Positions 1-64,000 of a stretch of 64,000 nucleotides of DNA are shown here, piece by piece; positions within the stretch are counted from its first letter, which is position 1, and each line of letters opens with the position of its first letter. This DNA comes from Bilabrum cf. latius (taxonomy: Eukaryota). The stretch spans positions 434,001 to 498,000 of the forward strand of contig OZ237754.1 in the NCBI GenBank assembly GCA_965178125.1, written 5' to 3'. Below the pieces are notes generated by a model that worked only from the letters and a program-made list of their open reading frames with translations, was not told the DNA's origin and made no database searches. The position numbers and the translations under genes are program-made.

Positions 1-3000
1 ACTGCGAGTTGGCCGAATCCATCGGCTGCACTTCGGCACCAACAGCCTCAGCTGACGTGCATCCGAAGACGTCCACGGTGTGAAGGCCCACGCGATCGTG
101 GCTGCCGCTCTCCCTAGAGTTCCGGGTCACGATGCGGACAAAACGCCCAATCGGTGCCGAATCCAGCTTGGTGACCGGATCCACGGTGGACAGCAGGAAG
201 TCCGAGGCGGCCTCACCGGACGTACTCTCGTGCCCAGTCACCCAGGCCGACCCGTCGCGAGAGACGTCGATCCTGTAGTACCCAGGCCTGGTGTCCCACC
301 ACTGCACGCGCACGCGCGACACGGCCGCCTGCTGGTGCAGGTCAACGGTGAATACCTGCTGGTTGGAGGCACCCTGCGTGGAGCGAGAGCCAGACACCCA
401 GCGGGTGTTGTCGTTGCCATCCAAGGCGCGGTGGGGCTGATGGTCAGGGTTGGACCACGAGGACGTGGCGGTGGCGGTGGCCGGCGTGCCGGGGCCGCTC
501 AGGAGCTGACCGTTCCCGCATGTGCCGGGTGCAGCCGCCACTGGCACTGCCCTGGGCCTGTGGAGCACGACATCGCACACTCCCTGGGCGTCCACCGAGG
601 GCAGGCGTGCGGTGGCCGACTCTTCAGAGGGCATCCTGTACTTGATGACTAGACGCGGCGCGACCTTGTCGCCCTTCATGCCGTCGCCGTCCGTGTCCAC
701 GTTGGCAGCACCAGAGTAGAACACCCTGCGGGACTCCTGTGCCCTTCCCCGAGCCTCGGCGAGCGGGTCGTCATCCTGCCCCTCTTCGCCTTCCGATTCG
801 CCCTGTGCGGCAGCGGCATTGGCGAGCGCGATCTCAGTGGCAAGCCCAGGGTAGTCCTCGGGTTCGAACCCCTCGAGATCCATGGGTTCAGAGCCGAGCA
901 CTTCCTGGGCGCCCTGCAGCACGCTGAGCTCCTCGTCGGTCAGCTCGGCAGCGCGCAGCACGAACGGGAATGCCACGGTGGGCGCTGCATCGGCCTCGGT
1001 GCGTTCCGGCATCTGCTGGGCAACTGAGGGGCTCCAGGGCCAGGACTCGGAGCTGATATGCTTCTGCACCAGGTGCGCGATGTTGGGCGAGCGGTAGGAC
1101 TGCCCCTGGGCCTTGAAGCGGTCGAACATCCATGCCACGGGGCTGGCCCCAAAGTAGGCGGCGCTGCTGTTCATGGCGTCACTTATCGCGCCATTGCTCA
1201 GGTCGCAGACGTGACCCTGGGCGCACCCGGGGGTGCCAGTCAGCGTGCCAATCTCGAACTTAATGTCACCGTCAGCGCCGATGCCCTGCGAAGCGCTCAC
1301 CTCAATGTACGCCTCCGTGATGGTGGCACCACGCGGGATGTTGCCTGCCGGGGTGATTAGCACGTCAGAGTCCGCGCCGCCGGAGCGCATGGACTCGAGG
1401 GACTCTTCGTCGGCGGCGATAGCCGAGCGGAAAGTGAAGAGTGCGTTGCTGCCGTACTTCATGTCGATTGTCTCTCCCACCACCCGAAGCGGCTCGTTTG
1501 AAAGCCTAGGCGTCTCGACCATGTCTGCGTACTGCCCGCCCACGAGGGGCAGCTCCACCTCGACCTCCGTCTCTGGCATGCGAGCGGCATCGATGGTGGG
1601 CAGAAGTGCGCACACCACAGCCGTGCCCGAGTCGACCTCGCTGCGCAGGTTTTGGCTCACGTTGGCAGCAGCTTCGATGACAGACACCTCGTTGGACCGC
1701 ACAGGCTGGCACGGCACGCCGCACACGTCTAGAGTGAAGTCGTCCTCGTCATTGCCGTTGTAATTCGCGTCCTGGTTGGGGAGGCCCTCGCCGCGAACCC
1801 ACACGTGCACGCCACCGTACACGTCAGCCTGGAGGGCTACCTTCTGAACGGGCAGCACCTGGCCAGACACGACCACCTGCACTCCGGGCGCCACGGTTGC
1901 GACTCGGCCGCCGACCGCCACGTACAAGGCATGTCGGCCCACAGTTAGAGGAGGCACGGTGCAGGCGATGGCCTTGCCGTCCCCGCTGATGCTAGGAGAC
2001 TTACAGGACTGCCCGCCGATCGTGGCGACAAGCTGCTCCCCGTCACCCAGTGCGAACCGAGCCCCAATGACGCTGATCTCGTCTCCAGGACGCACGGAGT
2101 CCTCGCCGTTGGTATCGATCGATCGAACCACGGGCGTGGCATCGTCCGAAGCTGTGAACGTGTGCGCGAATCCGCTGTTGCTCTCGTCGTCGGTGCCCTG
2201 CACGGAGCCCGTGCCACGGAACCTGTAGGACACACCGAGGCGGCCGCTGGAAGGCGCAGTGCCATGGCCATAGCTCCTCTCGTTCTCAGCAACCTCTTCC
2301 GTAGTAGCGTTCATTTCTCCGGCCGCGACACTGGCTGCCATCTTGGTGGGAAGCGCGTCGTCGGCACCGATGCGCCCGAAGAACGAGAGCTCGGCGTTCC
2401 TGAAAGACGCGCCTCCGCCGGAGCTGGGGTTCACGTTCCAGGCAAACAGACCGGCAGTGCCGCGGTGCATGTCCCTGGTGGCACCCTCCTCCGGGATCTG
2501 GTAGCTGCCGGCGTCCCTTCCCTCCACGCGGAAGTGGACCTTCCCATCGATGGCTGACAGCGCCAGGTTGAAGTAGGACGGCGGCACCCAGTGGAAGCTG
2601 GCGCCGGCGACAGCGGTGTGTACGCCCTCCTGCACCCGGTACAGCACCGCGCAGCGCTGCTGGCGGTTGTACGTGCCGACAAAGTAGTTGTCCTGGGACG
2701 ACCACAACCCAACGAGCCCGACCACGCCGGACGGACCGACGCGCGCCTGGGTCTTGACCTCGTACTCGCCCATAGAGCGGCGCACCCAGCCGTTGTTGCT
2801 GAACAGCAGCGCGCTTCCCTTCATTGGCGTCCAGGCAGCGAGTTCCTCGGGGGTAGACACGGTGCAGTAGGACGCAGAGTACTGCTCAGACAGGGCCTGC
2901 GCTCCGTCAGCCACCCGGCTCACGGGAGACACGGTGCCAGCGGCCGAATCAGTGGAGAAGTCTCCGTTGCCGCTGCTCGCGATCCTGACAGAGACGGCCT

Positions 3001-6000
3001 GCATGGGCGAGTTGCTGCCCAGCGCGGGGAAGTTCCTCGACACCGGGTCGAACGCAAGCCCCTGGAACGTGGCCCTGGGAACGCACCTCAGGCTGGAGGG
3101 GTTGCTTGCGTCGGAGTCCACCGGGCACTCTTCCCCGCCTACGTAAAGCCTGTCGCCGTCCGCACGCGATCCACGGAAACCCGAGCCATCCACCACAACG
3201 GCAGAAGCAGCGGCAGAGCCACCCAGTGAGCCAGTAATCGGAGCCACAGAATCCATCGACACTGCGTACTCGAACGAGGCGAAGCCGCGCGCAAGTCCGG
3301 CTGCGGTGCTGACGCGAACAGTGCGGGGGCCGAAGCCAGCGGCCACAGTGCACTGCACGATACTGCCGTTGACGATTGCGTCCACGGGGCAGTCGATGGG
3401 AGCGTCCTCCTCGGCCTCAAGAGAGACGGTCACGTCCTGGGCGGAAGCACCCTGGGGCAAGTTTGCGACGGTAAGCGACAGCATGTCGCCATCTGCGCCC
3501 ATGGAGGGCACCGCAGTCGCCGACATGCGCGGAGTCGCCGCCTCAGAGAACGCGACGGTGCACCCACCCTCGCAGTCGCTGGTGGCCACCAGTTCGTCGT
3601 CGCCATCCACGCCCGAGCGCCACGTGACGGTCACAGCAGCAGCCTCGTCGGCGCCAGTGGACCTCCTCATGAGCATGCAGACCAGGCGGGTGGCAGTGGG
3701 GGCATCGCTGCCTTCCGTCTGCACCGCGCAGCTCGTGCCGCCGACAGAAACCTGGTGCCAGCTGCCACTCTCAGCTGAGGTGTCGAAGCCGAGACCAGAG
3801 ATCACCACGCGTGCGCCACCAGCCATGGAGAGCGCAGAAGGCGACACGGACGTCACGCTAGGCCGAGCAGTCACCAGCAGGGCAGCATCCTTGTCAGCTG
3901 CCTGGAATTCACTCGTCCACGCCTCGGCAGAACCCACCCCGGACACGCTGGCACTGATCACATTGTGTCCAACGGCACCGGCGGCCGTCCGGCACACGAA
4001 ACCCTCGGCATCGATCGAGTCGGTGTCCACGCTGCACTCGTACCCAGCCAGCATGGCCTTGGCTCCACGGGTCTGGTCGAAGCCAGCCCCACTGACGGTG
4101 ACGTCTTCGCCGGCGTGAATCTCGGCGGCACCGTTGCCAGTGCCATTCTGCACGGCCACGATCACGGGTGTAGAGGGCAGGGCAAGCGAGGACTCGTACA
4201 TGCAAGTCGAGTCGGTGGTGCACGGCACGGGCACATTGTCCACGAGCACCTGCACTTCCACGCCGAAGGGCGCGGCCACGGTAGCCAGATCATGAATCTG
4301 CGCAGCCGACAAGGGCATTTGGAACACACCGGCCTCGTCCATCGTGACGCGAGCCTCGGCGAGACCGTGCTCCATGTCATCGGCCACGAACAGCACGCTG
4401 GCGCCGTTCGCAGTGCTACCGACCAGGCGGCGAAGGGGCGCGATAGGTCCGACGGCCATCTGGCAGTCCACCTCGTTCTGGTCGCCTGGGAAGCACACGT
4501 CGTTGGCCAGGAACTCAGAGCTCGACAGGCTCACAGTTGCCACCTCGGCACCGTTGATGAAGAGACGAGCAACACCGTTGCCGTACGTGCCGGCCACGTG
4601 AGTCCATACGCCGGTCGCGAGCGTCTCTGAGGCAGTCGCAGCAACGAAGCCAGTGGCGTTGGCAGAGCGCTCGGCCGCGTTGTCCCCCTGGCACAGGGCG
4701 GCGGGGCTGAAGTCGAAGCCCTCCGGCAAGTCGTTCACAACCTGCCCCTGGCGAGCCAGCCTGAACTCGAGCTTGCCGCAGGCAGTTACTCCCAGCGCGT
4801 ACCCCGTCGGCACGCTCGGCTGGTTGAAGCCTCCGAGCCTGGTGCCCACGGACCTGATGATGTCGATGCCCCTAGCAGACGGCACAGCGGCGTCGAGCTT
4901 GACCCAGGTGGCGACCGAGAAGCCGCCCCACTGGGGGTTTGCCTTGGGTGAGTGGCCGGCACGCACGGCTGCGGGCTGCCTGTTGCTGAAAGAGGGATCC
5001 ACAAGGAACTCTGTGTCCAGCAGCTGCTCAGAGGTAGGCCTCTGCCTCCTGACAAACTGAAGGGCTCCGTTGCCGGTCGCCGCGAACGCGCCCATGACCA
5101 CCTTCGACCCTGAAGACGACGCTGTCTCGCTGTCGCCCATGGTGTACGCGGGGCCCTGCCCTGCCCCAGTGGGGGCCTCAGAGCCATAAGAAAGGGCGAC
5201 GATCTGCTGCGAGGTCATGGCAGTGTGGCCAGGGTCCATGGACCAGTACATGAGCGCGCCGCCGTCGAGGAAGGACTCGCGGCGGGTTGGCATGGGGTTC
5301 ACCACGGACGGCGCAGTGAACGCGACGCCATCGTCGGTCCACGAACCCTCCTCCACAGTTGCACTGGCCCAAGGTCGTACTCCCTCAATCGCGAAGGGCG
5401 CATCTGTAGCGCTGCCGTACCACTTCCAGCCAAGGGCACCGTCGCGAGGAGCCACGGGGCGCACGCGCACAGAAATGGTCGACACGTTGGTGCCACGGCC
5501 AGCCAGCCCCTGGCCGGCCAGCTGCACGCGTGCGCCGCCGTGCACGGATGCGGGCGTAGTCGCCGACAGTCCGGACATCTGGCTCACCTCGAGCAGAGCA
5601 TCGAATCGAAGGCCGCCCTGCGCTCCAGAATCAGCGTCCACGACTCCGTCGTTGTTGATATCCACGCCAGCCGTGCCCTTGTCAGATACGATCACGTCGA
5701 CACGAAGGGACCCGGCCCTGCTGGCCGCCCTCGTGATGCAGCGCACCTCCATCTCGTCTGCGTACGTGGTGCGGCAGCCGGTCACGATGTCCTCTCCGTT
5801 CGGACCAGCGCCGTCGGCCACGAGCTGCACTTGGACGTCGCTGTTAAGCGTGCTGGCAGGGGCGAGGCCGCGCCCAGTGATAGACAGCTCGATGCCGCCC
5901 GCGGCGGAGCCCTGCGGCGGGCTCACCGCCGAGATCAACGGGGTGGCCTCGGCGGTCAGCCGGATGGACCTCGTGATCTCGGTGGTGTCGAAGTCACCGG

Positions 6001-9000
6001 CGTCTCCCTCGCTGGCCTCGAGAGACCGGAGCGAGGCCAGGCGACGGGCAGCCGTGGCATTGCCGGTCTGGTTGGCGGCAGCGGCTGCCGCATCATCCCG
6101 CGCCTGCTGCTCGATCAAATCTGCCTCTAGGATGCTGGATGGCGTCACCCACGCGCTGTCCCTGGAGCCGACCTTGGCGATGCTGAGCACGATGGTGGCG
6201 TCAATCTCGGCGTTGCCGCCGGCCTGGGCGGCAACGATGGCAGAGTCGAGCACTGGCAGGCGGACCTTCAGCTCACCATACTCGGCAGAAACGACCTCAG
6301 CGGTTGCGGAGGAGATGCCAGTGGCGAGAGCGAATCGGATCTCGGCAGTCACACCGGCGCCCTCCTCGCTGCCAGGCAGCACGCCTCCACGAAGGCCGCG
6401 ACCGGTCATGGTCACCAGCGTGCCTCCAGCCAGCGAACCAGTGGCGGTTGAGCCGGTCACCTCGGACAGCAGCGAGAAGCTGAGGTCGGTACCAGCTGCA
6501 ACGCCTGCAGCTCCGCGGGCTCCGGCGATCACGCCGACCCCTGCGCCTGCCACTGCAGCAGCGGCGGCAGCAGCATCCTCATCAGCCGGCTCCGAGGTTA
6601 GGGTGCAGACGATCTCGGTGTTTGAGGCGGACGTGACATCGCACCGGAACGGTCCAATGGCAGTGCGGATACCAGACGCAAGCTCGCCCTCCGCAAGCAG
6701 GTTGCTGCCCCCGATTGTGATGGAATCGCCAGCGGCCGCGCTGGCAGGCGACACCGACTCGATCACAGGGGTGGCACCTTCGCTAAGCCTGGCGTTGCAC
6801 CGGCCCTCGATGTCCCAGCCGCTGCAGTGGGCGTGCACGTCGTTCACAACGACGCTCACGGCACCGCTGTTGCCATCGGCGTCAAGGGGCACGGGGATGC
6901 GCAGGAAATCGCGCGGGATGGGGTCCCACTGCATGCGCCCAGTTTGCGTGGTGCGGACGCTGTGCCTTGCCTCGTTGCCTGTGAGGGACGACGAGTCCAC
7001 GCGCAGCAAGGGGACGTCACCGGCCCTGTTCTTGTACGTGACCGTGTACGTAGACCGGGCGCAGCCGCCCGAGAAGCCCACATCCACGTTGCCGCCGACC
7101 TTGCCGGTGGCGATGATGGCAGACCGCAGCGCACCACCGGAGGCGCTGTGCGGCAGGCTGGCCCAAGGAGACCCGTCGAAGCTGATCCGGAAGCTGCCGC
7201 CGCGCGGCTGCCCGGACTCCTACACCACCTCGGCGGCAGAGCCGCCCTCGAGCACGTTGAAAGACTCCTCCACCTGGGGCTCCTGGCCGGGGGCTTCCCC
7301 ACCAGTCTCGGCGGCGGCGGCGGCTCCCGCCCCTCCGTCGTCGGGCTGAATGAGCATGCGCTGCACGGTGATGCCGTTGCTGCCCTGCTCAACGGGCACA
7401 ACCCTGGCAGACAGAGCCGTGTGAAGGTTGCAGTCGTACGTCTGGAGCTCGATCGACACGGTGCGAGAGGGCAGCAGGCCGTCGCCCTCGGTCACGAAGC
7501 TGCTACCCTCGGGGGCGGGGAGCGGCGTGGCCGGCACCATCTCGTTCGCGCGCACGGTCGCCACGCTCACACCGGAGTCCGGCGAGCCGCCCACGCCCAG
7601 CCTGAACCGCATCTCACGGAGAGACTACCTCATGTAGAAGGGCCGGTTGACGATGGCGAACTCATCGATCTGGAAGGGGCCCGAGTTGTACGGCGAGCTG
7701 CCTCCAGCGGTGTGCCAGATGACGGCGTTGATAGAGATGGCCCTGTCGCCCAGCACCTCCTTGATCTGCTCCTCGACGTTAATGCAGTCGTAGTACCACT
7801 TCCCGTCGGCCCTGCCGCCGATGCCCCAGTCGGCCACGCGCGGGTACGAGGGGCGGTCCAGCGGCTGGGTGAGCGTGATGCTCCTCCAGCTCGACACGTT
7901 CGTGTCGATGAGCATGTTTACATGAGTGCCTGCGGGGATGCGCCACGCCATGCACATGAACGGGAACTTGGACACGTCGTAACCACCGCTGGATTGGCCA
8001 GACTCAAGACCGGATCCGCGCTCGAAGTTGCGGCCCCAGCCGCTGCTCATGTGTAGCCCCTTCTTGCCGCAGAACGCCCGGTTCTCGATGGTGGGGTTGG
8101 CACTGTTGCGGAAATGCCAGTCGTCCGAGGACTGCTCGAACGTGTCTCTGTCGTAAAACTTGGTGCCGGCCTGGTCGTCGCGGAAGTAGACCTCGTCGCA
8201 CTCCGCTTCGTTCAGCGTCTCCGCCACGGCGGCAGCGATCTGGCTGGCGGAAGCACCGACCGCCAGGGGTCCTGACGTCTTCTTGGCCACCACGGTGGCG
8301 TTGGGCTCCGCGGCACCTGGCGTGGTGGGGTCGTACGTCGGATCGTCGCTGGCCCTGTGCACAGTGGCAAACTCGATGGCGAACTCGCCCTGCACGCGCA
8401 CCTCGCCCTGGTTCATGGCGATGTTCTCGGCACGGGCCTTGGGCAGCGTGATAGCGTGCTTCTCGAACTGGTTGGTAGCCTCAACCACCAGCTCTTGCTT
8501 CTCGTTCCTGCTGTAGCCGGGTGCCTGGCTCTCGGTCAGGTGCGTGTCAAAGTGCAGGAGACCAACCTTGAAGAAATCGTTGCTAGTGCCATCCTTGTGG
8601 AAGAGCTCCATGAAGTACGTCTCGTTGGCCTTCATGCTGTACCTCGGGGTCCAGCTGCCGGAGCCCCTGAAGGGCTTGTCCGCGGCAATCTCCATGCCAT
8701 TGCGGTGGAAGACCTCAGAGTCGCTGCTCTGGGCGGGACCGATCCGCAGCTGCACGTCGTCGTCCCCGTCGATGAAAAAGCCATACTCTCCGTCGTGCTG
8801 CGGCTGGAACAGCGCCATGCCGCGCTGCAGGAAGTAGTCCTGGCTCTGCCGCGTGTTCTCGAAGCCGGCCTTGTGGGACAGCGCGTCGTACCCTCCGGGC
8901 TGCTGGACTCGGTTCCAGTCGGGGCGGTTGCCCATGCTCCCCGTCTGCCCCATGTTGTCGTATCTCTCGACGCGGGCGCCGGCGGGGCCCATCACGTAGA

Positions 9001-9940
9001 GCTGCCTGGTCTCGGGCTGATCGGCAACGCCCATGGTGCCGGCCTCGTAGGCGACCTGCCTGGCGGTGCGGCCCGTGCGGCGGGTCACGCACTTGACCAT
9101 GGTCGGGGTGGACTCCCTGACGTCACAGGGCACACCCGACACACGCACGGACACCCGGTCCTCGATGTGGGAGAACCCAGACCCGAGGATGGTCACCTCG
9201 GCGCCGCCCAGCAGCGAGATGTCCTTGGGGCTCACAGAGGTCACCACGGGCATCGCCATGTGGTGGTATCTCCGCGACCCGGCTCCGATCCGGAAGGACC
9301 TCGACTCGGGCCACGCGTTCCCGTTCCTGTCATTCACTCGCACGCTGATGTTGTAGAGACCGCCCTCGCGCTCCGAGTCGGGCGCGCACTTGTAGGTGGT
9401 CCAGGAGCCGCTCATGGAGAAAATATCCCCGTCGGCGGCATCTCCGTCGGCCCAGCCGCACATGCGGTCCCCGATGTGGACGTCCACGATCTCCGGGTCG
9501 CTCGTCATGGTGCGCACGCGGAAGCTCACGTTGCTCCCGGTGCCGGACTGGGTGGTGTACACGCTCTGCAGGTTGGGGACATAGCTGTGGTGCCACCTGT
9601 ACCTGCAGGACCCCTTGCACGCCGCGAGGACGCCATTCACGCGCACCTGGACATTCCGGTTCCCCGAGTCGGACCACGAGTGCCACGACCGGACGCGGCA
9701 CTGCAGCCGCGTGTCCGCAGAGTAGAAGGATTCGACGTCGCACGGAATCCCCGCGATCGTCACCACGGGTGTCCGGTCGAAGCCGTCTCCGAGCCCAACT
9801 CCTCGGATCGTGAGGAGGGTCCCGCCCGCCGATCCTCCGATCGACGGCGAGACCGAGTGAATCTCGGGCTCAAGCTGTGCAAACACAGCCACAGACATAG
9901 ATGTCGCCAAAAAGGCAAGCATATTCCCGCGCGAATACAT
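1..9940 (-). CDS. Giant secreted/surface fibrocystin-L (PKHD1L1)-like protein with IPT/TIG repeats, PA14, LamG-like and F5/8-type-C modules; 3'-partial, >3300 aa; in-frame TAG at 7625 and 7220
   Basis: ATG at 9940 with a signal peptide (MYSRGNMLAFLATSMSVAVFAQ), then IPT repeats (PEIHSVSPSIGGSAGGTLLTIRGVG; PVVTSVSPKDISLLGGAEVTILGSGF) and PA14 (ALFQPQHDGEYGFFIDGDDDVQLRIG). ORFs 7625..9940 and 7220..7612 share a frame and are separated only by TAG. The ORF track lists no terminated ORF in this frame below 7219, so it runs to the window edge. It includes LamG-like (GVWTHVAGTYGNGVARLFING) and discoidin (HRALDGNDNTRWVS) motifs. Confidence 0.9.
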
Positions 9941-10769
9941 CGCTGCGATGTCTGTTTTCGTAATTTTTCGTTGCTGTTGAAGTCAAACTTATTGGCCTTC
10001 TCTGTTGCGGTTCGGCCTTGGCTCCTGTCGGCGCCACTTCCTGCGAAAACCATGCAGGGACAGAGAATGGAGGCCACTCGTAGCTGGCAACTTTAAGCAT
10101 TCTAGCCAACAGCAGGAGGGAGAGACAAAAACCAAACGCGTTCATCGCAACCGCGAGACTGCATACTTCGTTCGCAGGCGGCTGTTCCGAGCATGCATGT
10201 CGGAATCTACCATGCACTATATATCTTTATCAATAGTCAGGCATTCAAAAATTAAATCTGGTGCGTACGTCAAAAGGACGCGCCTGATGCAACAAAGCTG
10301 ACGCGGCCGCAGGTGCTCCCGGAGGGAAAGGTAACCGAGCTTGAGCGGAGCGATTGTCATGAGATGACAAACTGCAACAACTAGGATTACCATGCAACTC
10401 AAGCTGGGTTCAGAATGGTGGCAACCGAACACCTGTACGCAAGGTTGCTCGCGCTACTTCCAAACCGCCAAAGGCAGCACGGGATGCTCTGATCTTCCAC
10501 GCGGCACACCCCTCATAGTTTTATAATACTATGAAGCTCACAATTCTCGTTGTCTTGCGGCGAGCCTGATTTCAAGCTCAGCAGCGCAAGGAAGAAACTC
10601 GTATGCAACAGCATTCTCCCCGGCGCGTCGCATTTGTTTGTCGTTGGTTTGTCGCTCTTTCAGCGTCATTTTGGTCGCAAATGGCCAAAAGTACGATTTG
10701 CGATAGTTGCGAACAGTTTGGGTTTGCTTCGGCTGCCATTCGCTCCAACTGTAGGCCACACGCTCAGCC

Positions 10770-13515
10770 ATGCGCTCAGTGTACTCGATTATATCAATTG
10801 CAATTCTAGCAGGGGCGGCATATCTCGCTCAAGCGGATTACATCGAGGATCTTGTGCAGGACCTACCGAAACCCGTGCCTGGATCGAACCCTGTGCAGGC
10901 TGTGCAAGGGCTCGCTTCGAGGGTTCTGGGCGACAGCCAGGCCTCGAAGTTTTAGTTCAAGCTTGGGAATGCCGACCCTTCGGGCCGTGACGTGTTTACA
11001 CTCGCAAACGTGGATGGGCAGGCGTCGAACGGTGTCTCTGGCATTGAAATCACTGGCAACTCTGGGGTAGCCATCGCGAGCGGACTCTTCTGGTACTTGA
11101 AGCACAGAGCGAATTGCACGGTCTCGTGGGGCCTCGACGGGACCGGCGACCAGGTGGACCTCCCCGCTCAGCTCCCATCAGTAGCCGACGATCCGAGCGT
11201 CGCATCGGTGACCACCACGTCTCAGGTCCTATACAGGTACAGCTGGAACGTGTGCACGGAGAGCTACAGCGCCGCGGTAAGTTGAAACCTAGCGAATGGT
11301 AGTCTTGACCTGACGGCTTCTCTTTGCCCACGGCTCTCCGCTTCGCCTCGCCTTTTGCGATCACGATGTCACAGTCTGCCTGAAGTGCGAATTTTTATCC
11401 TAATTGCAACCGCAGTTCTGGGACTGGCCCCGGTGGGAGCGTGAGCTGGACTGGCTTGCCCTGCAGGGCGTGAACCTCCCGCTCGCCTTTGTCGGGCAGG
11501 AGGCCGTCTGGTGGGACTTTTTCAGCTCGCTGGGCGTGAGCGACGAGGGCCTGGACGCGTATTTCTCCGGTCCCGCCTTTTTGGCGTGGCAGCGCATGGG
11601 GAACATCAAGGGCTGGGGCGGGCCCCTGGACAAGGACTGGAGGGAGGGGCAGCTGCAGCTCCAGACCCAGATCCTTCAGAGGATGCGGGAGCTGGGCATG
11701 ATGCCCGTCCTCCCCGGATTCTCCGGACACGTCCCCGCCGGCCTGACATCGGTGTACCCGCAGGCCAACTTCAGCACAACCAGGTCGTGGGGCAACTTCA
11801 ACTCGACGTACAGCGAGGTCACGATCCTGACCCCCGACCAGGACCTGTTCACCACGCTGGGCGCACAGTTCTACCAGTTCCTCACGAAGTACATGGGGTC
11901 CAGCAAGTTCTACAACGTGGACCTGTACAATGAGATGGAGCCTGTGCGCAGCGACGACGCGTACCTCAAGTCGGCCAACCAGCACACCTTCGAGGCCATG
12001 CGCCAGGGAACAGGGGACGATGACGTGGTCTTCGTCATGCAGGGCTGGCTGTTCCACGAGGGCTACTGGACGCCCGAGCGCACCCAGGCTTACCTGAGCG
12101 GCGTGCCAGTGGGCAACATGCTGATCCTGGACCTCAACACGGAGGCGTCGCCCGTGTGGACCAAGTACGAGAGTTTCTACGGGCACGCGTGGGCGTGGTG
12201 CATGCTGCACAACTACGGGGGGAGGAGGGGTCTCTACGGCAACATCTCGAGAATCACCACGGGCCCCATCGAGGACAACCCGCTGCTGTCTTCCAGCGCT
12301 CGCGCCGCCAAGAGCACCATGGTGGCCATCGGCATCACCCCCGAGGCGATCGAGCAGAACCCCGTCATGTACGAGGTGCTCTACGACATGCCCTGGAGAA
12401 CAAAGTCGCCTGCCCCCGCCGACTGGACGCTCGCCTACTCGAATCGGCGGTACGGCACCGGCAGCTCGCCCTCGACCCACGCGAGCGACGCATGGCTGAC
12501 ACTGCTTGAGGGCGCTTACCAGTACCACTGGAACTGGGGCCACACCTCTGACATCGAGTACAGCCCCGCGGTGACCATGTCGGTGAACAAGGACATGCAG
12601 CAGGCGACCGCGTACACAGAGGCGCTCAGGTCCCTCGTGGCTGCGGGCACGTCGGGTCAGGTGAACGCCTCTCACGTGGGTCCGTACAACTACGACGTAA
12701 TCGACCTGGCGAGGCAGGTCACCGCTGACTTCTTCGTCGACGTGCACGACATGTTCGAGCCCGCTTTCTAGCAGTGGCAGATGCAGAACGTCAACAGCAC
12801 CGACACGGTGGCCCCACTCGGTCAGCTGCTGCTGGACATCATCGCGGACCTGGATGGTCTGCTGGGCACCAACGTGAACTACCTATTTGGGGCGTGGCAG
12901 CACGCCGCCAGGAACTCGCCCAACACCAACACGGACGCAGAGCGGGCTAACCGGGAGTACAACGCGAGGAACCAGGTCACCCTCTGGGGACCTTCTGGCC
13001 AGATCAACGATTACGCCGCCAAGCAATGGAACGGTCTGGTGAGCGACTACTATGGGGCCAGGTGGGAGCTGTTCGTGACTACGCTGACCGACGCGGTGCG
13101 CCAGGGAACACACGTGGACTTCAACCAGTACGGGAAAGATTTGCTGGCTCTGGAGCAGAAATGGAACGCGGGGTCCAAGACGTACCCCGACCAGCCCACC
13201 CCGTGGCCCCCCGGTGCCCCCGCTGTCCCCCCGCTGGGGTCAAGCCTGTCGCTGCAGGCAGCCCAGGCCATTTTGGACAAGTACGCCACCGCATCGTCTG
13301 CCGTCCGCGCTCGCTTCACGGAGCTGAAGGGCACGGATTACCCCGGTAACGACATCATCGAGAAGGGCGCTGCGTGGACGACCGACGTGGACCAGCTGAT
13401 GCTGCTGTGCGACGTGAACCCATCATGCAAGGGCTTCAACTCGAACGGCTACCTGAAGAACAGTACCAGCACGAAGGTGTCGTCGCCGGCGAGCTTCTGG
13501 GTGAAGTCGGGCTGA
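10770..13515 (+). CDS. NAGLU: Alpha-N-acetylglucosaminidase (GH89) with a C-terminal PAN/apple-like module; join(10770..11276,11416..13515), 868 aa; TAG at 10953 and 12769
   Basis: Signal peptide MRSVYSIISIAILAGAAYLAQA; GH89 motifs YRYSWNVCTESYS|FWDWPRWERELDWLALQGVNLPLA, GPAFLAWQRMGN, NEM, MQGWLF, WCMLHNYGG, PEAIEQNPVMYE and YNARNQVTLWG...DYAAKQWNGLVSDYYGARW. The pieces join across two TAGs and one GT-AG intron and end in TGA. Confidence 0.96.
11277..11415 (+). other. Spliceosomal intron (139 nt) in NAGLU
   Basis: GTAAGT donor, CCTAAT branch-like site near 11399 and CCGCAG acceptor; removal restores the GH89 sequence SYSAA|FWDW. Confidence 0.93.
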
Positions 13516-13788
13516 GGCTGCAGATGGGTGGGTCACATCTGTGGTGGGTTCGGCGGCGCTAGGAAAGTTCGCTGTGGTTCCCTTCGGGAATTGCAATTTG
13601 CAACTCTCTGCGTTCGAAAGTTTTCTTTGATTTGCTCGTTTGGTTGTAGTGTATTTCCTGCTTACGAATCTTGCTTGTTTAGCTTGCGACTAGTTTGTTT
13701 AAATAGGTTCTCGTGTGGTGCAGGCATAGCTTGCTAGTCTAGCGAGCGTCCTATTGGACGACAGACTACAACCCGAAAGTGCATTGCA

Positions 13789-16191
13789 ATGCCTCGGCCA
13801 GGCAGTGGTACTAGAAGAGTGCCATGCAGCAGCACATCGAGTTTCTGGACTTGCGCATGCTGCTCGACTTCGGTGCTGTTCCGCCGGAAGCGACTGGGCG
13901 AGGTCCCACTAGATTCGAAGCTCCGGCAAACGTTAGGACTATGGGATTTAACTGCATTGGGTGTCGGTAGTACGCTCGGGGCAGGGGTCTACGTAGTTGT
14001 GGGAGCAGTAGCCCGGGAGAAGGCAGGTCCGGCGATCATTTTGTCATTCGTAGCTGCTGGGCTGGCATCAATTCTCGCCGGTTTAGGATATTCAGAGTTT
14101 GCTTCACGGGTACCACGGGCGGGCTCTAGCTTTATTTACGCCTTTTACTCAACGGGGGAGTTTGTGGCCTGGGTGACTGGCTGGTCCCTTGCTCTGGAGT
14201 ACATTATTGGGGCTGCAAGCGTTGCCCGCGCATGGAGCGGGTACACGAACGAGCTGACTGGCGGGTAGCTGGACCATGCCATCAATGGATGGGTGAACAA
14301 TCTTTAGGACGTGTGTCACGTAGATTTTGTTGCGTTTGCAGTCACGATTGGACTCAGCGCGCTGGTTGCATTCGGTGTGCAGGAGAGCACCACTTTGAAC
14401 AACTGGCTGACAGTCGTCAACCTGCTAGTTGTCGCCTTCGTCATTGTCGCTGGCCTGAGCCACGCATAGTTTGATAACTGGTCCCCCTTTGTTCCGCCTG
14501 AATTCGGATTCAACGGGGTGCTTAGTGGTGCTTCAACCGCATTTTACAGCTACATCGGATTCGACGTGATCGCCTCGAGTGCCGAGGAGGCCAAGCGTCC
14601 TGACGTGAACATCCCACTTGCCACACTTATCAGCCTCAGCGCGTGCTGCCTGGCGTACGTGGGAGTGGCGGCATCGGTCACTCTCATGGTTCCCTATGAT
14701 ACTATCGATGTGGATGCGCCGCTGTCCGCCGCATTCAACGCTAGGGGCATGCAGTGGGCCCAGTTCCTCATCGGGATCGGAGCAATCGCCGGTTTGTCCA
14801 CCTCCCTGGCGGCATCTTTGTTCCCCCTCCCCAGGATCATATATTCGATCGCACAGGAAGGCCTGCTGCCCCCTACACTGGCCACCATCAGTACCCGCAC
14901 GAACACGCCGCTGGTTGCAACGGCCGCGGCTGGCCTCTTCGTGGCCGTGCTTGCCCTCGTCCTCACGGTGGAAGTGCTGGCAGACCTCATGTCCGTTGGC
15001 ACTCTCCTCTCGTACACGGTGGTTTCCGCATGCGTGGTCGTGCTGCGCTACGAGAAGCCTAGAGAAGCGGAGGTGGCTCAGATGCAGGCCCTTAGGCTGA
15101 AGAGGGCAAAGGAAGATGCGGCGGAGGCCGCCGGTAAGACAAGCAAGACCGGGGGAAATGGCGGCAGGGCAGGGGAGGACAGCGACGAGACTGACTCGAG
15201 CGGCCGTCATTCCAAAGGCGGTGCGGCCGCGTTTGCAGGACGTGTGCCAAGGAATTCTTCGTACGGCAGCGTGGACTCCGCAGAGCGGCTGCTGGAGGGT
15301 CACGGTGCGGCCGACCCGAATACTGGATCCGGTGGATACCGCGCCAAGGACGGAGAGCATCCCACAAGAGAGCACTTTAAGCTGGCGGTTATTTTAGTCC
15401 TCGTGTTCGCCGGCCTCGTTTTGCTAGCAGGAGGCATCATGGCCACGGAGCTGGCAAGCACGACTGGGGGGCTGGCAGTCGCCGGGATCCTGGGCGGCTT
15501 AGCTGCGTGCATCATGCTGTACATGCACACGTTCATGCCGCAGGCAGACGTGAGCTACCTCAGTTTCATGACTCCATTCGCTCCGATACTGCCCATGTCC
15601 AGCATGGCCATCAACCTGTTCCTCATGTGCCAGCTTAGCAAGTTCACGTGGATGCAGCTGGCCGTGTGGAGCCTGCTGGGCGCCGTGCTGTACTTTCTCT
15701 ACGGCGTGGATGCGTCCGTGCTCGCAAAGTCGAGCACGAGCGGCTCGTTTCCAGGCGACAAAGACGATTTGGGGTATGAATATGGGGAGGGCGACGGGGG
15801 ATTGATAGGTCCCGAACACTCGATTCAGCGCGGAGTGTCGATGCCTGGCTGGGATGGCGAGCGGGACGGTGCTGGTGGCCGTGCTCCCAGTGGAGCAGGC
15901 GGGGGAGTGGCTGGTGCACCAGGTGCCGATGCGCTTCGTGCCCCAGCTACGGCCGACAGGACGGCCCCCATTTCGATTGGGTCGTTGCAGCGGCAGGGGG
16001 AGTGGCAGGGACAGGTGCAGCCGGGTGGATCCGATGGTGACACACGCGGTGGTAGGCAGCCCAGAGGCGGGCACGGACGCGGAGCGAGCAGCATGGAGAT
16101 GAGCTTGCACAGCGAGCATTCCAACCTAGTGGCAAGTATTGAGGACAGGGCGGGCACATCGCAGGGGAGTCCTCTGCTGGGCCCGTCGTGA
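13789..16191 (+). CDS. Cationic amino-acid transporter (APC superfamily, CAT/SLC7A1-4-like), 800 aa; TAG at 14266, 14305 and 14467
   Basis: Motifs LRQTLGLWDLTALGVGSTLGAGVYV, AGPAIILSF, YSEFASRVPRAGS, FYSYIGFDVIASSAEEAKRP and LADLMSVGTLLSY, plus C-terminal FMTPFAPILP. Transmembrane segments in 14269-14517 link the two ORF-track pieces across three TAGs; TGA stop. Confidence 0.95.
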
Positions 16192-16444
16192 CCCCTGACC
16201 ACGGGCTCTCTGGGCCTTGGGGGGTGAGGTTCGATGGGCTAGGTGTGTGTGTGCGAGCGGAAGACAGTGGGCACTAAGAGTTGAACAGACTAAATACTGA
16301 GAATAATCAGATCAACACTATTTGGATCAACAAATAATCATTACCAGTATCGGCCAGCGTCAGCCGCCATGGTGGGTTCCGCCTGCTGGAGCGCACTACA
16401 ATGCAATGCATTTGCAGATCTAGTCGCAATTCTTGCAACTGCAA

Positions 16445-19129
16445 TCAGTGCGTTCCTTCCTGCTGGCCAGCTCCGAATGCGGTGGCCCTCATCTGCCGGA
16501 GAGGGTTGACCCACGTCTCCGAGGCGGTCGCTGCCTCAAACCCGGAAGCAGCTGCCCCAAACCCCCCCACAGCAGCGCCCAGCGCTGAGCTCGACTGCAT
16601 CCTTGTGCCCCGCGCCTGCACCACGCCGCCAGGCCTCACAAGCCCCCCACGACCTTCCACGATGGACGGCATCGCCATCATCGCGGAGCCGCCATCGAGG
16701 GCAGGGAGGCTGTCGCTCGACCCGAGCACGCCGCGGGAGGGGGTCAGGCCAGCCAGCGGGCTCCTGGTGCTACGCCAGCCGTCCGTACCGCCCGTGCCTG
16801 CGACCACCCCTTGCCGCCGCAAGGCAGCTCGCACCTCGGACCCGTTCGATTGGTTGTCCAAGTCGCAAGCAGCACGGATGGCGGGCGTCTCTCCGCCACC
16901 GAGGCTTCCAAGAGACGGCACTAGCGGCAGTGGCAGCTCCTGCAACTGCACGGTCGCTGCACAAGAGCCCCCGCTGCCTGCTTTGACACTTGCTTGGTGT
17001 CCCATAGCGGGGGCGTGGGGAGCACTAGTGCTTCCGGCATGGAGGAGATTCTCTCGATCGCGAGTGAGCCGGCCGGGATCGCCCGCAGCGCGAGAACTGC
17101 CCCCGCTGCCCCCGCTGTTGAGCAGCACCACCCCGGGTGGGGGCATGCGGAGAAGATCCCCCGCGCTGTCCACGGCGGCCCTGTCTCGGGGCCCCACCCC
17201 GAGCCTCCGGTCTCCGAACACGTCCCGCTGCACTCCCAGACGGCGCACCTCCACCGCGTCGCTCGACAGGCGGGAGCGCTCTGCGGCGGTCCTCAGCGGC
17301 GGGACGCAATCCTTGCTGTCACCGTACACGAGCTGTCGCAACGAACCGAAGCTGCCCTCGCTGGGCCGCACCCCGCTGCTCGAGTCCTTGGGGACGTCTG
17401 GCTTGGCACCCATCTCGATGTCGACGTAGTCCTCCCGCTCGGCGTCCCAGCCGCCGTTCGCTGCTGCGGGCTGGCCGTGCCTGGAGGAGTAGCAGCACCC
17501 GCACAGAGCGCCTGCGATGCAGCGGTTGGCGCGGCGGACGCACCGCCCCTGCCTTGACATGCCCCTCTTCGCGCACGCGCCGATGAGCAGCGCCACGGCG
17601 GTGATCAGGATGGTGCAGGAAGCCCCCGCAGCGATCACGTCCGCCTCGGCCAAGGATGTGCCGGCGAATACAAAGTACGATACCGCGGCCGCCACTGGCA
17701 CTGTGAACAGACAGGTCCAGCGGGCAGTCTTGCCGAACGACTCCCAAAACCACCCGCATTCCTCACCGCTGCAGACGTGGCTGTCACCCAGCTCGAGAAA
17801 GAAATCAGAGTCCTCGTCCTCGTCGTCCTCGTCGCTCCTGTAGTCGTCTTCGAAGGCCTCCGGGGGCGGGAACACGCGAGTGTCGGGCTTCTTGTGGTAC
17901 TCGTGGAGAATCTAGACCATGTCACTGGTTTTCACCGTCTCCCACCCGCCCTTGCACATGCTGCACGGCAGCAGCACCCGCTTTCCGGCGTCGATCAGGT
18001 CGCACTTCCACAGCTTGCCGCGGCACCTCTGCACCTGGTACTGGAGCTCGCAACCGGTGTGCCTGGGGGCGCCGCAGCAAGTGGCAGCGTGCACGATGCC
18101 GTGCTCCATGCAGTAGCTGCACTGGGCGTACCTACACCCCGTCAGTGGAACATCCTCCTGCACCGCGCGGAGCAGTCGAACCGAGCGCCACGCAGGGTGC
18201 GAAGCAGGTGCTCCAGATGGTGCTCGCCCTAATACTGACACCCTTCCGTTCTTTGTTCGTCCCGAAAGATCGCTTGAGCTGCAATTTTCGATACCGCACC
18301 CTGCCATGCCCGAAGGTGCGGCTGCGACCGCGCCGAGATGCGGCTGGCTGTTCCGGTACTTGCTGAGGTCGCCGGAACTGCGGCCGAAAGGCGGCGCGAA
18401 CGCCGCATGGGGGCTAGCAGTGGCGCGATCAAAGTCAGGTTCGTAGATCTGGCCCCTGTCGCGGCCCGCCGCCTCGATTCCCGGCGAGCCGAGCTGCCAT
18501 CCTACGTCATTGTGTTCTTGGTGATTCTATCCCTCCTGGACACCGCAATCATGCAAGCTTGGAGCTCTGTTCCCTTCCCAAGGATGGTTTATAGTACTCA
18601 TGATTGGGGGGAGCGCCGGCTGCATCCCATCTTTGATCGTGTCTGGATCGAGGGACTAAAAGTCCGGCGATGACGCGCCGAGCCCGATTGAGACATGCGA
18701 CCCGCAGCTCGGGTCCAATCCGGCTAAATGCCAATCTTGACCCCGCCCAAACCTTCCATACTTACAAGATTCTAAACTTCCTGGGTCATTACTGTCAGTT
18801 TGTGCATCAACGGCGGAAGCAAGGCGCTACTTCACCTCGTTCAAGTCACCACCCCCCCAAGCAACATGCGGAACCCAGGCAGACGATGACCTCTTCCTTT
18901 CTGTGGCCGGTCCATCGCCTGAGAAGATAGCTTGCTTCTAGTAATATTCATCAGCCGGTGGTGCGCGACCAGGACTGGGCGACAGGTCTGCAAGACTGCT
19001 GCAAGATAAAACAGCGGGAAGACCACCGCCAGCCGGCCGTTCAACTCGATGTACGTTCTAGTTATGTTTGCTTGGCTATACTGCGTCTGAACGACTTCGA
19101 TTTCTTGCATCTGCGGGCAGGTCAGCCAT
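16445..19129 (-). CDS. RING-CH/RINGv (C4HC3)-like zinc-finger protein with two transmembrane helices (MARCH-like E3 ligase candidate), 894 aa; 7 TAGs
   Basis: Frame open from ATG 19129 (in-frame TAA at 19133 just upstream) to TGA 16445 except for TAG at 19076, 19058, 18938, 18827, 18656, 18527 and 17912. Contains CSYC..CC..HTGC..CSMC, followed by an acidic tract and two hydrophobic helices. Confidence 0.72.
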
Positions 19130-19275
19130 CGTTTACAGCAATAACAACTCAGTCCAGCTGAGCGAAGAAGCATCTTCCGTCGGCACCACACATTCGTGCC
19201 ATGCACCTTACTGGGGTTGCGTGTACTTTTGGATTGGGAACCATCAATCAAACGTCATTGAGACTGCGCAGGGAC

Positions 19276-22200
19276 ATGCAAGCCGCATTGCTGCGCACGA
19301 GACATGTCATATCATTCTATAGGATATCAGACTCGCTGTAGTTGCAGTTTGTGCTTCGAAGGTATCGTAGAATGTGTACTGTATCTCGGGTGCAGAATGG
19401 TCTGCCCCACGTCATTGCCAGTTCGAGCTTACACAGACGTTTTTGCTCAGTACAATCCCAATCTCGAAATACTTCACTAGGTTTTGTCCATGAATTTGCC
19501 AGGGCTTGTCGTGATGCTGCGAGTGGGCTAGCACACGCAAGGTCGAGGGCTGGACGAGCAGCAGAGAGGCACGAGGGCGCTTCAGCCAGCGCCTCGGACG
19601 CCTCATTGCGATACCCACATGAAGTTTCTCCACAATCAGTTAGCCAAACCGAGCTGAAGGCGGTCGTTGAGACAGGGCGACAGCTAGAAGCGGTAGCCGT
19701 GGAGCAACTGCTGTCAAGTCAGCTGCACAGCCCAGCTGAAGAGTTTCGTAGCGCAGTATCGGCGCTATCCCCGCGTAACGGGCTGCGGACGGCTTCTGCA
19801 GACACGTTAGACAGTAAGACAAAGCGATAGCGACGTCTCGCGGCGGTGGGTGCCACACTTGGGCGGGCTGATGTGCTGTCAGTTGCCTTGCTGAAGCGGC
19901 TTGAGGATGCGGGAGTCGCGCGACTTGACCTTCGCGCCCCCGGCGATTTTTTGTCCGCAAATTCATCTGAATCTTTCTTGCGAAACGATAGGGACGCCCT
20001 CAAGGCGGGCAGCGATGGCTTGCAAAAGGTGCAGTCTGCGGAGGCCCCGCATGCTGATGCTGGCAAACCAGCGGCTGGAACAGGGCAGGACTAGTATGCT
20101 CAGCGACAGCTCCTTGATGACGTTGATTTGATGGAGAGAGTTGTCTCTAGCGCCCCCATCATGCGGCTGTCGCTGGCTCCAAAACTGCAGGAGCCCTCTC
20201 CTGGTACGAATGCGCAGGGCAGCCTCGGATCGAGCAGCAGGGAGCAGCAACCGCTTGACACGAGAGCAGCATCAGAGCCACAGGGCGTACAGAAAAATAA
20301 GCACCTCGATCCATCCAGCAGCGAGCCAAAGCTGAGAAGGACAGAGCCGCCGAAAGGAGAAAACCCGCGATGCCACTAGATGCAGTAGCGGCAACAGCAG
20401 CGGGTGGACTCCCTTGCAGGGGCATTAGCGCAGCTCACCGCCAGCGACGTTCACAATCATATCGTTACATACCTGCTGGAGAACGAAGCCCAGCACACCA
20501 GTATCAAAACTGTTGGAGAGAGATGGCCTAAAGCATTCAAGGAAAGGTTCGGTAAACTGTTGCATTTCCTTCAAGGCCACCCAGACGTCGTGTTGTTTGG
20601 CATTGCCAACGGTCGATAGATACACCAACAAGTGTTGCACCGTGAGAGGGTCTCAGCGAGGGACTGGTAGTTGCTTGCAGACGGCCAACCCATTCCTTTT
20701 GGGCAACAACACGGCAAATCTGTCCATCCTAGCATGACTGAAGCTGGACGGGAAAATGGCGTCACGCTGCCCAGGGACCCCAGCCCGGCACACGCGCAGC
20801 CCCTTGTTGGCAAACCATTCGCAGGCTAGGAGATGGACCCTGACGACCTCCTGCACGAAGTGGCCGTGCTGCTCGACGCTGCTGCCCGTATGCTCGCCAT
20901 GAGAGAAGTCAGCGGGAGGCAGCAAGCTGAAGCAGTCCTGCAGATGGTGTCCTCAGTGCACAGGATGGCTGCCTCGCTGAATTGCGTGGCGGGCGCCCTA
21001 GCCAGCTGGATGCTACCTGCTGGCCCGAAGTATGTCGCCGACCGGAAGCAGCACGAGGCTGTGCTCCGCCGTTCCAGCGCCATCGCTTCCTTGGCCATCC
21101 GGGGGTGCGCCCATGTGACGCTTGGGCTGCAGGACGCACTCCTGTCAAGTTGCGATGAGATCGGCATCGGCATTGATGCTGGCAGCGAGGCGTCGTGGCG
21201 ATTCGTGGATTGTGCTGCACTGCTCGAAGAAAGCATGCAATTCCTACCTGATGCTGCCAACACCAGTGCCTCGGACAAGGACGTATTGGATGCGCTGTCT
21301 CGGGCCAAGCATGCCGTGGCAAGTGCGAGCCTGGCGCTGACTGCCTCGTGCCCGGACTCGAGCTGGGAGTGCATGGCTCGGTCATAGCAGGCAGCTGCTG
21401 TCGCCAACGCTTTAAGTGCATGTGCTGCTGCTGGCGTGCTACCTGAAGGATCGCTTGCTGAGCTGCAGCAGGCAAATGTCGACTGGGGCGTGATTCATCC
21501 AGGAGCAGCTGTCAGCGACCACCCACTCGAGCAGGACGCGGGGTATACTAGCGATGGCGTCGCTCCGGTGAGCATGTTGACGCGGCTCATACTGCGCCCT
21601 CTTTCAATTGAAGCAACAGGAGATTCACGACCAGACGACGGTGGGTACGTATACGATCTGGATTGCGTGAGTACTCTGCTGGGTGCATCCGGTGCGTCAT
21701 CAGCATTCTAGCCTGCCTCTCGTCGTGCCCTGGAGCCCAGTTCCTCGGTGGCAAGTAAGAGGAGACGCAAAGCCAAACGACTCAATCCCTAGAAGGCTGG
21801 GCGAAAGTTGGCAAAGGAACGAGAAGATAAGGCAATTTTTCGCAAAGTGATCATGGAGCGCGACTTGCCTGCATGCGACGAGTCCACATTGGCTGCTGTC
21901 CGCCGAGTCTTGAAGCCATCTTCTCTGAATCGAATGCACAGGCTGTTGGAGGAGGCCTGCGGGCTCGGTGCAACCTGGTCCAGCCTTGACCGAGTGGCGC
22001 CCAATCGAGGGGGTGGAGAGTAGGCCCGTCAAGGCGTATTCTCGTGTGCTGCGGAGGAGAAGCTTGCCCAGGCGGAGCTAGAGGGCGGACTGGAGCAACT
22101 GATCAGATTTCCGAGCATCGATCAGCTCCTGACGTCGATCCGATGGGGTGCGCGCTCTTTGCGAGGACCGCATCCGTTCGCACCCGCCGTATCTACTGCA

Positions 22201-23160
22201 GCCCCATCAATTATGACTGGGTCATCAAGAGGCCCGTCACTAGCACCGAGGCCTCTGGACGGTGGCATGCGGAATCTGGAGCTCCTGTGCGGGCTCCTCG
22301 CGGTGGACCGCGAAGCATACCAGGGTCATTTCAGCGATCCGAGCTCCAGGGCTGAGCTGGAGGGTGACCCTGTGGGTAAGGCTCTCTGTGCCCTGCACGA
22401 CTGTGGGCTGTTCGACAGCTAGGGTCCGTTCAAGGACCCGTTGCATGCCCGGCGGCTGCACAGCACGGTGGCTGCCGCATAGTTTGCGGAGCGTTATGGG
22501 CCTAGCTGGGGCGTGGAGATCGGTGGGCGGGCATCGTTTGGTGACCGGACAGTCGGCGTTGCCGGTGCACTCGCGGACTCTCTCGCGAAGCATGCCGCCG
22601 CTGCCACGCCTGCTTCGCTGGTAGCATCTAGCTTGGTGGAGGGGCAGATGTCCGTCGAGAGCTACGGTTGGTGTGACGTCAGCAAGTACCCCAAGGGCGG
22701 GTTGTCCACTGCAGATTTGCTAGCCAGCGTGTCAGTGTCCGGGGGTGATACCTTTTTGTTGCACGATTGCAAGGATGAGGATGACCAGCATCGGCTGCTT
22801 GTGCCTGTGCGTGTCCTGCTGCAGGGCCGCGATTTCATCGTTTCTGGGCCTAGCAGGACGAGTTAGAGGCAGGGAAGTTCAGGTCTGCGAGCTGCTGTTC
22901 AGTATTCGTCCGTGGAATCGTCTCCCATGCAGGTGCGCTTCACGGCGGCTGAAACGTTGCGTCAGTCCATAGAGGCCAGGCTATCGGGGATTCCAGCAGC
23001 TGCGCTGCTGTGCAGATCGGTTGCGGCAGCAAATCGACTGGATGGGACCCTGTGGATGGGGTCAGAAGAGGAGGTGCAGCGTGTCGCGGACTTGTAGCCG
23101 GACCTGGAGCAGTCGCTTCAGGAGGAGCCATGGCACCGAGCCTTCAGGTCGCGGTAGTGA
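19276..23160 (+). CDS. Hypothetical ~1294-aa protein, probably mitochondrial; possible LOTUS/winged-helix-like segment and degenerate C-terminal RAP-like region; 17 TAGs
   Basis: Ten ORF-track fragments (19342, 19846, 20128, 20404, 20833, 21436, 21808, 22159, 22513, 22912) share one frame, separated only by TAG, and end TAG-TGA-TAA at 23155-23163. The N-terminus is Arg-rich and acid-poor (MQAALLRTRHVISFYRIS...LRRYRR). The start could be 19201 or 19372, and the domain calls are weak. Confidence 0.8.
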
Positions 23161-23394
23161 TAATTCCTTGGTGCAGGCAGCGCGATCCTCAGCAAATATC
23201 TGAACATACAAATATGCGGCTATTTGTAACTATGAATCCGGGTAAAGCATGCAGAATGGCACGAAACAACGGGATTCGGAGTAGCCCTACACAAATCCTT
23301 CGGGAAGCCTCGGCACTGCATGATTCGTCGGTTCGTCTACAGTCGGCCCATACGACTGCGCGTATTTACACCGTTTGATTCGTTTAGCAGAAGC

Positions 23395-24588
23395 ATGGCA
23401 GCTGTCGCTCAAGCAGGACAAGATTAGCAGTACGTTGACATCGGGGCAAACCTTTGCGATCCATAGTTTCAGGGTAATTACCGTGGTAAGCAGAAACACG
23501 ACGCTGATTTGGATGTAGTTCTAGATAGATCGTGGAGACAAGGACTGTAGGCTGTCATGATTACTGCTGGAAACTATGAAGAAGGCGTGGGGGCGGCCGA
23601 GCTAGCGAAGACAGACCACAGGCTGTACAGCACGATCGGCGTGCATCCGACCCGAGCTCTTGAGGTTCTCCGCACACCAGAAGCAGTAAAGGGCTCCTCG
23701 AGGAGCGCCGCCGAGCCAGCGGCCGGCTCAGACCTTAGCGTAGAGGACGCAGCAGATGCCTACTGGACACGAATGCGTACTTTTCTCGTCGAGAATGCTG
23801 TTGACCGCGAATCTCCAGCTACCCCCAGCGGTAAATCGGTATCTGAAATGGGGAGACCCACTGTCGTGGCAGTCGGAGAGGCGGGTCTTGATTATGCTCG
23901 ACTGGAGTTCAGCGATAAGAGCTCACAAATGAAGGTGTTCTTGGCGCAGATTGACATTGCGTGCGAGGCCAAGCTCCCCATGTTTCTTCACAACCGGGAA
24001 ACCGGGGGAGACTTCCTGTCAGTCATGAAAGAACACGCCCCTCGGATCGTCACAGAGGCCGGCGGTGCGGTCGTCCACTCGTTCGACGGCACGGCAGAGG
24101 AAGCAGCGGAGCTCATCGGGCTGGGGCTATACATCGGGATCAACGGGTGCTCGTTGAAGACGGAGGACAACGTGAGGGTGGCTGCGGGGATTCCTCTGGA
24201 CAGGCTGATGCTAGAGACGGACTGTCCGTGGTGCGGCGTCAGGCGAACGCACGCGGGGCACAAGCACGTCAAGACGCAGTTCGATGTTGTGAAGAAGCCC
24301 GATCGGTTGAAAAAGGGAGATAACAAGGGGGTCAAGGACAGGTGCGAGCCCGCCCACATTGTCCAGGTGGCTGAGATTGTGGCCGGTGCGCGCGGGTGCC
24401 CCGTACAGGACGTGGCAGAGGCGGCGAGGCTCAATGCCATCAAGGTCTTCCTGCCGTGGCTTGCAGACGAAGTGCCGAAGACAGGGACTGGCAGGGATGC
24501 AGCGGACGAATCCAGAGCAGAAGGTTCACGTGAAACATCAGAGGAGAAGGGGCCTGCTGGCTTGGCCGAGTCTGCTACCTTGAGTTGA
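23395..24588 (+). CDS. TATDN1: TatD-family DNase (TATDN1-like), 397 aa; TAG at 23425, 23464 and 23548
   Basis: N-terminal YVDIGANLCDP*FQGNYRGKQKHDADLDVVL is recovered only through TAGs; other motifs are STIGVHPT, AVGEAGLDYARL, LPMFLHNR, VVHSFDG, GINGCSLKT and MLETDCPWC; TGA stop. Confidence 0.96.
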
Positions 24589-25440
24589 CTGGCTCCGCGC
24601 TGGGGGCCAGCGGCCGGCGCGCTTTTCGTGCAGTTGTTACATGTGGCTGAAATGCACAGCGAGTATTCCCACAACTACAAAACAGAAAGCAATAGCAAAT
24701 TGATACCGAGACAAGTCACGCAAGCAGACCCGTGCGCTCGAGTCGCAGCACAACCTGAATCGGAGCTGCCAGAGGCCGGGAGATTCGCGCTGGCACAGCC
24801 AAGCGGTTCAACTCTCCCGACCAGCAGCTCCGTCACATGCACGATCGTGCAACAGCAACAAGCGCCCTGCAGCTGGCCACCCAAAAGCGGGCGGCCCTGA
24901 TGGCACGAAAGCCAGTCTAAATTGCCACAGGGGGTCCCTCCTTGGTTGGGCACGTGTCCATGCAGTGCTTCGTCCTCGCGGTTGACCGCAACTCCCTACG
25001 GAAGCTAGCTCCTATGTGCAACCAGGACAGCAGCAGCAGCATGGACACAGCCCACCAAAAATGCCTATCTCGATCTCTTCTCCGTAGTTCAAACCACGCG
25101 GCACGCACACAAGTCCAGTAGCTGCACACGGCAGCAGCGGGAAGCACGCGTTTTCGCCGCAGAATCAATTAATCAATCAAGTAAGGGCAAGAAGGGCCGA
25201 CACGAGCACCACTACTACCACCGCTCAGGCCGATCAGAGTTCCTGGGGCATGACGTCTTGAGGCAGCGTCAGCGTGGTGACGGGGCCACGAAATTGAGGT
25301 CTGGGCGAAGCCCTCCCTAAGCCCTCCCCTCAGACTAAACACATTGTCATGAGCACAGCAGCAGGACGAGGCGATGATGCCGAAGCCACCTCACTGCTGT
25401 GCACGTATGCCTGTAGCACACACGAAGAAACGCACGCGTC

Positions 25441-28400
25441 TCATGCAGACGCGTGCTACGGACGGACTCCTGCCCGTTCAGCGCCACTCCCAAAGGCGAC
25501 CCCAGCAGGTGGTTTCTTGCCGCTCTTGAGTTCATCCGACGCCGAGCGGTGCTTCTTGTGGACCGGCTCGCAGGCGTACGATGCACGCGTACCCAAAGTA
25601 CCTGACGACCGAGCAGTCACTGTCGCTCGTTGCGTAGTGGCGGAGCCGTCTGCCAGGTCCATGACCACTCTGGCGACGATCTTGCTCCCAACCACCCACG
25701 CATGCATCTCATCGTCCACACGACGGAGGCTCTGCACTAGCAGAGGGGTGTCGATGGGATCGCACAGCATCTCCACTGGCTGCGAGTGATGCTTTGATTT
25801 TGATTCGCTGCCAGCACCCCTCTGTCTGGCCAACTGAGGGGTCAGACGGTGGCCGAATCGCCCGCCAGCGAATGGACCCAGCTGGTCGACGAACCCCTTC
25901 TGCTGCCTCCGCATGAGCTGGCTGCCTCGCTTGCTCATCCACTGCGCCAGCTTGGGATAACACCCGGGCATCTTGCGATGGTCCGCAATGATGGGGTCGC
26001 ACCGCCTGCCCAGGCGCACAGTGCCGCCGACCCACGTACCCATGTCCCTGGCGTCATCCCGGGCACTCGGCTTGCAGGTTGCTTCCACAAACACGCGCGC
26101 GATTCGCTCGTTCCACCTGTCATGGTCGGCCGACGCACCATTGCCGTTGAATACGGCTGCATCGGCGCCGATCTCGTCCTTGAGCTGCTCCACACGGGCG
26201 AAGATATCCGCCTAGGCGGCTCCTGCAGGCAGCACGCAGGTAAGGAAACCACCGCTAGAAAGAACAGCAACGAGGTCGCCTCCAGCCGACTCAAGGCTCA
26301 AGCCAGCCCCAGCACCAGCGCTGTGCATCTGTCCGTCCGTGTCGTCCTCTATGCTGTGTGCGCCCAGGCTATCGCGGCCTACGTCGGCGTCGGCGATACT
26401 GCCGCGTTCCGGGTCCAAATCGATGCCGCTGTCCTACGACCCCGCAGAGTTGGATGAGCTCTCCCGCACCCTGCCCGACTCGGCACCCCTACCCGCGGTA
26501 CTGCCGACTGGTCCAACCTTGGGAGGCTTCGAGACAGACAGCCTTCCGACCGCGGTGGCCGTGGCTGTTGAGACGCTAGTGCCTCCGAGTGCCCCCCCCC
26601 ACCTCGAGGTGTTACCACGAGGACTGTCGCTCGGAGGGGTGCCATCATTCCCAGCCTGCCTGCGTCTACCAGGGAACAAGACATCGTCGTGGGTGAGTTC
26701 GTCCGCAGGACGGTCAGTGTGCACGGGGTTGGGCTCCACCGGCTCTGTCCTCGAGAGCAGCGTCGCGGCCTGCTCTGCCGACAGGCATGCGGGTTCCTCG
26801 TCCCACTTTGGGAGGCACACAGTCACCAGGTCGACCGCAGTGGTGCGGGCAGATACCTTCTTGCCCGAGCGCAGCATCACGAAGGGGAGGCCTCCGCGAT
26901 AGGCAGCTTCGGGATCAGCAGACGACTTGCAGTCCTGCAGCCAGCTGCTTACGGCCTCCATCGCCTCAACGTACTCCTCTGGGCTAAGGACGCGGCTGCT
27001 CCTCTAGCCGCCCATTCCAGGCTCCGCGACGAGGCCAACGAACGGGTAGGACCTCTGCACGATGAATTTTCGGCCCATGCACGCAGCGAACACTGTGGCA
27101 GTGTGGTAGGGCAGGTGCGAGGGCCCGCCCTCGATCAGGTACTGCATCCCACCCCTGGCAATCGTGGCCTGGCCCGCCCCGCCCACGCGCACGCCCGCGA
27201 TGTGCTCCATGGCAGGTGACACCGACACCTGGTAGCTGGCGAAGAACTCGGATCGGGCCGCGAGACCGGGCGGGACGCCTGCCCCCTCAGGTTCCGCCCT
27301 CACCGCTTGTGCTGAGGTAGAGAAGGACGAAGAGGATGAAGACGACAGAGCCATAGCACGCCCTGCCGATCCACCCGCGCTCTGTCCTTGTCTTCCCATG
27401 CCGCTAGCAGCGGCAGCTGCCCCCAGTGCTGCAGCTCCACCAGCAGCCGACACGTCCAGGTCAGCGGGGTTGACTCCGTTGCCCTCGATCGGGAACTGGT
27501 ACGAGATCGCCGGGATGGGGCACGCACCCAGCACTGTCTGGATGCTCTCCTGACCGATGGCCGAGCACTTCTTGCGCAAGGACTCCCGGGCCCTGCTGCC
27601 GCCCGTGTCCGCGCCTGAGGAGCCTTCTTTTTCTTCCTTGCAGGGCGGCACCACGCCGGCCACGTCCAGCCAGGCGTCTGGATTGTTGGAGATCTGCGAG
27701 CAGGTGCCGCAGATGGCCCTGATAGCAGAGCACATCGCCCTCGCGAAGGCAGACTGCAAGGACACCGGGAGCACCACGCCAGCCACCCCGCGGCCACTCA
27801 GGTGCTCGCCGGCCCTCGCGAACGCAGAGACGAGATTCTTCACAAAGTTCTCGACGCACTGCATACTGTCGGTTCGCATGGCCTCGATGAGCGCGGCGCG
27901 CGCCTTCGCGATCGTCTCCTGGTCCGTCGGAAGCTCTCGTATGGTCGACTGCAGCCTGGCGAGCTCGGCCCGCTTCGGATCGGCGGGAGAGTGCCGGCTC
28001 GCAGCTTCCCGGCTTCGTTTGGCTCCGATGATTCCATCAGCGGGAAGCGCCTGAGCCGTTGCAGGCTGTGCTGGCTGCGCATTGGGATGGCAGCCGTCGA
28101 CGACTTGCGCCTGGTTGCCCACGGCAAGCGTGAAGGCAGGCAGTCCCTGCGGGACGGGCGCTCCTGCGGCAGAGCGAGACTAGAATGATATATCTTGCTC
28201 TGTGCCGTAGAGCTGATGAACCGTCCCAGGCTGCTGCCAGGCTCGTCCCAGGAAGCCTGACCCACCGATCGCCCCAGGCATGGCAGGCGGTCCTCCGAAA
28301 CCAAACTACCCACCTGAAGCACCCAAGCGGTAGCTTGCTGCAAGGCCAGGATGGCTTGCCATACCCCTGAAGTCATCATGCGTTGTAGCATGACCCAAAT

Positions 28401-29500
28401 TCGCGAAACGAGACAGCTATGACAGCCCGGACACCGGAGGGCTGCCTTGCGAAGCTCCCATGGGATTCTTGGACGATCCTTTCAGCGATTGAAGCGCCAG
28501 CACGGCATCCGCCTGAATATCTTGATGCTATTGCGCACCTTCATCTGGTCTCTGGCTGAAAGTTTGGTCAGGTACTCCCGATGCGACCTCAGGAGGCTCG
28601 GCGACCGCTTTGTGAGCCGTCTGCCCTCGGAAACCCATCGCATGGACCCCAGCTGTGCCATAGGCTGGACCATATCCGGTTTCCACACCAATTCTGCCTT
28701 GTTGAGCCAGCTGACCGGCTGGTAGCTTGCGGTATTGCATGTCAGGGGATGAGAATCCGCCGCCACACCGGCCACCTCCAGCCACTGGAGCACCGGGGGT
28801 TGGGAATCGTGGCACTGCATCTGCCTACGATAACATGTGAGGCTACAGTCCGCCTAGCCCGCGAGGATTCTGCGATTCATAGGGTCCCGGGGTCCTAATG
28901 CGATCTCCCCTCGAGAACTGTCCCTCACAGTACGCATCGCCACCCGACGCTCCGAATGATCTGGAGCCACCGAACGGAAAACCGTGTAGGTTTGAAGGCA
29001 CAGACGGCTACGAGCTGAGCATATCTGCCGGGCCTGTTGACGAGGCGACTCTGCCCGTCGCAGTCTCCGCGATTTCCGCTGGCTTCCTTGCGAGCCATTG
29101 TCGCCCATCAACAGGCTGCTGGGCAATCTAAGCTTGCATACTGTAAACTTCTTCGTGCTATTCTGGTTTCAAGCCTGTCGATGACCGCGAGTTCTTCTCT
29201 TGCGCCGACTTGGAGAGGTTGAAGTCGCCTCGAAGACGTCGGACAGCGCGGGCTTGGCGCTTCAGCGTCTCTTCCTGGTGCTCTCGCCGCCGCAAGTCGG
29301 GCAGCTCCTCGCAAGGTATGCGCATCTTGAGGCATCTCGCGCATGGTCGCGATCCATCGCACCGTCTCTGCGGCAGAAGCGGACGTGGAGGAATAGGAAA
29401 GGCAACAGTGGGAGCCAACCACAATGAGCGACCCGTTCTTTCGGGGTCAAAGAAGCCATCCCACCTTAGCTTTAGCGCATCCTATGCATGCTCTATTCAT
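25441..29500 (-). CDS. Zn(II)2Cys6 binuclear-cluster transcription factor, possibly with PAS-like C-terminal region; complement(join(25441..29367,29465..29500)), 1320 aa; about 13 TAGs
   Basis: Exon 1 MNRACIGCAKAK plus exon 2 RRCDGSRPCARCLKMRIPC gives C-x2-C-x6-C-x5-C-x2-C-x6-C. ORF-track pieces 29158, 28528, 27004, 26434, 26212 and 25456 are one frame joined by TAGs; TGA at 25441. Confidence 0.88.
29368..29464 (-). other. Spliceosomal intron (97 nt) splitting the Zn2Cys6 cluster
   Basis: AAG|GTGGGA donor and a pyrimidine-rich CTGCCGCAG acceptor; splicing completes the six-cysteine motif. Confidence 0.88.
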
Positions 29501-30076
29501 GTTTCGGAGTTTCTCGTTGAGTCTGCCGCACGAGTGGCGCTGCGCTAGTTAAAATCGGGAGGATGAGGATTGTACCGGTTGCCTGCGGCGGCATCTCACA
29601 GCGGGCAGTCCTGCACGTGCCCACTGTGCAACCGCTGCTGGGCCGACCACAGCGATTGCAGGAACCAACCACCGGTCAGGTGTAGCTTATTAGTGCATTC
29701 ATGCGGATTTTGTGCGATCAAAATACTAGTTGTAGCACGGAATAGCAGCGTAAGCAGCAGGAAGCTTGTGGTGGATGCAGTCGGTAGCCATCAGCTGAAC
29801 AGCGCCAGCCCGATATACGGTTGCAAGAGGCTTCAAAGGGATAACATGTACTTACATGCAAAGTTAAAGCCTGCCAGGCTCGCTGACCCGTCCAAGCCAC
29901 GTTGCGTTGCGCTCGGCCGCCAGCGGATGTGTCGCTTGCTTGCGGACCAGCAGGACAAAACAGCGGAACCAGGTCGCAACATGAATGATGCGCGGCGCCT
30001 CTTTGGTCGCGACTTTTCCTACTGTTCCTGGCGCTATTCTGACATTGTCACTCAATTTGAGGTAGTTTTATCCAAC

Positions 30077-32185
30077 ATGGATACTTACCTATGCGGTATG
30101 ATCAAGACTGGTGTATTAGGATCAGAAATAAAGTCTCACGGAAAGTCGGTGTCTCTGCCCATTGCTTTCGGATCCAAGCACAGCCTTTTGCAAGTTGCAA
30201 ACGCTCCAGCCAACACGTTTGGGGTCACAAGCGATGGAAAGTTGATCTCTGTTGGACAAGGATCCCATGGTAGGGCCGGAACTGGCAGCTACAAAACTGT
30301 AGAGCGCTTCACGCCTATCCGACCCGCGCTAGCATCACGTGTTCGATTCGTGCAAGTTTCTGCTGGCGGATGGCACGGGCTAGCACTTGCATCCGACGGA
30401 ACAGTCTATCAATGGGGTTATGCATTAGCCACGCATGGCAACCAGAGGATGAAAGACCTCCTGCAGCCCACGCGAGTGCCAGATCCTGCGTCAGGAACAG
30501 GACCATCGGCTTCCAGCGACACCAGCAGTGCCACCCACCAAGCAATATAGGTTACCTGTGGAGATAATTGCAGCGGATATATCACAAGGGATGGGTCTCT
30601 GTTTACGTGGGGCTGCGGCCCTCTCGGCATCCGCCCGAGAGCATCAAAGCGAGCATCGAGGCAGCCACCCCACAAGATGACTGCAGAGGTGCCTACAAAG
30701 GTGCACATCGGAGCCTCTGAGCGGAGCAGGAGGACCGCAGCTGCAGCAAGCCACGTCTCTCACGGAGAGGACGCCGATGCATCGATTCGAGTGGTGCAGG
30801 CAGACCTCTCGCAGCTCCACGGCGCGGCGGTCACCGAGTGCGGGCGCGTGTGGATATGGGGCTCCAACCAGAGCGGGTGCTTGGCACTGGGCTCAAGTAG
30901 GAGCAAAACGCTACCCAACGGGTCCTATGGACACATGGTGTACGCAGACCCAGCCAATTGCCTCGATGATGAGTCAACGGCTGGTGCTGCCGGTGATGCT
31001 GGGGCTGCTGCTAAAGGCGCAGCTGGCGGCGCGGGCGCGTTGTCTTTGTCTGCAGATCCATCAACAGCCGGAGTGGGAGAATTACCAGCCGGTGCATCAT
31101 CGGGGGCGGGTACTGGAGGATCCACTGCCGCGTCCTATCCTTCGGGCCCCTCCTCGGGCTCTCCATCGTCACCTTCACAGTCACTGGCCGTTGCCCTGGC
31201 CCCGCGCAGGATGGGGAGGGAGCGGTCCCTGTCGCACGGTGACGCGACGGGCAGGTCGAGCCTGCATGTGGCTCACGGAGGAGACGAGCATGATGCACAT
31301 TTCAAGGACGAGGACAGTGAGGGGGAGGAGTGCGGCGAAGGGAAGAAAGACCCATCGGCAAGCGCTGGTGATGCTGCTGCCTCGTCTAGGGGAGGAGGTC
31401 ACCGAGGAGGGGCCGCTGAGGGGAGGCCATCCACGGCAGAGGACCGCAGCACGGGGTTGGGTGTGGACGCGGGCGAGCGGAGTTCTGGTACAGGTGCTAG
31501 TGTTGGCAAAGAGGCCGGCGCTTCAGGCGCTTCAGGCCGAGCAGCCACGGGCGGTGACACGTCGGGCGGTTCGGGCGCCGGATCAAGCGGCACCAGCACC
31601 AGCCTGAGACCCTTTTTCCTTCAGGTGTCCTGCTCCAGCGGCTCGCACCACCCATCCACTCTTGCCGTGGATCGAGAGGGCTACCTCTGGGGGTGGGGCT
31701 CCAACTACAAAGCCAAGCTGGGCGGGGGCGGGTACTGGAAGCATGGAGACAAGGACGCGTACCCCGACCCGAAACCGATGCCAAGGGAGTGGTTCGGCGG
31801 GGCGAGGGTTGCCAGGGCTGTGTCGGGTGGGATCCACAACGCCTGCGTGACGGAGGACGGCGTGGCGTACTCGTGGGGATGCGGCTCCGATGGGAGGATG
31901 GGTCACCCTGATGCGGTGAACTTCCGGTACCTGTACCGCGAGACGATGCCCAGGCCCGTGGAGTGGGTGTGCTCGGACGCGAAATACTCGCCGGGGGGTT
32001 CTTCCGGGAGCAAAGGCCGCAGGACGGTGCCGTTGGGAGGCGGGAAAGGGGAGAGCCCTAAGGGCTGGGTACGGGTGTATCAGCCCGCCGGGCCGGGACA
32101 GGGCCGGGCCGTTCTCAGGCGGTGCGTGCGGCTGACGTCGTCATACCGCAACATGGCATTTGTTTATGACGATGGCAAGGCCTGA
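30077..32185 (+). CDS. RCC1/BLIP-II beta-propeller repeat protein, about 702 aa; TAG at 30548
   Basis: Repeats FVQVSAGGWHGLALASDGTVYQWG, AI*VTCGDNCSGYITRDGSLFTWG, VVQADLSQLHGAAVTECGRVWIWGSN and SGGIHNACVTEDGVAYSWGCGSDGRMG; TGA stop. Start uncertain (upstream in-frame ATGs back to 29846). Confidence 0.92.
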
Positions 32186-32284
32186 ATGACTGGTGCGCTG
32201 GGTACACCATCGTGCTCGTGCCGCAGCACCTGACCAGCTACTGTGTCGTGCCCGTGTACGGATGAAAGTGAGCAAGTTCTACTA

Positions 32285-32427
32285 GGTCTGACGCACCTCA
32301 TGAGTCATGCACAGTAGCACGCAGTGGCACTGGTCTGACGCACCTCATGAGTCATGCACAGTAGCACGCAGTGGCACTGGTCTGACGCACCTCATGAGTC
32401 ATGCACAGTAGCACGCAGTGGCACTGG
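32285..32427. repeat. Perfect 47-bp tandem repeat, three copies
   Basis: GGTCTGACGCACCTCATGAGTCATGCACAGTAGCACGCAGTGGCACT starts at 32285, 32332 and 32379. Confidence 0.97.
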
Positions 32428-34707
32428 CCAGCTTTGCTAGACCATCTCGGTTGGACTCTCTTCGCTGTCCGGGCCCCAGCCGAGCTGGACCCCTCTGAGG
32501 TACAACGCCTGCAGCACTCTATTTCCGCACGCGATCTACGTGTTGTTCTAGCGGTGAAGGCCTGAGACGTCGAGCCAGGCCCCAACACTTACTTGAAGAG
32601 GAGTCCGTCCGTCATGTAGACCTAAGCGCTCACATGGCGGAAGCCTCGCACACAATTTCTCAAGTGCGAGCTTTGGGCTGGTGCTCCACTCCAGGAAATG
32701 CAGTAGAACCGCCCCGTCCATGTGCAATCTGGCGTTTGTGACATGGGCTGGCTAGCTGCAGGGTGAAGCCAGGTCCTCGGACTGCAACATACCCTTAGTT
32801 GGGGCTACTGGTACCGCCCCGCTTCCTGCGTGCCACGGGCGACACTATGCTCCTGACAAGGCATGCCACTACTTTAGTGCAGGGTCACTGCTGGTAGCTA
32901 GATTGGCGTTATGGATGTTGGCCCATTGGACCAGGTCAGTGCGAGCCATGTACTTTGTGATCTTGCCTGCGGCCTTGTAGCGCTCCTTGGTGTCTGCCGG
33001 CTCGACTATCACCGGCCAGTCCCACGGCCGGCCTTGCTACGCCAACTAGCTTCGGGCGGCGGACATGTCAACCTCAGCTGCCACTCGACGAGCTATCTCT
33101 TGCGATCGGATGGGCGCAATTGCGGAGACCCAGCCTGCTTGCAACCCGGCATTCTCAAGAGTGGCTCTGATTGCTTCCTCCATGGGTGAGTTAGAGCCGA
33201 CACAGCGAGCAATGGGCATGCTCGGGTGCAGCAGGAGCTCTTCAGGCGGACACACTGTGAAGTTGCTTTCAACCGTCGGCTGCAGTGAAGCCAGTGCGTA
33301 CCGATTGGAGAACTCGATCGATGCGGGCAGCAGCTCACCGGCCGTGGTGGCATGCTCATCTGCAGCGGCTGCCAATTTCAGTACGCTGGTTACGTTCAAG
33401 TACTCGTCGAGGTCTTGGTGCACCATCCACTCCGTCAGCGGTTTACCGTACTTGAATAGAAAATGCTGCTGGGCGTGTGGCTAAGCCTCACCAGCGTATG
33501 CATCGTTATCGAGAGAGTGAGCATTATACATTCTGAATGGCCAAGACAGTTCTAGAACTACGGGCTCCTATGAAATCGTCTGGCGCACTTGCGGCAAGCA
33601 CAGCTCAGAGGCCTCCAGTTGCTGCTCGTGGCAAATGTCGCTGCCCATGAGGCCTGCTCCCAGCATCGACGGCGCTTTGGGATGGGAAGGGCCGAGGGGC
33701 CAGACAGCCTTGCAGTATTCATCCCTGGCAGCAGCTGCAATGCAGGCACCTTGCACCCATTCGTCGTCGTTTCGATACGCCACGAGCGCCTCCAGCCCCC
33801 TTGCTGCGTGATACGCCGCCCACGTCGGGAGGTACCTCTCCCTGTCCTCGAGTAGCATCATGGTGGTTGCAACCACGCGGTGGGGCCTCGGGTCTGCTAG
33901 GTGTACATCGTTCGAGGATTGCGTGCCGGTCCCTGGGCTTTTTCTGTGTGCGGTGGATGGTGCGTTTTTCTCTGCCCGAGGCCACAAGCAGTCCCATCCC
34001 GGCGTTCGGACGCACTCATCAGGATTCTCGCGGAAGGCGGAAGCAGCAAAGTTACCTCCTGGTCTGACTGGGGCAGCGCCCATCTACTTCTGCAAAAACT
34101 CGACGTGGAAGAGCCGGAGAGGGTATGTCCGCCCGGCAAACGTGACGCACACGTTGATATACGCCTCAACCGGCAGGTCTCGTCTCAGGTACGCCGGCAG
34201 TCTCCATCTGATCACCTTGGCGGACAAAGCTCGCTAGGCCCTCGGTGGGACAGTACGCATAGACACTGGCGACCCCAGGGAAACCCATTTCGACTCTGCT
34301 CGTTCTAGCCTTGCATACACCAGGAGACCGTCCCAGGTGAAGGGAGCGCGACGGTAGGACGGCAGAATCGCAAACACTTGGCCATCACGGGCAAATGTAT
34401 CGTAGATCAAGTAACGGCGACCAACATTTGCGACATTCAGCCTTGCATCTATTGCCTCGGCTGGCGGCGGATCACCCAGCCGCCACGCACATGATTGCAG
34501 GGGCACCCCGCCTGGACCGCTCGAAAGCTCAGACTAAAGCGCGCCATGTGCAGAATCTGAACACAACATGATTGGTCGAACTCGATGGTACGGGTGACCG
34601 GAATTCGATAACATGCTGGACTAAGTTGCATCAACTACTGCGCCACCGGCGCATAAGCTCTACACAATCACCAGCGTGGCAAAGGCAGCAAGTACACTCC
34701 CTAGCAT
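32392..34707 (-). CDS. Glycosyltransferase family 92 / GT-A-like protein with N-terminal signal or anchor, 771 aa; about 15 TAGs
   Basis: MLGSVLAAFATLVIV* N-terminus with an in-frame TAA just upstream; motifs RYLPTWAAYHAARGLEALVAYRND, GEA*PHAQQHFLFKYGKPLTEWMVHQDLDEYL (DxD), TKYMARTDLVQWANIH and VLLHF; TGA at 32392. Confidence 0.82.
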
Positions 34708-35093
34708 ATGTTACGAGAGATAAATGTTGATACTATTTGCTTCTCATCCAATTAGCTGCTATGTATCCCCGACAAATTGGAGCTGAGCATACGTGCAGTG
34801 AATAAACCAGAATTCGAAACGGCGCACAACTTACCAATTCCGAAAAGCAGGGGATCAGTCGCAGAGCTCTCCGACCTGCTGCGCAACACATTTCAGTCTC
34901 ATATCGGCACCACCAAACCAATTCCTCTCGATGACTTGATGGCCTGCTGCGCGGGAAGCTCGCTGCAGTGCAGCACCCACGGCGGGCCCTGCTCACTGGC
35001 TCGCGTGGCCCATTCTTCATATGAGTCCCACTGCTCCCTGCATCCAACATTTTCCGATAGAGAGAGCGCACTTGCGGCAGTACTTGCAACCCT

Positions 35094-38000
35094 TCAAAGT
35101 TTCGCGGCTGAACTACTGGCAGTCGCCAGATCGACCGGAGAGAACAGGTCAGCCTCCATCCAATGCAATGTCTCTCTCACAGAAGCTGCAAAATGCTCCG
35201 CCAAGCGCTAAGGCACGTGGTGCCCAGACCCCGAAGCGGTCTCGATTACCCCCCTCGTAGATGCCGAGAGCCTGCCAAGTGCACCTGCGTCTCCCACCGG
35301 CGGGGCAGTCGCGCTCACGTGGAAATACAGCGTGGTAGGCAGCACGAAATAGCTCACTCCGATGCCAGGCACCGCGGTTGGGCCGAACCCACCGCCCAGC
35401 GACGCGCAGGCAGGCAGCTCGAGCCCGTAGTTTTCCGCCACTAAAGGGGTCTGCGAGGTCGACAGCTCGAAAGGCAGCTGTGCGGCCCTGCTGTACAGCA
35501 GCGCAAGGCCCGGGTGCTGCGGGCCAACGCCTGCAGCAGCGCCTGCTCCGCTCATGGCAGCTATTTGCATGGCCATGAAGTGCCTGTCCACCCCTTGTCC
35601 CAGCCCCGCCTCGGTCGAGATGACTTTGTGACGCTTGCATGCCGCCTGGAACAGCTGCACCAGACTTTCTCGCGATGGAATACCCTTGGCGTCCGGCTGT
35701 GCGGGGTTCGCACCAGTCGACGCCTGCGATCCCGCATGAGCGACACCACCGCTGCTTCCAGTCGCGACCATTCGCGCAATTGCGGCATCTACGAACACCT
35801 GGGCCTCAGTAGAGCAGCTGCGGATCGTGTCCGTCCTGCCCAGGTGAAACCGCCGCGTGGAGGCAGATTCGTACGTAAGCACAGGGCGCCCAAAGTAACG
35901 CCGCGCCGCGACCTGAAGCGCCATCTACACCAGTGCGTCGGGTGAGCACCGCGCCCTGTGCTTAACTGCCTCCTTGCCCCACCTCAACCATGTCAGCACG
36001 CGAATCCCAACAGAGGCGGCAAGGTCTCTGAAAGATGCAGCCGCTCTTGGTACGGTGAGAAGAAGCCCCCCACGGTTCGTGTCTTCATCGGCAGATATCC
36101 CTGCAGCTGCACCGCTGCTGCTGCCACGGCGACTCGAAAGGGCGATGGTGCCAGATGATGCCATGTCCGACCCTCCGGCACCCGTAGCGCTCTTGGCAGG
36201 CTTGAAGCCGTCCCATTTCAGCCGAAACGGGGCAAAGGGCCCGAGGCTCCTTTTCGCTGCAACGAGCTCTGGCTCCGTCAGAGGCCGGAAGGAGCCGTCA
36301 ACTGCAGCACCATCCTCCGGTAAAGTACTCTAGCTCTCATCTTGGTGCTTCTCTGCACTGGCGCTGGCAGCACTGGCTGTGCCATCCCCGCTCCTGTCTC
36401 CCTGAGCTGACGCCTTGCCGCCGGTCAGTTGTCTGGAGAACATCTTGTGCGCCAGCTACTCACCGAACCGCGCCTTAGCAATACTAAAGAATCCTTCATT
36501 TTCTCTCGAAGCCCACTCTGGGTCGTAGGTCCCTGCTGGCGCGTGCCTGCCCTCGTGCACCACCACGTGCTCCACCACGTGGGACGGTATCGGTGCGTCC
36601 GCGGGCGTGTGCTCGATCGAGGTTCCACCTCGTCCGTTCCGAAACACCACGAAGTTGAACACCGCGTCAGACCAGAGAGAGTGGCCGTTGCCATGCAGCA
36701 TCCAGCGCACGTGTGCGTTCGGGTCGCCCTCTGGAAGCGGGGCCGCGTCGGGAAGGGAGATCACGAAGGCGCTCGATTCGATCCTCCTGAGGTTGTCCGC
36801 ATTCCTGGCAGACTCCTGCTGCAACGCCCGCCTGGCCCTCGCCCACCTGTCTCTCGGCATTGTGGTGAGCAGAGCGATGGGAGGACTGTCAGGGTGCGTC
36901 CACTACGACGGCTTGCCACCGACGCAGCTGAAGCCCACCGTAGATCCTGACTCGCTTCCGTAACCCTCCACCTTTGCCTCCATGGAAGTGCTGCTTCCAC
37001 CACCCGTTGATCGTGACGAGTGGCGCGACCTATGCGGCAGAGCTTCTTCCGCCCTTGTGCTGCTTCCCCCGCTGGACCTGGAGGCATACGGGGACTCGGT
37101 GCACGCCACGCGCACCGCAAGGTGAATCTCCTCGGGGGTGGCTCGCCTGCCGCCACGCTGCACCGGGACGACCCAAATCGCCGTGCCCCGCAGCACAACG
37201 ATATCCAGATCGCCGAGACGGCGCAATAGGGGTTTCACCGTGCGGGAAGGCGTGCCGTCGCACCCAGGCGGAGAAGTCACCAGGCAGAGCCTCCTTGACT
37301 CCTCAGGTCTACCAGCCGTCTGTCCTGCAGCAGCCTCCTGTACAGTCCCCTTTTGCTTGCTCTTTGCCGCAGGCTCCTTCACGATGGAGGGGCGGGTAAC
37401 CTGGATGATGTCTTCTTTCTCCCCTGGCAGCCGGAAACAGCCAAACATGTACCTGTAGCCGTCCATGCAAACGGGCAGGAAGCCACCTTTGGGCGGAGGC
37501 TTGCTGGAGAATGACCCCGCGGGTCTGCTGTCGAGCACCCAGGTGTGACGAGTGACCTTTTGGGGCCTGGTTTGAGCCCCCTTCACAGTGGGGGCCCCTC
37601 CCAGCAGCATGGGCGGGAGTGATTGCGTGTCGATCCGGTCCATCATCTCAAGTGCGGCCCCTGCCATGCCGGCGGCTCGCGCCGCGGGGTCCCTCGTCCT
37701 CGCACCCATCCAGCACATCTCGGTGGAATAGAAGGACGAGTGCACTAGCAGCGGCTTCCGTCCCCTTAGGTAGGCGAACCTCAGCCACGTGTCCCGCAGC
37801 CAGTTGCCCTGCCCACGCATCGAGGGCACGCGCGGAACCTTCGATTCCAGGAAGCGTGCTAGCGAACCTGCCCCCAGCGCCTGGGCAACTGCTCGGACCA
37901 TCCTGCCCGCCAGAGCCGGCTCCAGGGAAGTGGAGCAGTCCCCCCCGGGGTAGAAGCATGATATTGAGGACGACCAGCCTTTGGACATGCCTGCCGCCGT

Positions 38001-38669
38001 GGGTGCGCCGGTCCTGTCGGGGGCACCTGCCCGGGCCATCCAAGAGCTTTCCGCCCTGGGGTGCTCGCCCCAGCGAATGCGAGCAGCTTCCTCGCCAAGC
38101 ACCTGTTCCCTGGCACTGCACAAGGCGGCATGCATCACGGTGGCAGCCGATGGCCCAGCCGCGCTGCCCCCCAGAAATCGCTTCGACAGCTCGACAAGCT
38201 CCGCGTGCTCCTCCGGCGCGACTACCGGCTGTACCGTGCGCAACCACCGCTTCACGGTCTCTCTCGGGTTTGGTAGGGGCAGCGGTGGCAAGAACCGCTA
38301 AAAGTCGAACAGCCTTGCTCGGTCAACGTCCCAGCCCAGGTAGTTCACGCAGAGCCAACGCGCTGCAGCCAGGTCAGTCAGAGATGCCCGTGGACTGGCA
38401 GTCCTACCCAGCAGTGCAGAGACACTTACCTCTGCTGCTATGCGTAACGCAGATGGAACAGCGATGATTCCAGCGCCGACGGCTAGGGAGCCACCGACTG
38501 CGAGCATGGAAGGAGGCTCTGACTCAACCGATGCGCTCCCAGATCCTGATTCTTTGTGTAAAGCACGCCTTGCTTTCGATTTTACGGTTGATACGCCATT
38601 TGATACCAATGGTAAATCAGCAACCGTTGGGTTCGCCTGCATATTACCAGGAGATCGATTCCCGTCCAT
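35094..38669 (-). CDS. Choline/carnitine O-acyltransferase (CPT1/CROT-like) ending in a PTS1 signal (-AKL), 1191 aa; TAG at 38298, 36903, 36456, 36330, 35925 and 35208
   Basis: Motifs LFDF*RFLPPLPLP, NWLRDTWLRFAYL, WMLHGNGHSLWSD, catalytic EHTPADAP, SPDALV*MALQ..LTYESASTRRFHLGRTDTIRS, GQGVDRH, LSTSQ and GGFGP; ends SSSAAKL-TGA. Confidence 0.95.
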
Positions 38670-38944
38670 GCTCGGTCAACGTCCCGCTTCGGCGGTGGAG
38701 TACGTAGCAATCCAAACTCTGCTGCAGGGAAACGCTGCGTAGCAGTCAGCAGAATTCTCGCGCTATAGCGGTCTTGGTGACTCTTTCTGTCGTGTGTTTT
38801 GTCATTTTCGCTGTCCGCCATGCTGCAATCCGGAATTGTTGCAACTTGAAGATCGATTAAAAAACGGACTCCTCGGCGGCGACAACTGAGCAGCGCCAAC
38901 ATTAAGGCTATGACTTCGAATAAAAAATTCGAATGAGTCGCCCC

Positions 38945-38985
38945 GCGAAACTTTTGGTCTCGACCTGATAGCGAAACTTTTGGTC
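38945..38985. promoter_or_regulatory. 15-bp direct repeat GCGAAACTTTTGGTC (x2) in the divergent promoter between the acyltransferase and the mitochondrial carrier
   Basis: Exact copies at 38945-38959 and 38971-38985, 22 nt upstream of ATG 39008. A regulatory role is inferred from position only. Confidence 0.4.
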
Positions 38986-39007
38986 CCAGGCTCGAACAGG
39001 ATCTAAG

Positions 39008-40798
39008 ATGGAAGGACTGACCTATGCGGAGCGGAGAGCACTTTTTACTCAGGTAACAAGCAAATCAAGCTTACGATCGAGCCGAAGCGAGCGAGAGACA
39101 GAGCGAGACGAATCTCTTGCGCTCGTGAAGCTATTTAGATCGATTGATGCGAACCACGACGGCAGCATTACAGCCACGGAATTGCTGAATTGGGTACTGT
39201 CTAGGGATGCGCATGATATAGATAAGGGTCGACTGGGACAGGCTGTAGCTGCTGCCATTGCGCAAGCAGATCGTGACAAAAGCGGCACCGTAGAGCTGGA
39301 CGAATTTGTGCTCGCCTTTCATGCGCTCGGAGCAGCTCGGGACCCAGAGACTGCTCTGCGGACGAGATTTATTGGAAGTCTACAGATTGATGATGGTGGA
39401 GAGGCCGCCCCAGCCGCGATTCCGGCGTCCCCTCGCAGCAGCGCTCCGGAGCCTGGTGGCTCGAGCAGCGAGGCGCGCGGTGGGTCCCTGCAGCCACAGC
39501 CGCTGCCAGCGATTACGAGTGAAATGCTAGGGCACCCCGCCATGTGGTGGGGCCAGCTGGCGGCTGGCATCGCTGCGGGAAGCCTGATGCGCACTGTGCT
39601 CGCGCCGCTTGACGCTGCAAGGCTGGTGCAGCAGGCGTCCCCGGTGGCACGGGGCCCCAGCGGCATGACCGCGGTTGCAACCATGCGGCAGCTCTGGGCC
39701 AGAGGCGGCCTCGAGGCGATCTTCGCAGGAAACCTGTACAACTGCATCAGGTTCGTCCCCTTTTCGGCCGCGTTCGCCATCGCGTTTCCCATCGTGTCCG
39801 ACAAAGTAGAGCCGCTCGTCCGGTGGGCGAGAAACAGGACCAGGGCGTGGGTCAGGGAGAACATGCCCGCGGACCAGGCGCAAAGGGCGGCTGGCTACCT
39901 TCCATCCCCCTCCCTCCTCTCTCGCAACTGCGCGGTGGCGGCTTCGGCGGCCGTGGCCTTCCCTCTGGGCTACCCTCTCGAGGTGGCCAGGCTGGGGCAG
40001 GCCTTGCGTAGGACGGTTCAGGGGAACAAAGTAGGCGCTACTCCAGTGGTGGGCACTGGCCTCAGCGGCAGGATTTCCACCGGACTGGGCATGGTGCGGG
40101 GGCTCGTGGCGCACCGGGGCCCGCTCGCGATGTTTCGGGGCGTGTGGCTGACGGCCGCCTGGGTCGTACCCTCGGTGGCGCTGCAGCACTGGGCCTTCCA
40201 CGCGGTGCTGTTCCGGTTTTCAGCCGCCCAGGAGTGGAAACCCGGACCGGAGGCGTTCGTGCTGTCGGCTCTCATTGCCGCGGGCGCGGCCATCGCCGCC
40301 CTGTACCCCTTAGACACGGTCAGGAAGCAGATGCAGAGGGAAGCGCTCGCGGAGCCCTTCCAGCAGGCTGCCTCGGAGCGTGCTGCGCTGTAGCACGCCA
40401 GTCTGGAGGCGCATGCGGCTGGGCTGGCACTGCCGGCGCAGTGCACATCTCGTCATTTCCCCACTGGCAAGGCTTCGAGCCAGGTTGGTATGTCATTGAC
40501 AGGAGGACGGAAGCACGCGGCGGTAGCGACGAACGCGATTGTCTCGTAGCGACGCGTTCGCACGTGGTTTATGGGCTTGTCATCGCCTGTGCACGAGTGG
40601 AGGCGTGGGATAGGGATTGCTCGAGGCGTGGTGGCCAGGGGAGGACTTGGAGGTCTGTATCGAGGTCTCCCGCTGGCATTCGGTCGCATGCTTCCGAGTG
40701 TGGCAGCCGGGCTCTTGATGCGTGAGTGGATGTTGGAACACGTTGGAAGTGGACTTCAGCCACTTTCGGACAGCGAGGCGTGCAGCGAAACTGGATGA
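39008..40798 (+). CDS. EF-hand mitochondrial carrier (SLC25, SCaMC/ATP-Mg-Pi carrier-like architecture), 596 aa; 2 TAGs
   Basis: EF-hands DANHDGSITATEL and DRDKSGTVELDEF; carrier signatures PLDAAR, PLEVAR and PLDTVRKQMQ. The third-repeat GGLYRG motif lies downstream of TAG 40391 and a second TAG; TGA at 40796. Confidence 0.92.
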
Positions 40799-41203
40799 AT
40801 TGAACCTGCGGTGCGTGTTCAAGTTGTGTACGCCTGAGCTATCAAATGGAGAAGGAACCCATGCCACCGCGTCCAGCAGCTGGAAGTCTTCCGCATGCGT
40901 CAGAATTTGACTTCAAACGAACGACATCACTCCGCGCGAGACGCTGCAGTCAATCGTTCTTCAATTTCATCATCCGCAAACTGTACAGGAACCAAAAGAT
41001 GCTCCTGCATCAAACCATGAAGCGACACGTTCAACGAATCAATAGAATGAGCATATTCTTACAAGATTTGCTGATTTGCGGTGGTATTTGCCGGAGCGCA
41101 GCAGTGTAGTGTCTGTAAGACCGCCTTGTTGGCTGCGACTCGATTTTGGTGACTTCGCAAGGAAGGTTCCCTCGACCACTTGCAATCCGCATCGACTTTG
41201 AAC

Positions 41204-42787
41204 TCACGCAAATCGCACCAGCAACGGGCAGTTTGCCATCCCCAGCTCTGACATGCTAGAATCTGTCTTAACCTCCCCTTTGCTGAGCATTATACCACTC
41301 CTTGCGCCTAGCTCAATCGTGTATGCCGGCACCACCACGGCCGCCGCCGCCCCCACGGCTGGCCCACCGCCCCCCGAGTCAGAGCCCATTGGAACAGAAC
41401 TGCCAGCGCTCCGCACGCCGCCAGCCCTCTTGGTGCCAAATCCAGCATCCAACAGGAGTGCATCTATCCACGCGAAGCACTCCTCGATCGTGCTGCCGCT
41501 GGCAAAGCGTCCCGTTGCTCGCTTCGGCACTGGAGCACCTGCTCGAGCAGCACCGAGCACAGCAGCTTCAGCGGAAAGCGGCACAGCACCACCGGCCGAC
41601 AAGCCGTCCCAAAGCCCTTCAAATCGTGCCTGAACCCTCAACGAACCTTCGCCGACTCCCGAAGCTCCCAACGCGGGCGCTGCCGCTCGGATGGATGCCG
41701 CTGCCGCCGCGCATTCCCCTGGTTCCGCAACGACAATCGCAGGCGCGCCGGGCTCCGATGACTCAGGACCTGTCAAGTCAACCACCTTGCCGCCTGCCAA
41801 TCCATCGGCCCCCATACCCACACCCCCAGACACAGGCCCGGCCCCATGCATCCCGCCGAAGCTGCCGTGCCCTCCGGCACCGCTCTCTCTTGCTCCCCCC
41901 GCCGACAGGGACATTGCGAGGGCCATCTGCAGCTCATCGTCGTCATCATGTCCCCCCTGCATGGCTGCCTGCCCCCCAGCGGCTCCGAATCCCCCACTGG
42001 CACCCGATGCCTCGTACCCCATGCGTCGGTCCGAATCGGCGTCGGTTTCGGCCAGCGACGCACGCAGAGCCGCCTCCAGCTCTGGGTCTGATGCGGCTCC
42101 CCCGCTCGCGCTCCCACCGCCGGAGGTTCCCCCCGCTGGCCTTGGTTTCGATTTGGACGCGAGCAGGGCGGGGATGGAGTGCCACGAGCCCGGGGGGCCC
42201 TCGCTGGTCGCCTCGAAGCTGGGAGGGAGCTTGCCGGTGATCACGAACAAGTTCCAGCCCTCGTTCCGGGCTTGACCCAAGAATGCAGCTAAGTAAAAAT
42301 CACTGAGGTGCTGCGGCTCCTTCAGCAATGAGTTAAGGTTCCAGTAGTGCCCGCCAATCCTCCGAATGCAATACCAATGGTCGCTTGAGTTGAGAATGAA
42401 GGCCTGGTACTTGGTTGGGTCTTTCATGCACGCATACACGGTCTCAGGCGACTCATCCATTCTCAATGAGGGGTATTTCTTGTTGAAGGCTTCCTGCAGA
42501 ACTCCTTGGCTGAAGTTGCCAGCAGAATCGACGTTGAAGCTGTCTTCAGCCAGATACTTGAGCGCATCCGACGTGTCTGCTCCCTAACTAACCATGAGCT
42601 ACCGCTCTCGCTCATCGAGCGCCCGAGCGTACCCTAGCAACTCTCCGACAGTAAATGCTGGAAACTGCACCAGATTATTCACACAATGCTGCGCGCATAG
42701 AGCGGCTACTTGCTTCTCGTGATAGAGCCACGCTGCCTTGCCGCTTGGACTAGAACTTGTTGAGCCTGAGCTGCCGGCTCCCGCCAT
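41204..42787 (-). CDS. ATXN3: Ataxin-3-like deubiquitinase (Josephin domain, two UIMs, C-terminal UBX-like domain), 527 aa; TAG at 42599 and 42584
   Basis: LYHEKQVAALCAQHCVNNLVQ (catalytic Cys), LDERER*LMVS*G, NVDSAGNFS and DHWYCIRRIGGHYWNLNSL (His, Asn); UIMs DPELEAALRASL and DDELQMALAMSL; TGA stop. Confidence 0.94.
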
Positions 42788-43307
42788 AAGTACTCGGCTA
42801 TCTCAATCGTGATTGCGTTCCTGAAAACGGGCTTGGGTGACGAGGTTCCGCTGCCACGTGCTGCGCGGCGGCAACTCGAGATGTGGCGACCAGTCCAGCC
42901 GCGACCAGGGCCGACCAGTGGCAACGAATCGCACAGAGAGGCTGAATACCTTCATACGCTGGCTAGAGTAGAGATAACTATTCCCGCAATGTATCTGCTG
43001 GATCGATGTCTCCATCACGGGGCTAGCGTGTAATTACAGGGCTCGTGCTGGAGATGCCACCCCCGGTGCTACCCGCGGGCTCAAGTTTGATGTGCAGGAT
43101 CAGCGTAGCTAATGCACCTACTAGAGCACAATCTAGTGGAATGTTAGAGTACCCCACCAAGCATGCCAGGCTGGTGTGAGGCCCTCGCTGACCCGTAGGA
43201 TCGGATCAGAGTGCGATTCCGGTTATCCACAGCAAGACCCCCAAAACTGCAACAGAAATGCACAGAGCACTCTGCACTTCTGGTGCAGTATTAAAGCGCC
43301 GCGAAAG

Positions 43308-45783
43308 ATGACAGACACTAAGGATGACGATGACTGCGACTGCTTCGATGATTGCTCGGTCGGCTAGTGCGGAGCTTTGACGATGAGCGCAGTGTTTTTT
43401 GCATCAACGGCATGTAAGCCTCTAGTTTTGCCATGCCTCAACCCCGGCAGCGAATCACGATGATGTCAATATTTGGTAATAGTGAAGATGGACCTGGCAA
43501 CAAGCTAAGGTCCTCCTGGTGCATTGCCAGGCGTGCAAGCCATCTCACCGAATCCGCCCGTTTATCTTGCTCTGCACTTGCAGACGGGTTTACAGTTGAT
43601 TTTTCCTATATCGGCTAGACGCAATCCCTGCTAGGAACATTGGAAGGCTTTGATGGGGTCATCGTGCGCGGCCAGTGAGTATGAATGTGTTCATTGGATC
43701 TCGCGTGGTCCGTTCTCGGGCTTTCATTTCCACCATCTCAATCATAGCGTTTGCTCTTTTCGCCAGACTCCCAGGTGGCTCGAGTACGTACTTATAGGGC
43801 TCTTGGTACTTCAGGTATGATAGATTTGGCGCCGCATGCTCATATTTGAGAGAGAATTCTTTGCACCACTGTGCCGGACCCACACTAGCCTCCGAGTCGC
43901 AGGTACTCGCTGCTAGCGCCATGGTTTTTTGGGCAGGCCGCAACAACGAAGACGCTAGCATGTTTGAAGCCTTCTACTGCTGTGCTCCCTTCTGCTCCAC
44001 ATGCACCGGCAAGGAGCAGTACCTAGAGGCCATCGACAAGCTCAGGATGCAGCACCCCATCGCATTCAGGCCAACCAAGGACATCGCCACGGCTGTCCGG
44101 TTCATGTTCAACACTTGCATCATCGTGGTGGTGCAGGCCATCGTGCTGTCCGCGGTGGTGGGCATGGTTGGGGAGGCCATCGCGAACGGAAGCACGGACC
44201 AGTCGGCGGAGGACCTGCTCGGCACGTCGGCGGTGCTGTTCGTGCTGTCACTGGCGAGTGCACTGTACAGCGCAATGAGCTACACTGCCACCATCATCGC
44301 GAGTATCACGGGCACAGTAGTACAGGCTGACGAGCAGAATGCGTCGGCACTGAAGAAAACCGTTGGGAACGAATGGATCCCGCCGAGGCGCGTGGTGCTG
44401 GGCATGGACATAGGGGGCAAGCACTTCGCTTCCAAGTCTCGCGTGCAGCTTCGCAGCCCGATATGCTTGCTGCCGATCGGGGCAGGCCTGGCAGCTGGCG
44501 GTGCTTTGATGCTGACTGTGGCCGTGGGTGCCAGCTACTACGATGTCGCGATTGCCTTCGAGGACGAGGGCCTGACCCCAGCTGACCTGATCAACGGCGG
44601 GAACGATGACGCCGGTGGTGGTGGTGGGAGCGGCCGTCGGTTGCAGTGGGACGGGGACTCATCAGTGGTTGATATGGAAGGAGTGCATGGCTGGCTGGGC
44701 GGCGGCATTGGCAGGATGCTGCAGGACAGCAACGGGACCGGCAACGAGACTGGGAATGAGACTGGGAACGGGACACGGCTCATTTCGCGGCTGGACGGCG
44801 AGGCAGCCGTGATCCTGCGCGACCTGTTTTTGGTGCGTTTGGGGGCTGTGTTCCTTTCACTTGGGTGGATCTTCATGCTGGGGCTGGGCGCACTCGTCAC
44901 TGGGCTGGCTGTATCTTGCAATTTCTGCATCCATGGTCTCGGGCTGGCCGAGGATGAGTCGAAGCCGGAATCCAGCGACGATGGCGACGACAACTTTGGC
45001 GTGGCATGCTGTGCTCTCATGGGCACCTTCGCCATTCTTCTGATGATGTTCACCGCGTTTGCGTACCTTATGATCGGTCTCGCGGGAGCTGGCATCATTG
45101 GAGGGAGCGCGTGGACCCTGTGGTACGCCCGCAGCTTCTACGAGGCTGCAATCCGCACTGCAAACGGTGAGGGCGATGACGATGAAATAGACTGCTCGTG
45201 TGGCCTTGGGGAACAGCTCGTGATTCTAGGAGTGTCCTGCTGCATGCCTAGGATCGAGTCCAGGAAAGTGATCGAGGAAGGTGCCACCTCCAGCGATGTC
45301 AAGACCATCCGAAGGCTGCACGCGCCCCTCCGCGTGGCTCGGTGGGTCTTCAGGGGCGCGGCAATTTCGGCGCTCTCAGATTTTGTCCTGGGGATCGTCG
45401 CGCTGTCAAACCCCACCATCTACAGGGCTCTAGACACGGAGCTGGTCGAGGGGTACGAGATCGGGATCGTGTGTGGGATCCTAGGGGTGGTGCTGTGCGG
45501 CGTGGCGCTCATCCCGCTGGGCTGGGTGCTTTACAGCGGCGTGCTTGGTATGACGGAGGAGGATGACGGCAGCAAGATTCAGGAGCAGCTGGAGATGTCG
45601 TACTGCCCCGCGGTGCTGTCTCTGGCGCAGGCGGCTGCTTTCCGGCACGACGATAACGTATTGATCGCGCTGAAGGGAGACACAATGAAGGAGCTGGACA
45701 AGATGGAGAAGGACGACGACGGCGTAGGGATGATTCCAGAGGATGCAGATGACATCATTGAAATGCCCGACCCGCGAAAGTGA
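43308..45783 (+). CDS. Multipass membrane protein of unknown function; proposed join(43308..43413,43584..43674,43775..43814,43903..45783), about 705 aa; 2 TAGs in the 5' exons
   Basis: The long final exon has many hydrophobic helices, GRRLQ/GRMLQ motifs and NGT/NET sequons. Three phase-compatible GT-AG introns (GTAAGC..TTGCAG, GTGAGT..TCCCAG, GTATGA..TCGCAG) yield a continuous helix WLEYVLIGLLVLQVLAASAMVFW. The 5' exon model is less certain than the last exon. Confidence 0.78.
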
Positions 45784-45926
45784 TATTCGAGCAAGACAAG
45801 AGTTCGTGCTGAATGCACAAAGATGGCAGATTTGCTGGATGGATTCGATCTGATTGTATCTAGCGGAGGACTTTTCCTCCCTGCAACCTGCACTCTTCCA
45901 GATTCACTGCAGCCACCTGCGATTGT

Positions 45927-46623
45927 TGCCAGCGGTGGAAGTGTTCTGGTGATGATTCTATGCACCGAGGGCACTACAGCCTACGACAATGGAACTTTTA
46001 ATTCATTTGGCCGCCCAGGAGTTGCGCAGCCCTGGTATGATGTGCCGGACTGCTCTGGCTGGGACGTTGGGCGGCCATGCGTACAGCATTTCTCATCCCA
46101 AGAATCTCACCCAGATGAGGCTGGAGGTCTGCCTTTGTATGACTGGATTCGATGCTGTGCATCAGCCGTCGCGTATATGGCTGAACTGCTACCACAGAAG
46201 AAGGTATTATACGGAAGCTACCCAGAGCGTGCTGCTGTTCAGTAGTGTTGCAGCTTGCAAAGACGAGCAGACATTCCAATATCTTGGCACACAGAAATTA
46301 GCGTATCATTGTACAGTTGAGTCAATTCGCTTGCCCAGATCTGTGGCCGTACTACACAAAAGTGGAATCCACTTAGTCTCACGTGTTCCCTCTCTCTCTA
46401 GCGTTCAAGGCGGCATTAAGCGCAGATGCGATCCAGTCATTACCTACGAATAGTTTTGAATACACGAATGCTGCCAGCGGAAGAAGTGTTCTGGTGATGA
46501 TTCTATGCACCGAGGGCACTACAGCCTACGACAATGGAACTTTTAATTCATTTGGCCGCCCAGGAGTTGCGCAGCCCTGGTATGACGTGCCGGACTGCTC
46601 TGGCTGGGACGTTGGGCGGCCAT
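45927..46623. repeat. Direct repeat of about 152 bp (45927..46078 and 46472..46623), 3 mismatches
   Basis: TGCCAGCGG..GAAGTGTTCTGGTGATGATTCTATGCACCGAGGGC...GGGACGTTGGGCGGCCAT occurs twice, 545 bp apart, in a lower-GC stretch. Confidence 0.95.
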
Positions 46624-46829
46624 ATATGTATTGCGCGGCTAGTACCTCACATGCTTATGTATGCAAGCACCTACTGTGTTTTGTCCCGAATACAACTCGC
46701 TGGTTTTAAGAACTGCACTGCACATTCCAATACCGGAACAAAAACCACAACTGCAAGTGAAATTCTCCTGTATTTACTGGCAGATGCAAGGCGATAAATC
46801 TGATAAGAATCCTTGAGGCGTTGAATTAA

Positions 46830-47189
46830 ATGGTTAGTTGGCGCGTCTGGCTGCGATCTCCATACGCTAAGGCTGGAATGGTCCTGCTTCCAGTCAGTAT
46901 TTTCGGCGGCTTCGGGTACCGCCTTTACGTCTAGTATCTCGATCTAGAACAGTCGTATCTCGATGCCGTTGAGCATTAGGTTAAGCGTGAGGCTAGTGGT
47001 GAGGGCAACTTCGGTGACGAAGGCCATGGTGGAGGAGAGCAGGTGATCCCCAAGGCACTGACACGGCAGCAGCGGACAGCTCTTGAGAAGGAAAGAGACA
47101 GAATTATCGGGCAGCTAGCCAAGTTGGAAGCAGTTAGACACAAGCGAAAATTGGAACTGGAGTAGCATGGCGGATCTGGCAGAACCTGA
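46830..47189 (+). CDS. Small 119-aa single-pass membrane protein with coiled-coil C-terminus; TAG at 46932, 46977 and 47163
   Basis: MVSWRVWLRSPYAKAGMVLLPVSIFGGFGYRLYV*YLDLEQSYLDAVEH*VKREASGEG...ALTRQQRTALEKERDRIIGQLAKLEAVRHKRKLELE*HGGSGRT-TGA; preceded by an AT-rich leader and absent from the standard-code ORF track. Confidence 0.7.
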
Positions 47190-47420
47190 GTATGCTGCGA
47201 CACCTCAAGCACTCCAAATTGGTCCGCTCCTACAGCGTTTATGCTGATGAGGCAGTTGATAAAGATTGCTCATTGAGCATGCCATACTAAATTGCATAGA
47301 CTTCATCTTGCGGTTCAACTCGATTGAATCAGTCAATATCTGTTTGTCCATTCAGTTCACATGATGTGAGGTGCTAGGTTGCATCGCTTCCGGAACCAGC
47401 CCACTCTGCCGCACTAGTAG

Positions 47421-50400
47421 TCACTCGTCTTCGTGCCCAAGCGCCAAGGATCCGTCGAGCGCGAACACGGCGGTCCCCTTGGTACCTCGCACGAACGGAG
47501 CGCGCCAGCCAGCAAGCACGGCCCCGGACCCAGCCGCCCTCCGTCGCGCGACCGCCTTGGCAATGCTGCTAGCGTGTGATCGCGGCGTGCTCTTGTTGGC
47601 ACTCCTCCCCTTGGACTCCTTGGAGGACCGGGCAACGGAAGAGCTGCCCGCCTCCCCTCCCCCCTGCCTTCCTCCCCCCTCGGTGGCACCGGCGTCCTAA
47701 TCGCCAGAGTCGCTCTCGCTCCCGCTCTCGCGAGGGGCCTCCCATGATGCACGGGAGGAGGAATCACCATCGTCCCCGCTCGAACCGCTGCTCTACCCCT
47801 GCCTAGACTTATCGGCGTCAACTCCGCTGCTTCCTCCTCGCTCGTCACCATCGCTGTCGCTCTCCACTGGGCTGTCTGCAACCACCATGACCCGCCTGTG
47901 GCAGTACCTTAGGTCTTCCGCGGTGAAGGAGCCCATGGCGCGCACGCCGCTCGTGCTCAGGCTCACAGTAGGGAACAAATCTGTTCCCCGGGGAACAACG
48001 AAAGGACCGGACACGCCAATCACCCTGCCATTCACGGAAAACGTGAGCTGGCATGCCTCATTCTCAGGCAGCGACTCCATGCCGCGAGGGGTGTGCCCGC
48101 CCCCATGCGTACCAGCAGAACCGCTGCTGGAAGACACTCCATCGTCCCAGTGCTGTTGCTGCTGGCGCTGCTGGCGCTGCTGGCGCTGCTGGGGGTTTCC
48201 ATACTGACCGCTGCTATGCAGCCCGGGCTAGCCTCCAGCATTCCAAGCGGCACCATCTGCAGGCAGCCAGCGTACCAGAACGCCGACTGTGTCGCCCACA
48301 GAGTAGCCCTTCCCGGCCATCGGAAGGCTCAGCCACTGCCCACCGCTGACGAGGTGTCCAGAGGAAGACAAGCCGATCGAGCTGCTCACTGCACCCACTT
48401 GCCCGCTCAGTGGTGCCATCGCACCCGACAGACCCACAGCTGCGCGGATGCACGCCGGGGGGCTGCCACTAGGCCTGGGCAGCGCGGCCGTCCTGCCGTC
48501 TCGCAGCCGTCCCCGCAAACGAGCGACCCGTGAGGCCCCGATGACGACCGGTCGGGGCCCGTGCCTCGGGCGCAGCAGAGAGCCATCGCTGCCAGAGGCC
48601 TCAGTAATATTCGCGGGCGAACTAGCTCCCGAGTACGTCCCGTGCATGCCGCTCCCGTCGTCTGCGGATCCTTTGCGGCTGGTGGGGTGCTCCAGGAGCC
48701 TGGACTGGCTGCCTGCCCTGTCAGGGTGCAAGAGCCCAGGGGACGACCTACGGCTGCTGCTCGGCTGGGCAGCATGAGCAGCAGCAGCAGCGCTCTTGCC
48801 ATCGTACCCCAAGCTTGAGTCTGAGCGCCAGGCGGCTCTCAACATGCCTGCCTGCGCAGCTCGGTCTGAGTCATCGCCGGCGATGTACTTGTGGATCGCA
48901 TGCAGCCGTTCCTGATCTGACGTGCTTGTGAGCTGCCCGTCATCGCCATCCAAGGAGAGGCCGTGCTGAGGATCTGCCTATTCCGCCCCGGCGATAGGTG
49001 CGCCGTATGGCTGCTACTCGGCAGCCGGCGGAGATCCACCCGCAGGGCGGTTGGCATCGTCCGTGGGTATAGCAAGGCTGATGCCGCTGGCCACGGAGCT
49101 GCTGGAGGGAAAGTGGGCGCCCGGTCCCTGGGTCCAATGCCCACTGGACTGCTGCTGGACCTAGTGCAACGGCAGCCTAGGAACTGGGAATCCCCCCGAC
49201 TTGATCGACGGTCGACGATCATTGCTTGCGTTGTGCCCGTCAGCGCTAATTCCAGCCCCGGTAGCATGGGCGTGCGAAGCATCTGCACGGACGTCCTCCC
49301 TTTCGAGGTGCTTCAGGTACTTGCGGACCGCCCGGCGACTGTGCCTGGTGACCCCATCCGGGGCGTACTGAAAGGTGACCTCGAAATAGGATAGGCCCCT
49401 GGACGCGGCCCGGTAGTGAGGCACGGACAGGGCGGCCCTCGCAGACCGGAAGGAGCCGGGCCTCAGCTTTGCTACGGCGTGTCCGCCGCACAGGAGCTGC
49501 AGGTCGGGATGACTGTCTTGCGGCGAGAAGATTGCCATGCGCATCAGATGTCTGGTTGTGGCCTCCCATTTCTGAGCTTCGCTCAGCTGCTCGGCAGACT
49601 GCAAAGAGTCCGTGTCGGCACCGCCCTGCGAGTCAGCCTGGGCCTGCCAGTACGGCACGTCCCCGATCTGCTTCTCGAATGTTGCTGCACCACCTTCCAT
49701 TGCTACGACATCCTCCGATACGCTGCCCAACCTCTCTCTATCTACCCTGATGGGTGGACCCGGCGTGATGTGATGGGAGCGGACTCGATGCTCCTGCGCC
49801 GCAGCAGCAAGATCAATCAGCTCCAAGATGTTGCTGGCGCGCACGTCCATCGGAACCAGGGGCTGGAACCTCCTGGAGTTCGTGCCGGACCCCCGCCGGA
49901 ACCTCGAGACGATGCCCCCTTCTCGGGAACCGGCGACAGATGGGGGGCCTGACCGCCCACCGGTCTTGCTCTCATGCTCCCGCATGCGGCTGGCCACCTC
50001 CGCAGGCTCTCCGCGACGGCGGCCCGTGGCCAGCAGAGCGTCCTTTGTGCGAGGGTGCAGCGTTGACATCTTGTAGAGGTGCTGCACCGTCAGCGGCTCT
50101 CGAATGGCGGCCTGCCGCCTGGCGTGCTGCAGCTCGTGCAGTTTCTGCCTCCGCTTCTCCTCCGCCTCCTGCAGCTTGGCTAGATGTTCCCCAAACTGGG
50201 TCCTTGGTGACACTGTCGCTGAAGCCGGCAGGGATCCGTGGTGGCCCGCACCCATGCCCGCGGTGGGATAGCTGTCCTTCTCTTCACCTTCTTGTTCACG
50301 TGAACTCACGCCCACCTGATCGGGCGTGGTGCCTGCACCGATGAGTGCGCGCTCGCGGTGGTGCTGGCTACCCTCTTCCCCCACTCCAAGCAGACTTGCA

Positions 50401-53400
50401 CTGCGCTCGCTGCCCGTGGCACTGGCTGACTGATTTGTCTTGCACTCTGCTGCATAACCAAGATCGCTGCGTGCCCCTCCTCGCTCGGTGAGCTGCAAGC
50501 GAGCACCCGACATTGGGCCCTATCCAGACCGGTGCGCATTGGCTTGGACCGCAAACCGTACGACGGGCCTAGGCTTCGCTGCGTCTGCCTTCATCCGTTT
50601 CTCAGCCGCAACACTGATAGAATCGGGCATGGCTTCATCATCGCCGTGCACGGATCGCGGGGCAAGCATCTGCTGCGCATGGCGAGGCAGCGGGTGAAGC
50701 GGCCTGGCATCGGCCTTCTGCGACGAACCTGTCAAAGAGGCAGCGTACCCAGCCCGATCTAGGTCCGCATCTCCGGCCGCAGCGGCCGAGGATCCGTCGG
50801 CCTCTGCCGGCAGCAAGGCCGAAGACACAGCGGAGTGCCCTCCGTTCATATCTCCGCTCGGGGTCAGCAGAATTGACGGAGGCGCATTGCCTGCTTCTCG
50901 GTTTGGTCGCAATCGAACTTGCATTCCCAATGCAGATCGCCCAGCGTCAGAATGCTGCAGCAGGTAGCTGGAGGCGTCTCCGTCCTCCGTGGCTGTCCCT
51001 GATGCAACTGCATTCTGGGCAGCAGCCTGCGCAGCAGCGAGCAGATTCTGCCTGGACTAGATTTGCTGCGACTGAAGCACCGCAGATGATCGAGGCAAAC
51101 CGCCATTTGCGTCTTGCCCGGCCTCCTACAGCCCGCTACTGCTGGCATCATCGGTGCATTCGCTGTGCTTCGCCTCGCCGGGGGACCGAGCCGCGCTCCC
51201 GCCCTGCAGCTCAAAAGGCTGCTGTGTTGGAGCCATGGATGGAAACGAGAAGTCCGATCCGCCGCTCGCCCCGAGAAGCAGCGGGTCGCTGCGAGCCTAC
51301 GGTATCCTGCCCGATGGCACTGCCGCCGTGACGGGATCCGCAACACCAGGTTGGCTCTCATCAGCACTGTCAATGCCGGATTCAGAATGTGGATCCACAA
51401 CACCAGGTTGGCTCTCATCAGCACTGTCAATGCCAGCTTCAGTGTGTGGTCGCTGTGGCAAATGCTAACTCTGCTACTCTTCTTGCCGTGGGTCAGACTG
51501 CGAGCGTTCGTTCTGGTCGGCTGACTGAGGAGAAGAACCATCCTTGCTGCAGGTCACCTGAAGCCTGGAGTACGGCGCGCTCAGGGGCGTGTCCGGTGCA
51601 GCGCGAGACTCCTCATCCCTAGCCCCACGGTCTCTTCCCTTCGCCGCGATTTTGGCAGGCGTCTGCTTTACCTGCTGCACCTGAGCCTTCAACGGCTATT
51701 GTTCGCCGTAGTTTGCATCTGTTGTGGCTGAATTTCCTCTGGCATGCTGCTTCGCAGTATCCCGGTCTGCTGATCCACCTTGTGAACCAATCATGTACTT
51801 GCGCAGCCCAGGCGGATAAGGCTCCGAGTCGGATGTTTTTCTCAGCTTCGTGCGGCGGTTGCGGCCCTGCATGCACTTGGGCAGCGGGTTGGCTTCGGCC
51901 CTGACGATGTCTCTGGCCTTGAAGACGAGGTTCTCGGTGAACATAGCCAGCCGCGCGTGCACCTCGGCGCTCTGGCGAGGCGAGCCCGGGAAGCTCTGCG
52001 GTGACACAGGGCGCTGCGACACCTCGGAGTCGTAATCTTTAAGTCGCGCTTGCACTCCCGCAGCCACTTCACTTGGTACGTCAAGCGCTGCACCCATACC
52101 TCCATGCACCAAGCCAGCTAGCGGAGCGTGATCAAACAGTTCAGCGTCGACAGCCCCGCAATCCAGCCTTCTGGACAGGCTTGTGTTCCCTGGAGGGATT
52201 ACCACGATGGTCTCAGTGAGCTGAGTTGGGACAACCCTGTGCATGAGAGCCTGGGCGCGTCTTGCGGCTCGGTTCGCAGCAGAGGGCGAGCTCCCTTGGA
52301 TCGTTTGCTCGATCCCGATGCCGCACGGCATGGTGACAGGGGTTGTAAATCCAGCCGTTAGATGCAGTATCGCCCCAACATCATGCTGATCCGCTGCGCT
52401 GCGCGCTTCCTAGCCGGTCTTGCCCTGCTGACCTGCCTGCCTTGACGTCCCAGTGGCAACTTCGCGGGACTGCATCGGATCTATCGTGCCCTGGAGTTGG
52501 CTGGCCACACGGCCAAACGCTTGCGTAGCAGTAGCAGCAGCAGCACTATTGCGCTCCACTCGGTCCTCAGACTCGTCAGTTGCTTGCGATGCAGAGTGAG
52601 AGGTGCTCTGCAAGCCAGACAGCGACGCAGGCTGCGAGGCTCCTGACGCGCTGCTGGAAGGCCCGCTCCTGCTACTGCTCCTGGGCTCGCTGTGAGGCCC
52701 TGTATTGCGTGCGGGTGGCACGCCCAGGGAGGCATCTGACGGGCCCAGAACCGAAGATTCCAGAGATGACAGGTGTTCGGGGACAGCGGATCTTCCGCTT
52801 GCAGAGTACACGGGAAGATCCGCCCGGGTGCGGGCCTTGGCACCTGCGCCGTGCAGCTGCGATCCCTCCGTAACGTCGACGACTCCCGTGGCGTCAGCAT
52901 CGAGCTGCGCACATCGATCAAACCCGTCCAACTGCAGCACCCCACTTCCGCTGCCCGCAGTCCTCGCGCGGCCTCGGCCTGCGCGACCAGCTTGATCATC
53001 GCCGTGATTCCCTGCCCGCTAGTCGACGCTTCGGATCCGCCTACCCAGAGCGAAGGGTGCGTACTCTGGCATCGAGAGGGCAGTCTCGTTGGCTGAGGAT
53101 CGGCTGGCTCTGCTGGCTCTGCCTGCACCGGCAGCATCGTAGCGGGTGCTGCCTGTGTCAGCGATGCGCAGCCTGGACTGCAGGTCGCCCCCATGCTGCA
53201 GCATGCCCCGATGGCCGTACGTTTGGGACAGAGCTGTGGGTGCCGCAAGAGCCAGCATGCTGCCCGCAGCTGGCGGTAGAAGAGGACCCTTAGCAGACAG
53301 CGTCTCGATAGCCGCTTCCGCCCTGCGTAAATCGGCAAGCGCCCCGGCTCGCAGCTGCATCAGGGCTCGGATCTCCTCGTCGTGCTGCTCCTGCTCCTGC

Positions 53401-55112
53401 TCTTGCTGCTGCTACCGCTGCTGAAAGGCGTGCTAGGACCATGCTCCACTATCGCCCGCGTGGCCGCGACCGGCCGCCGCGATCTGTTTCGCTCGAGCAG
53501 CAGCAGCCAGTGCCACACGCCTGGCTGACGAGTGCACAACGGCATCACTGCGCGACCGTCGCCTCTGCTGCTGAGGCGACTGAGCGTGTCGGGGCGGGGG
53601 CGGGGGCGGAGGCGGCACTCCGCGCTGGTGCGATGGGCTGGAAAGGGCCTACTCAGACACGCCACGGGTGGCTAGATTGCTGAGACCCGGCACAGAGCTG
53701 ACTCGCAAAATCCCGCGGCCTCTCCCTGGTCGCTGCGGTCGCCGAAGCAAGCTGTGAGGCGCCTCGTGGTTTCCTGGCTCCTGAGGAGAATCGCAATTAG
53801 CTAGTGCCGAGCCAAGCTCCGCATGCTAGAATGTAGCTGTAGCTACGGCTTCAACGGCAGAGTCATGCGGGCCGCTGTTCCCATTCAGTACGGTGCCTGC
53901 GCGTGCAGGCGGTTCCACCGGCACCTGGCTGGCATCCGCAGGGGCTTCTCGGTGGGCTGGATCGCTGTTTCCGGAGCTTTCACCACGCACCGCAAGGCTC
54001 CCTTCCTGCGCCTACTAATTTCTATCGTCAGCGCAGCCTTGCTCCTGTGGCGCCGGGGCTTCGTCCCTGTCAAGCTCTCTGAGGCCAGCCAGAACGTCGC
54101 CGTCCAGGAGTTGCTCGTCCACCCCGAGATCACGCAAAACTCGCTGGATCTCCGCAGTTGCACCGGCACTGCCACCATCCGCACCGAATGAACCCTGCGA
54201 TACTTTTCTTATTCGTTCTACCGCCTCTGAATCAGTGTGGTCTTGTCTGTCTCTCGTGCTGCCTTGCCTAGTCGACGAAAGCTTTGTGGGCGATGGCGAG
54301 GCAGACTAGCGCCCGCTTCTCGCACCAAGATTGGAAGTGTTGCCGTCTGCTCCAGGGATTCCAGAGCACTCTCCGTTTTCAATGCTGGCCGCGATAACTC
54401 CGAGGTAGGGCATCGACGTCAGCAACCTTTGGCGGCCTTGCTCGCGGTCATGCCTGCTATCAGCGTCACTGTTCGTGCTATTCTAATCTAAATCATCCGA
54501 AAATGCGCTAGATCTCGTATCACTAGCTCCTGAGGTTCCAGTAAACTGCGACTCGCTGCGAGCTCCACCAGTCGATCGACTCATACCAGTGCTCACAGTA
54601 CCGGTAGTGCCGTTTCGATACCGGCGGCGTCTCTATAATTGTCTGGCTTGTCGTAGTGCCCGGCGGACGGCCCCTTTGCCCCAGTCTAGACGGCTAGCTG
54701 TTCGATCGGGCTCTTGGGTTCCTGAAGCGGACTTCTCAGATTTGGCACGCGCGTTCGCTGCCTTCACAATGGCAGCCGCAGCCGCTGCTGCAGCCGCAGC
54801 CTATCTACTGGGAGTATATGAACCAGATGCTGGCCTGGCCCGGCTGGCTTCTGACCCAGGACTGGAAATTGCTGCAAACGAAGTCGGCAGTGCCGGTGGC
54901 CTCGCCAAGCCAGAACCCGTAGCTGTTGCAGAGCTACCTTGCCTACTTGCGGTTCCGTTTTCCTCAGATGCATTGGAAACATCCGGTAGCCCTGCACCGC
55001 CTAACTACGAATATACTGTCGCTGCTCCAGGCACTCGTAGCAGCCAAGCGACGGCACTATCCCATCCACTGCGAGATCTGTGCCCCCCGCGATCATCTCC
55101 CTCTCCATCCAT
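47421..55112 (-). CDS. Very large (2563 aa) mostly low-complexity protein with a C-terminal SPRY domain split by insertions; about 26 TAGs
   Basis: ORF-track pieces 55005, 53433, 53019, 52410, 51696, 51474, 50520, 49161, 48228 and 47793 are one frame with only TAG interruptions from ATG 55112 to TGA 47421. SPRY motifs: FRSARAALSVP..SYFEVTF, AAVGLS..GQVG..SIGLSSSG..GYSVGDTVGVLV and LTFSVNG..LFPTVSL. Confidence 0.86.
51334..51447. repeat. In-frame 57-bp tandem duplication (GIDSADESQPGV[V/A]DP) inside the SPRY protein gene
   Basis: GGATCC(G/A)CAACACCAGGTTGGCTCTCATCAGCACTGTCAATGCC at 51334 and 51391. Confidence 0.9.
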
Positions 55113-55353
55113 TGCAGTTTTGTATGAAAGAATGGGCGACCCAACGATGCGTCGGAGCCTGGGGCTGTATGAGCTGGTGAATGCTGCGAAGAAACCGATC
55201 GCGCAGCGACTGGCGGGTTCCGCAAACCAGTGGCTCTCTCTCTGATGATGGCATGCGCATATCAATCCTAAACTTTACAATCTTATAACTGACTCATAGC
55301 TCATTGCATCCAAACGAGTCATAGTCACGCCAACCACCTTCGCTCGCCTGAAA

Positions 55354-58300
55354 TCAAGACGCCTGCTGCAGTAGCTCAGCCTTGCGAGCAACCGGCAGGA
55401 GCAGTCTGGAGGCCTCCTTCATCGCGCGCAATCCTCCACTTTCCACCTCTCCGCCTGCAGCATCATGACTCGCGGGAATGGGAATCACGATAGCGTCGTA
55501 CCCTGCCGCTCGGATGGCTTGCTGCCACCCCGCTGCCCACCTCGGGGGCACCCACCGCAGATCTGACCCACTTGCATGCTGTGAATCCATCGCGGGCTCG
55601 CTTGCATCCTTCTCGCTGACTTCAATCTCTCTCTCACCGGGATGGCTGCTCTTACCTGCGCCCACATCCTGACCGAAGGACCTCACATGCACACCAAACA
55701 TGGGGTCGTCTGCCTGCTCAAGTGCCTTCGACTGCCCGTCGATTGAAGTCTCTCTCACCCATGTCCCCGCAGACGCTGGACACGTCCTCACAACGACTCT
55801 CAAGCCGGGCCACCCGGCCACGGTGCCGAAGTCCAGCTTCATGTCGCTTTCGATACGACTTGCTCGCGCTCTGTCCTCCTCACCAGCCCCATGCCCCTGC
55901 CTCCTAGCATGGGCATGCTTTCGGACATCAGAATCCAAAGTGGCCTATGCCATCGAAAGCCTCGAGTTGCCATTGCTACCGATTAATGGGCCGCCCTCCA
56001 CAGACCCGAGTGCAGCAGACGAGCCCATCTCATCTCCTTCACCCCAAGCACCGCCCAGCTCCGCCTCCAGACTCAAGTCCACCAGCACTCTCCCCTGAAT
56101 AGTCCAAGCGCTGACGAAGGAATTGCGAAGCTCATGCAGGCCAGCACGGCAATCCTAAGCATCGTGCGCTGAATCACCGCGCACACCAGACGCACTGCCA
56201 ATGAACGCCTCAAGCAGCGAGGGAACATCGTCCGGCAAGCCAGGACTGTCTAATCCGCTTTCGGAAGGACTACGAGCCAAATCTTCTGACCTAGTCTCCA
56301 AACTTCGTCGGTCCGGCCTCTCCGACCACTGGTCAAACCAAAACGCATCGCCAGAAGGAGTGGGTACGTCGGATCCATCTGAAGCTCCGCGCGTACCAAA
56401 GGCTGCCCCGGGCCTCGTTGGTAGGTGCAGCAGCCGCATTGGCGACCTTGCAGATCGCCACTGCTGGCTGACCCTCATCTCAAGCCCAGCAAGCCTATCC
56501 TGCGCGTTGCCACCCGGTACTGCCATGCTCCAATCTGTGTCGCCGAGCTGGCTATCATCAAGGCCGCCCCAGCCATCTTCTGTACCTGCCTCCAAATGAG
56601 AGTGCAGGCCGGTCTCGCCGACAGCCTCGTGTCCGTGGCTGGACCTGGCGCTAGACTCACCCTTCCGCCTAGCTATTTCCTGCGCGAACGGAAGATCCAG
56701 CGGCAGAACATCGCAGAGAGTCGGGACCGGCCCTTCTGCGGGAAGCTGCTACTGCAGGCATGCCGCTGCCACCGCAAGATACTCGTCGAGCGCGTTGCAC
56801 ATCTACCCGGTTCCGCTTGACCCTACCTGCTGGGTACATGCCTCGACGGCCGCACCGACTGCCGCCCTGTCCCCAGAGGAAGATTGCAAATCGCGTCGGC
56901 TGCTAAGCAGCTCCTGCCCTGCCCTCATGACCGCTTCGTCCACAAGCCGAAGGCGACCCGGACTCAGAGCTCCAGCCCAGTAGAGAACCGCGGCTGATCG
57001 CAGAATTGACACGATGACATCGATCGAGGAGTCATGCGAGCCTGCGGTGTCGTCGCGACTGGATGCGATGGAGCTGGTGCTCCCAACTCCAGTCGGCACA
57101 GTGCTGCCCGCTACACCGACGGCATCGGCGCACCATGCATCCATCACCGATACTGCCCTCTTGACGCGGGCGCGGACGGACGAGTCAGCTTCGTCTGTGT
57201 TACCAGCTACCGCAATCGCAAGGAGGCACTGCTTGATTCTGTCCTGCTCCTGCTCTTGCTCTTGTTCTTGCTATTCATGGCTACTGACGCCAGCAGTGGA
57301 ATGCTGCCTGGATGACTGCTGGCCAAAGGGAGCCACCTCCCGCCGGAAGAGACCTGGTGGTTTCGGCAACAGCGCCATCTGAATGAAATGTGAAGCCTCC
57401 GGTGGAGCTTGTCTACCCAAAGCCACGAGTGTGAGCATCGTGACCGCCAGTTCCTTCCTGTATGCATCGGAAGCGCCAGCTACTGTTCGCCCACTTGCGC
57501 TAGCACCGCCCAGCTATGCTTCGCTGCCTCCTCCGAAGCGCCTGAGCAATAATACAGTCAAGTCGCAACCAGAGTGCGATAGCCGGGCCCCTGTCGTAGA
57601 CGCACGCAGCACATGCAGCAACGATGTATCAGTAGCAGCGGTATCAGGGGTGAGAGCGACGGCTGCATCGAGCAACGCCTGGTGTGCTGCCAGCCGATTG
57701 CTCAGGCTTGCGTCTATCCAGCCAAGTGGAATGTCACCACCACTCGAATCTCCGTTCTGCAATTCAAAAGCATCTAGTAGGCCCACGCAAGCTGCAGACT
57801 CAGCACCTTGCGCGAGCAAGGCTGCCAGAACACCGGCGTCCTTGCCAGCTGCTAGCCTTTCCGATGCAATGCGGCCTTGCATCGAAGCAACAAATCGCAC
57901 TAGCTGTCTCGCCGTCGCAAGCAGTGCTCGCAGCCTGCTCGCTCCGGGTTGCTACAGCACCAGCCGTAGCCCAATCGGACTACTGCCGCCAGTTGCGTCG
58001 GTCCAAGAGTCGTGATCGCCAGAGAAGAACTGCTGCTCGACGTGCCTTGCTCTGGAGACCAGCACATCGGCAACTGATTTTGCCAGAGCTCGGGTGCCAA
58101 TGAGACACGCAGACGCGGCTGCTAGCTGCTCAACCTCCAGCGAGGGCGCGCTGTCATTCGCAATGCCATCGATCTATGGCTCATCAGTCGAGCTGACCGG
58201 TTCATCTACCACAACCTCGCTGTCGGGAGTCGCATCGCAGGAGGAGCCGAAATTTCCTCGAATCTACATGCACTGCTCGGAAAGAACCAACAATACATCG

Positions 58301-59220
58301 GTCGCATTGCGAAGAGGCAAGGTCAGGGCAGTCTTCATGGCTAGGCTGCCTTCACTGCCAGCAACTCTAGCCTCTATATCATCTTCAAAGCGCGTACGGC
58401 CTTGTTTTGTTGCATGCAAGTGGTGCATAGCCTCTTCGGCCGCAGCTTCGGACAGAGACGCTGCCAAAGTCACTCCGCCACACAGCGCCTCGAGCCCTGC
58501 ATTGCGCTCCGCACGATTGCGCGATTCCAGTGCGAGGCGAAGCAGCTGGCCGTGCCCATGGAGGACCACAGAAAGACCGTCAAGAACCACCGCAGCTTGC
58601 GACATTTCATTGCTTCTGGCATTGCCACGTGGTCGAGTCCGAGACAGAAAAGATGACAGCACAGCAGTAAGCGTGCCAGGCGTTCGTACCGATCCAGAGT
58701 TTGAATCAAAAGTCGCAATATTGTACGGGCACAAATCTACTGCAATTCTGGGAACGACTGATCCTATGAACAAAGCCGCGGCGGTACGCTTTTCATCTTG
58801 CTGCGAATGGCCGCACAGGTCCTAGTCTACTTGGCACACCCCTGCTGCCCAGCCTCGCACGGCTCTAGCATCGGCAAAGCTTAGGTCTCGCCGGATCCCA
58901 CACCGCACCACACTAGCGTCGCTACTCTTCAAGATGACAAAGGATGCACGCACCATTGCGCGGAGTACAGCAGCTGAATCAGTAGCCTGCCCGCTTTGCA
59001 GCGCTTTTGCAGCCTATAGAAGCATATGCACAGCAGGAGACCCCTCTTGTGGCTGCATGCTTTGTACATGTTGATGTATCGACCGCCCGAATGGCCACAA
59101 AATCAACCGTGGCTGGCAACAATTGGCCTGCAGAGACTATTCAGCGAGCCACAGCCTTGTCATCCTCAAGCAAGACAGTGGACCCCTGGCCTTCTTGACC
59201 AACGCCACGCGAATCATCAT
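55354..59220 (-). CDS. Hypothetical 1288-aa helical protein, probably mitochondrial, with RAP-like C-terminus; about 12 TAGs
   Basis: ORF pieces 58264, 57514, 56803, 56155 and 55354 are one frame joined by TAGs. Basic N-terminus MMIRVALVKKARGPLSCLRMTRLW; C-terminal GRVLVDLSL..FGVHVRSFG..QQAIRAAGYDAIVIP resembles a RAP domain (weak call); TGA stop. Confidence 0.8.
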
Positions 59221-59425
59221 TACAAAAATGGGTTTGAATGAGACCAGTTGCACATTCGAAAAGCGAGATGTGGGCTCATTTCTGCTGCCAGTGGTATCGA
59301 TTCCGGTTCAAAATGTACGTCCATTGAATTTCGTAGCACACACCATTCACTTGTGCTAAGTCTCCGGTGGAAGCAGGCAAATCGAGTTCGAAGTACTTTT
59401 GTAGTGGATTTAAGAGCATATAAGC

Positions 59426-62400
59426 ATGGTGGAGAGTGCGCCAGAAGCGACTGTTTTGGTGCAACTTCGGCAGGGAGAATTGGCGAACATCGGTAGTCAA
59501 ATCCTTGGTAGGCTGAGCGATTTGGCGGCTGCACCAGGAAGCGATAAGCCCAAGAAGAAAAAATTAGTGAGGCCGACTTCCGAAGGCGCTACGGGTGTTT
59601 CAAAGAGCGCTGTCGAGCGAAATCGAGTAGCCGCCGCCTTGGCGCTCGCCCTGCCTTGCCAATCAGAAAGACTGCCAGAGCCGTTTCGGTCCCGCTTGAA
59701 AGGTGTCGAATATCTTTATGATTGTATTTGTGCACGAGAACCACGCTCAGCTGAGGCTGGCAGTGCGAAAGAGGGATCTACACTGGATCGCTACGAAGGT
59801 ATCATGCTTCGACTGGGAATCTAGAAGGCTCCTGATCGGATCGTCAAGTTTGTAGAGGAGATTCTGCAAGCAAATGGTAGCATTTTGCTCATGTATAGTA
59901 CCACTGAGCCGTCCTCATCTGATAGCGACGGCGACTCAGACGCCGACAACAAGTTTGGTTCCGCCGCAGACGGTGGCACGGGGAAGAGAATGCGAGAGTC
60001 CGTCTAGAAGCAGATTGGACCATCCGCTGGCAGCACCGGCAGTTATGGTGGCATCGATGATGGTAACAGCTCAGACGGGATGAAAGTGAATCTCAAGAAG
60101 GCGCGGCGAGGAAGCAGCAACGGTGCACGACAAGCTGCTGCAATCGCCTCGGCCGGCGAAGCTGCAAGTGGGCCCTCGGGGGCAGCCGGCCGGCGCACAC
60201 GCAATCAAACTCGGCAGTCTGGTGCCACCCTCTGGGGCCTTACTGGCGGCGTGCCGACCGCACTTGTCAACCGAGCACGGGCTGCCAGGCAAGCCAGCCG
60301 GGCGCAAAAGAAAGGCCCTGCTGAGGTGATCGAGCTGAGCGACAGCGACAGCGACAGCGATGCGATCGAGGTTGTGACTGGAGGGTCGCAGCCAGCAGGG
60401 GCCGGCCAGAGCGCTCCCTTTGAAATCGACAGCGACGGGGAAGGCATTGCCGCACACCCGGGTTCGAGCGGCGGTGTGTCTGCAAAAAAGTCCAAGAAGA
60501 GAAAGAAGAAGCTCATGCCGTTTAAGCATCACCCTTCGAGTCTTACTGCCGCTAGACTGGTCGAGTCGATACCAGACTTACCAGTAGAGCTAGAGAAGGC
60601 CCCACTTGAGCCCTTTGGTAAAGTAGTACCCGATAGCAGGACTGTCCAGAACGTCGATCCCTAGCTAGCAGCGCGAGCCATCCCGGACTCTAGGTGGTAT
60701 CACCGTAGCGATGACGCCGCTGATGCTCCCAAAACCATACTTCACAGACGCAAGGGCATTGCAACCGTTGTTTCGTGAGTTTTCGTTGCTTCTCGTTAAT
60801 GCACATTGCTGGCTCATTTCCACTTGAAATTGCTTTCGTCAAGCTTGCTAGATTCTTGTTGTCATCGCAGGAATGTTTTCATGCAGAAGACTAGCCCGGT
60901 AATATCTTCGTTTTATTCTCTGTCAGCATGCGGCTTCAACGCGATCGTCAGACCGTGGACTTGGGACCGGGACGAGGTCCGAAGTGCTGACGATGCAGGC
61001 GAACTGGACCCTCTGGACCCAAGTACCGCGCTGGGTGAAGGCAGTGGCGGGCAGGGGCCCCAAATTTCGCAGGCAAGCAGCGTGTCGTTGTCACCTTCTT
61101 CTTCATAGCCATCGAAGTCACCTGCAGGAAGTGCGCCGCTGGCCTAGTCCGCCAGCAGCTCGACTGCAGGAGCAGCTTCGCAGCCTTTGCCTGCTTGGCC
61201 ACTGACTTCCTCTGCTGCGCGAGCTAGCAGGCTTCAGTGTCGATCTGGTTAGCCCGGCCTTGCGTATGCTGGAGGCATCGCAGTACAGCATGATCCGAAT
61301 GAGACTGCGACTTTGACGACAAGCATTCAAGCGTGCCAAGAGCTTATGAGTAATACTGCACCGCCAGTCAGGGCCGTTCCAGAGATTAAGCAGCTTACCA
61401 CTGTACTAGCCGCCATGCTGCTGTCACCTGGACCCCACTCAGGTGCAGACAAGCGATGTGCGGCGCTTGCCGATCGGCTCCAACGAGATGGGCTCTTGGG
61501 ATAGGACACGTCCTCGCCGCTGCGGAAGCTGCTGAATGCATATAAGGCATCCAAGAACGGCGAACAGCCGGCAAGGGAGCCTACAAACACGTAGCAAGTG
61601 GTGTACTTGGGAAGCAACGACGTGACCTCTGGAGACCGTGTGTTTTGGAAGTTCCCGGCACAGCAGTTTTCTCCGTCGATCGAGATGATACCTAGCACGC
61701 TAGAGAGGCTCAGCCCGGGATCATGGCTGTGGGACTCCAGCGTCGACTTCGGACTGTGGTACGCTTCGCTCATGGAGTTTCCAGCCGCGCTGCGAAGACG
61801 GACTGCCCTGGTCACGACTCTCTGGAACCGGACTCGCCAGGCACGCGACCAGGAGGACAGGGCAAAACGCAACGCAGCCATACGGCGCCGTCGTGCAGAA
61901 TCCAAACGGCGGACGAATGCGGCTAAAAGGGAAGGGCAGAAATTCCCAAGCGCTGCAGCAAGGCGCCCGCCTGCTGTGACGAGCGGTAGGGCTATTCACC
62001 ACAAGGTCAAGGGCAAGGCCAGCATGGTAGTCAACAGTACCAAGCAGCAGTCTACGATGAGAACCTCAGCTGAAACGGTTTGGGAACCGGAGGCGTCAAT
62101 GACTGCACCCGTCATGTAGCGCAAGAAGCGCCCGGATGCTGTTCCGGCCTTAAGATCAGCAAACCCTCCCTCTACGGGGATAGGCATGTCATCAAGAATT
62201 GCGAATCGCAAACGCGACGAAGAGCGCGGCGCTGGAACGTTGCCCACATTGCAGGGAATGCAAGAACCGAAGTTGAAGCCCAGGCATGCAGAGCAGTAGA
62301 GAGCCACTCCAGCGAATGGAGGCTTGGGCTAGGCCTTCGACTCTAGCAGCAGCCGTCACGAGAGGAAGGCGGACCCGTCATCCAACCGCCGCAGGAACAC

Positions 62401-64000
62401 TAAGCCTGATCGGCGTGGTACTCACGGCGGTGGTGGAAATCGTCGCAAGAACCGCGGAAGTTCCAACGGGCACGGTCGAAGTCGTGGCAGGGGCGGAGGG
62501 CGGGGCCGTGGGTACGGGTCGAGAGCGAAATCAAGAAGACACGAGAGGCACTAGAGGCACGCGCTCTTTGACGAAGTGACTCGGAGTGCAGCGGCGAGCA
62601 GCAGCTCGAGTCACATCGATGCTCCGCTTAAGTCTCCGCGTGCAGGGCGTAAGCACCAGCAGCAGGAGCAGCCGAAACACCATCGCGAGACAAAGGCCCA
62701 GAGAGCCGATGTACTTGCGAGCGACGACTTATCAAGCCACCCGGACCACCAGCCAAGGGCGTCCACGTCACAAAGAGACAAAACGAGTTTCGACGGACAA
62801 GTAAAGCAGTACAGTGCTATGTCAAAGCAGGATCGCGATGTTAGAAGTCCAGGTCGCACGTCGATGGGTTCTGCTAGGAGCTCTTAGGATGGGCAGCAGC
62901 ATAAGGAGCGTCTTGGGTAGCAACCAATGTCAGCGCAACTCGCTGCCACATCCTTTCGGTTGGATGTGGCAACGCATGCGAGCCAGCGTAAGCCCGAGGC
63001 TCGGGCGCGGTCTCCAAGTGACAGCGATTTTGGAGTTGGATCGAACGAGGATGAGTTGCTTGGGCGCTAGTCCTCCCGGGCCGGGACCCTGATTCCTAGG
63101 CCGTCTGCGTCGGACCCCCCTTCCAATGCAAGAGCACGCGGAGCTTCAGAAGGCTTGCAGGGAAGCAATCGCCCGCGACCCTCAGCCTCCCAACCCTCCG
63201 TTTCGAACTCTCTCATGAATCTCAGTCAGAAGCCCGCATCGAGTATCGCGGCTGGCAAGCGCAGTAGCAGCATTGGTGGCGCCAGCAAGAGTTCTGGGCA
63301 GGTCCCGATGGGAGATGATGACGATGTTGATGCTCCTACAGCGACCATGCCCTCCACTAGGGTGAAGCAAGGCGCTGCTGGCGCGGAACGAGTTGCCTTG
63401 GGGAGCGTTCCAATGGACGGTGGACCAGTATCTGGGTCGGATGATGTGTATTCCTCGCCTGCTCGAAGACCTCAACGTGCCCGCAGACCAGCCTCGCAAG
63501 CGATTGCAGTGGAAGGTTCTAGTGAATCTGACGAGGACTTGCCAGATGTGGTCACATCTCCTTCTCGTGCTGCCAAGGGCAGGGCGGCAAGCCCGTCCCC
63601 ACCCAAGCTAGCTCACGGCAAGGGCAAGCGCAGCAATCAGAGTGCGAAAGCTGGCAAGGCCTCCCCTGGCAAGAGGAAGAAGAGAAACAGACCTACTGCC
63701 CGCGTCAATCCCTTGAAAGCAGAGCCTGTCGGCTGTCAGCACCCAGGTAAGCCCGCGCTGAAGAACCGCATGATGAAACGCACCTTCTACAAGGTCGACA
63801 GTGTCAGGCGCTTCATTCGCACCGCGGAGCACAGGCATCACGTGAATCTCACAGCTCTTGGAACAGATGCATGGGAGCAGAAGCAGTCGTTTGATCCTAC
63901 TGAAGCTATGGCCCAAGCCCACGCCGAGAAGATTGAGCCTGAACCTGAAAGCGAGGAGGATGACGCAGTGCCCGAGGCGCTTGACATCGTGAAAACGTTT
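59426..64000 (+). CDS. Ulp2/SENP6-7-like SUMO protease (peptidase C48) candidate, 3'-partial; join(59426..60774,60871..>64000); about 15 TAGs
   Basis: SUMO-interacting-type motif EVIELSDSDSDSDAIEVV, basic NLS-like KKSKKRKKK and a C48-like domain start SIEMIPSTLERLSPGSWLWDSSVDFGLWY. The frame is open to the window end except for TAGs. The catalytic His/Asp/Cys residues are not seen in the window. Confidence 0.75.
60775..60870 (+). other. Spliceosomal intron (96 nt)
   Basis: GTGAGT donor and ATCGCAG acceptor; T-rich and contains the only in-frame TGA and TAA in this reading frame. Confidence 0.88.

What the first reader, a model, noticed from the sequence alone, without database searches (positions are those of the whole stretch)
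1..64000. Non-standard nuclear genetic code: UAG is a sense codon for glutamine throughout the window
Seen: all 17 reconstructed genes on both strands are interrupted in frame only by TAG (about 130 by manual count), never by TAA or TGA. The protein continues without frameshift or splice signals, and catalytic motifs are intact. Established: UAG=Gln with UAA not reassigned (the table-15-type pattern) is rare in eukaryotic nuclei, reported for example in the fornicate Iotanema and a few ciliates; most stop-to-Gln codes reassign UAA and UAG together. Inference: this GC-rich genome looks like neither a ciliate nor a fornicate and resembles a Cafeteria-like stramenopile, a group where I know of no such nuclear code. 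It may therefore be an independent, undescribed reassignment. It predicts a tRNA-Gln(CUA) and an eRF1 that ignores UAG.
Basis: partly seen in the sequence, partly recalled or inferred. Interest (0 to 1): 0.97.

Follow-up and report, generated by a model that had tools for sequence, protein, structure and literature searches.

The report
UAG read as glutamine, nuclear genes
This GC-rich eukaryotic chromosome piece reads the stop codon UAG as the amino acid glutamine in all of its genes and ends them with UGA, a rare kind of genetic-code change whose host lineage could not be identified here.

Summary
Reading TAG through turns fragmented ORFs into 17 long genes on both strands. From each first ATG I count 127 in-frame TAG, 0 TAA and 0 TGA in 18,757 codons.

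TAG behaves like a glutamine codon. Gln is the commonest residue in 3 of 12 alignable TAG columns, against 11 of 46 CAG/CAA columns and 22 of 1,837 other columns. A Codetta-like score ranks Gln first.

The TAGs are not assembly errors, edited or spliced out. Contigs of two other runs carry GT..AG splice joints that the DNA-like run lacks, and they cover 39 of 40 and 18 of 40 TAG codons with no differences.

"UAA not reassigned" is only half shown. TAA is never a sense codon, but it is also never a terminator: 15 of 15 complete genes end in TGA.

The predicted tRNA-Gln(CUA) and altered eRF1 could not be tested, because no genome is held and the window has no tRNA. The lineage, including the "Cafeteria-like stramenopile" guess, is unresolved.

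UAG-only-to-Gln codes are already known from Iotanema and some ciliates. This is best filed as a probable new member of a known kind.

The parts
2..9982 (-). Giant secreted-type protein (7 TIG/IPT stretches, Laminin_G_3, F5/8 type C). The ORF runs off the window start. It has 2 in-frame TAG against 113 CAG, and GC3 is 0.81.
10527..13515 (+). Alpha-N-acetylglucosaminidase (NAGLU) gene. Exon 1 ends at 11276, the intron is 11277-11415 (GTAAGT..CAG), and exon 2 is 11416-13515. It has 2 TAG after the first ATG and ends in TGA.
13516..16191 (+). Cationic amino-acid permease (CAT1-like), first ATG at 13789. It has 3 TAG inside the permease domain, at variable columns, and ends in TGA.
16445..19132 (-). 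Gene of unknown family with 7 in-frame TAG; ends in TGA.
19162..23160 (+). Gene of unknown family with 17 in-frame TAG. The last TAG (codon 1332) sits directly before the terminal TGA.
23236..24588 (+). TatD/TATDN1-type nuclease with 3 TAG near the N-terminus; ends in TGA. An 86%-identical predicted protein from another source (P0139) starts at the Met just after the third TAG.
25441..29496 (-). Gene of unknown family with 13 TAG after the first ATG; ends in TGA. Two introns in the 5' leader (29368-29464 and 29540-29855, GT..AG on the minus strand) are removed in contigs of runs X5 and X7.
29567..32185 (+). RCC1-repeat protein. Its single TAG (codon 328, 'AIxVTCG') lies at the blade position that is CAA-Gln in two sister blades and Gln in HERC1.
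32392..34710 (-). Gene with no Pfam match and 15 TAG (against 9 CAG and 13 CAA). In pairwise BLAST, TAG codon 410 aligns to Gln in 4 of 4 relatives that cover it. Ends in TGA.
35094..38675 (-). Carnitine/choline acyltransferase with long inserts and 6 TAG. Codons 126 and 917 align to Gln in 9 of 10 and 10 of 10 homologues, and to Gln in mouse carnitine acetyltransferase chains. Ends in TGA.
38969..40798 (+). EF-hand plus mitochondrial-carrier protein with 2 TAG after the first ATG; ends in TGA.
41204..42802 (-). Josephin (ataxin-3-like) protein with 2 TAG in the Josephin domain, at variable columns; ends in TGA. One RNA contig spans 41174-42798.
43654..45783 (+). Gene with no Pfam match. It has three 5' introns (43414-43583, 43675-43774, 43812-43899; GT..AG). 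Its single genomic-frame TAG (43795-43797) is out of frame after splicing. Ends in TGA.
47421..55274 (-). Low-complexity gene of 2617 codons with 26 TAG, several inside Gln-rich runs; ends in TGA.
55354..59307 (-). Gene of unknown family with 12 TAG; ends in TGA.
59414..60778 (+). Gene of unknown family with 3 TAG; ends in TGA.
60800..64000 (+). Gene of unknown family with 12 TAG; runs off the window end.

Best explanation
The window is nuclear DNA of a GC-rich (61%), intron-poor eukaryote whose cytoplasmic translation reads UAG as glutamine. About 15% of Gln codons are UAG. UGA is the terminator of every complete gene here, and UAA is absent from reading frames in both roles.

Shown: TAG is a sense codon, its columns are Gln-like, and it is retained in spliced RNA.

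Inferred from established knowledge of such codes (PMC5304391 passages): decoding is by a tRNA-Gln with anticodon CUA, one base away from the normal CUG, which pairs with UAG but not UAA, together with an eRF1 that no longer efficiently recognises UAG. TAG codons then arise mainly by C-to-T change of CAG.
For: - **ORF structure.** 7 ORFs of at least 1000 codons appear only when TAG is read through. In frame there are 127 TAG, 0 TAA and 0 TGA in 18,757 codons, while the off-frames hold all three.
- **Domains.** Pfam domains are continuous across TAGs in 8 genes.
- **Conserved Gln columns.** Acyltransferase codons 126 and 917 align to Gln in 9 of 10 and 10 of 10 homologues and in solved carnitine acetyltransferase chains. 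Codon 410 of the 32392-34710 gene aligns to Gln in 4 of 4 covering relatives. The RCC1 TAG aligns to Gln of HERC1 and to CAA-Gln in two sister blades.
- **All usable columns.** In 4 alignments filtered to under 70% identity, Gln ranks first over 12 TAG columns (log-odds +2.8; next is Met at -6.9). Resampling 12 columns of each ordinary codon recovered the true residue in 97% of trials on average.
- **Comparison with canonical Gln codons.** Gln is commonest in 3 of 12 TAG columns, 11 of 46 CAG/CAA columns and 22 of 1,837 other columns (Fisher P = 4e-4 against other codons, P = 1.0 against CAG/CAA).
- **Codon usage.** The TAG share of Gln codons per gene tracks the CAA share (Spearman rho 0.78, P = 1.5e-4) and falls with GC3 (rho -0.64). 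Many TAGs lie in Gln-rich runs.
- **RNA.** Contigs of runs X5 and X7 join across five GT..AG introns that run X1 keeps. Their listed pieces cover 39 of 40 and 18 of 40 in-CDS TAGs of 25441-45440 with 0 other letters.
- **Terminators.** 15 of 15 complete genes end in TGA.
Against: - Most alignable TAGs lie at variable columns: permease 160/173/227, Josephin 68/73, NAGLU 456 and TatD 11/52.
- At TatD 'DPxF' the column is Met in 104 of 120 homologues and never Gln. In the unfiltered permease set one TAG column is Pro in 105 of 120.
- The Gln log-odds total is only +2.8 and rests largely on 3 columns.
- The tool labels run X5 'RNA? (probably DNA)' and X7 'RNA?'. Their RNA nature is my inference from the splice joints.
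- No tRNA gene and no Rfam match occur in the window, and no genome is held. The proposed tRNA and eRF1 mechanism is therefore untested.
- Only 15 terminators were seen. Given that 78 of 435 background ORF ends (18%) are TAA, 0 of 15 has P of about 0.05.
Confidence: 0.87

Rival explanations
1. Both UAA and UAG encode glutamine (the common UAR-to-Gln code, NCBI table 6 type, as reported for Amoeboaphelidium protococcarum, hexamitin diplomonads and many ciliates). On this view TAA is simply rare because the genome is GC-rich.
For: No gene in the window ends in TAA, and UGA is the only terminator seen, as in UAR-to-Gln organisms. Passages of PMC11687900 say UAA and UAG nearly always change together.
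Against: There are 0 in-frame TAA in 18,757 codons against 127 TAG. A-ending codons are not rare (CAA 162 against CAG 560, AAA 111 against AAG 374), so about 37 TAA would be expected. Also reading TAA through barely lengthens any ORF: 2617 to 2665, 895 to 932 and 772 to 793 codons, all extensions at one ORF end only.
Confidence: 0.05
2. UAG has a dual, context-dependent meaning: Gln inside genes and stop near some mRNA ends. This is what is proposed for ambiguous codes in Condylostoma, karyorelicts, Blastocrithidia (UAA) and Amoebophrya sp. ex Karlodinium veneficum.
For: Two genes have a TAG 1 and 5 codons before the terminal TGA (19162-23160 and 25441-29496). ORF ends were defined by reading TAG through, so a terminal TAG would be missed by construction.
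Against: Near-terminal TAGs that can be aligned lie inside regions where homologues continue: acyltransferase codon 1156 is filled in 10 of 10 homologues, and codon 758 of the 32392-34710 gene lies within the P0134 alignment. The 86% relative of TatD ends at the same place as the window gene. About 0.5 genes with a TAG in the last 5 codons are expected by chance at the observed TAG density, so 2 of 15 is not significant. That arithmetic is mine, from the counts.
Confidence: 0.08
3. UAG is a sense codon for a residue other than Gln. Candidates are Leu (as in the rhizarian exLh), Ser (Scotinosphaera), Glu, Lys or Tyr (various ciliates).
For: Most TAG columns are variable. One is Met-dominated and one Pro-dominated.
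Against: Gln ranks first. Met, His, Asn, Ser and Lys follow at -6.9 to -12.3 nats, and every other residue, Leu and Glu included, ranks lower still. Four TAG positions sit at strongly Gln-conserved sites. TAG columns are statistically indistinguishable from CAG/CAA columns.
Confidence: 0.03
4. It is an artefact or a non-translated state: assembly or sequencing errors, TAG edited to CAG in RNA, TAGs removed by splicing, or pseudogenes.
For: None found. The runs are stored as contigs, which drop rare variants.
Against: Identical sequence is held by runs of 4 studies. Spliced contigs of two runs keep the TAGs with 0 differences. The only joints are canonical introns away from the TAGs. It is implausible that all 17 neighbouring genes are pseudogenes broken only by TAG.
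Confidence: 0.01

Closest known systems
Iotanema spirale (Fornicata) nuclear code: UAG = Gln, with UAA and UGA as stops (PMC5304391; abstract and passages seen)
   Same: Only UAG is reassigned, the residue is Gln, and UAA is not a sense codon. The predicted mechanism is a tRNA-Gln(CUA) derived from CUG plus eRF1 changes.
   Different: In Iotanema UAA is the primary terminator. Here 15 of 15 terminators are UGA and UAA is never seen. This organism encodes carnitine acyltransferase and mitochondrial carriers and is GC-rich, unlike what I would expect of an anaerobic fornicate. That last point is inference, not a test.
UAG-only-to-Gln codes in ciliates: Protocruzia tuzeti and two phyllopharyngean lineages (PMC11687900; passages seen). 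NCBI table 15 has the same formal assignment.
   Same: The formal code is the same: UAG = Gln and UAA is not Gln.
   Different: The window has 61% GC, long multi-kb genes on both strands and 88-316 nt GT..AG introns, which is unlike ciliate macronuclear DNA as I recall it. No ciliate marker was tested.
UAR-to-Gln codes (table 6 type): Amoeboaphelidium protococcarum, hexamitins, oxymonads, ulvophytes and many ciliates (PMC11687900, PMC5304391 and PMC6299283 passages)
   Same: UAG = Gln and UGA is the sole working terminator.
   Different: Those organisms also use UAA as Gln. Here there are 0 in-frame TAA where about 37 would be expected.
Ambiguous 'nonstop' code of Amoebophrya sp. ex Karlodinium veneficum (PMC12005148; abstract and passages seen)
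   Same: UAG is read as a sense codon, probably Gln. Introns are GT/AG. Like that host-grown parasite, this organism turns up in runs filed under other organism labels.
   Different: That genome is described as AT-rich, with in-frame stops 58% UAA, 32% UAG and 10% UGA. Here only TAG occurs in frame and GC is 61%.

Membership tests
UAG-only-to-Gln nuclear code (Iotanema type / NCBI table 15 assignment) | UAG occurs in frame inside conserved, expressed protein-coding genes | tested here: met
   127 in-frame TAG in 17 genes. Pfam domains are continuous across them, and they are retained in spliced contigs.
UAG-only-to-Gln nuclear code (Iotanema type / NCBI table 15 assignment) | UAG positions correspond to glutamine in homologues | tested here: met
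   Gln ranks first over 12 columns. Gln is commonest in 3 of 12 TAG columns, 11 of 46 CAG/CAA columns and 22 of 1,837 other columns. There is also the RCC1 blade site. Counter-example: one Met-dominated column.
UAG-only-to-Gln nuclear code (Iotanema type / NCBI table 15 assignment) | UAA is not a sense codon | tested here: met
   0 in-frame TAA in 18,757 codons, and reading TAA through does not merge ORFs.
UAG-only-to-Gln nuclear code (Iotanema type / NCBI table 15 assignment) | UAA is retained as a working terminator | tested here: inconclusive
   0 of 15 complete genes end in TAA. The background TAA share of ORF ends is 18%, giving P of about 0.05.
UAG-only-to-Gln nuclear code (Iotanema type / NCBI table 15 assignment) | UAG is no longer used as a terminator | tested here: inconclusive
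   Alignable near-terminal TAGs are internal to homologous regions. Two genes have a TAG 1 and 5 codons before the TGA.
UAG-only-to-Gln nuclear code (Iotanema type / NCBI table 15 assignment) | A tRNA-Gln with anticodon CUA and no tRNA with anticodon UUA | not testable with these tools
   No tRNA in the window (ARAGORN; Rfam) and no whole genome is held.
UAG-only-to-Gln nuclear code (Iotanema type / NCBI table 15 assignment) | eRF1 N-domain altered at stop-recognition motifs | not testable with these tools
UAR-to-Gln code (table 6 type) | UAA used in frame as Gln alongside UAG | tested here: not met
   0 TAA against 127 TAG in frame. About 37 would be expected from the CAA:CAG ratio.
Ambiguous / all-three-stops codes (Condylostoma, Blastocrithidia, Amoebophrya sp. 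Kv) | UGA and/or UAA also occur in frame as sense codons | tested here: not met
   0 in-frame TGA and 0 TAA, while the off-frames hold 682 TGA and 98 TAA.
UAG-to-Leu (rhizarian exLh) or other non-Gln UAG reassignments | UAG columns dominated by the alternative residue | tested here: not met
   After Gln (+2.8) the best alternatives are Met -6.9, His -9.0, Asn -10.6, Ser -11.0 and Lys -12.3. Leu and Glu rank lower still.

The most novel reading that the evidence does not exclude
This may be an independent, so far undescribed UAG-to-Gln reassignment in a GC-rich, aerobic, non-ciliate, non-fornicate eukaryote. A sister species about 86% identical in protein (P0139) would share it. In this reading UGA is the only functional terminator and UAA is effectively unassigned: neither decoded, for lack of a tRNA(UUA), nor used as a stop. 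That would be a one-stop code reached by a different route from the UAR-to-Gln codes. It could represent an intermediate state in which eRF1 has lost UAR recognition while only UAG has been captured.
Probability: 0.3. Interest if true: 0.85.

Novelty: new member of a known kind. Interest (0 to 1): 0.68.

Why it matters
Nuclear stop-codon reassignments are rare. Cases where UAG and UAA part company are rarer still. The passages I read name Iotanema, Protocruzia and two phyllopharyngean lineages for UAG-to-Gln, one rhizarian and some phyllopharyngean ciliates for UAG-to-Leu, and Scotinosphaera for UAG-to-Ser.

Another independent case would help in three ways:
- It comes from a GC-rich genome with DNA and transcript data already public, so the tRNA and eRF1 changes that uncouple UAG from UAA could be studied in a real genome.
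- It would test whether UAA can fall out of use altogether.
- It is a warning for annotation. Standard-code gene callers cut these genes at every TAG, as seen in the truncated database protein P0139 and the short fragmentary relatives P0131-P0136.

Tried and rejected
- **Whole genome.** None is held for this window, so no genome-wide codon inference, tRNA scan or eRF1 search was possible.
- **tRNA and RNA families.** ARAGORN and Rfam found nothing in the window.
- **Sequencing runs.** No listed holder is on record as RNA. I infer RNA origin for X5 and X7 only from their splice joints.
- **Relatives in metagenome contigs.** A TatD query gave 21 loci, none close (22-67% identity on the best segments). 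I could not compare TAG with CAG between species at the DNA level.
- **Lineage.**
  - Named homologues of the permease and TatD are mostly animals, at 34-46% identity.
  - The closest hits are unnamed.
  - A FastTree of 121 TatD rows puts the query and P0139 on a long branch with no supported neighbours.
- **Amoebophrya sp. ex K. veneficum as the source.** Rejected, because that genome is described as AT-rich with mostly UAA in frame.
- **Amoeboaphelidium-type code.** Not supported, because no TAA is in frame.
- **Literature.** Seven searches found no report of a UAG-only-to-Gln code outside Iotanema and ciliates. The library lacks most subscription journals and all supplements, so this is weak evidence that none is in print.
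- **Extra genes.** Intergenic ORFs of at least 80 codons (for example in 45784-47420) show no coding-like GC3 signal and were not counted as genes. The antisense ORF 23988-25088 has no Pfam match, overlaps the 3' part of TatD on the opposite strand, and was dropped.


Full report
**What the window is.** The 64 kb are 57-67% GC (61% overall from the base counts; profile). They contain no tRNA gene and no Rfam match. No whole genome is held for the window, so everything below rests on the window, on public protein collections and on contigs of public sequencing runs.

**The observation.**
- With the three standard stops there is one ORF of at least 1000 codons. With TAG read through there are seven (3327, 2617, 1351, 1332, 1317, 1193 and 1067 codons).
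- TAA plus TGA occur 1989 times in 128,000 positions on both strands, about one per 64 codons. Frames free of them for 1000-3300 codons are not chance.
- I delimited 18 ORF segments that make 17 genes on both strands.
- Counted from each first ATG, they hold 127 TAG, 0 TAA and 0 TGA in 18,757 codons. The two off-frames of the same DNA hold 140/129 TAG, 34/64 TAA and 307/375 TGA.
- TAG is therefore as frequent in frame as out of frame, while the other two stops are completely excluded.
- One of the 127 (43795-43797) drops out of frame once the introns seen in transcript contigs are removed.

**The genes are real.** Pfam finds the following:
- carnitine/choline acyltransferase (35094-38675, minus strand);
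- a cationic amino-acid permease (13516-16191);
- RCC1 repeats (29567-32185);
- an EF-hand mitochondrial carrier (38969-40798);
- Josephin (41204-42802, minus strand);
- NAGLU in two exons (10527-11276 and 11416-13515);
- TatD (23236-24588);
- a giant TIG/Laminin_G/F5-8C protein (2-9982, minus strand).

The domains run straight through TAG codons. The NAGLU exons are joined by a GTAAGT..CAG intron at 11277-11415, read directly from the sequence. The TGA at 11283 is therefore intronic, not a terminator.

**Which residue TAG encodes.** Four TAG positions fall on strongly conserved glutamines.
- Acyltransferase codons 126 (the 'HQ..LP.LPVP' entry motif) and 917 ('SPDA..Q.ALQ') align to Gln in solved mouse carnitine acetyltransferase chains. 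They also align to Gln in 9 of 10 and 10 of 10 database homologues.
- Codon 410 of the unknown gene at 32392-34710 aligns to Gln in 4 of 4 relatives that cover it in pairwise BLAST.
- The single TAG of the RCC1 protein ('AIxVTCG') aligns to Gln of HERC1. It also matches the blade position that is CAA-Gln in two sister blades of the same protein.

Taking every usable column gives the same answer.
- I used four alignments: permease with 120 homologues, acyltransferase with 10, TatD with 119 (leaving out the 86% relative, which does not cover the TAGs), and the unknown gene with 8. After filtering to under 70% identity, 17, 10, 51 and 8 rows remained.
- A Codetta-like sum of log-odds over 12 TAG columns ranks Gln first (+2.8). 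Met follows at -6.9, His at -9.0, Asn at -10.6, Ser at -11.0 and Lys at -12.3.
- As a control, 100 resamples of 12 columns for each of 55 ordinary codons recovered the true residue in 97% of trials on average.
- Gln is the commonest residue in 3 of 12 TAG columns, in 11 of 46 columns under the window's own CAG/CAA codons, and in 22 of 1,837 columns under all other codons.
- The mean Gln share is 0.26, 0.21 and 0.024 respectively (Fisher P = 4e-4 for TAG against other codons, P = 1.0 for TAG against CAG/CAA).
- TAG columns are thus indistinguishable from canonical Gln columns.

Against this reading:
- Most TAGs sit at variable positions.
- One (TatD 'DPxF') sits where 104 of 120 homologues have Met and none has Gln.
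- One permease TAG sits where 105 of 120 mostly vertebrate homologues have Pro.

**Codon usage fits a synonymous codon.**
- TAG makes up 127 of 849 Gln-type codons (560 CAG, 162 CAA).
- Its share per gene runs from under 2% in the GC3-rich giant gene (2 TAG against 113 CAG) to 40% in the gene at 32392-34710 (15 TAG, 9 CAG, 13 CAA).
- The share rises with the CAA share (Spearman rho 0.78, P = 1.5e-4) and falls with GC3 (rho -0.64).
- Many TAGs lie inside Gln-rich runs such as 'HxMQxRQQQR', 'QQRxQQQEQEQEQ' and 'SHExQEQEQEQEQ'.

**The TAGs are not an artefact, not edited and not spliced out.**
- Thirteen public runs hold part of the stretch. Four runs of one sample hold all sampled words, and runs filed under other coded organism labels and studies hold 27-84%.
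- I laid four of them on 25441-45440. Run X1 gives long collinear contigs of even depth.
- Runs X5 and X7, from different studies, give gene-sized contigs that join across five places with GT..AG ends on the strand of the gene. These are 29368-29464, 29540-29855, 43414-43583, 43675-43774 and 43812-43899. X1 has none of these joints.
- I take this as showing that X5 and X7 contain spliced transcripts. The tool itself labels them 'RNA? (probably DNA)' and 'RNA?', so this is my inference.
- Their listed pieces cover 39 of 40 (X5) and 18 of 40 (X7) in-CDS TAG codons of that stretch with zero differing letters.
- The only differing letters are six at 33811-33828. They come from a second contig that overlaps just 78 bases, and none is near a TAG.
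- Contigs can hide rare variants, so low-level editing is not excluded.

**Status of UAA.**
- TAA is not a sense codon. None is in frame, where about 37 would be expected if TAA:TAG followed CAA:CAG, and reading it through merges no genes.
- It is not seen as a terminator either. All 15 genes whose end lies in the window stop at TGA.
- Among 435 mostly spurious ORFs of at least 80 codons, 78 (18%) end in TAA. Zero of 15 therefore has a probability of about 0.05.
- The window cannot tell a rare stop from an unused codon.
- This differs from Iotanema, where UAA is the primary terminator (PMC5304391 abstract).

**A dual meaning of UAG is not excluded.**
- Two genes have a TAG 1 and 5 codons before the terminal TGA.
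- These could be former TAG stops now read through, chance, or real context-dependent stops.
- Where homologues exist, near-terminal TAGs lie inside aligned regions.

**Mechanism (inferred, not tested).** A sense UAG beside a non-sense UAA leaves one possible anticodon, CUA. It is one mutation away from the CUG of a normal tRNA-Gln, and release-factor changes are commonly thought to accompany such reassignments (PMC5304391 passages). Neither the tRNA nor eRF1 could be looked for here.

**Relatives and lineage.**
- One database protein (P0139, from a 4.7 kb contig) is 86% identical to the TatD protein. It begins exactly at the Met that follows the third TAG and lacks the conserved N-terminal segment.
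- That is what a standard-code gene caller would produce if the relative also carries an in-frame stop there. Its DNA could not be fetched.
- The relatives of the 32392-34710 protein are likewise short fragments.
- Other homologues are distant: 40-54% identity for unnamed metagenome proteins and at most about 46% for named ones, which are mostly animals.
- A metagenome scan gave no close locus, and a TatD tree is uninformative.

**Comparison with what is known.**
- By the passages I read, UAG-only-to-Gln is reported for Iotanema spirale, Protocruzia tuzeti and two phyllopharyngean ciliate lineages.
- UAG-to-Leu is reported for a rhizarian and for some phyllopharyngean ciliates, and UAG-to-Ser for Scotinosphaera (PMC11687900).
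- UAR-to-Gln codes, including Amoeboaphelidium protococcarum (PMC6299283 passage), also use UAA.
- Amoebophrya sp. ex K. veneficum is AT-rich and has all three stops in frame (PMC12005148).
- None of these matches a 61% GC genome with TAG-only sense codons and UGA-only terminators.
- Seven full-text searches found no such report. The library omits most subscription journals, and supplements were closed.

**Verdict.** 'UAA kept as stop' is unproven, the tRNA and eRF1 predictions are untested, and the lineage and therefore the novelty are open. I file it as a probable new member of a known kind of code. The unusual extra is that UGA is the only terminator seen.

Noticed in passing
window 23155-23160 (end of gene 19162-23160) and 25441-25458 (end of gene 25441-29496, minus strand): One gene ends ...TAG TGA, and another has a TAG five codons before its TGA. 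These may be former TAG terminators now read through to the next stop, or chance. About 0.5 such genes are expected among 15.
   Followed up: partly
window 33781-34021: A second contig overlaps only 33781-33858 and carries six clustered differences at 33811-33828. There is also a joint skipping 85 bases (33895-33979, ends TG..GA, so not an intron). The joint is present in the DNA-like run X1 and in X5; the differing contig is in X1, X5 and X7. This looks like an allelic or repeated variant inside the 32392-34710 gene.
   Followed up: no
P0139 against window 23395-24588: A predicted protein from another public contig is 86% identical to the TatD gene and starts at the Met right after the window's third TAG. 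This suggests that a related organism has the same code and is mis-annotated under the standard code.
   Followed up: partly
runs X1-X8 over window 35001-45000: Identical sequence is held by runs filed under four different coded organism labels and four studies. The organism therefore seems to occur in samples registered under other names (co-culture, symbiont, contaminant or metagenome). I did not try to identify them.
   Followed up: no
window 2-9982 against 32392-34710: TAG use differs more than 20-fold between genes: 2 TAG per 113 CAG at GC3 0.81, against 15 TAG per 9 CAG at GC3 0.63. It tracks local GC3 and CAA use.
   Followed up: yes
window 41174-42798: The transcript contig of the Josephin gene extends only about 30 bases past the TGA and about 11 bases before the first ATG. 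Neighbouring genes lie 20-300 bases apart, so the genome is very compact.
   Followed up: no
window 29368-29855: The gene at 25441-29496 has two introns (97 and 316 bases) upstream of its first ATG, that is, in the 5' leader. Most coding regions in the window are intron-free.
   Followed up: partly

Follow-up and report, generated by a model that had tools for sequence, protein, structure and literature searches.

Evidence for a UAG-only glutamine code in the nuclear genome of a bicosoecid stramenopile, approached through an RCC1-like gene

To our knowledge, UAA and UAG nearly always change meaning together. Codes in which UAG alone has come to specify glutamine are reported for Iotanema spirale (Panek et al. 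2017, PMC5304391; PMC9161772) and for Hartmannula sinica, Trochilia petrani and Protocruzia tuzeti (McGowan et al. 2024, PMC11687900). These codes are described from transcriptomes or incomplete assemblies, and in the available text of the two main accounts the corresponding glutamine tRNA was predicted rather than found (PMC5304391, PMC11687900). The locus presented here belongs to an assembly of 48.6 Mb in 111 contigs and was studied within a window, by which we mean the whole stretch of 64,000 nucleotides that was analysed (C20:434001-498000, 54-67% GC). Judged from its sequences, the nuclear code of this organism very probably reads UAG as glutamine and retains UAA and UGA as terminators (NCBI table 15 type), and the TAG at position 30548 of the window would be one ordinary glutamine codon among many.

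The gene that carries this codon (30077..32185, plus strand) encodes an RCC1-like seven-bladed beta-propeller of 702 aa in a single frame with one in-frame TAG and a terminal TGA. The plus frame extends from 29567 to the TGA at 32183, and the TAG at 30548 is the only one in it. The product is matched by the Pfam families RCC1, RCC1_2 and WD40_RLD, and a Foldseek search with its AlphaFold model recovered RCC1 (E 3e-16) and UVR8. Seven blade-start strands are modelled, at residues 37, 91, 156, 239, 514, 578 and 683; the mean pLDDT of 45.5 is low because of long disordered insertions, with the blades mostly at 60-85. Fold and repeat motifs are shared with the RLD propellers of RCC1, UVR8 and HERC, from which the protein differs in its long low-complexity insertions, one of them between blades 4 and 5. 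Otherwise it is an unremarkable protein, of interest here only for what it shows about the code.

The first-pass annotation had confined the repeats to 30180..31700. The gene continues beyond these limits to the TGA at 32183..32185, its true stop, within a few residues of which the orthologues P0460 and P0494 end. Both ends of the gene agree with orthologues, and the C-terminal blades are common to the P0460/P0494 group. Translation probably starts at the ATG at 30077 and not at that at 29846, because the first positions covered by contigs of X1 and X2 are 30032 and 30040, respectively, and the orthologues start at the former ATG as well. Contigs from all four runs (three studies) bridge the TAG at 30548 with no change and no gap. 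Those of X1-X3 also join across the GT-AG intron of the neighbouring gene (29540-29855) with the TAG unchanged, while X8 reads through this intron. The X1-X3 contigs probably derive from RNA; none of them is recorded as such, and we take them so because of this one spliced joint. A 47-bp repeat is present in three perfect copies at positions 32285-32427, in the interval that separates the RCC1 stop from the end of the convergent gene.

The five motifs on which the earlier reading was built, LLQVAN (30185), FVQVSAG (30347), AI-TAG-VTCG (30542), VVQADL (30791) and FLQVSCS (31616), all fall into one plus-strand frame. The codons in their glutamine slot are CAA in blade 1 (30191..30193), CAA in blade 2 (30353..30355), TAG in blade 3 (30548..30550, residue 158), CAG in blade 4 (30797..30799) and CAG in blade 5 (31622..31624). 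A profile made from the TAG-free RCC1 repeats of this genome aligns the TAG with the glutamines of FVQVSAG and FLQVSCS, and the model places the codons of blades 1 and 4 in the same column; residue 158 is the third in its strand, as are the glutamine residues. A register shift that would move the TAG out of this blade-start column is not observed, since repeat profile and modelled strand starts both keep it there. The four glutamine-bearing sister repeats are confirmed, but the propeller has two further blades (31808 and 32123), not listed in the first-pass annotation, that carry arginine in this column (AGG, 31814..31816, blade 6; CGG, 32129..32131, blade 7), so that glutamine is found in four of six sisters instead of four of four.

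Among 150 external RCC1 proteins with 2,683 repeats, the blade-start column is glutamine in 21% and alanine in 40%, and a held-out external repeat with four glutamines among six sisters is itself glutamine in 290 of 437 cases (66%; the windows overlap). The nearest orthologue, P0370, has glutamate at the TAG site, P0460 has glutamine and the P0494 group glycine. Because of the arginine in two blades, the glutamate of P0370 and the external frequency of 66%, the RCC1 protein alone is insufficient: it suggests that TAG is glutamine, and the claim that one protein fixes the assignment without outside data was too strong. The assignment itself holds, by the evidence of repeats throughout the genome and of dynein decoding. 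The idea of an internal control, insufficient within this protein alone, works elsewhere in the genome, in near-identical tandem repeats on contigs C14 and C28, where TAG and CAR alternate at the same site.

Genes with in-frame TAGs surround the RCC1 gene. The divergent gene upstream (25441..29325, minus strand), in the 5' part of which the above intron lies, has 13, and the convergent frame downstream (32392..34707, minus strand) has 15 in 771 codons. Two long open frames are those of 2,563 codons with 26 TAGs and neither TAA nor TGA (47421..55112, minus strand) and of 1,319 codons with 17 TAGs, of which the last is the final sense codon before TGA (19201..23160, plus strand). Pfam matches identify an amino-acid permease gene with three TAGs within the domain (13789..16191, plus strand), a carnitine/choline acyltransferase gene with six, one of them within the best Pfam stretch (35094..38669, minus strand), and a Josephin-domain gene with two within the domain (41204..42787, minus strand). 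A TatD DNase gene, supported by Pfam and homologues, has three near its N terminus (23320..24588, plus strand). Its columns (Met in 103 of 120; Asp 41, Glu 39 and Gln 17) were rejected as a test of the residue, the TAGs standing at variable, uninformative positions. The TatD protein of a relative (P0002, 86% identical) starts at the first methionine after the position of the third TAG, as expected if that relative has the same code. At the edge of the window (2-9940, minus strand), a protein of at least 3,313 aa with TIG, laminin-G and F5/8 domains has just two TAGs.

TAG is used as a sense codon on many contigs. Reading through TAG opens frames in the window that reach 2,617 codons and 26 TAGs, and reading through TAA changes almost nothing. 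The standard code gives 7 frames of at least 1,000 codons over 464 kb of C20; with TAG as sense there are 57, with TAA 7 and with TGA 18. All stops inside RCC1 matches of the genome (33 of 128 matches) and inside dynein AAA_6 matches (12 of 28) are TAG. The 19 dynein heavy-chain loci hold 273 TAG, 394 CAA and 2,291 CAG in 62,836 codons, with no TAA and no TGA. In-frame TAGs are also found in the genes for eRF1, PRP8 and GluRS. In 161 aligned RCC1 repeats from fetched loci, which are not independent of each other, 23 of 36 TAGs stand in two glutamine-rich columns that make up 5.4% of the cells: nine in the blade-start column, where Gln accounts for 45%, and 14 in the GQLG column, where it accounts for 64%. 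None stands in the invariant Gly, Trp, His and Leu columns of these repeats. TAA or TGA as a sense codon was rejected, the dynein codons as well as the frame counts in the window and on C20 being contrary to it.

TAG is a minor glutamine codon, with about 9-13% of the total, and is commonest in genes with weak codon bias; over 79 genes its share of the glutamine codons correlates with that of CAA (rho 0.56) and inversely with GC3 (rho -0.58). Its use varies from 1 to 48 per ~3,300 codons across the dynein paralogues (L088-L106). The PRP8 gene (L087, on C24) is a frame of 2,791 codons with four TAGs and apparent long low-complexity insertions in its N-terminal part. Long and TAG-rich tandem RCC1 arrays characterize an expanded family of large proteins (L081-L085, on C14, C28, C3, C2 and C8), in which the arrays are followed by apparent Ig-like (TIG) segments; these are candidate surface proteins.

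Gene ends identify the terminators. For nine genes (seven dyneins, eRF1 and RCC1) comparison with homologues or paralogues allowed the end to be judged: TGA terminates six dyneins and RCC1, TAA terminates eRF1 and one dynein, and TAG terminates none. In a set of 96 C20 frames picked by codon score, 85 end with TGA and 11 with TAA. The best surviving alternative is that UAG is mostly glutamine and yet terminates in some genes or near their 3' ends, i.e. an ambiguous or context-dependent code. Its basis is a late excess of TAG, the frequency of which per 1,000 codons is 10.4 over the final 10 codons, 9.0 over codons 11-25 and 3.5-6.0 farther upstream. Six of 109 C20 frames have TAG in their last two codons (6 in 218 codons). 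After paralogue pairs were counted once and the set was cleared of three doubtful frames and of the other scattered loci, 13 of 127 frames have a TAG among their final 12 codons, where 7.7 are expected (P 0.045). An eRF1 that retains GTS and E55, and a single CUA tRNA gene, would fit residual termination as well. However, the excess in the last two codons is not replicated in 120 kb of C6 and scattered loci (0 in 134 codons), and the late excess is inflated by paralogue pairs and wrongly picked frames. Nor is TAG depleted before the stops of 109 + 67 frames, which were picked by codon score and not by annotation. The tails behind late TAGs are weakly coding (0.039 per codon, against 0.101 for tails behind CAR and -0.077 for 3' non-coding sequence). 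Relic tandem stops, with TAG directly before TGA, were seen on C20, were not replicated on C6 and the other loci, and were dropped as a candidate. The remaining excess may reflect some residual UAG termination or weaker selection near gene ends, and we regard an ambiguous code as a small chance beside plain glutamine decoding.

The identity of the amino acid was inferred from a profile of 120 external dynein homologues, orthologues of one paralogue only, against which every codon was scored. As a control, 61 of 61 sense codons decode as in the standard code. For TAG (140 of the 273 in scored columns), glutamine scores 8.3, followed by Glu (-174.9), Lys (-193.1) and Ala (-207.9), a lead of 183 log units over Glu. 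A profile of the paralogues only gives Gln 96 and Glu -68. In doubly conserved columns (90% outside, 70% among paralogues) the 20 TAGs fall on Gln 16, Glu 3 and Val 1 times, and CAA as control falls on Gln in 20 of 27. In externally conserved columns 19 of 42 dynein TAGs are in non-glutamine columns; CAA mismatches there in at least 24 of ~53, and CAA and CAG mismatch similarly to TAG. One outlier was noted in the GluRS gene (L161), in which a TAG directly before the EFSRLN motif stands where the GlnRS paralogue has Trp. A metagenome scan for DNA of a close relative that would allow comparison at codon level returned 79 loci, none of them close (best identity 71%).

The genome contains one gene for a tRNA with CUA anticodon (L005, C23:907607-907679), an ordinary tRNA of 73 nt that scores 69.8 bits to RF00005 and whose canonical cloverleaf is the minimum-energy fold. 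No second copy was found in the genome. A pattern for CUA and UUA anticodon loops matched only this gene among nuclear genes, so that no nuclear UUA tRNA was seen; both counts are lower bounds, because 63 of 780 candidates were scored and the pattern misses intron-containing tRNAs. The genome further encodes tRNA-Gln(UUG) and, in two genes, tRNA-Gln(CUG). Overall identity was tried as a guide to the origin of L005 and gave no clear parent (matches of 75: Ser 51, Tyr 50, Gln(UUG) 49, Glu 48, Gln(CUG) 46). The D arm, T loop and G73 resemble tRNA-Gln(UUG), the acceptor stem with C1:G72 resembles tRNA-Tyr, and the anticodon is one base from that of Tyr. A single GlnRS gene was found, whose product aligns normally with the human enzyme. 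The CUA tRNA would be charged with glutamine by this enzyme, and would pair with UAG and not with UAA. Two further features of the tRNA complement were noted. Eukaryotic tRNA-Ile usually has the anticodon AAT, and two nuclear tRNA-Ile genes here (L011, L075) have GAT. Genes that resemble tRNA-Met(CAT) and are similar to each other are dispersed over several contigs, at least six in number (L025, L067, L071, L078-L080); one of them adjoins Pro- and Arg-tRNA-like genes, and the set is possibly a repeat-borne or organelle-derived family.

That UAG might stand for another residue (Glu, Leu or Tyr), or that its tRNA is partly mischarged, draws on the glutamate of P0370 at the RCC1 site, the leucine column at the second TAG of eRF1 (see below), the C1:G72 pair that marks eukaryotic tRNA-Tyr together with the near-Tyr anticodon, and the Pyl label that ARAGORN gives to L005. 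We consider it highly improbable. In the dynein profile Tyr and Leu are outside the top four, and the TAGs avoid the invariant Gly, Trp, Leu and His columns of the RCC1 repeats. Eukaryotic Tyr identity is reported to require C1-G72 and A73 (PMC9976931), so the G73 of L005, also found in the tRNA-Gln(UUG) of this genome, argues against charging with Tyr. The Pyl label is based on the anticodon alone; the tRNA is an ordinary 73-nt cloverleaf and the TAGs follow glutamine.

The release factor itself uses the codon. The eRF1 gene (L001) has four exons, ends with TAA and carries two in-frame TAGs in the region for the N domain. The first (human position 44, numbered here by offset from published motifs) aligns with Gln in 90 homologues; the column of the second (human position 69, hence L69Q) holds Leu 93, Gln 6 and Asn 1 times. 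Changes in the N domain are G29A, N30D, S60V, L69Q, N129S and K130H, and GTS, E55, S70 and YxCxxxF are retained. Other eRF1s share L69Q (6 of 100) and N129S (8 of 106), so that S60V and K130H are candidates of higher specificity. The substitution L69A is reported to increase UAG read-through slightly more than that of the other stops, N30A is described there as without effect, and N129 has been proposed as the reader of a third-position G (PMC4381064). The yeast counterpart of N129S showed enrichment in a screen for improved insertion of non-canonical amino acids, according to PMC12440015. The changes in the N domain may have cost eRF1 most of its hold on the third-position G, with GTS, E55 and S70 kept. 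A regained UAG termination would truncate eRF1 itself, because its N domain contains two UAG codons, and this would help to lock the code in. Another eRF1 (P0204) has S60V and L69Q as here and groups weakly (0.667) with this organism on a long branch; its source may be another variant-code organism.

The weakest alternative keeps the standard code and takes the TAG for a local nonsense mutation, for an assembly error or for a codon that is spliced or edited out. It could account for a single TAG in one gene and for the GT behind the TAG at 30548, which looks like an exon end. Unless base calling erred systematically, it retains next to no probability: TAGs number in the hundreds in long conserved frames of many contigs, with neither TAA nor TGA among them, the contigs of all four runs cross 30548 unchanged and ungapped, and eRF1 would itself be dead.

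Two genes place the organism next to Cafeteria, among the bicosoecid stramenopiles. The best named match is Cafeteria roenbergensis (eRF1 69%, dynein 63%). A FastTree dynein phylogeny of 47 rows, with 46 of 120 homologues (all clearly named ones listed and the closest others), places it as sister to Cafeteria and one further protein (support 0.999), and a grouping with Cafeteria is found with weaker support (0.871) in a 34-row tree of eRF1. There, a sequence that bears the label Symbiodinium sp. KB8 (P0129) groups with the Cafeteria-like ones, which points to contamination of that record by a bicosoecid. Besides the 1,700-nt tandem array on C12, the assembly has another, dissimilar 18S gene, 1,802 nt long (L034, C95:6099-7900). 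It looks dinoflagellate-like and probably derives from a co-assembled contaminant or prey. The mitochondrial contig (L107, C111:1-10000; 38.4 kb in total, 24% GC in the first 10 kb) has TGA inside, and TAA at the end of, all seven long frames and includes a UCA tRNA. For Cafeteria a change of the mitochondrial code is likewise reported, with TGA read through and a UCA tRNA (PMC6972860), and its nuclear code appears to be standard, judging from that account and from full-length NCBI proteins.

A literature search of mostly open papers returned no instance of an altered nuclear code among bicosoecids or other stramenopiles, and the accessible text of PMC11412368, PMC10120064, PMC13466520 and PMC12153298 mentions none. 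The UAG-only code described here is probably the first for stramenopiles, and we lean towards the view that the change is unreported in this group. A more ambitious combination would join an unreported first stramenopile change in a GC-rich genome to a CUA tRNA of Tyr origin and to a route in eRF1 that leaves GTS and E55 intact; as a whole we hold this to be unlikely. In this combination the tRNA would have arisen from tRNA-Tyr by one anticodon change and would have gained Gln identity via G73 and a Gln-type D arm, and eRF1 would have dropped UAG via S60V, L69Q, N129S and K130H, its own synthesis depending on UAG read-through. Codon capture driven by high AT content would not have been the path, because the genome is GC-rich.

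The case adds an independent UAG-only origin, in a GC-rich genome with TGA as the main stop, and brings together tRNA, eRF1 and GlnRS in one assembly next to Cafeteria. The pair formed by this organism and Cafeteria makes the discrimination of UAG from UAA by eRF1 testable, which bears on amber suppression in engineered cells. Gene calling under the standard code would truncate most long genes here, as the drop from 57 to 7 long frames in 464 kb of C20 indicates.

Among the described systems, Iotanema spirale is closest in its code, with UAG as glutamine and both UAA and UGA kept as stops. It is a fornicate known from its transcriptome, for which the CUA tRNA was, in the available account, predicted and not found, whereas the tRNA gene is in hand here. 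Its eRF1 carries T32G within GTS, which is intact here, and the main stop here is TGA (85 of 96 frames), in contrast to TAA. Hartmannula sinica, Trochilia petrani and Protocruzia tuzeti likewise use table 15 and keep UAA, as inferred from conserved columns, but they are ciliates that prefer UAA as stop, while the present organism is a GC-rich stramenopile; in the first two a suppressor tRNA was not found, in contrast to the CUA tRNA gene reported above. As in most such reports, for which protein-level proof is described as lacking (PMC11687900), the glutamine assignment here is read from sequence. Context-dependent codes of the Condylostoma/Blastocrithidia type show depletion of the dual codon just upstream of stops, a depletion that is absent here. 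In table 6, in which UAR is glutamine (Tetrahymena, hexamitins and ulvophytes; PMC5304391), a CUA tRNA reads UAG as glutamine as is proposed here, but UAA is not a sense codon in this genome and no nuclear UUA tRNA was matched in it. The rhizarian exLh (PMC5304391) parallels the present case in reassigning UAG only and in a change at Leu69 of eRF1. There UAG is leucine and the change is L69A; here the codon is very probably glutamine and the change is L69Q, itself encoded by TAG.

Follow-up and report, generated by a model that had tools for sequence, protein, structure and literature searches.

In-frame TAG codons at conserved glutamine positions of a carnitine acyltransferase gene point to UAG being read as glutamine in a GC-rich protist

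What does TAG encode when it recurs inside a long, otherwise open gene? The question is raised by a carnitine/choline acyltransferase-family gene in a 64-kb stretch of DNA (the window), which is about 61% GC and gene-dense, with genes on both strands. The gene's frame contains six in-frame TAGs (codons 126, 591, 740, 782, 917, and 1156), no TAA, and no internal TGA (Table 1); its first ATG is codon 3 (38667-38669), with further Met codons at 12 and 57. With the TAGs masked, the translation matches PF00755 (Carn_acyltransf) in four stretches with an E-value of 1.4e-96 and 324.8 bits, against a cut-off of 22.3, and a phmmer search of PDB chains matched it to carnitine acetyltransferase (E = 5.4e-35). 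Besides this Pfam match, the protein shares the EH, STS, and YESAS motifs with PF00755 enzymes. The His of IEHTP is presumably the catalytic residue of the family, and we take STS and YESAS..R to be substrate-side motifs. At 90 of 102 other conserved family columns the protein carries the dominant residue, indicating that the gene is under family constraint. The gene is intact and probably functional.

Table 1. Features of the acyltransferase gene, in window coordinates. The last column gives the codon in the orthologue on L001, the syntenic metagenome contig described in the text.
Feature	Position	Strand	Context	L001 codon
Carnitine/choline acyltransferase-family gene	35094..38675	minus	stop-to-stop frame, 1193 codons + TGA	
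TGA terminator	35094-35096	minus	end of the frame	
TAG, codon 126	38298-38300	minus	LFDF-TAG-RFLPPLPLP	CAG (Gln)
TAG, codon 591	36903..36905	minus	variable position directly before conserved W..DSPP	GGC (Gly)
IEHTP, with His of E-H motif at codon 689	36603..36617	minus	'siEHtp' opposite 'vyEHaa' of mouse CrAT	
TAG, codon 740	36456..36458	minus	lineage-specific insert	GCA (Ala)
TAG, codon 782	36330..36332	minus	lineage-specific insert	AAG (Lys), weakly aligned context
TAG, codon 917	35925-35927	minus	SPDALV-TAG-MALQVA	CAG (Gln)
TYESASTR motif	35853..35876	minus	opposite CrAT 'tyesaslr'	
LSTSQTP motif	35445..35465	minus	'elstsqtp' opposite CrAT 'nlstsqvp'	
TAG, codon 1156	35208..35210	minus	37 codons upstream of TGA	CAG (Gln)

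The original prediction held that two of these TAGs, codons 126 and 917, fall exactly on strongly conserved Gln sites, and both are present at the predicted places, within the predicted motifs of a single frame. Residue frequencies at both columns were read from an alignment of family members, for which the 150 best of 2997 representatives were chosen; six fragments from close relatives were not counted. The codon 917 column is Q in 143 of 143 rows, while the codon 126 column (n = 126) contains Q 104 times, followed by E (11), S (3), H (2), Y (2), D (1), and R (1), so that both columns are Gln-dominated, as claimed. In the phmmer alignment, X917 pairs with Gln in the mouse carnitine acetyltransferase sequence 'spdafiQvalqla', and the motifs cited in the prediction do recur in named CPT1 proteins (YSFQSSLPRLPLP, NSFQTSLPRLPVP, and SPDAFVQMALQLA). 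Few positions are Gln in at least 80% of sequences: among the 551 positions of the query where 100 or more family members have a residue, only five qualify (126, 287, 917, 921, and 1075). Only two of the gene's TAGs lie at populated positions and both are among these five, an outcome with a chance of (5/551)^2, or about 8e-5. We consider it very likely that the TAGs at codons 126 and 917 serve as normal Gln codons, placed at two of the family's five most Gln-conserved positions.

The TAGs at codons 591, 740, 782, and 1156 occupy variable or inserted stretches in which family columns are uninformative. At codon 591, a residue is present in 12 of 150 family rows without a majority, and two of 150 rows are aligned at each of codons 740 and 782. 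A fragment (P0151) has Q at the place matching codon 1156, within 'GSPQFLARKF'.

Could TAG instead be a sense codon for another residue (Glu, Leu, Tyr, Ser, Lys, or pyrrolysine), or be read ambiguously? UAG is reported to encode Leu, Ser, or Glu in other eukaryotes (PMC11687900, PMC5304391). At codon 917, the uniform Q column excludes Leu, Tyr, and Trp, in agreement with the original prediction, and likewise Ser and Lys; Glu is no more than a weak second at codon 126 and is first at codon 105 of the window's TatD gene (E 42, D 38, Q 13; n = 119). A counter-example to Gln is found at TatD codon 77, position 23 of the query used for its column count, where the TAG falls on a Met-dominated column (M in 102 of 119 rows, Q in 0). 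In the NAGLU gene, Gln is the commonest residue at the TAG column (codon 456; 44 of 118), the three closest relatives that span this TAG (77%, 51%, and 48% identity) all have Q, and a database protein with 97% identity stops immediately ahead of it. When log-likelihoods were summed over six populated columns (CAT, TatD, and NAGLU), Q scored -13.1 and the next residue, E, -22.8, a lead of about 9.7 natural-log units, with K, R, M, H, V, and S worse still. Alignment by itself would not reveal pyrrolysine or another non-standard residue at TAG, though nothing points to one. Given this lead, the codon 917 column, and the codon exchanges between relatives described below, we regard a residue other than Gln, or ambiguous decoding, as decidedly unlikely.

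Nine of the window's TAGs fall within the best Pfam matches of their genes, six genes in all. In PDB alignments, the TAGs of the TatD, Josephin, RCC1-like, and amino-acid permease genes are at variable positions, opposite M, K, S, N, G, P, and S; Q stands opposite in one Entamoeba TatD-family protein and, again once, in HERC1. These alignments are uninformative, as is the majority of the window's TAGs, which occupy variable positions.

Close relatives show which codons stand in place of TAG. The syntenic metagenome contig L001 encodes an orthologue with 59% identity (672 of 1139 aligned residues) that has the same architecture, a TGA stop, and six in-frame TAGs of its own at other positions. 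Three of the window gene's TAGs, including both on Gln-dominated columns, are CAG in L001 (Table 1), and two L001 TAGs are opposite CAG or CAA in the window gene. Among the 24 TAGs that we tabulated in the two genes, nine are well aligned, defined as at least 6 of 15 surrounding columns being identical. Six of these nine stand opposite Gln codons (five CAG and one CAA), in both directions, and the remaining three opposite CAT, GGC, and GCA; the share of Gln codons across the window is about 4.5%. CAG and TAG are one transition apart, which fits synonymous exchange and argues against a non-Gln residue. Protein fragments and homologues agree, with Q at codon 917 in a fragment of 90% identity (P0003) and Q at codon 126 in P0004, P0005, and P0007. 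Within the acyltransferase gene, TAG would account for 6 of about 35 Gln codons. In public protein collections, relatives of the window's genes are represented by fragments that end at TAGs (P0003, P0006, P0010, P0012, P0150, P0153, and P0288).

The same comparison bears on whether the gene has decayed into a pseudogene or results from misassembly, or whether its TAGs lie in unspliced introns. The window does hold at least one spliceosomal intron, in NAGLU (11277-11415, GTAAGT...CAG), indicating that the genome is not strictly intronless; the TAGs at codons 126 and 917, however, sit within ungapped conserved motifs. Moreover, the acyltransferase frame runs for its full length without TGA or TAA, its catalytic and substrate motifs are intact, and its architecture is kept in L001 with the TAGs elsewhere. 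The sequence is also identical in five runs that contain all sampled words. We therefore judge decay, misassembly, or intron retention to be extremely improbable.

Codon use across the window follows the same pattern. With TAG treated as sense, frames of 300 codons or more together contained 30,045 residues instead of 13,381, whereas treating TAA as sense brought the total to 13,729 only and merged no frames. Seventeen frames, comprising 19,089 codons, contain 129 TAG, 563 CAG, 167 CAA, and 0 TAA; the zero for TAA follows in part from how the frames were drawn, as each was cut at TAA, and only the failure of TAA to merge frames is an independent point. TGA terminates all 15 complete frames and TAA none, although with only 15 genes TAA may still serve as a rare terminator. 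A code in which UAG and UAA both specify Gln (table 6) was rejected, since the CAA:CAG ratio of 167:563 predicts about 38 TAA beside the 129 TAG, against the 0 found.

A standard code combined with U-to-C RNA editing, in which UAG becomes CAG in the mRNA and Gln is conventionally encoded, would yield an identical pattern at Gln columns, and none of the runs covering the stretch is recorded as RNA. Contigs from three runs (X5, X7, and X8) are nevertheless transcript-like: those of X5 break in intergenic gaps and vary in depth by gene, although the RNA nature of all three is a tool's guess and X5 is itself classed as 'probably DNA'. One X5 contig (33856-38787) spans the whole acyltransferase gene and keeps all six TAGs with no differing letters, and over the 10.6 kb compared, differences were listed at 33811-33828 and 41815 only. 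In addition, database gene calls for relatives that derive from contigs of this type (P0288 and P0153) end at TAGs. Editing would need about 129 sites in 17 frames, each at the first base of a TAG, and we know of no precedent for editing at so many sites, always at that base. We consider this explanation very improbable.

We therefore favor a changed code, and place a probability of about 0.9 on the reading that UAG is translated as Gln by cytoplasmic ribosomes and that the window belongs to the nuclear genome of a eukaryote that is GC-rich, gene-dense, and intron-poor. UGA ends every complete gene seen, and UAA occurs inside no reading frame. Directly observed are the TAGs within frames, their coincidence with Gln columns and with Gln codons in relatives, and the termination of genes by TGA. 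By analogy with other organisms in which UAG specifies Gln, UAG would be decoded by a tRNA-Gln whose CUA anticodon pairs with UAG and not with UAA, and an altered eRF1 would no longer recognise UAG. ARAGORN found no tRNA genes in the window or in L001, no Rfam family reached its gathering threshold in the window, and no eRF1 gene lies there. The organism has mitochondrial carriers and a carnitine acyltransferase by Pfam. Its code very probably belongs to a known kind resembling NCBI table 15, in which UAG specifies Gln and UAA is not a sense codon; the organism here is an aerobic protist.

Nuclear genetic codes seldom change. Few lineages are reported to have reassigned only UAG to Gln, namely Iotanema, Protocruzia, and two groups of phyllopharyngean ciliates (PMC11687900). 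The nuclear code of Iotanema spirale (Fornicata) is reported to read UAG as Gln and to keep UAA as a stop (Panek et al. 2017, PMC5304391). The window resembles it in that UAG alone is reassigned, to Gln, and UAA is not sense, but Iotanema is an anaerobic metamonad with UAA as its main terminator, in contrast to the TGA ends, mitochondrial carriers, and acyltransferase found here. The same codon change occurs in the ciliates Protocruzia tuzeti and two phyllopharyngean lineages, for which a tRNA with a CUA anticodon, unable to read UAA, has been proposed (McGowan et al. 2024, PMC11687900). Set beside these UAG-only ciliates, the window is 64 kb of gene-dense, 61% GC sequence, with both strands coding and at least one GT-AG intron present. 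In single-gene trees, the window did not group with any named ciliate, the tree sets themselves containing no named ciliate. UAR is read as Gln (NCBI table 6) in many ciliates, some Ulvophyceae, hexamitid diplomonads, Streblomastix, and Amoeboaphelidium, according to two papers (PMC11687900, PMC5304391). The window shares with these codes TAG as Gln and TGA as terminator and differs in that TAA is not sense.

The lineage can be placed only tentatively. In the NAGLU tree (61 rows, with P0288 left out), the window and P0287 are sister to a Cafeteria-containing clade with an SH-aLRT support of 98, and in the TatD tree, built from 48 of 121 rows, a long branch (1.44) carries the window beside unnamed sequences. 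On the NAGLU topology, which is a single gene tree, the organism may be a bigyran stramenopile close to Cafeteria. It is possible, though we hold it with less than even confidence, that this is a lineage without a published code change, in which case UAG would have become a Gln codon independently of the ciliates and metamonads, in an aerobic, intron-poor organism of 61% GC in which TGA is the only terminator seen and TAA is perhaps unused. Our literature search, whose scope stopped short of subscription journals and very recent work, found no paper on UAG as Gln in a stramenopile or a GC-rich aerobic protist. Loss of TAG under AT pressure, as 'codon capture' supposes, is unexpected in a GC-rich genome, and the case would therefore bear on how stop codons are reassigned. 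If the lineage is new for UAG as Gln, it would offer a GC-rich, TGA-terminating case for testing models of stop-codon reassignment. Annotation under the standard code would break most genes of the organism. Because its DNA occurs in five studies, the organism may be culturable.

The acyltransferase itself differs from the usual carnitine acyltransferases (CrAT, CrOT, CPT1, and CPT2; PF00755) in being about 400-500 residues longer, owing to low-complexity inserts that are common to L001. Its best full-length relative among the 2997 representatives shares only 43% identity, and scanning genome contigs with the protein gave nine pattern matches and no relatives. A hydrophobic N-terminus is common to the protein and its closest full-length relatives. 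The C-terminus reads ...AAKL, which is reached only by reading through the TAG at codon 1156; the homologue P0004 also ends in AAKL, and P0005 and P0007 end in SRL.

The carnitine/choline acyltransferase-family gene contains six in-frame TAG codons (126, 591, 740, 782, 917, and 1156), no TAA, and no TGA other than its terminator. The original prediction had placed codons 126 and 917 on glutamine sites of the family, and the positions and contexts it gave match the window sequence exactly. With its TAGs written as X, the protein matched Pfam Carn_acyltransf (E 1.4e-96) as well as the solved carnitine acetyl-, octanoyl-, and palmitoyl-transferases and choline acetyltransferase (E 5e-35 to 2e-24). 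In the alignment to these structures, the EH motif (His 689), LSTSQTP, and TYESASTR lie opposite the same motifs in mouse carnitine acetyltransferase, while X917, the TAG at codon 917, lies opposite the Gln of its 'spdafiQvalqla' segment.

Features of the window considered in this analysis
Feature	Position	Strand	Description
TIG giant, open frame	2-9982	-	>3326 codons, runs past window start
NAGLU exon 1	within frame 10527-11276	+	signal peptide and N-terminal domain
NAGLU spliceosomal intron	11277-11415	+	139 nt, GTAAGT...CAG
NAGLU exon 2	start 11416	+	
TatD TAG codon 77	23464-23466	+	DP-TAG-F
Frame without Pfam match	32395-34710	-	772 codons
Acyltransferase frame	38675..35094	-	1193 codons, TGA end
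TAG codon 917	35925-35927	-	SPDALV-TAG-MALQVA
TAG codon 126	38298-38300	-	LFDF-TAG-RFLPPLPLP

We searched 1.84 billion representative proteins with TAG translated as Gln, obtaining 2997 matches at E <= 0.001, and aligned the best 150 of these with the X-masked query; the column counts exclude six short fragments of close relatives (P0003, P0006, P0010, P0012, P0150, and P0151). Among these best 150 of 2997 matches, all 143 rows at column 917 have Gln, as do 104 of 126 at column 126 (with 11 Glu, 3 Ser, 2 His, 2 Tyr, 1 Asp, and 1 Arg), bearing out the claim that both TAGs occupy Gln-dominated columns. The family motifs given in the original prediction occur in proteins named CPT1 by their sources. 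Keeping the fragments turns column 917 into 145 Gln and 2 Asp (n = 147), both Asp residues coming from misaligned fragments. Of the 551 query positions covered by 100 or more family residues, just five reach 80% Gln, and the only two TAGs in such populated positions both fall among the five (chance ~8e-5). The query carries the dominant family residue at 90 of 102 other conserved columns and is therefore close enough to the family that Gln is expected at codons 126 and 917. At codons 591, 740, 782, and 1156, where 12, 2, 2, and 5 rows align, the sequence is variable or specific to the lineage, and these four TAGs are uninformative either way. The presence of two TAGs on Gln sites is thus confirmed by sequence and family alignment, and its interpretation is supported: we put the probability that TAG is read as glutamine at roughly 0.9. 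By analogy with other lineages, decoding would rely on a cognate CUA tRNA-Gln together with an altered eRF1.

Close relatives were also compared. The database protein P0003, 90% identical over residues 786–1137, has Gln at codon 917. A metagenome contig, L001, carries an orthologue (672 of 1139 aligned residues identical) that, as in the window, neighbors and diverges from the EF-hand mitochondrial carrier gene. The orthologue ends in TGA and contains six in-frame TAGs, at positions differing from those of the window gene. When the two window genes were matched codon by codon to their L001 counterparts, 24 TAGs were tabulated, of which nine are well aligned (at least 6 of 15 surrounding columns identical). 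Six of these nine lie opposite Gln codons, which, TAG included, make up ~4.5% of window codons: L001 has CAG at window codons 126, 917, and 1156, and the window has CAG and CAA at L001 codons 226 and 1119, respectively, and CAG at one TAG of the L001 carrier gene. The remaining three face CAT, GGC, and GCA. Several database proteins are pieces of these genes, truncated at TAGs when the genes were called with the standard code; P0006, P0010, P0012, and P0150 derive from the L001 acyltransferase gene. Codons 223–233 of the L001 carrier gene (-) form an alternating TAG/GCN run with no window counterpart, which, if TAG is Gln, is a (Gln-Ala)n microsatellite within coding sequence.

Across the window, long frames tile both strands once TAG is taken as sense. 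This reading brings the residues contained in frames of 300 codons or more to 30,045, up from 13,381, whereas treating TAA as sense leaves the figure almost unchanged (13,729). Seventeen frames totaling 19,089 codons hold 129 TAG, 0 TAA, 563 CAG, and 167 CAA, and all 15 complete frames terminate in TGA. The zero TAA count arises partly by construction, the independent point being that no frames are merged by reading TAA as sense; were TAA a Gln codon as well, the CAA:CAG ratio would predict ~38 of them. A UAR=Gln code was accordingly rejected for the window, TAA not being a sense codon. The 15 TAGs of the frame without a Pfam match, against just 9 CAG and 13 CAA, and the 2 TAG against 113 CAG of the TIG giant indicate that TAG use varies strongly among genes; part of the former frame may be non-coding. 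The TIG giant has at least six IPT/TIG domains, one laminin-G-like and one F5/8 type C domain, and a GC3 of 0.81.

Pfam recognizes eight window genes (the giant TIG-domain protein, NAGLU, a cationic amino-acid permease, TatD, an RCC1-like protein, the acyltransferase, the EF-hand mitochondrial carrier, and a Josephin protease). Six of them have TAGs within their best Pfam stretches, nine in all. The Josephin, RCC1-like, and permease TAGs occupy variable positions in PDB alignments. Among 120 NAGLU relatives, Gln is the commonest residue at the single TAG (44 of 118) and is present in the three closest relatives spanning the site; a 97%-identical database protein ends right before this TAG. Of the three TatD TAGs, compared in 120 relatives, one is in a variable column, another in an E/D column (E 42, D 38, Q 13, n = 119), and codon 77 in a Met column (M 102 of 119, Q 0). 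Codon 77 is a real counter-example, and no other TAG in the window clearly conflicts with a Gln reading. Gln scores best over the six populated columns, with a summed log-likelihood of -13.1; Glu, the next residue, reaches -22.8.

Editing of TAG to CAG in RNA would leave the genomic code standard, and contigs from public runs bear on it. The window stretch, whole or in part, occurs in nine runs from five studies, all sampled words being present in five. Contigs of runs X5–X8 were compared with positions 32300–42900, and those of X5, X7, and X8 look like RNA: X5 contigs end in intergenic gaps (38788–38896 and 40796–41149), their depth differs between genes (19.5, 9.1, and 78), and a contig near end-to-end with the Josephin gene (~41170–42798) is present in X5, X7, and X8. 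X5 contigs span the acyltransferase (33856–38787) with zero differing letters, which argues against editing, but RNA is on record for none of the nine runs and the label is the tool's guess, so we give this evidence little weight. The X5 and X7 contigs also skip 85 bases at 33894–33980, with ends TG..GA that are GT-AG on neither strand; X8 has loose ends at both edges, and a second X5 contig matches 33781–33858 with 6 differences. The skip may be an indel variant or repeat inside the frame without a Pfam match.

The window genes are of eukaryotic nuclear type, with 57–67% GC along the window. Removal of the NAGLU intron joins ...CTESYSAA to FWDWPRWERELDW, and because of this spliceosomal intron the genome is intron-poor rather than intronless; exon 1 may have been missed in database NAGLU relatives lacking the N-domain. 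The NAGLU tree joins the window and its 77% relative to a Cafeteria-containing sister clade (SH-aLRT 98), whereas the TatD tree is uninformative on lineage, so a bigyran stramenopile affiliation is only a lead.

UAG alone is reported to be reassigned to Gln in Iotanema spirale (PMC5304391) and in Protocruzia and two phyllopharyngean ciliate lineages (PMC11687900), while UAR=Gln is reported for many ciliates, some Ulvophyceae, hexamitids, Streblomastix, and Amoeboaphelidium (PMC5304391, PMC11687900). The window has the same codon change as the UAG-only group but differs from Iotanema in its terminator (TGA rather than TAA) and in coming from an aerobic organism. In the literature searched, we found no such code described for a stramenopile or a GC-rich aerobic protist, an absence that is weak evidence. 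Unless the organism has already been described, the window is a further case of a UAG-only-to-Gln code, and it would be of greater interest if it represented an independent origin in a new supergroup.

The acyltransferase itself ends in -AKL (35097–35105, -), as does P0004 among its closest full-length relatives, while P0005 and P0007 end in -SRL. These ends resemble peroxisomal targeting tripeptides, which suggests a peroxisomal enzyme despite its hydrophobic N-terminal segment.
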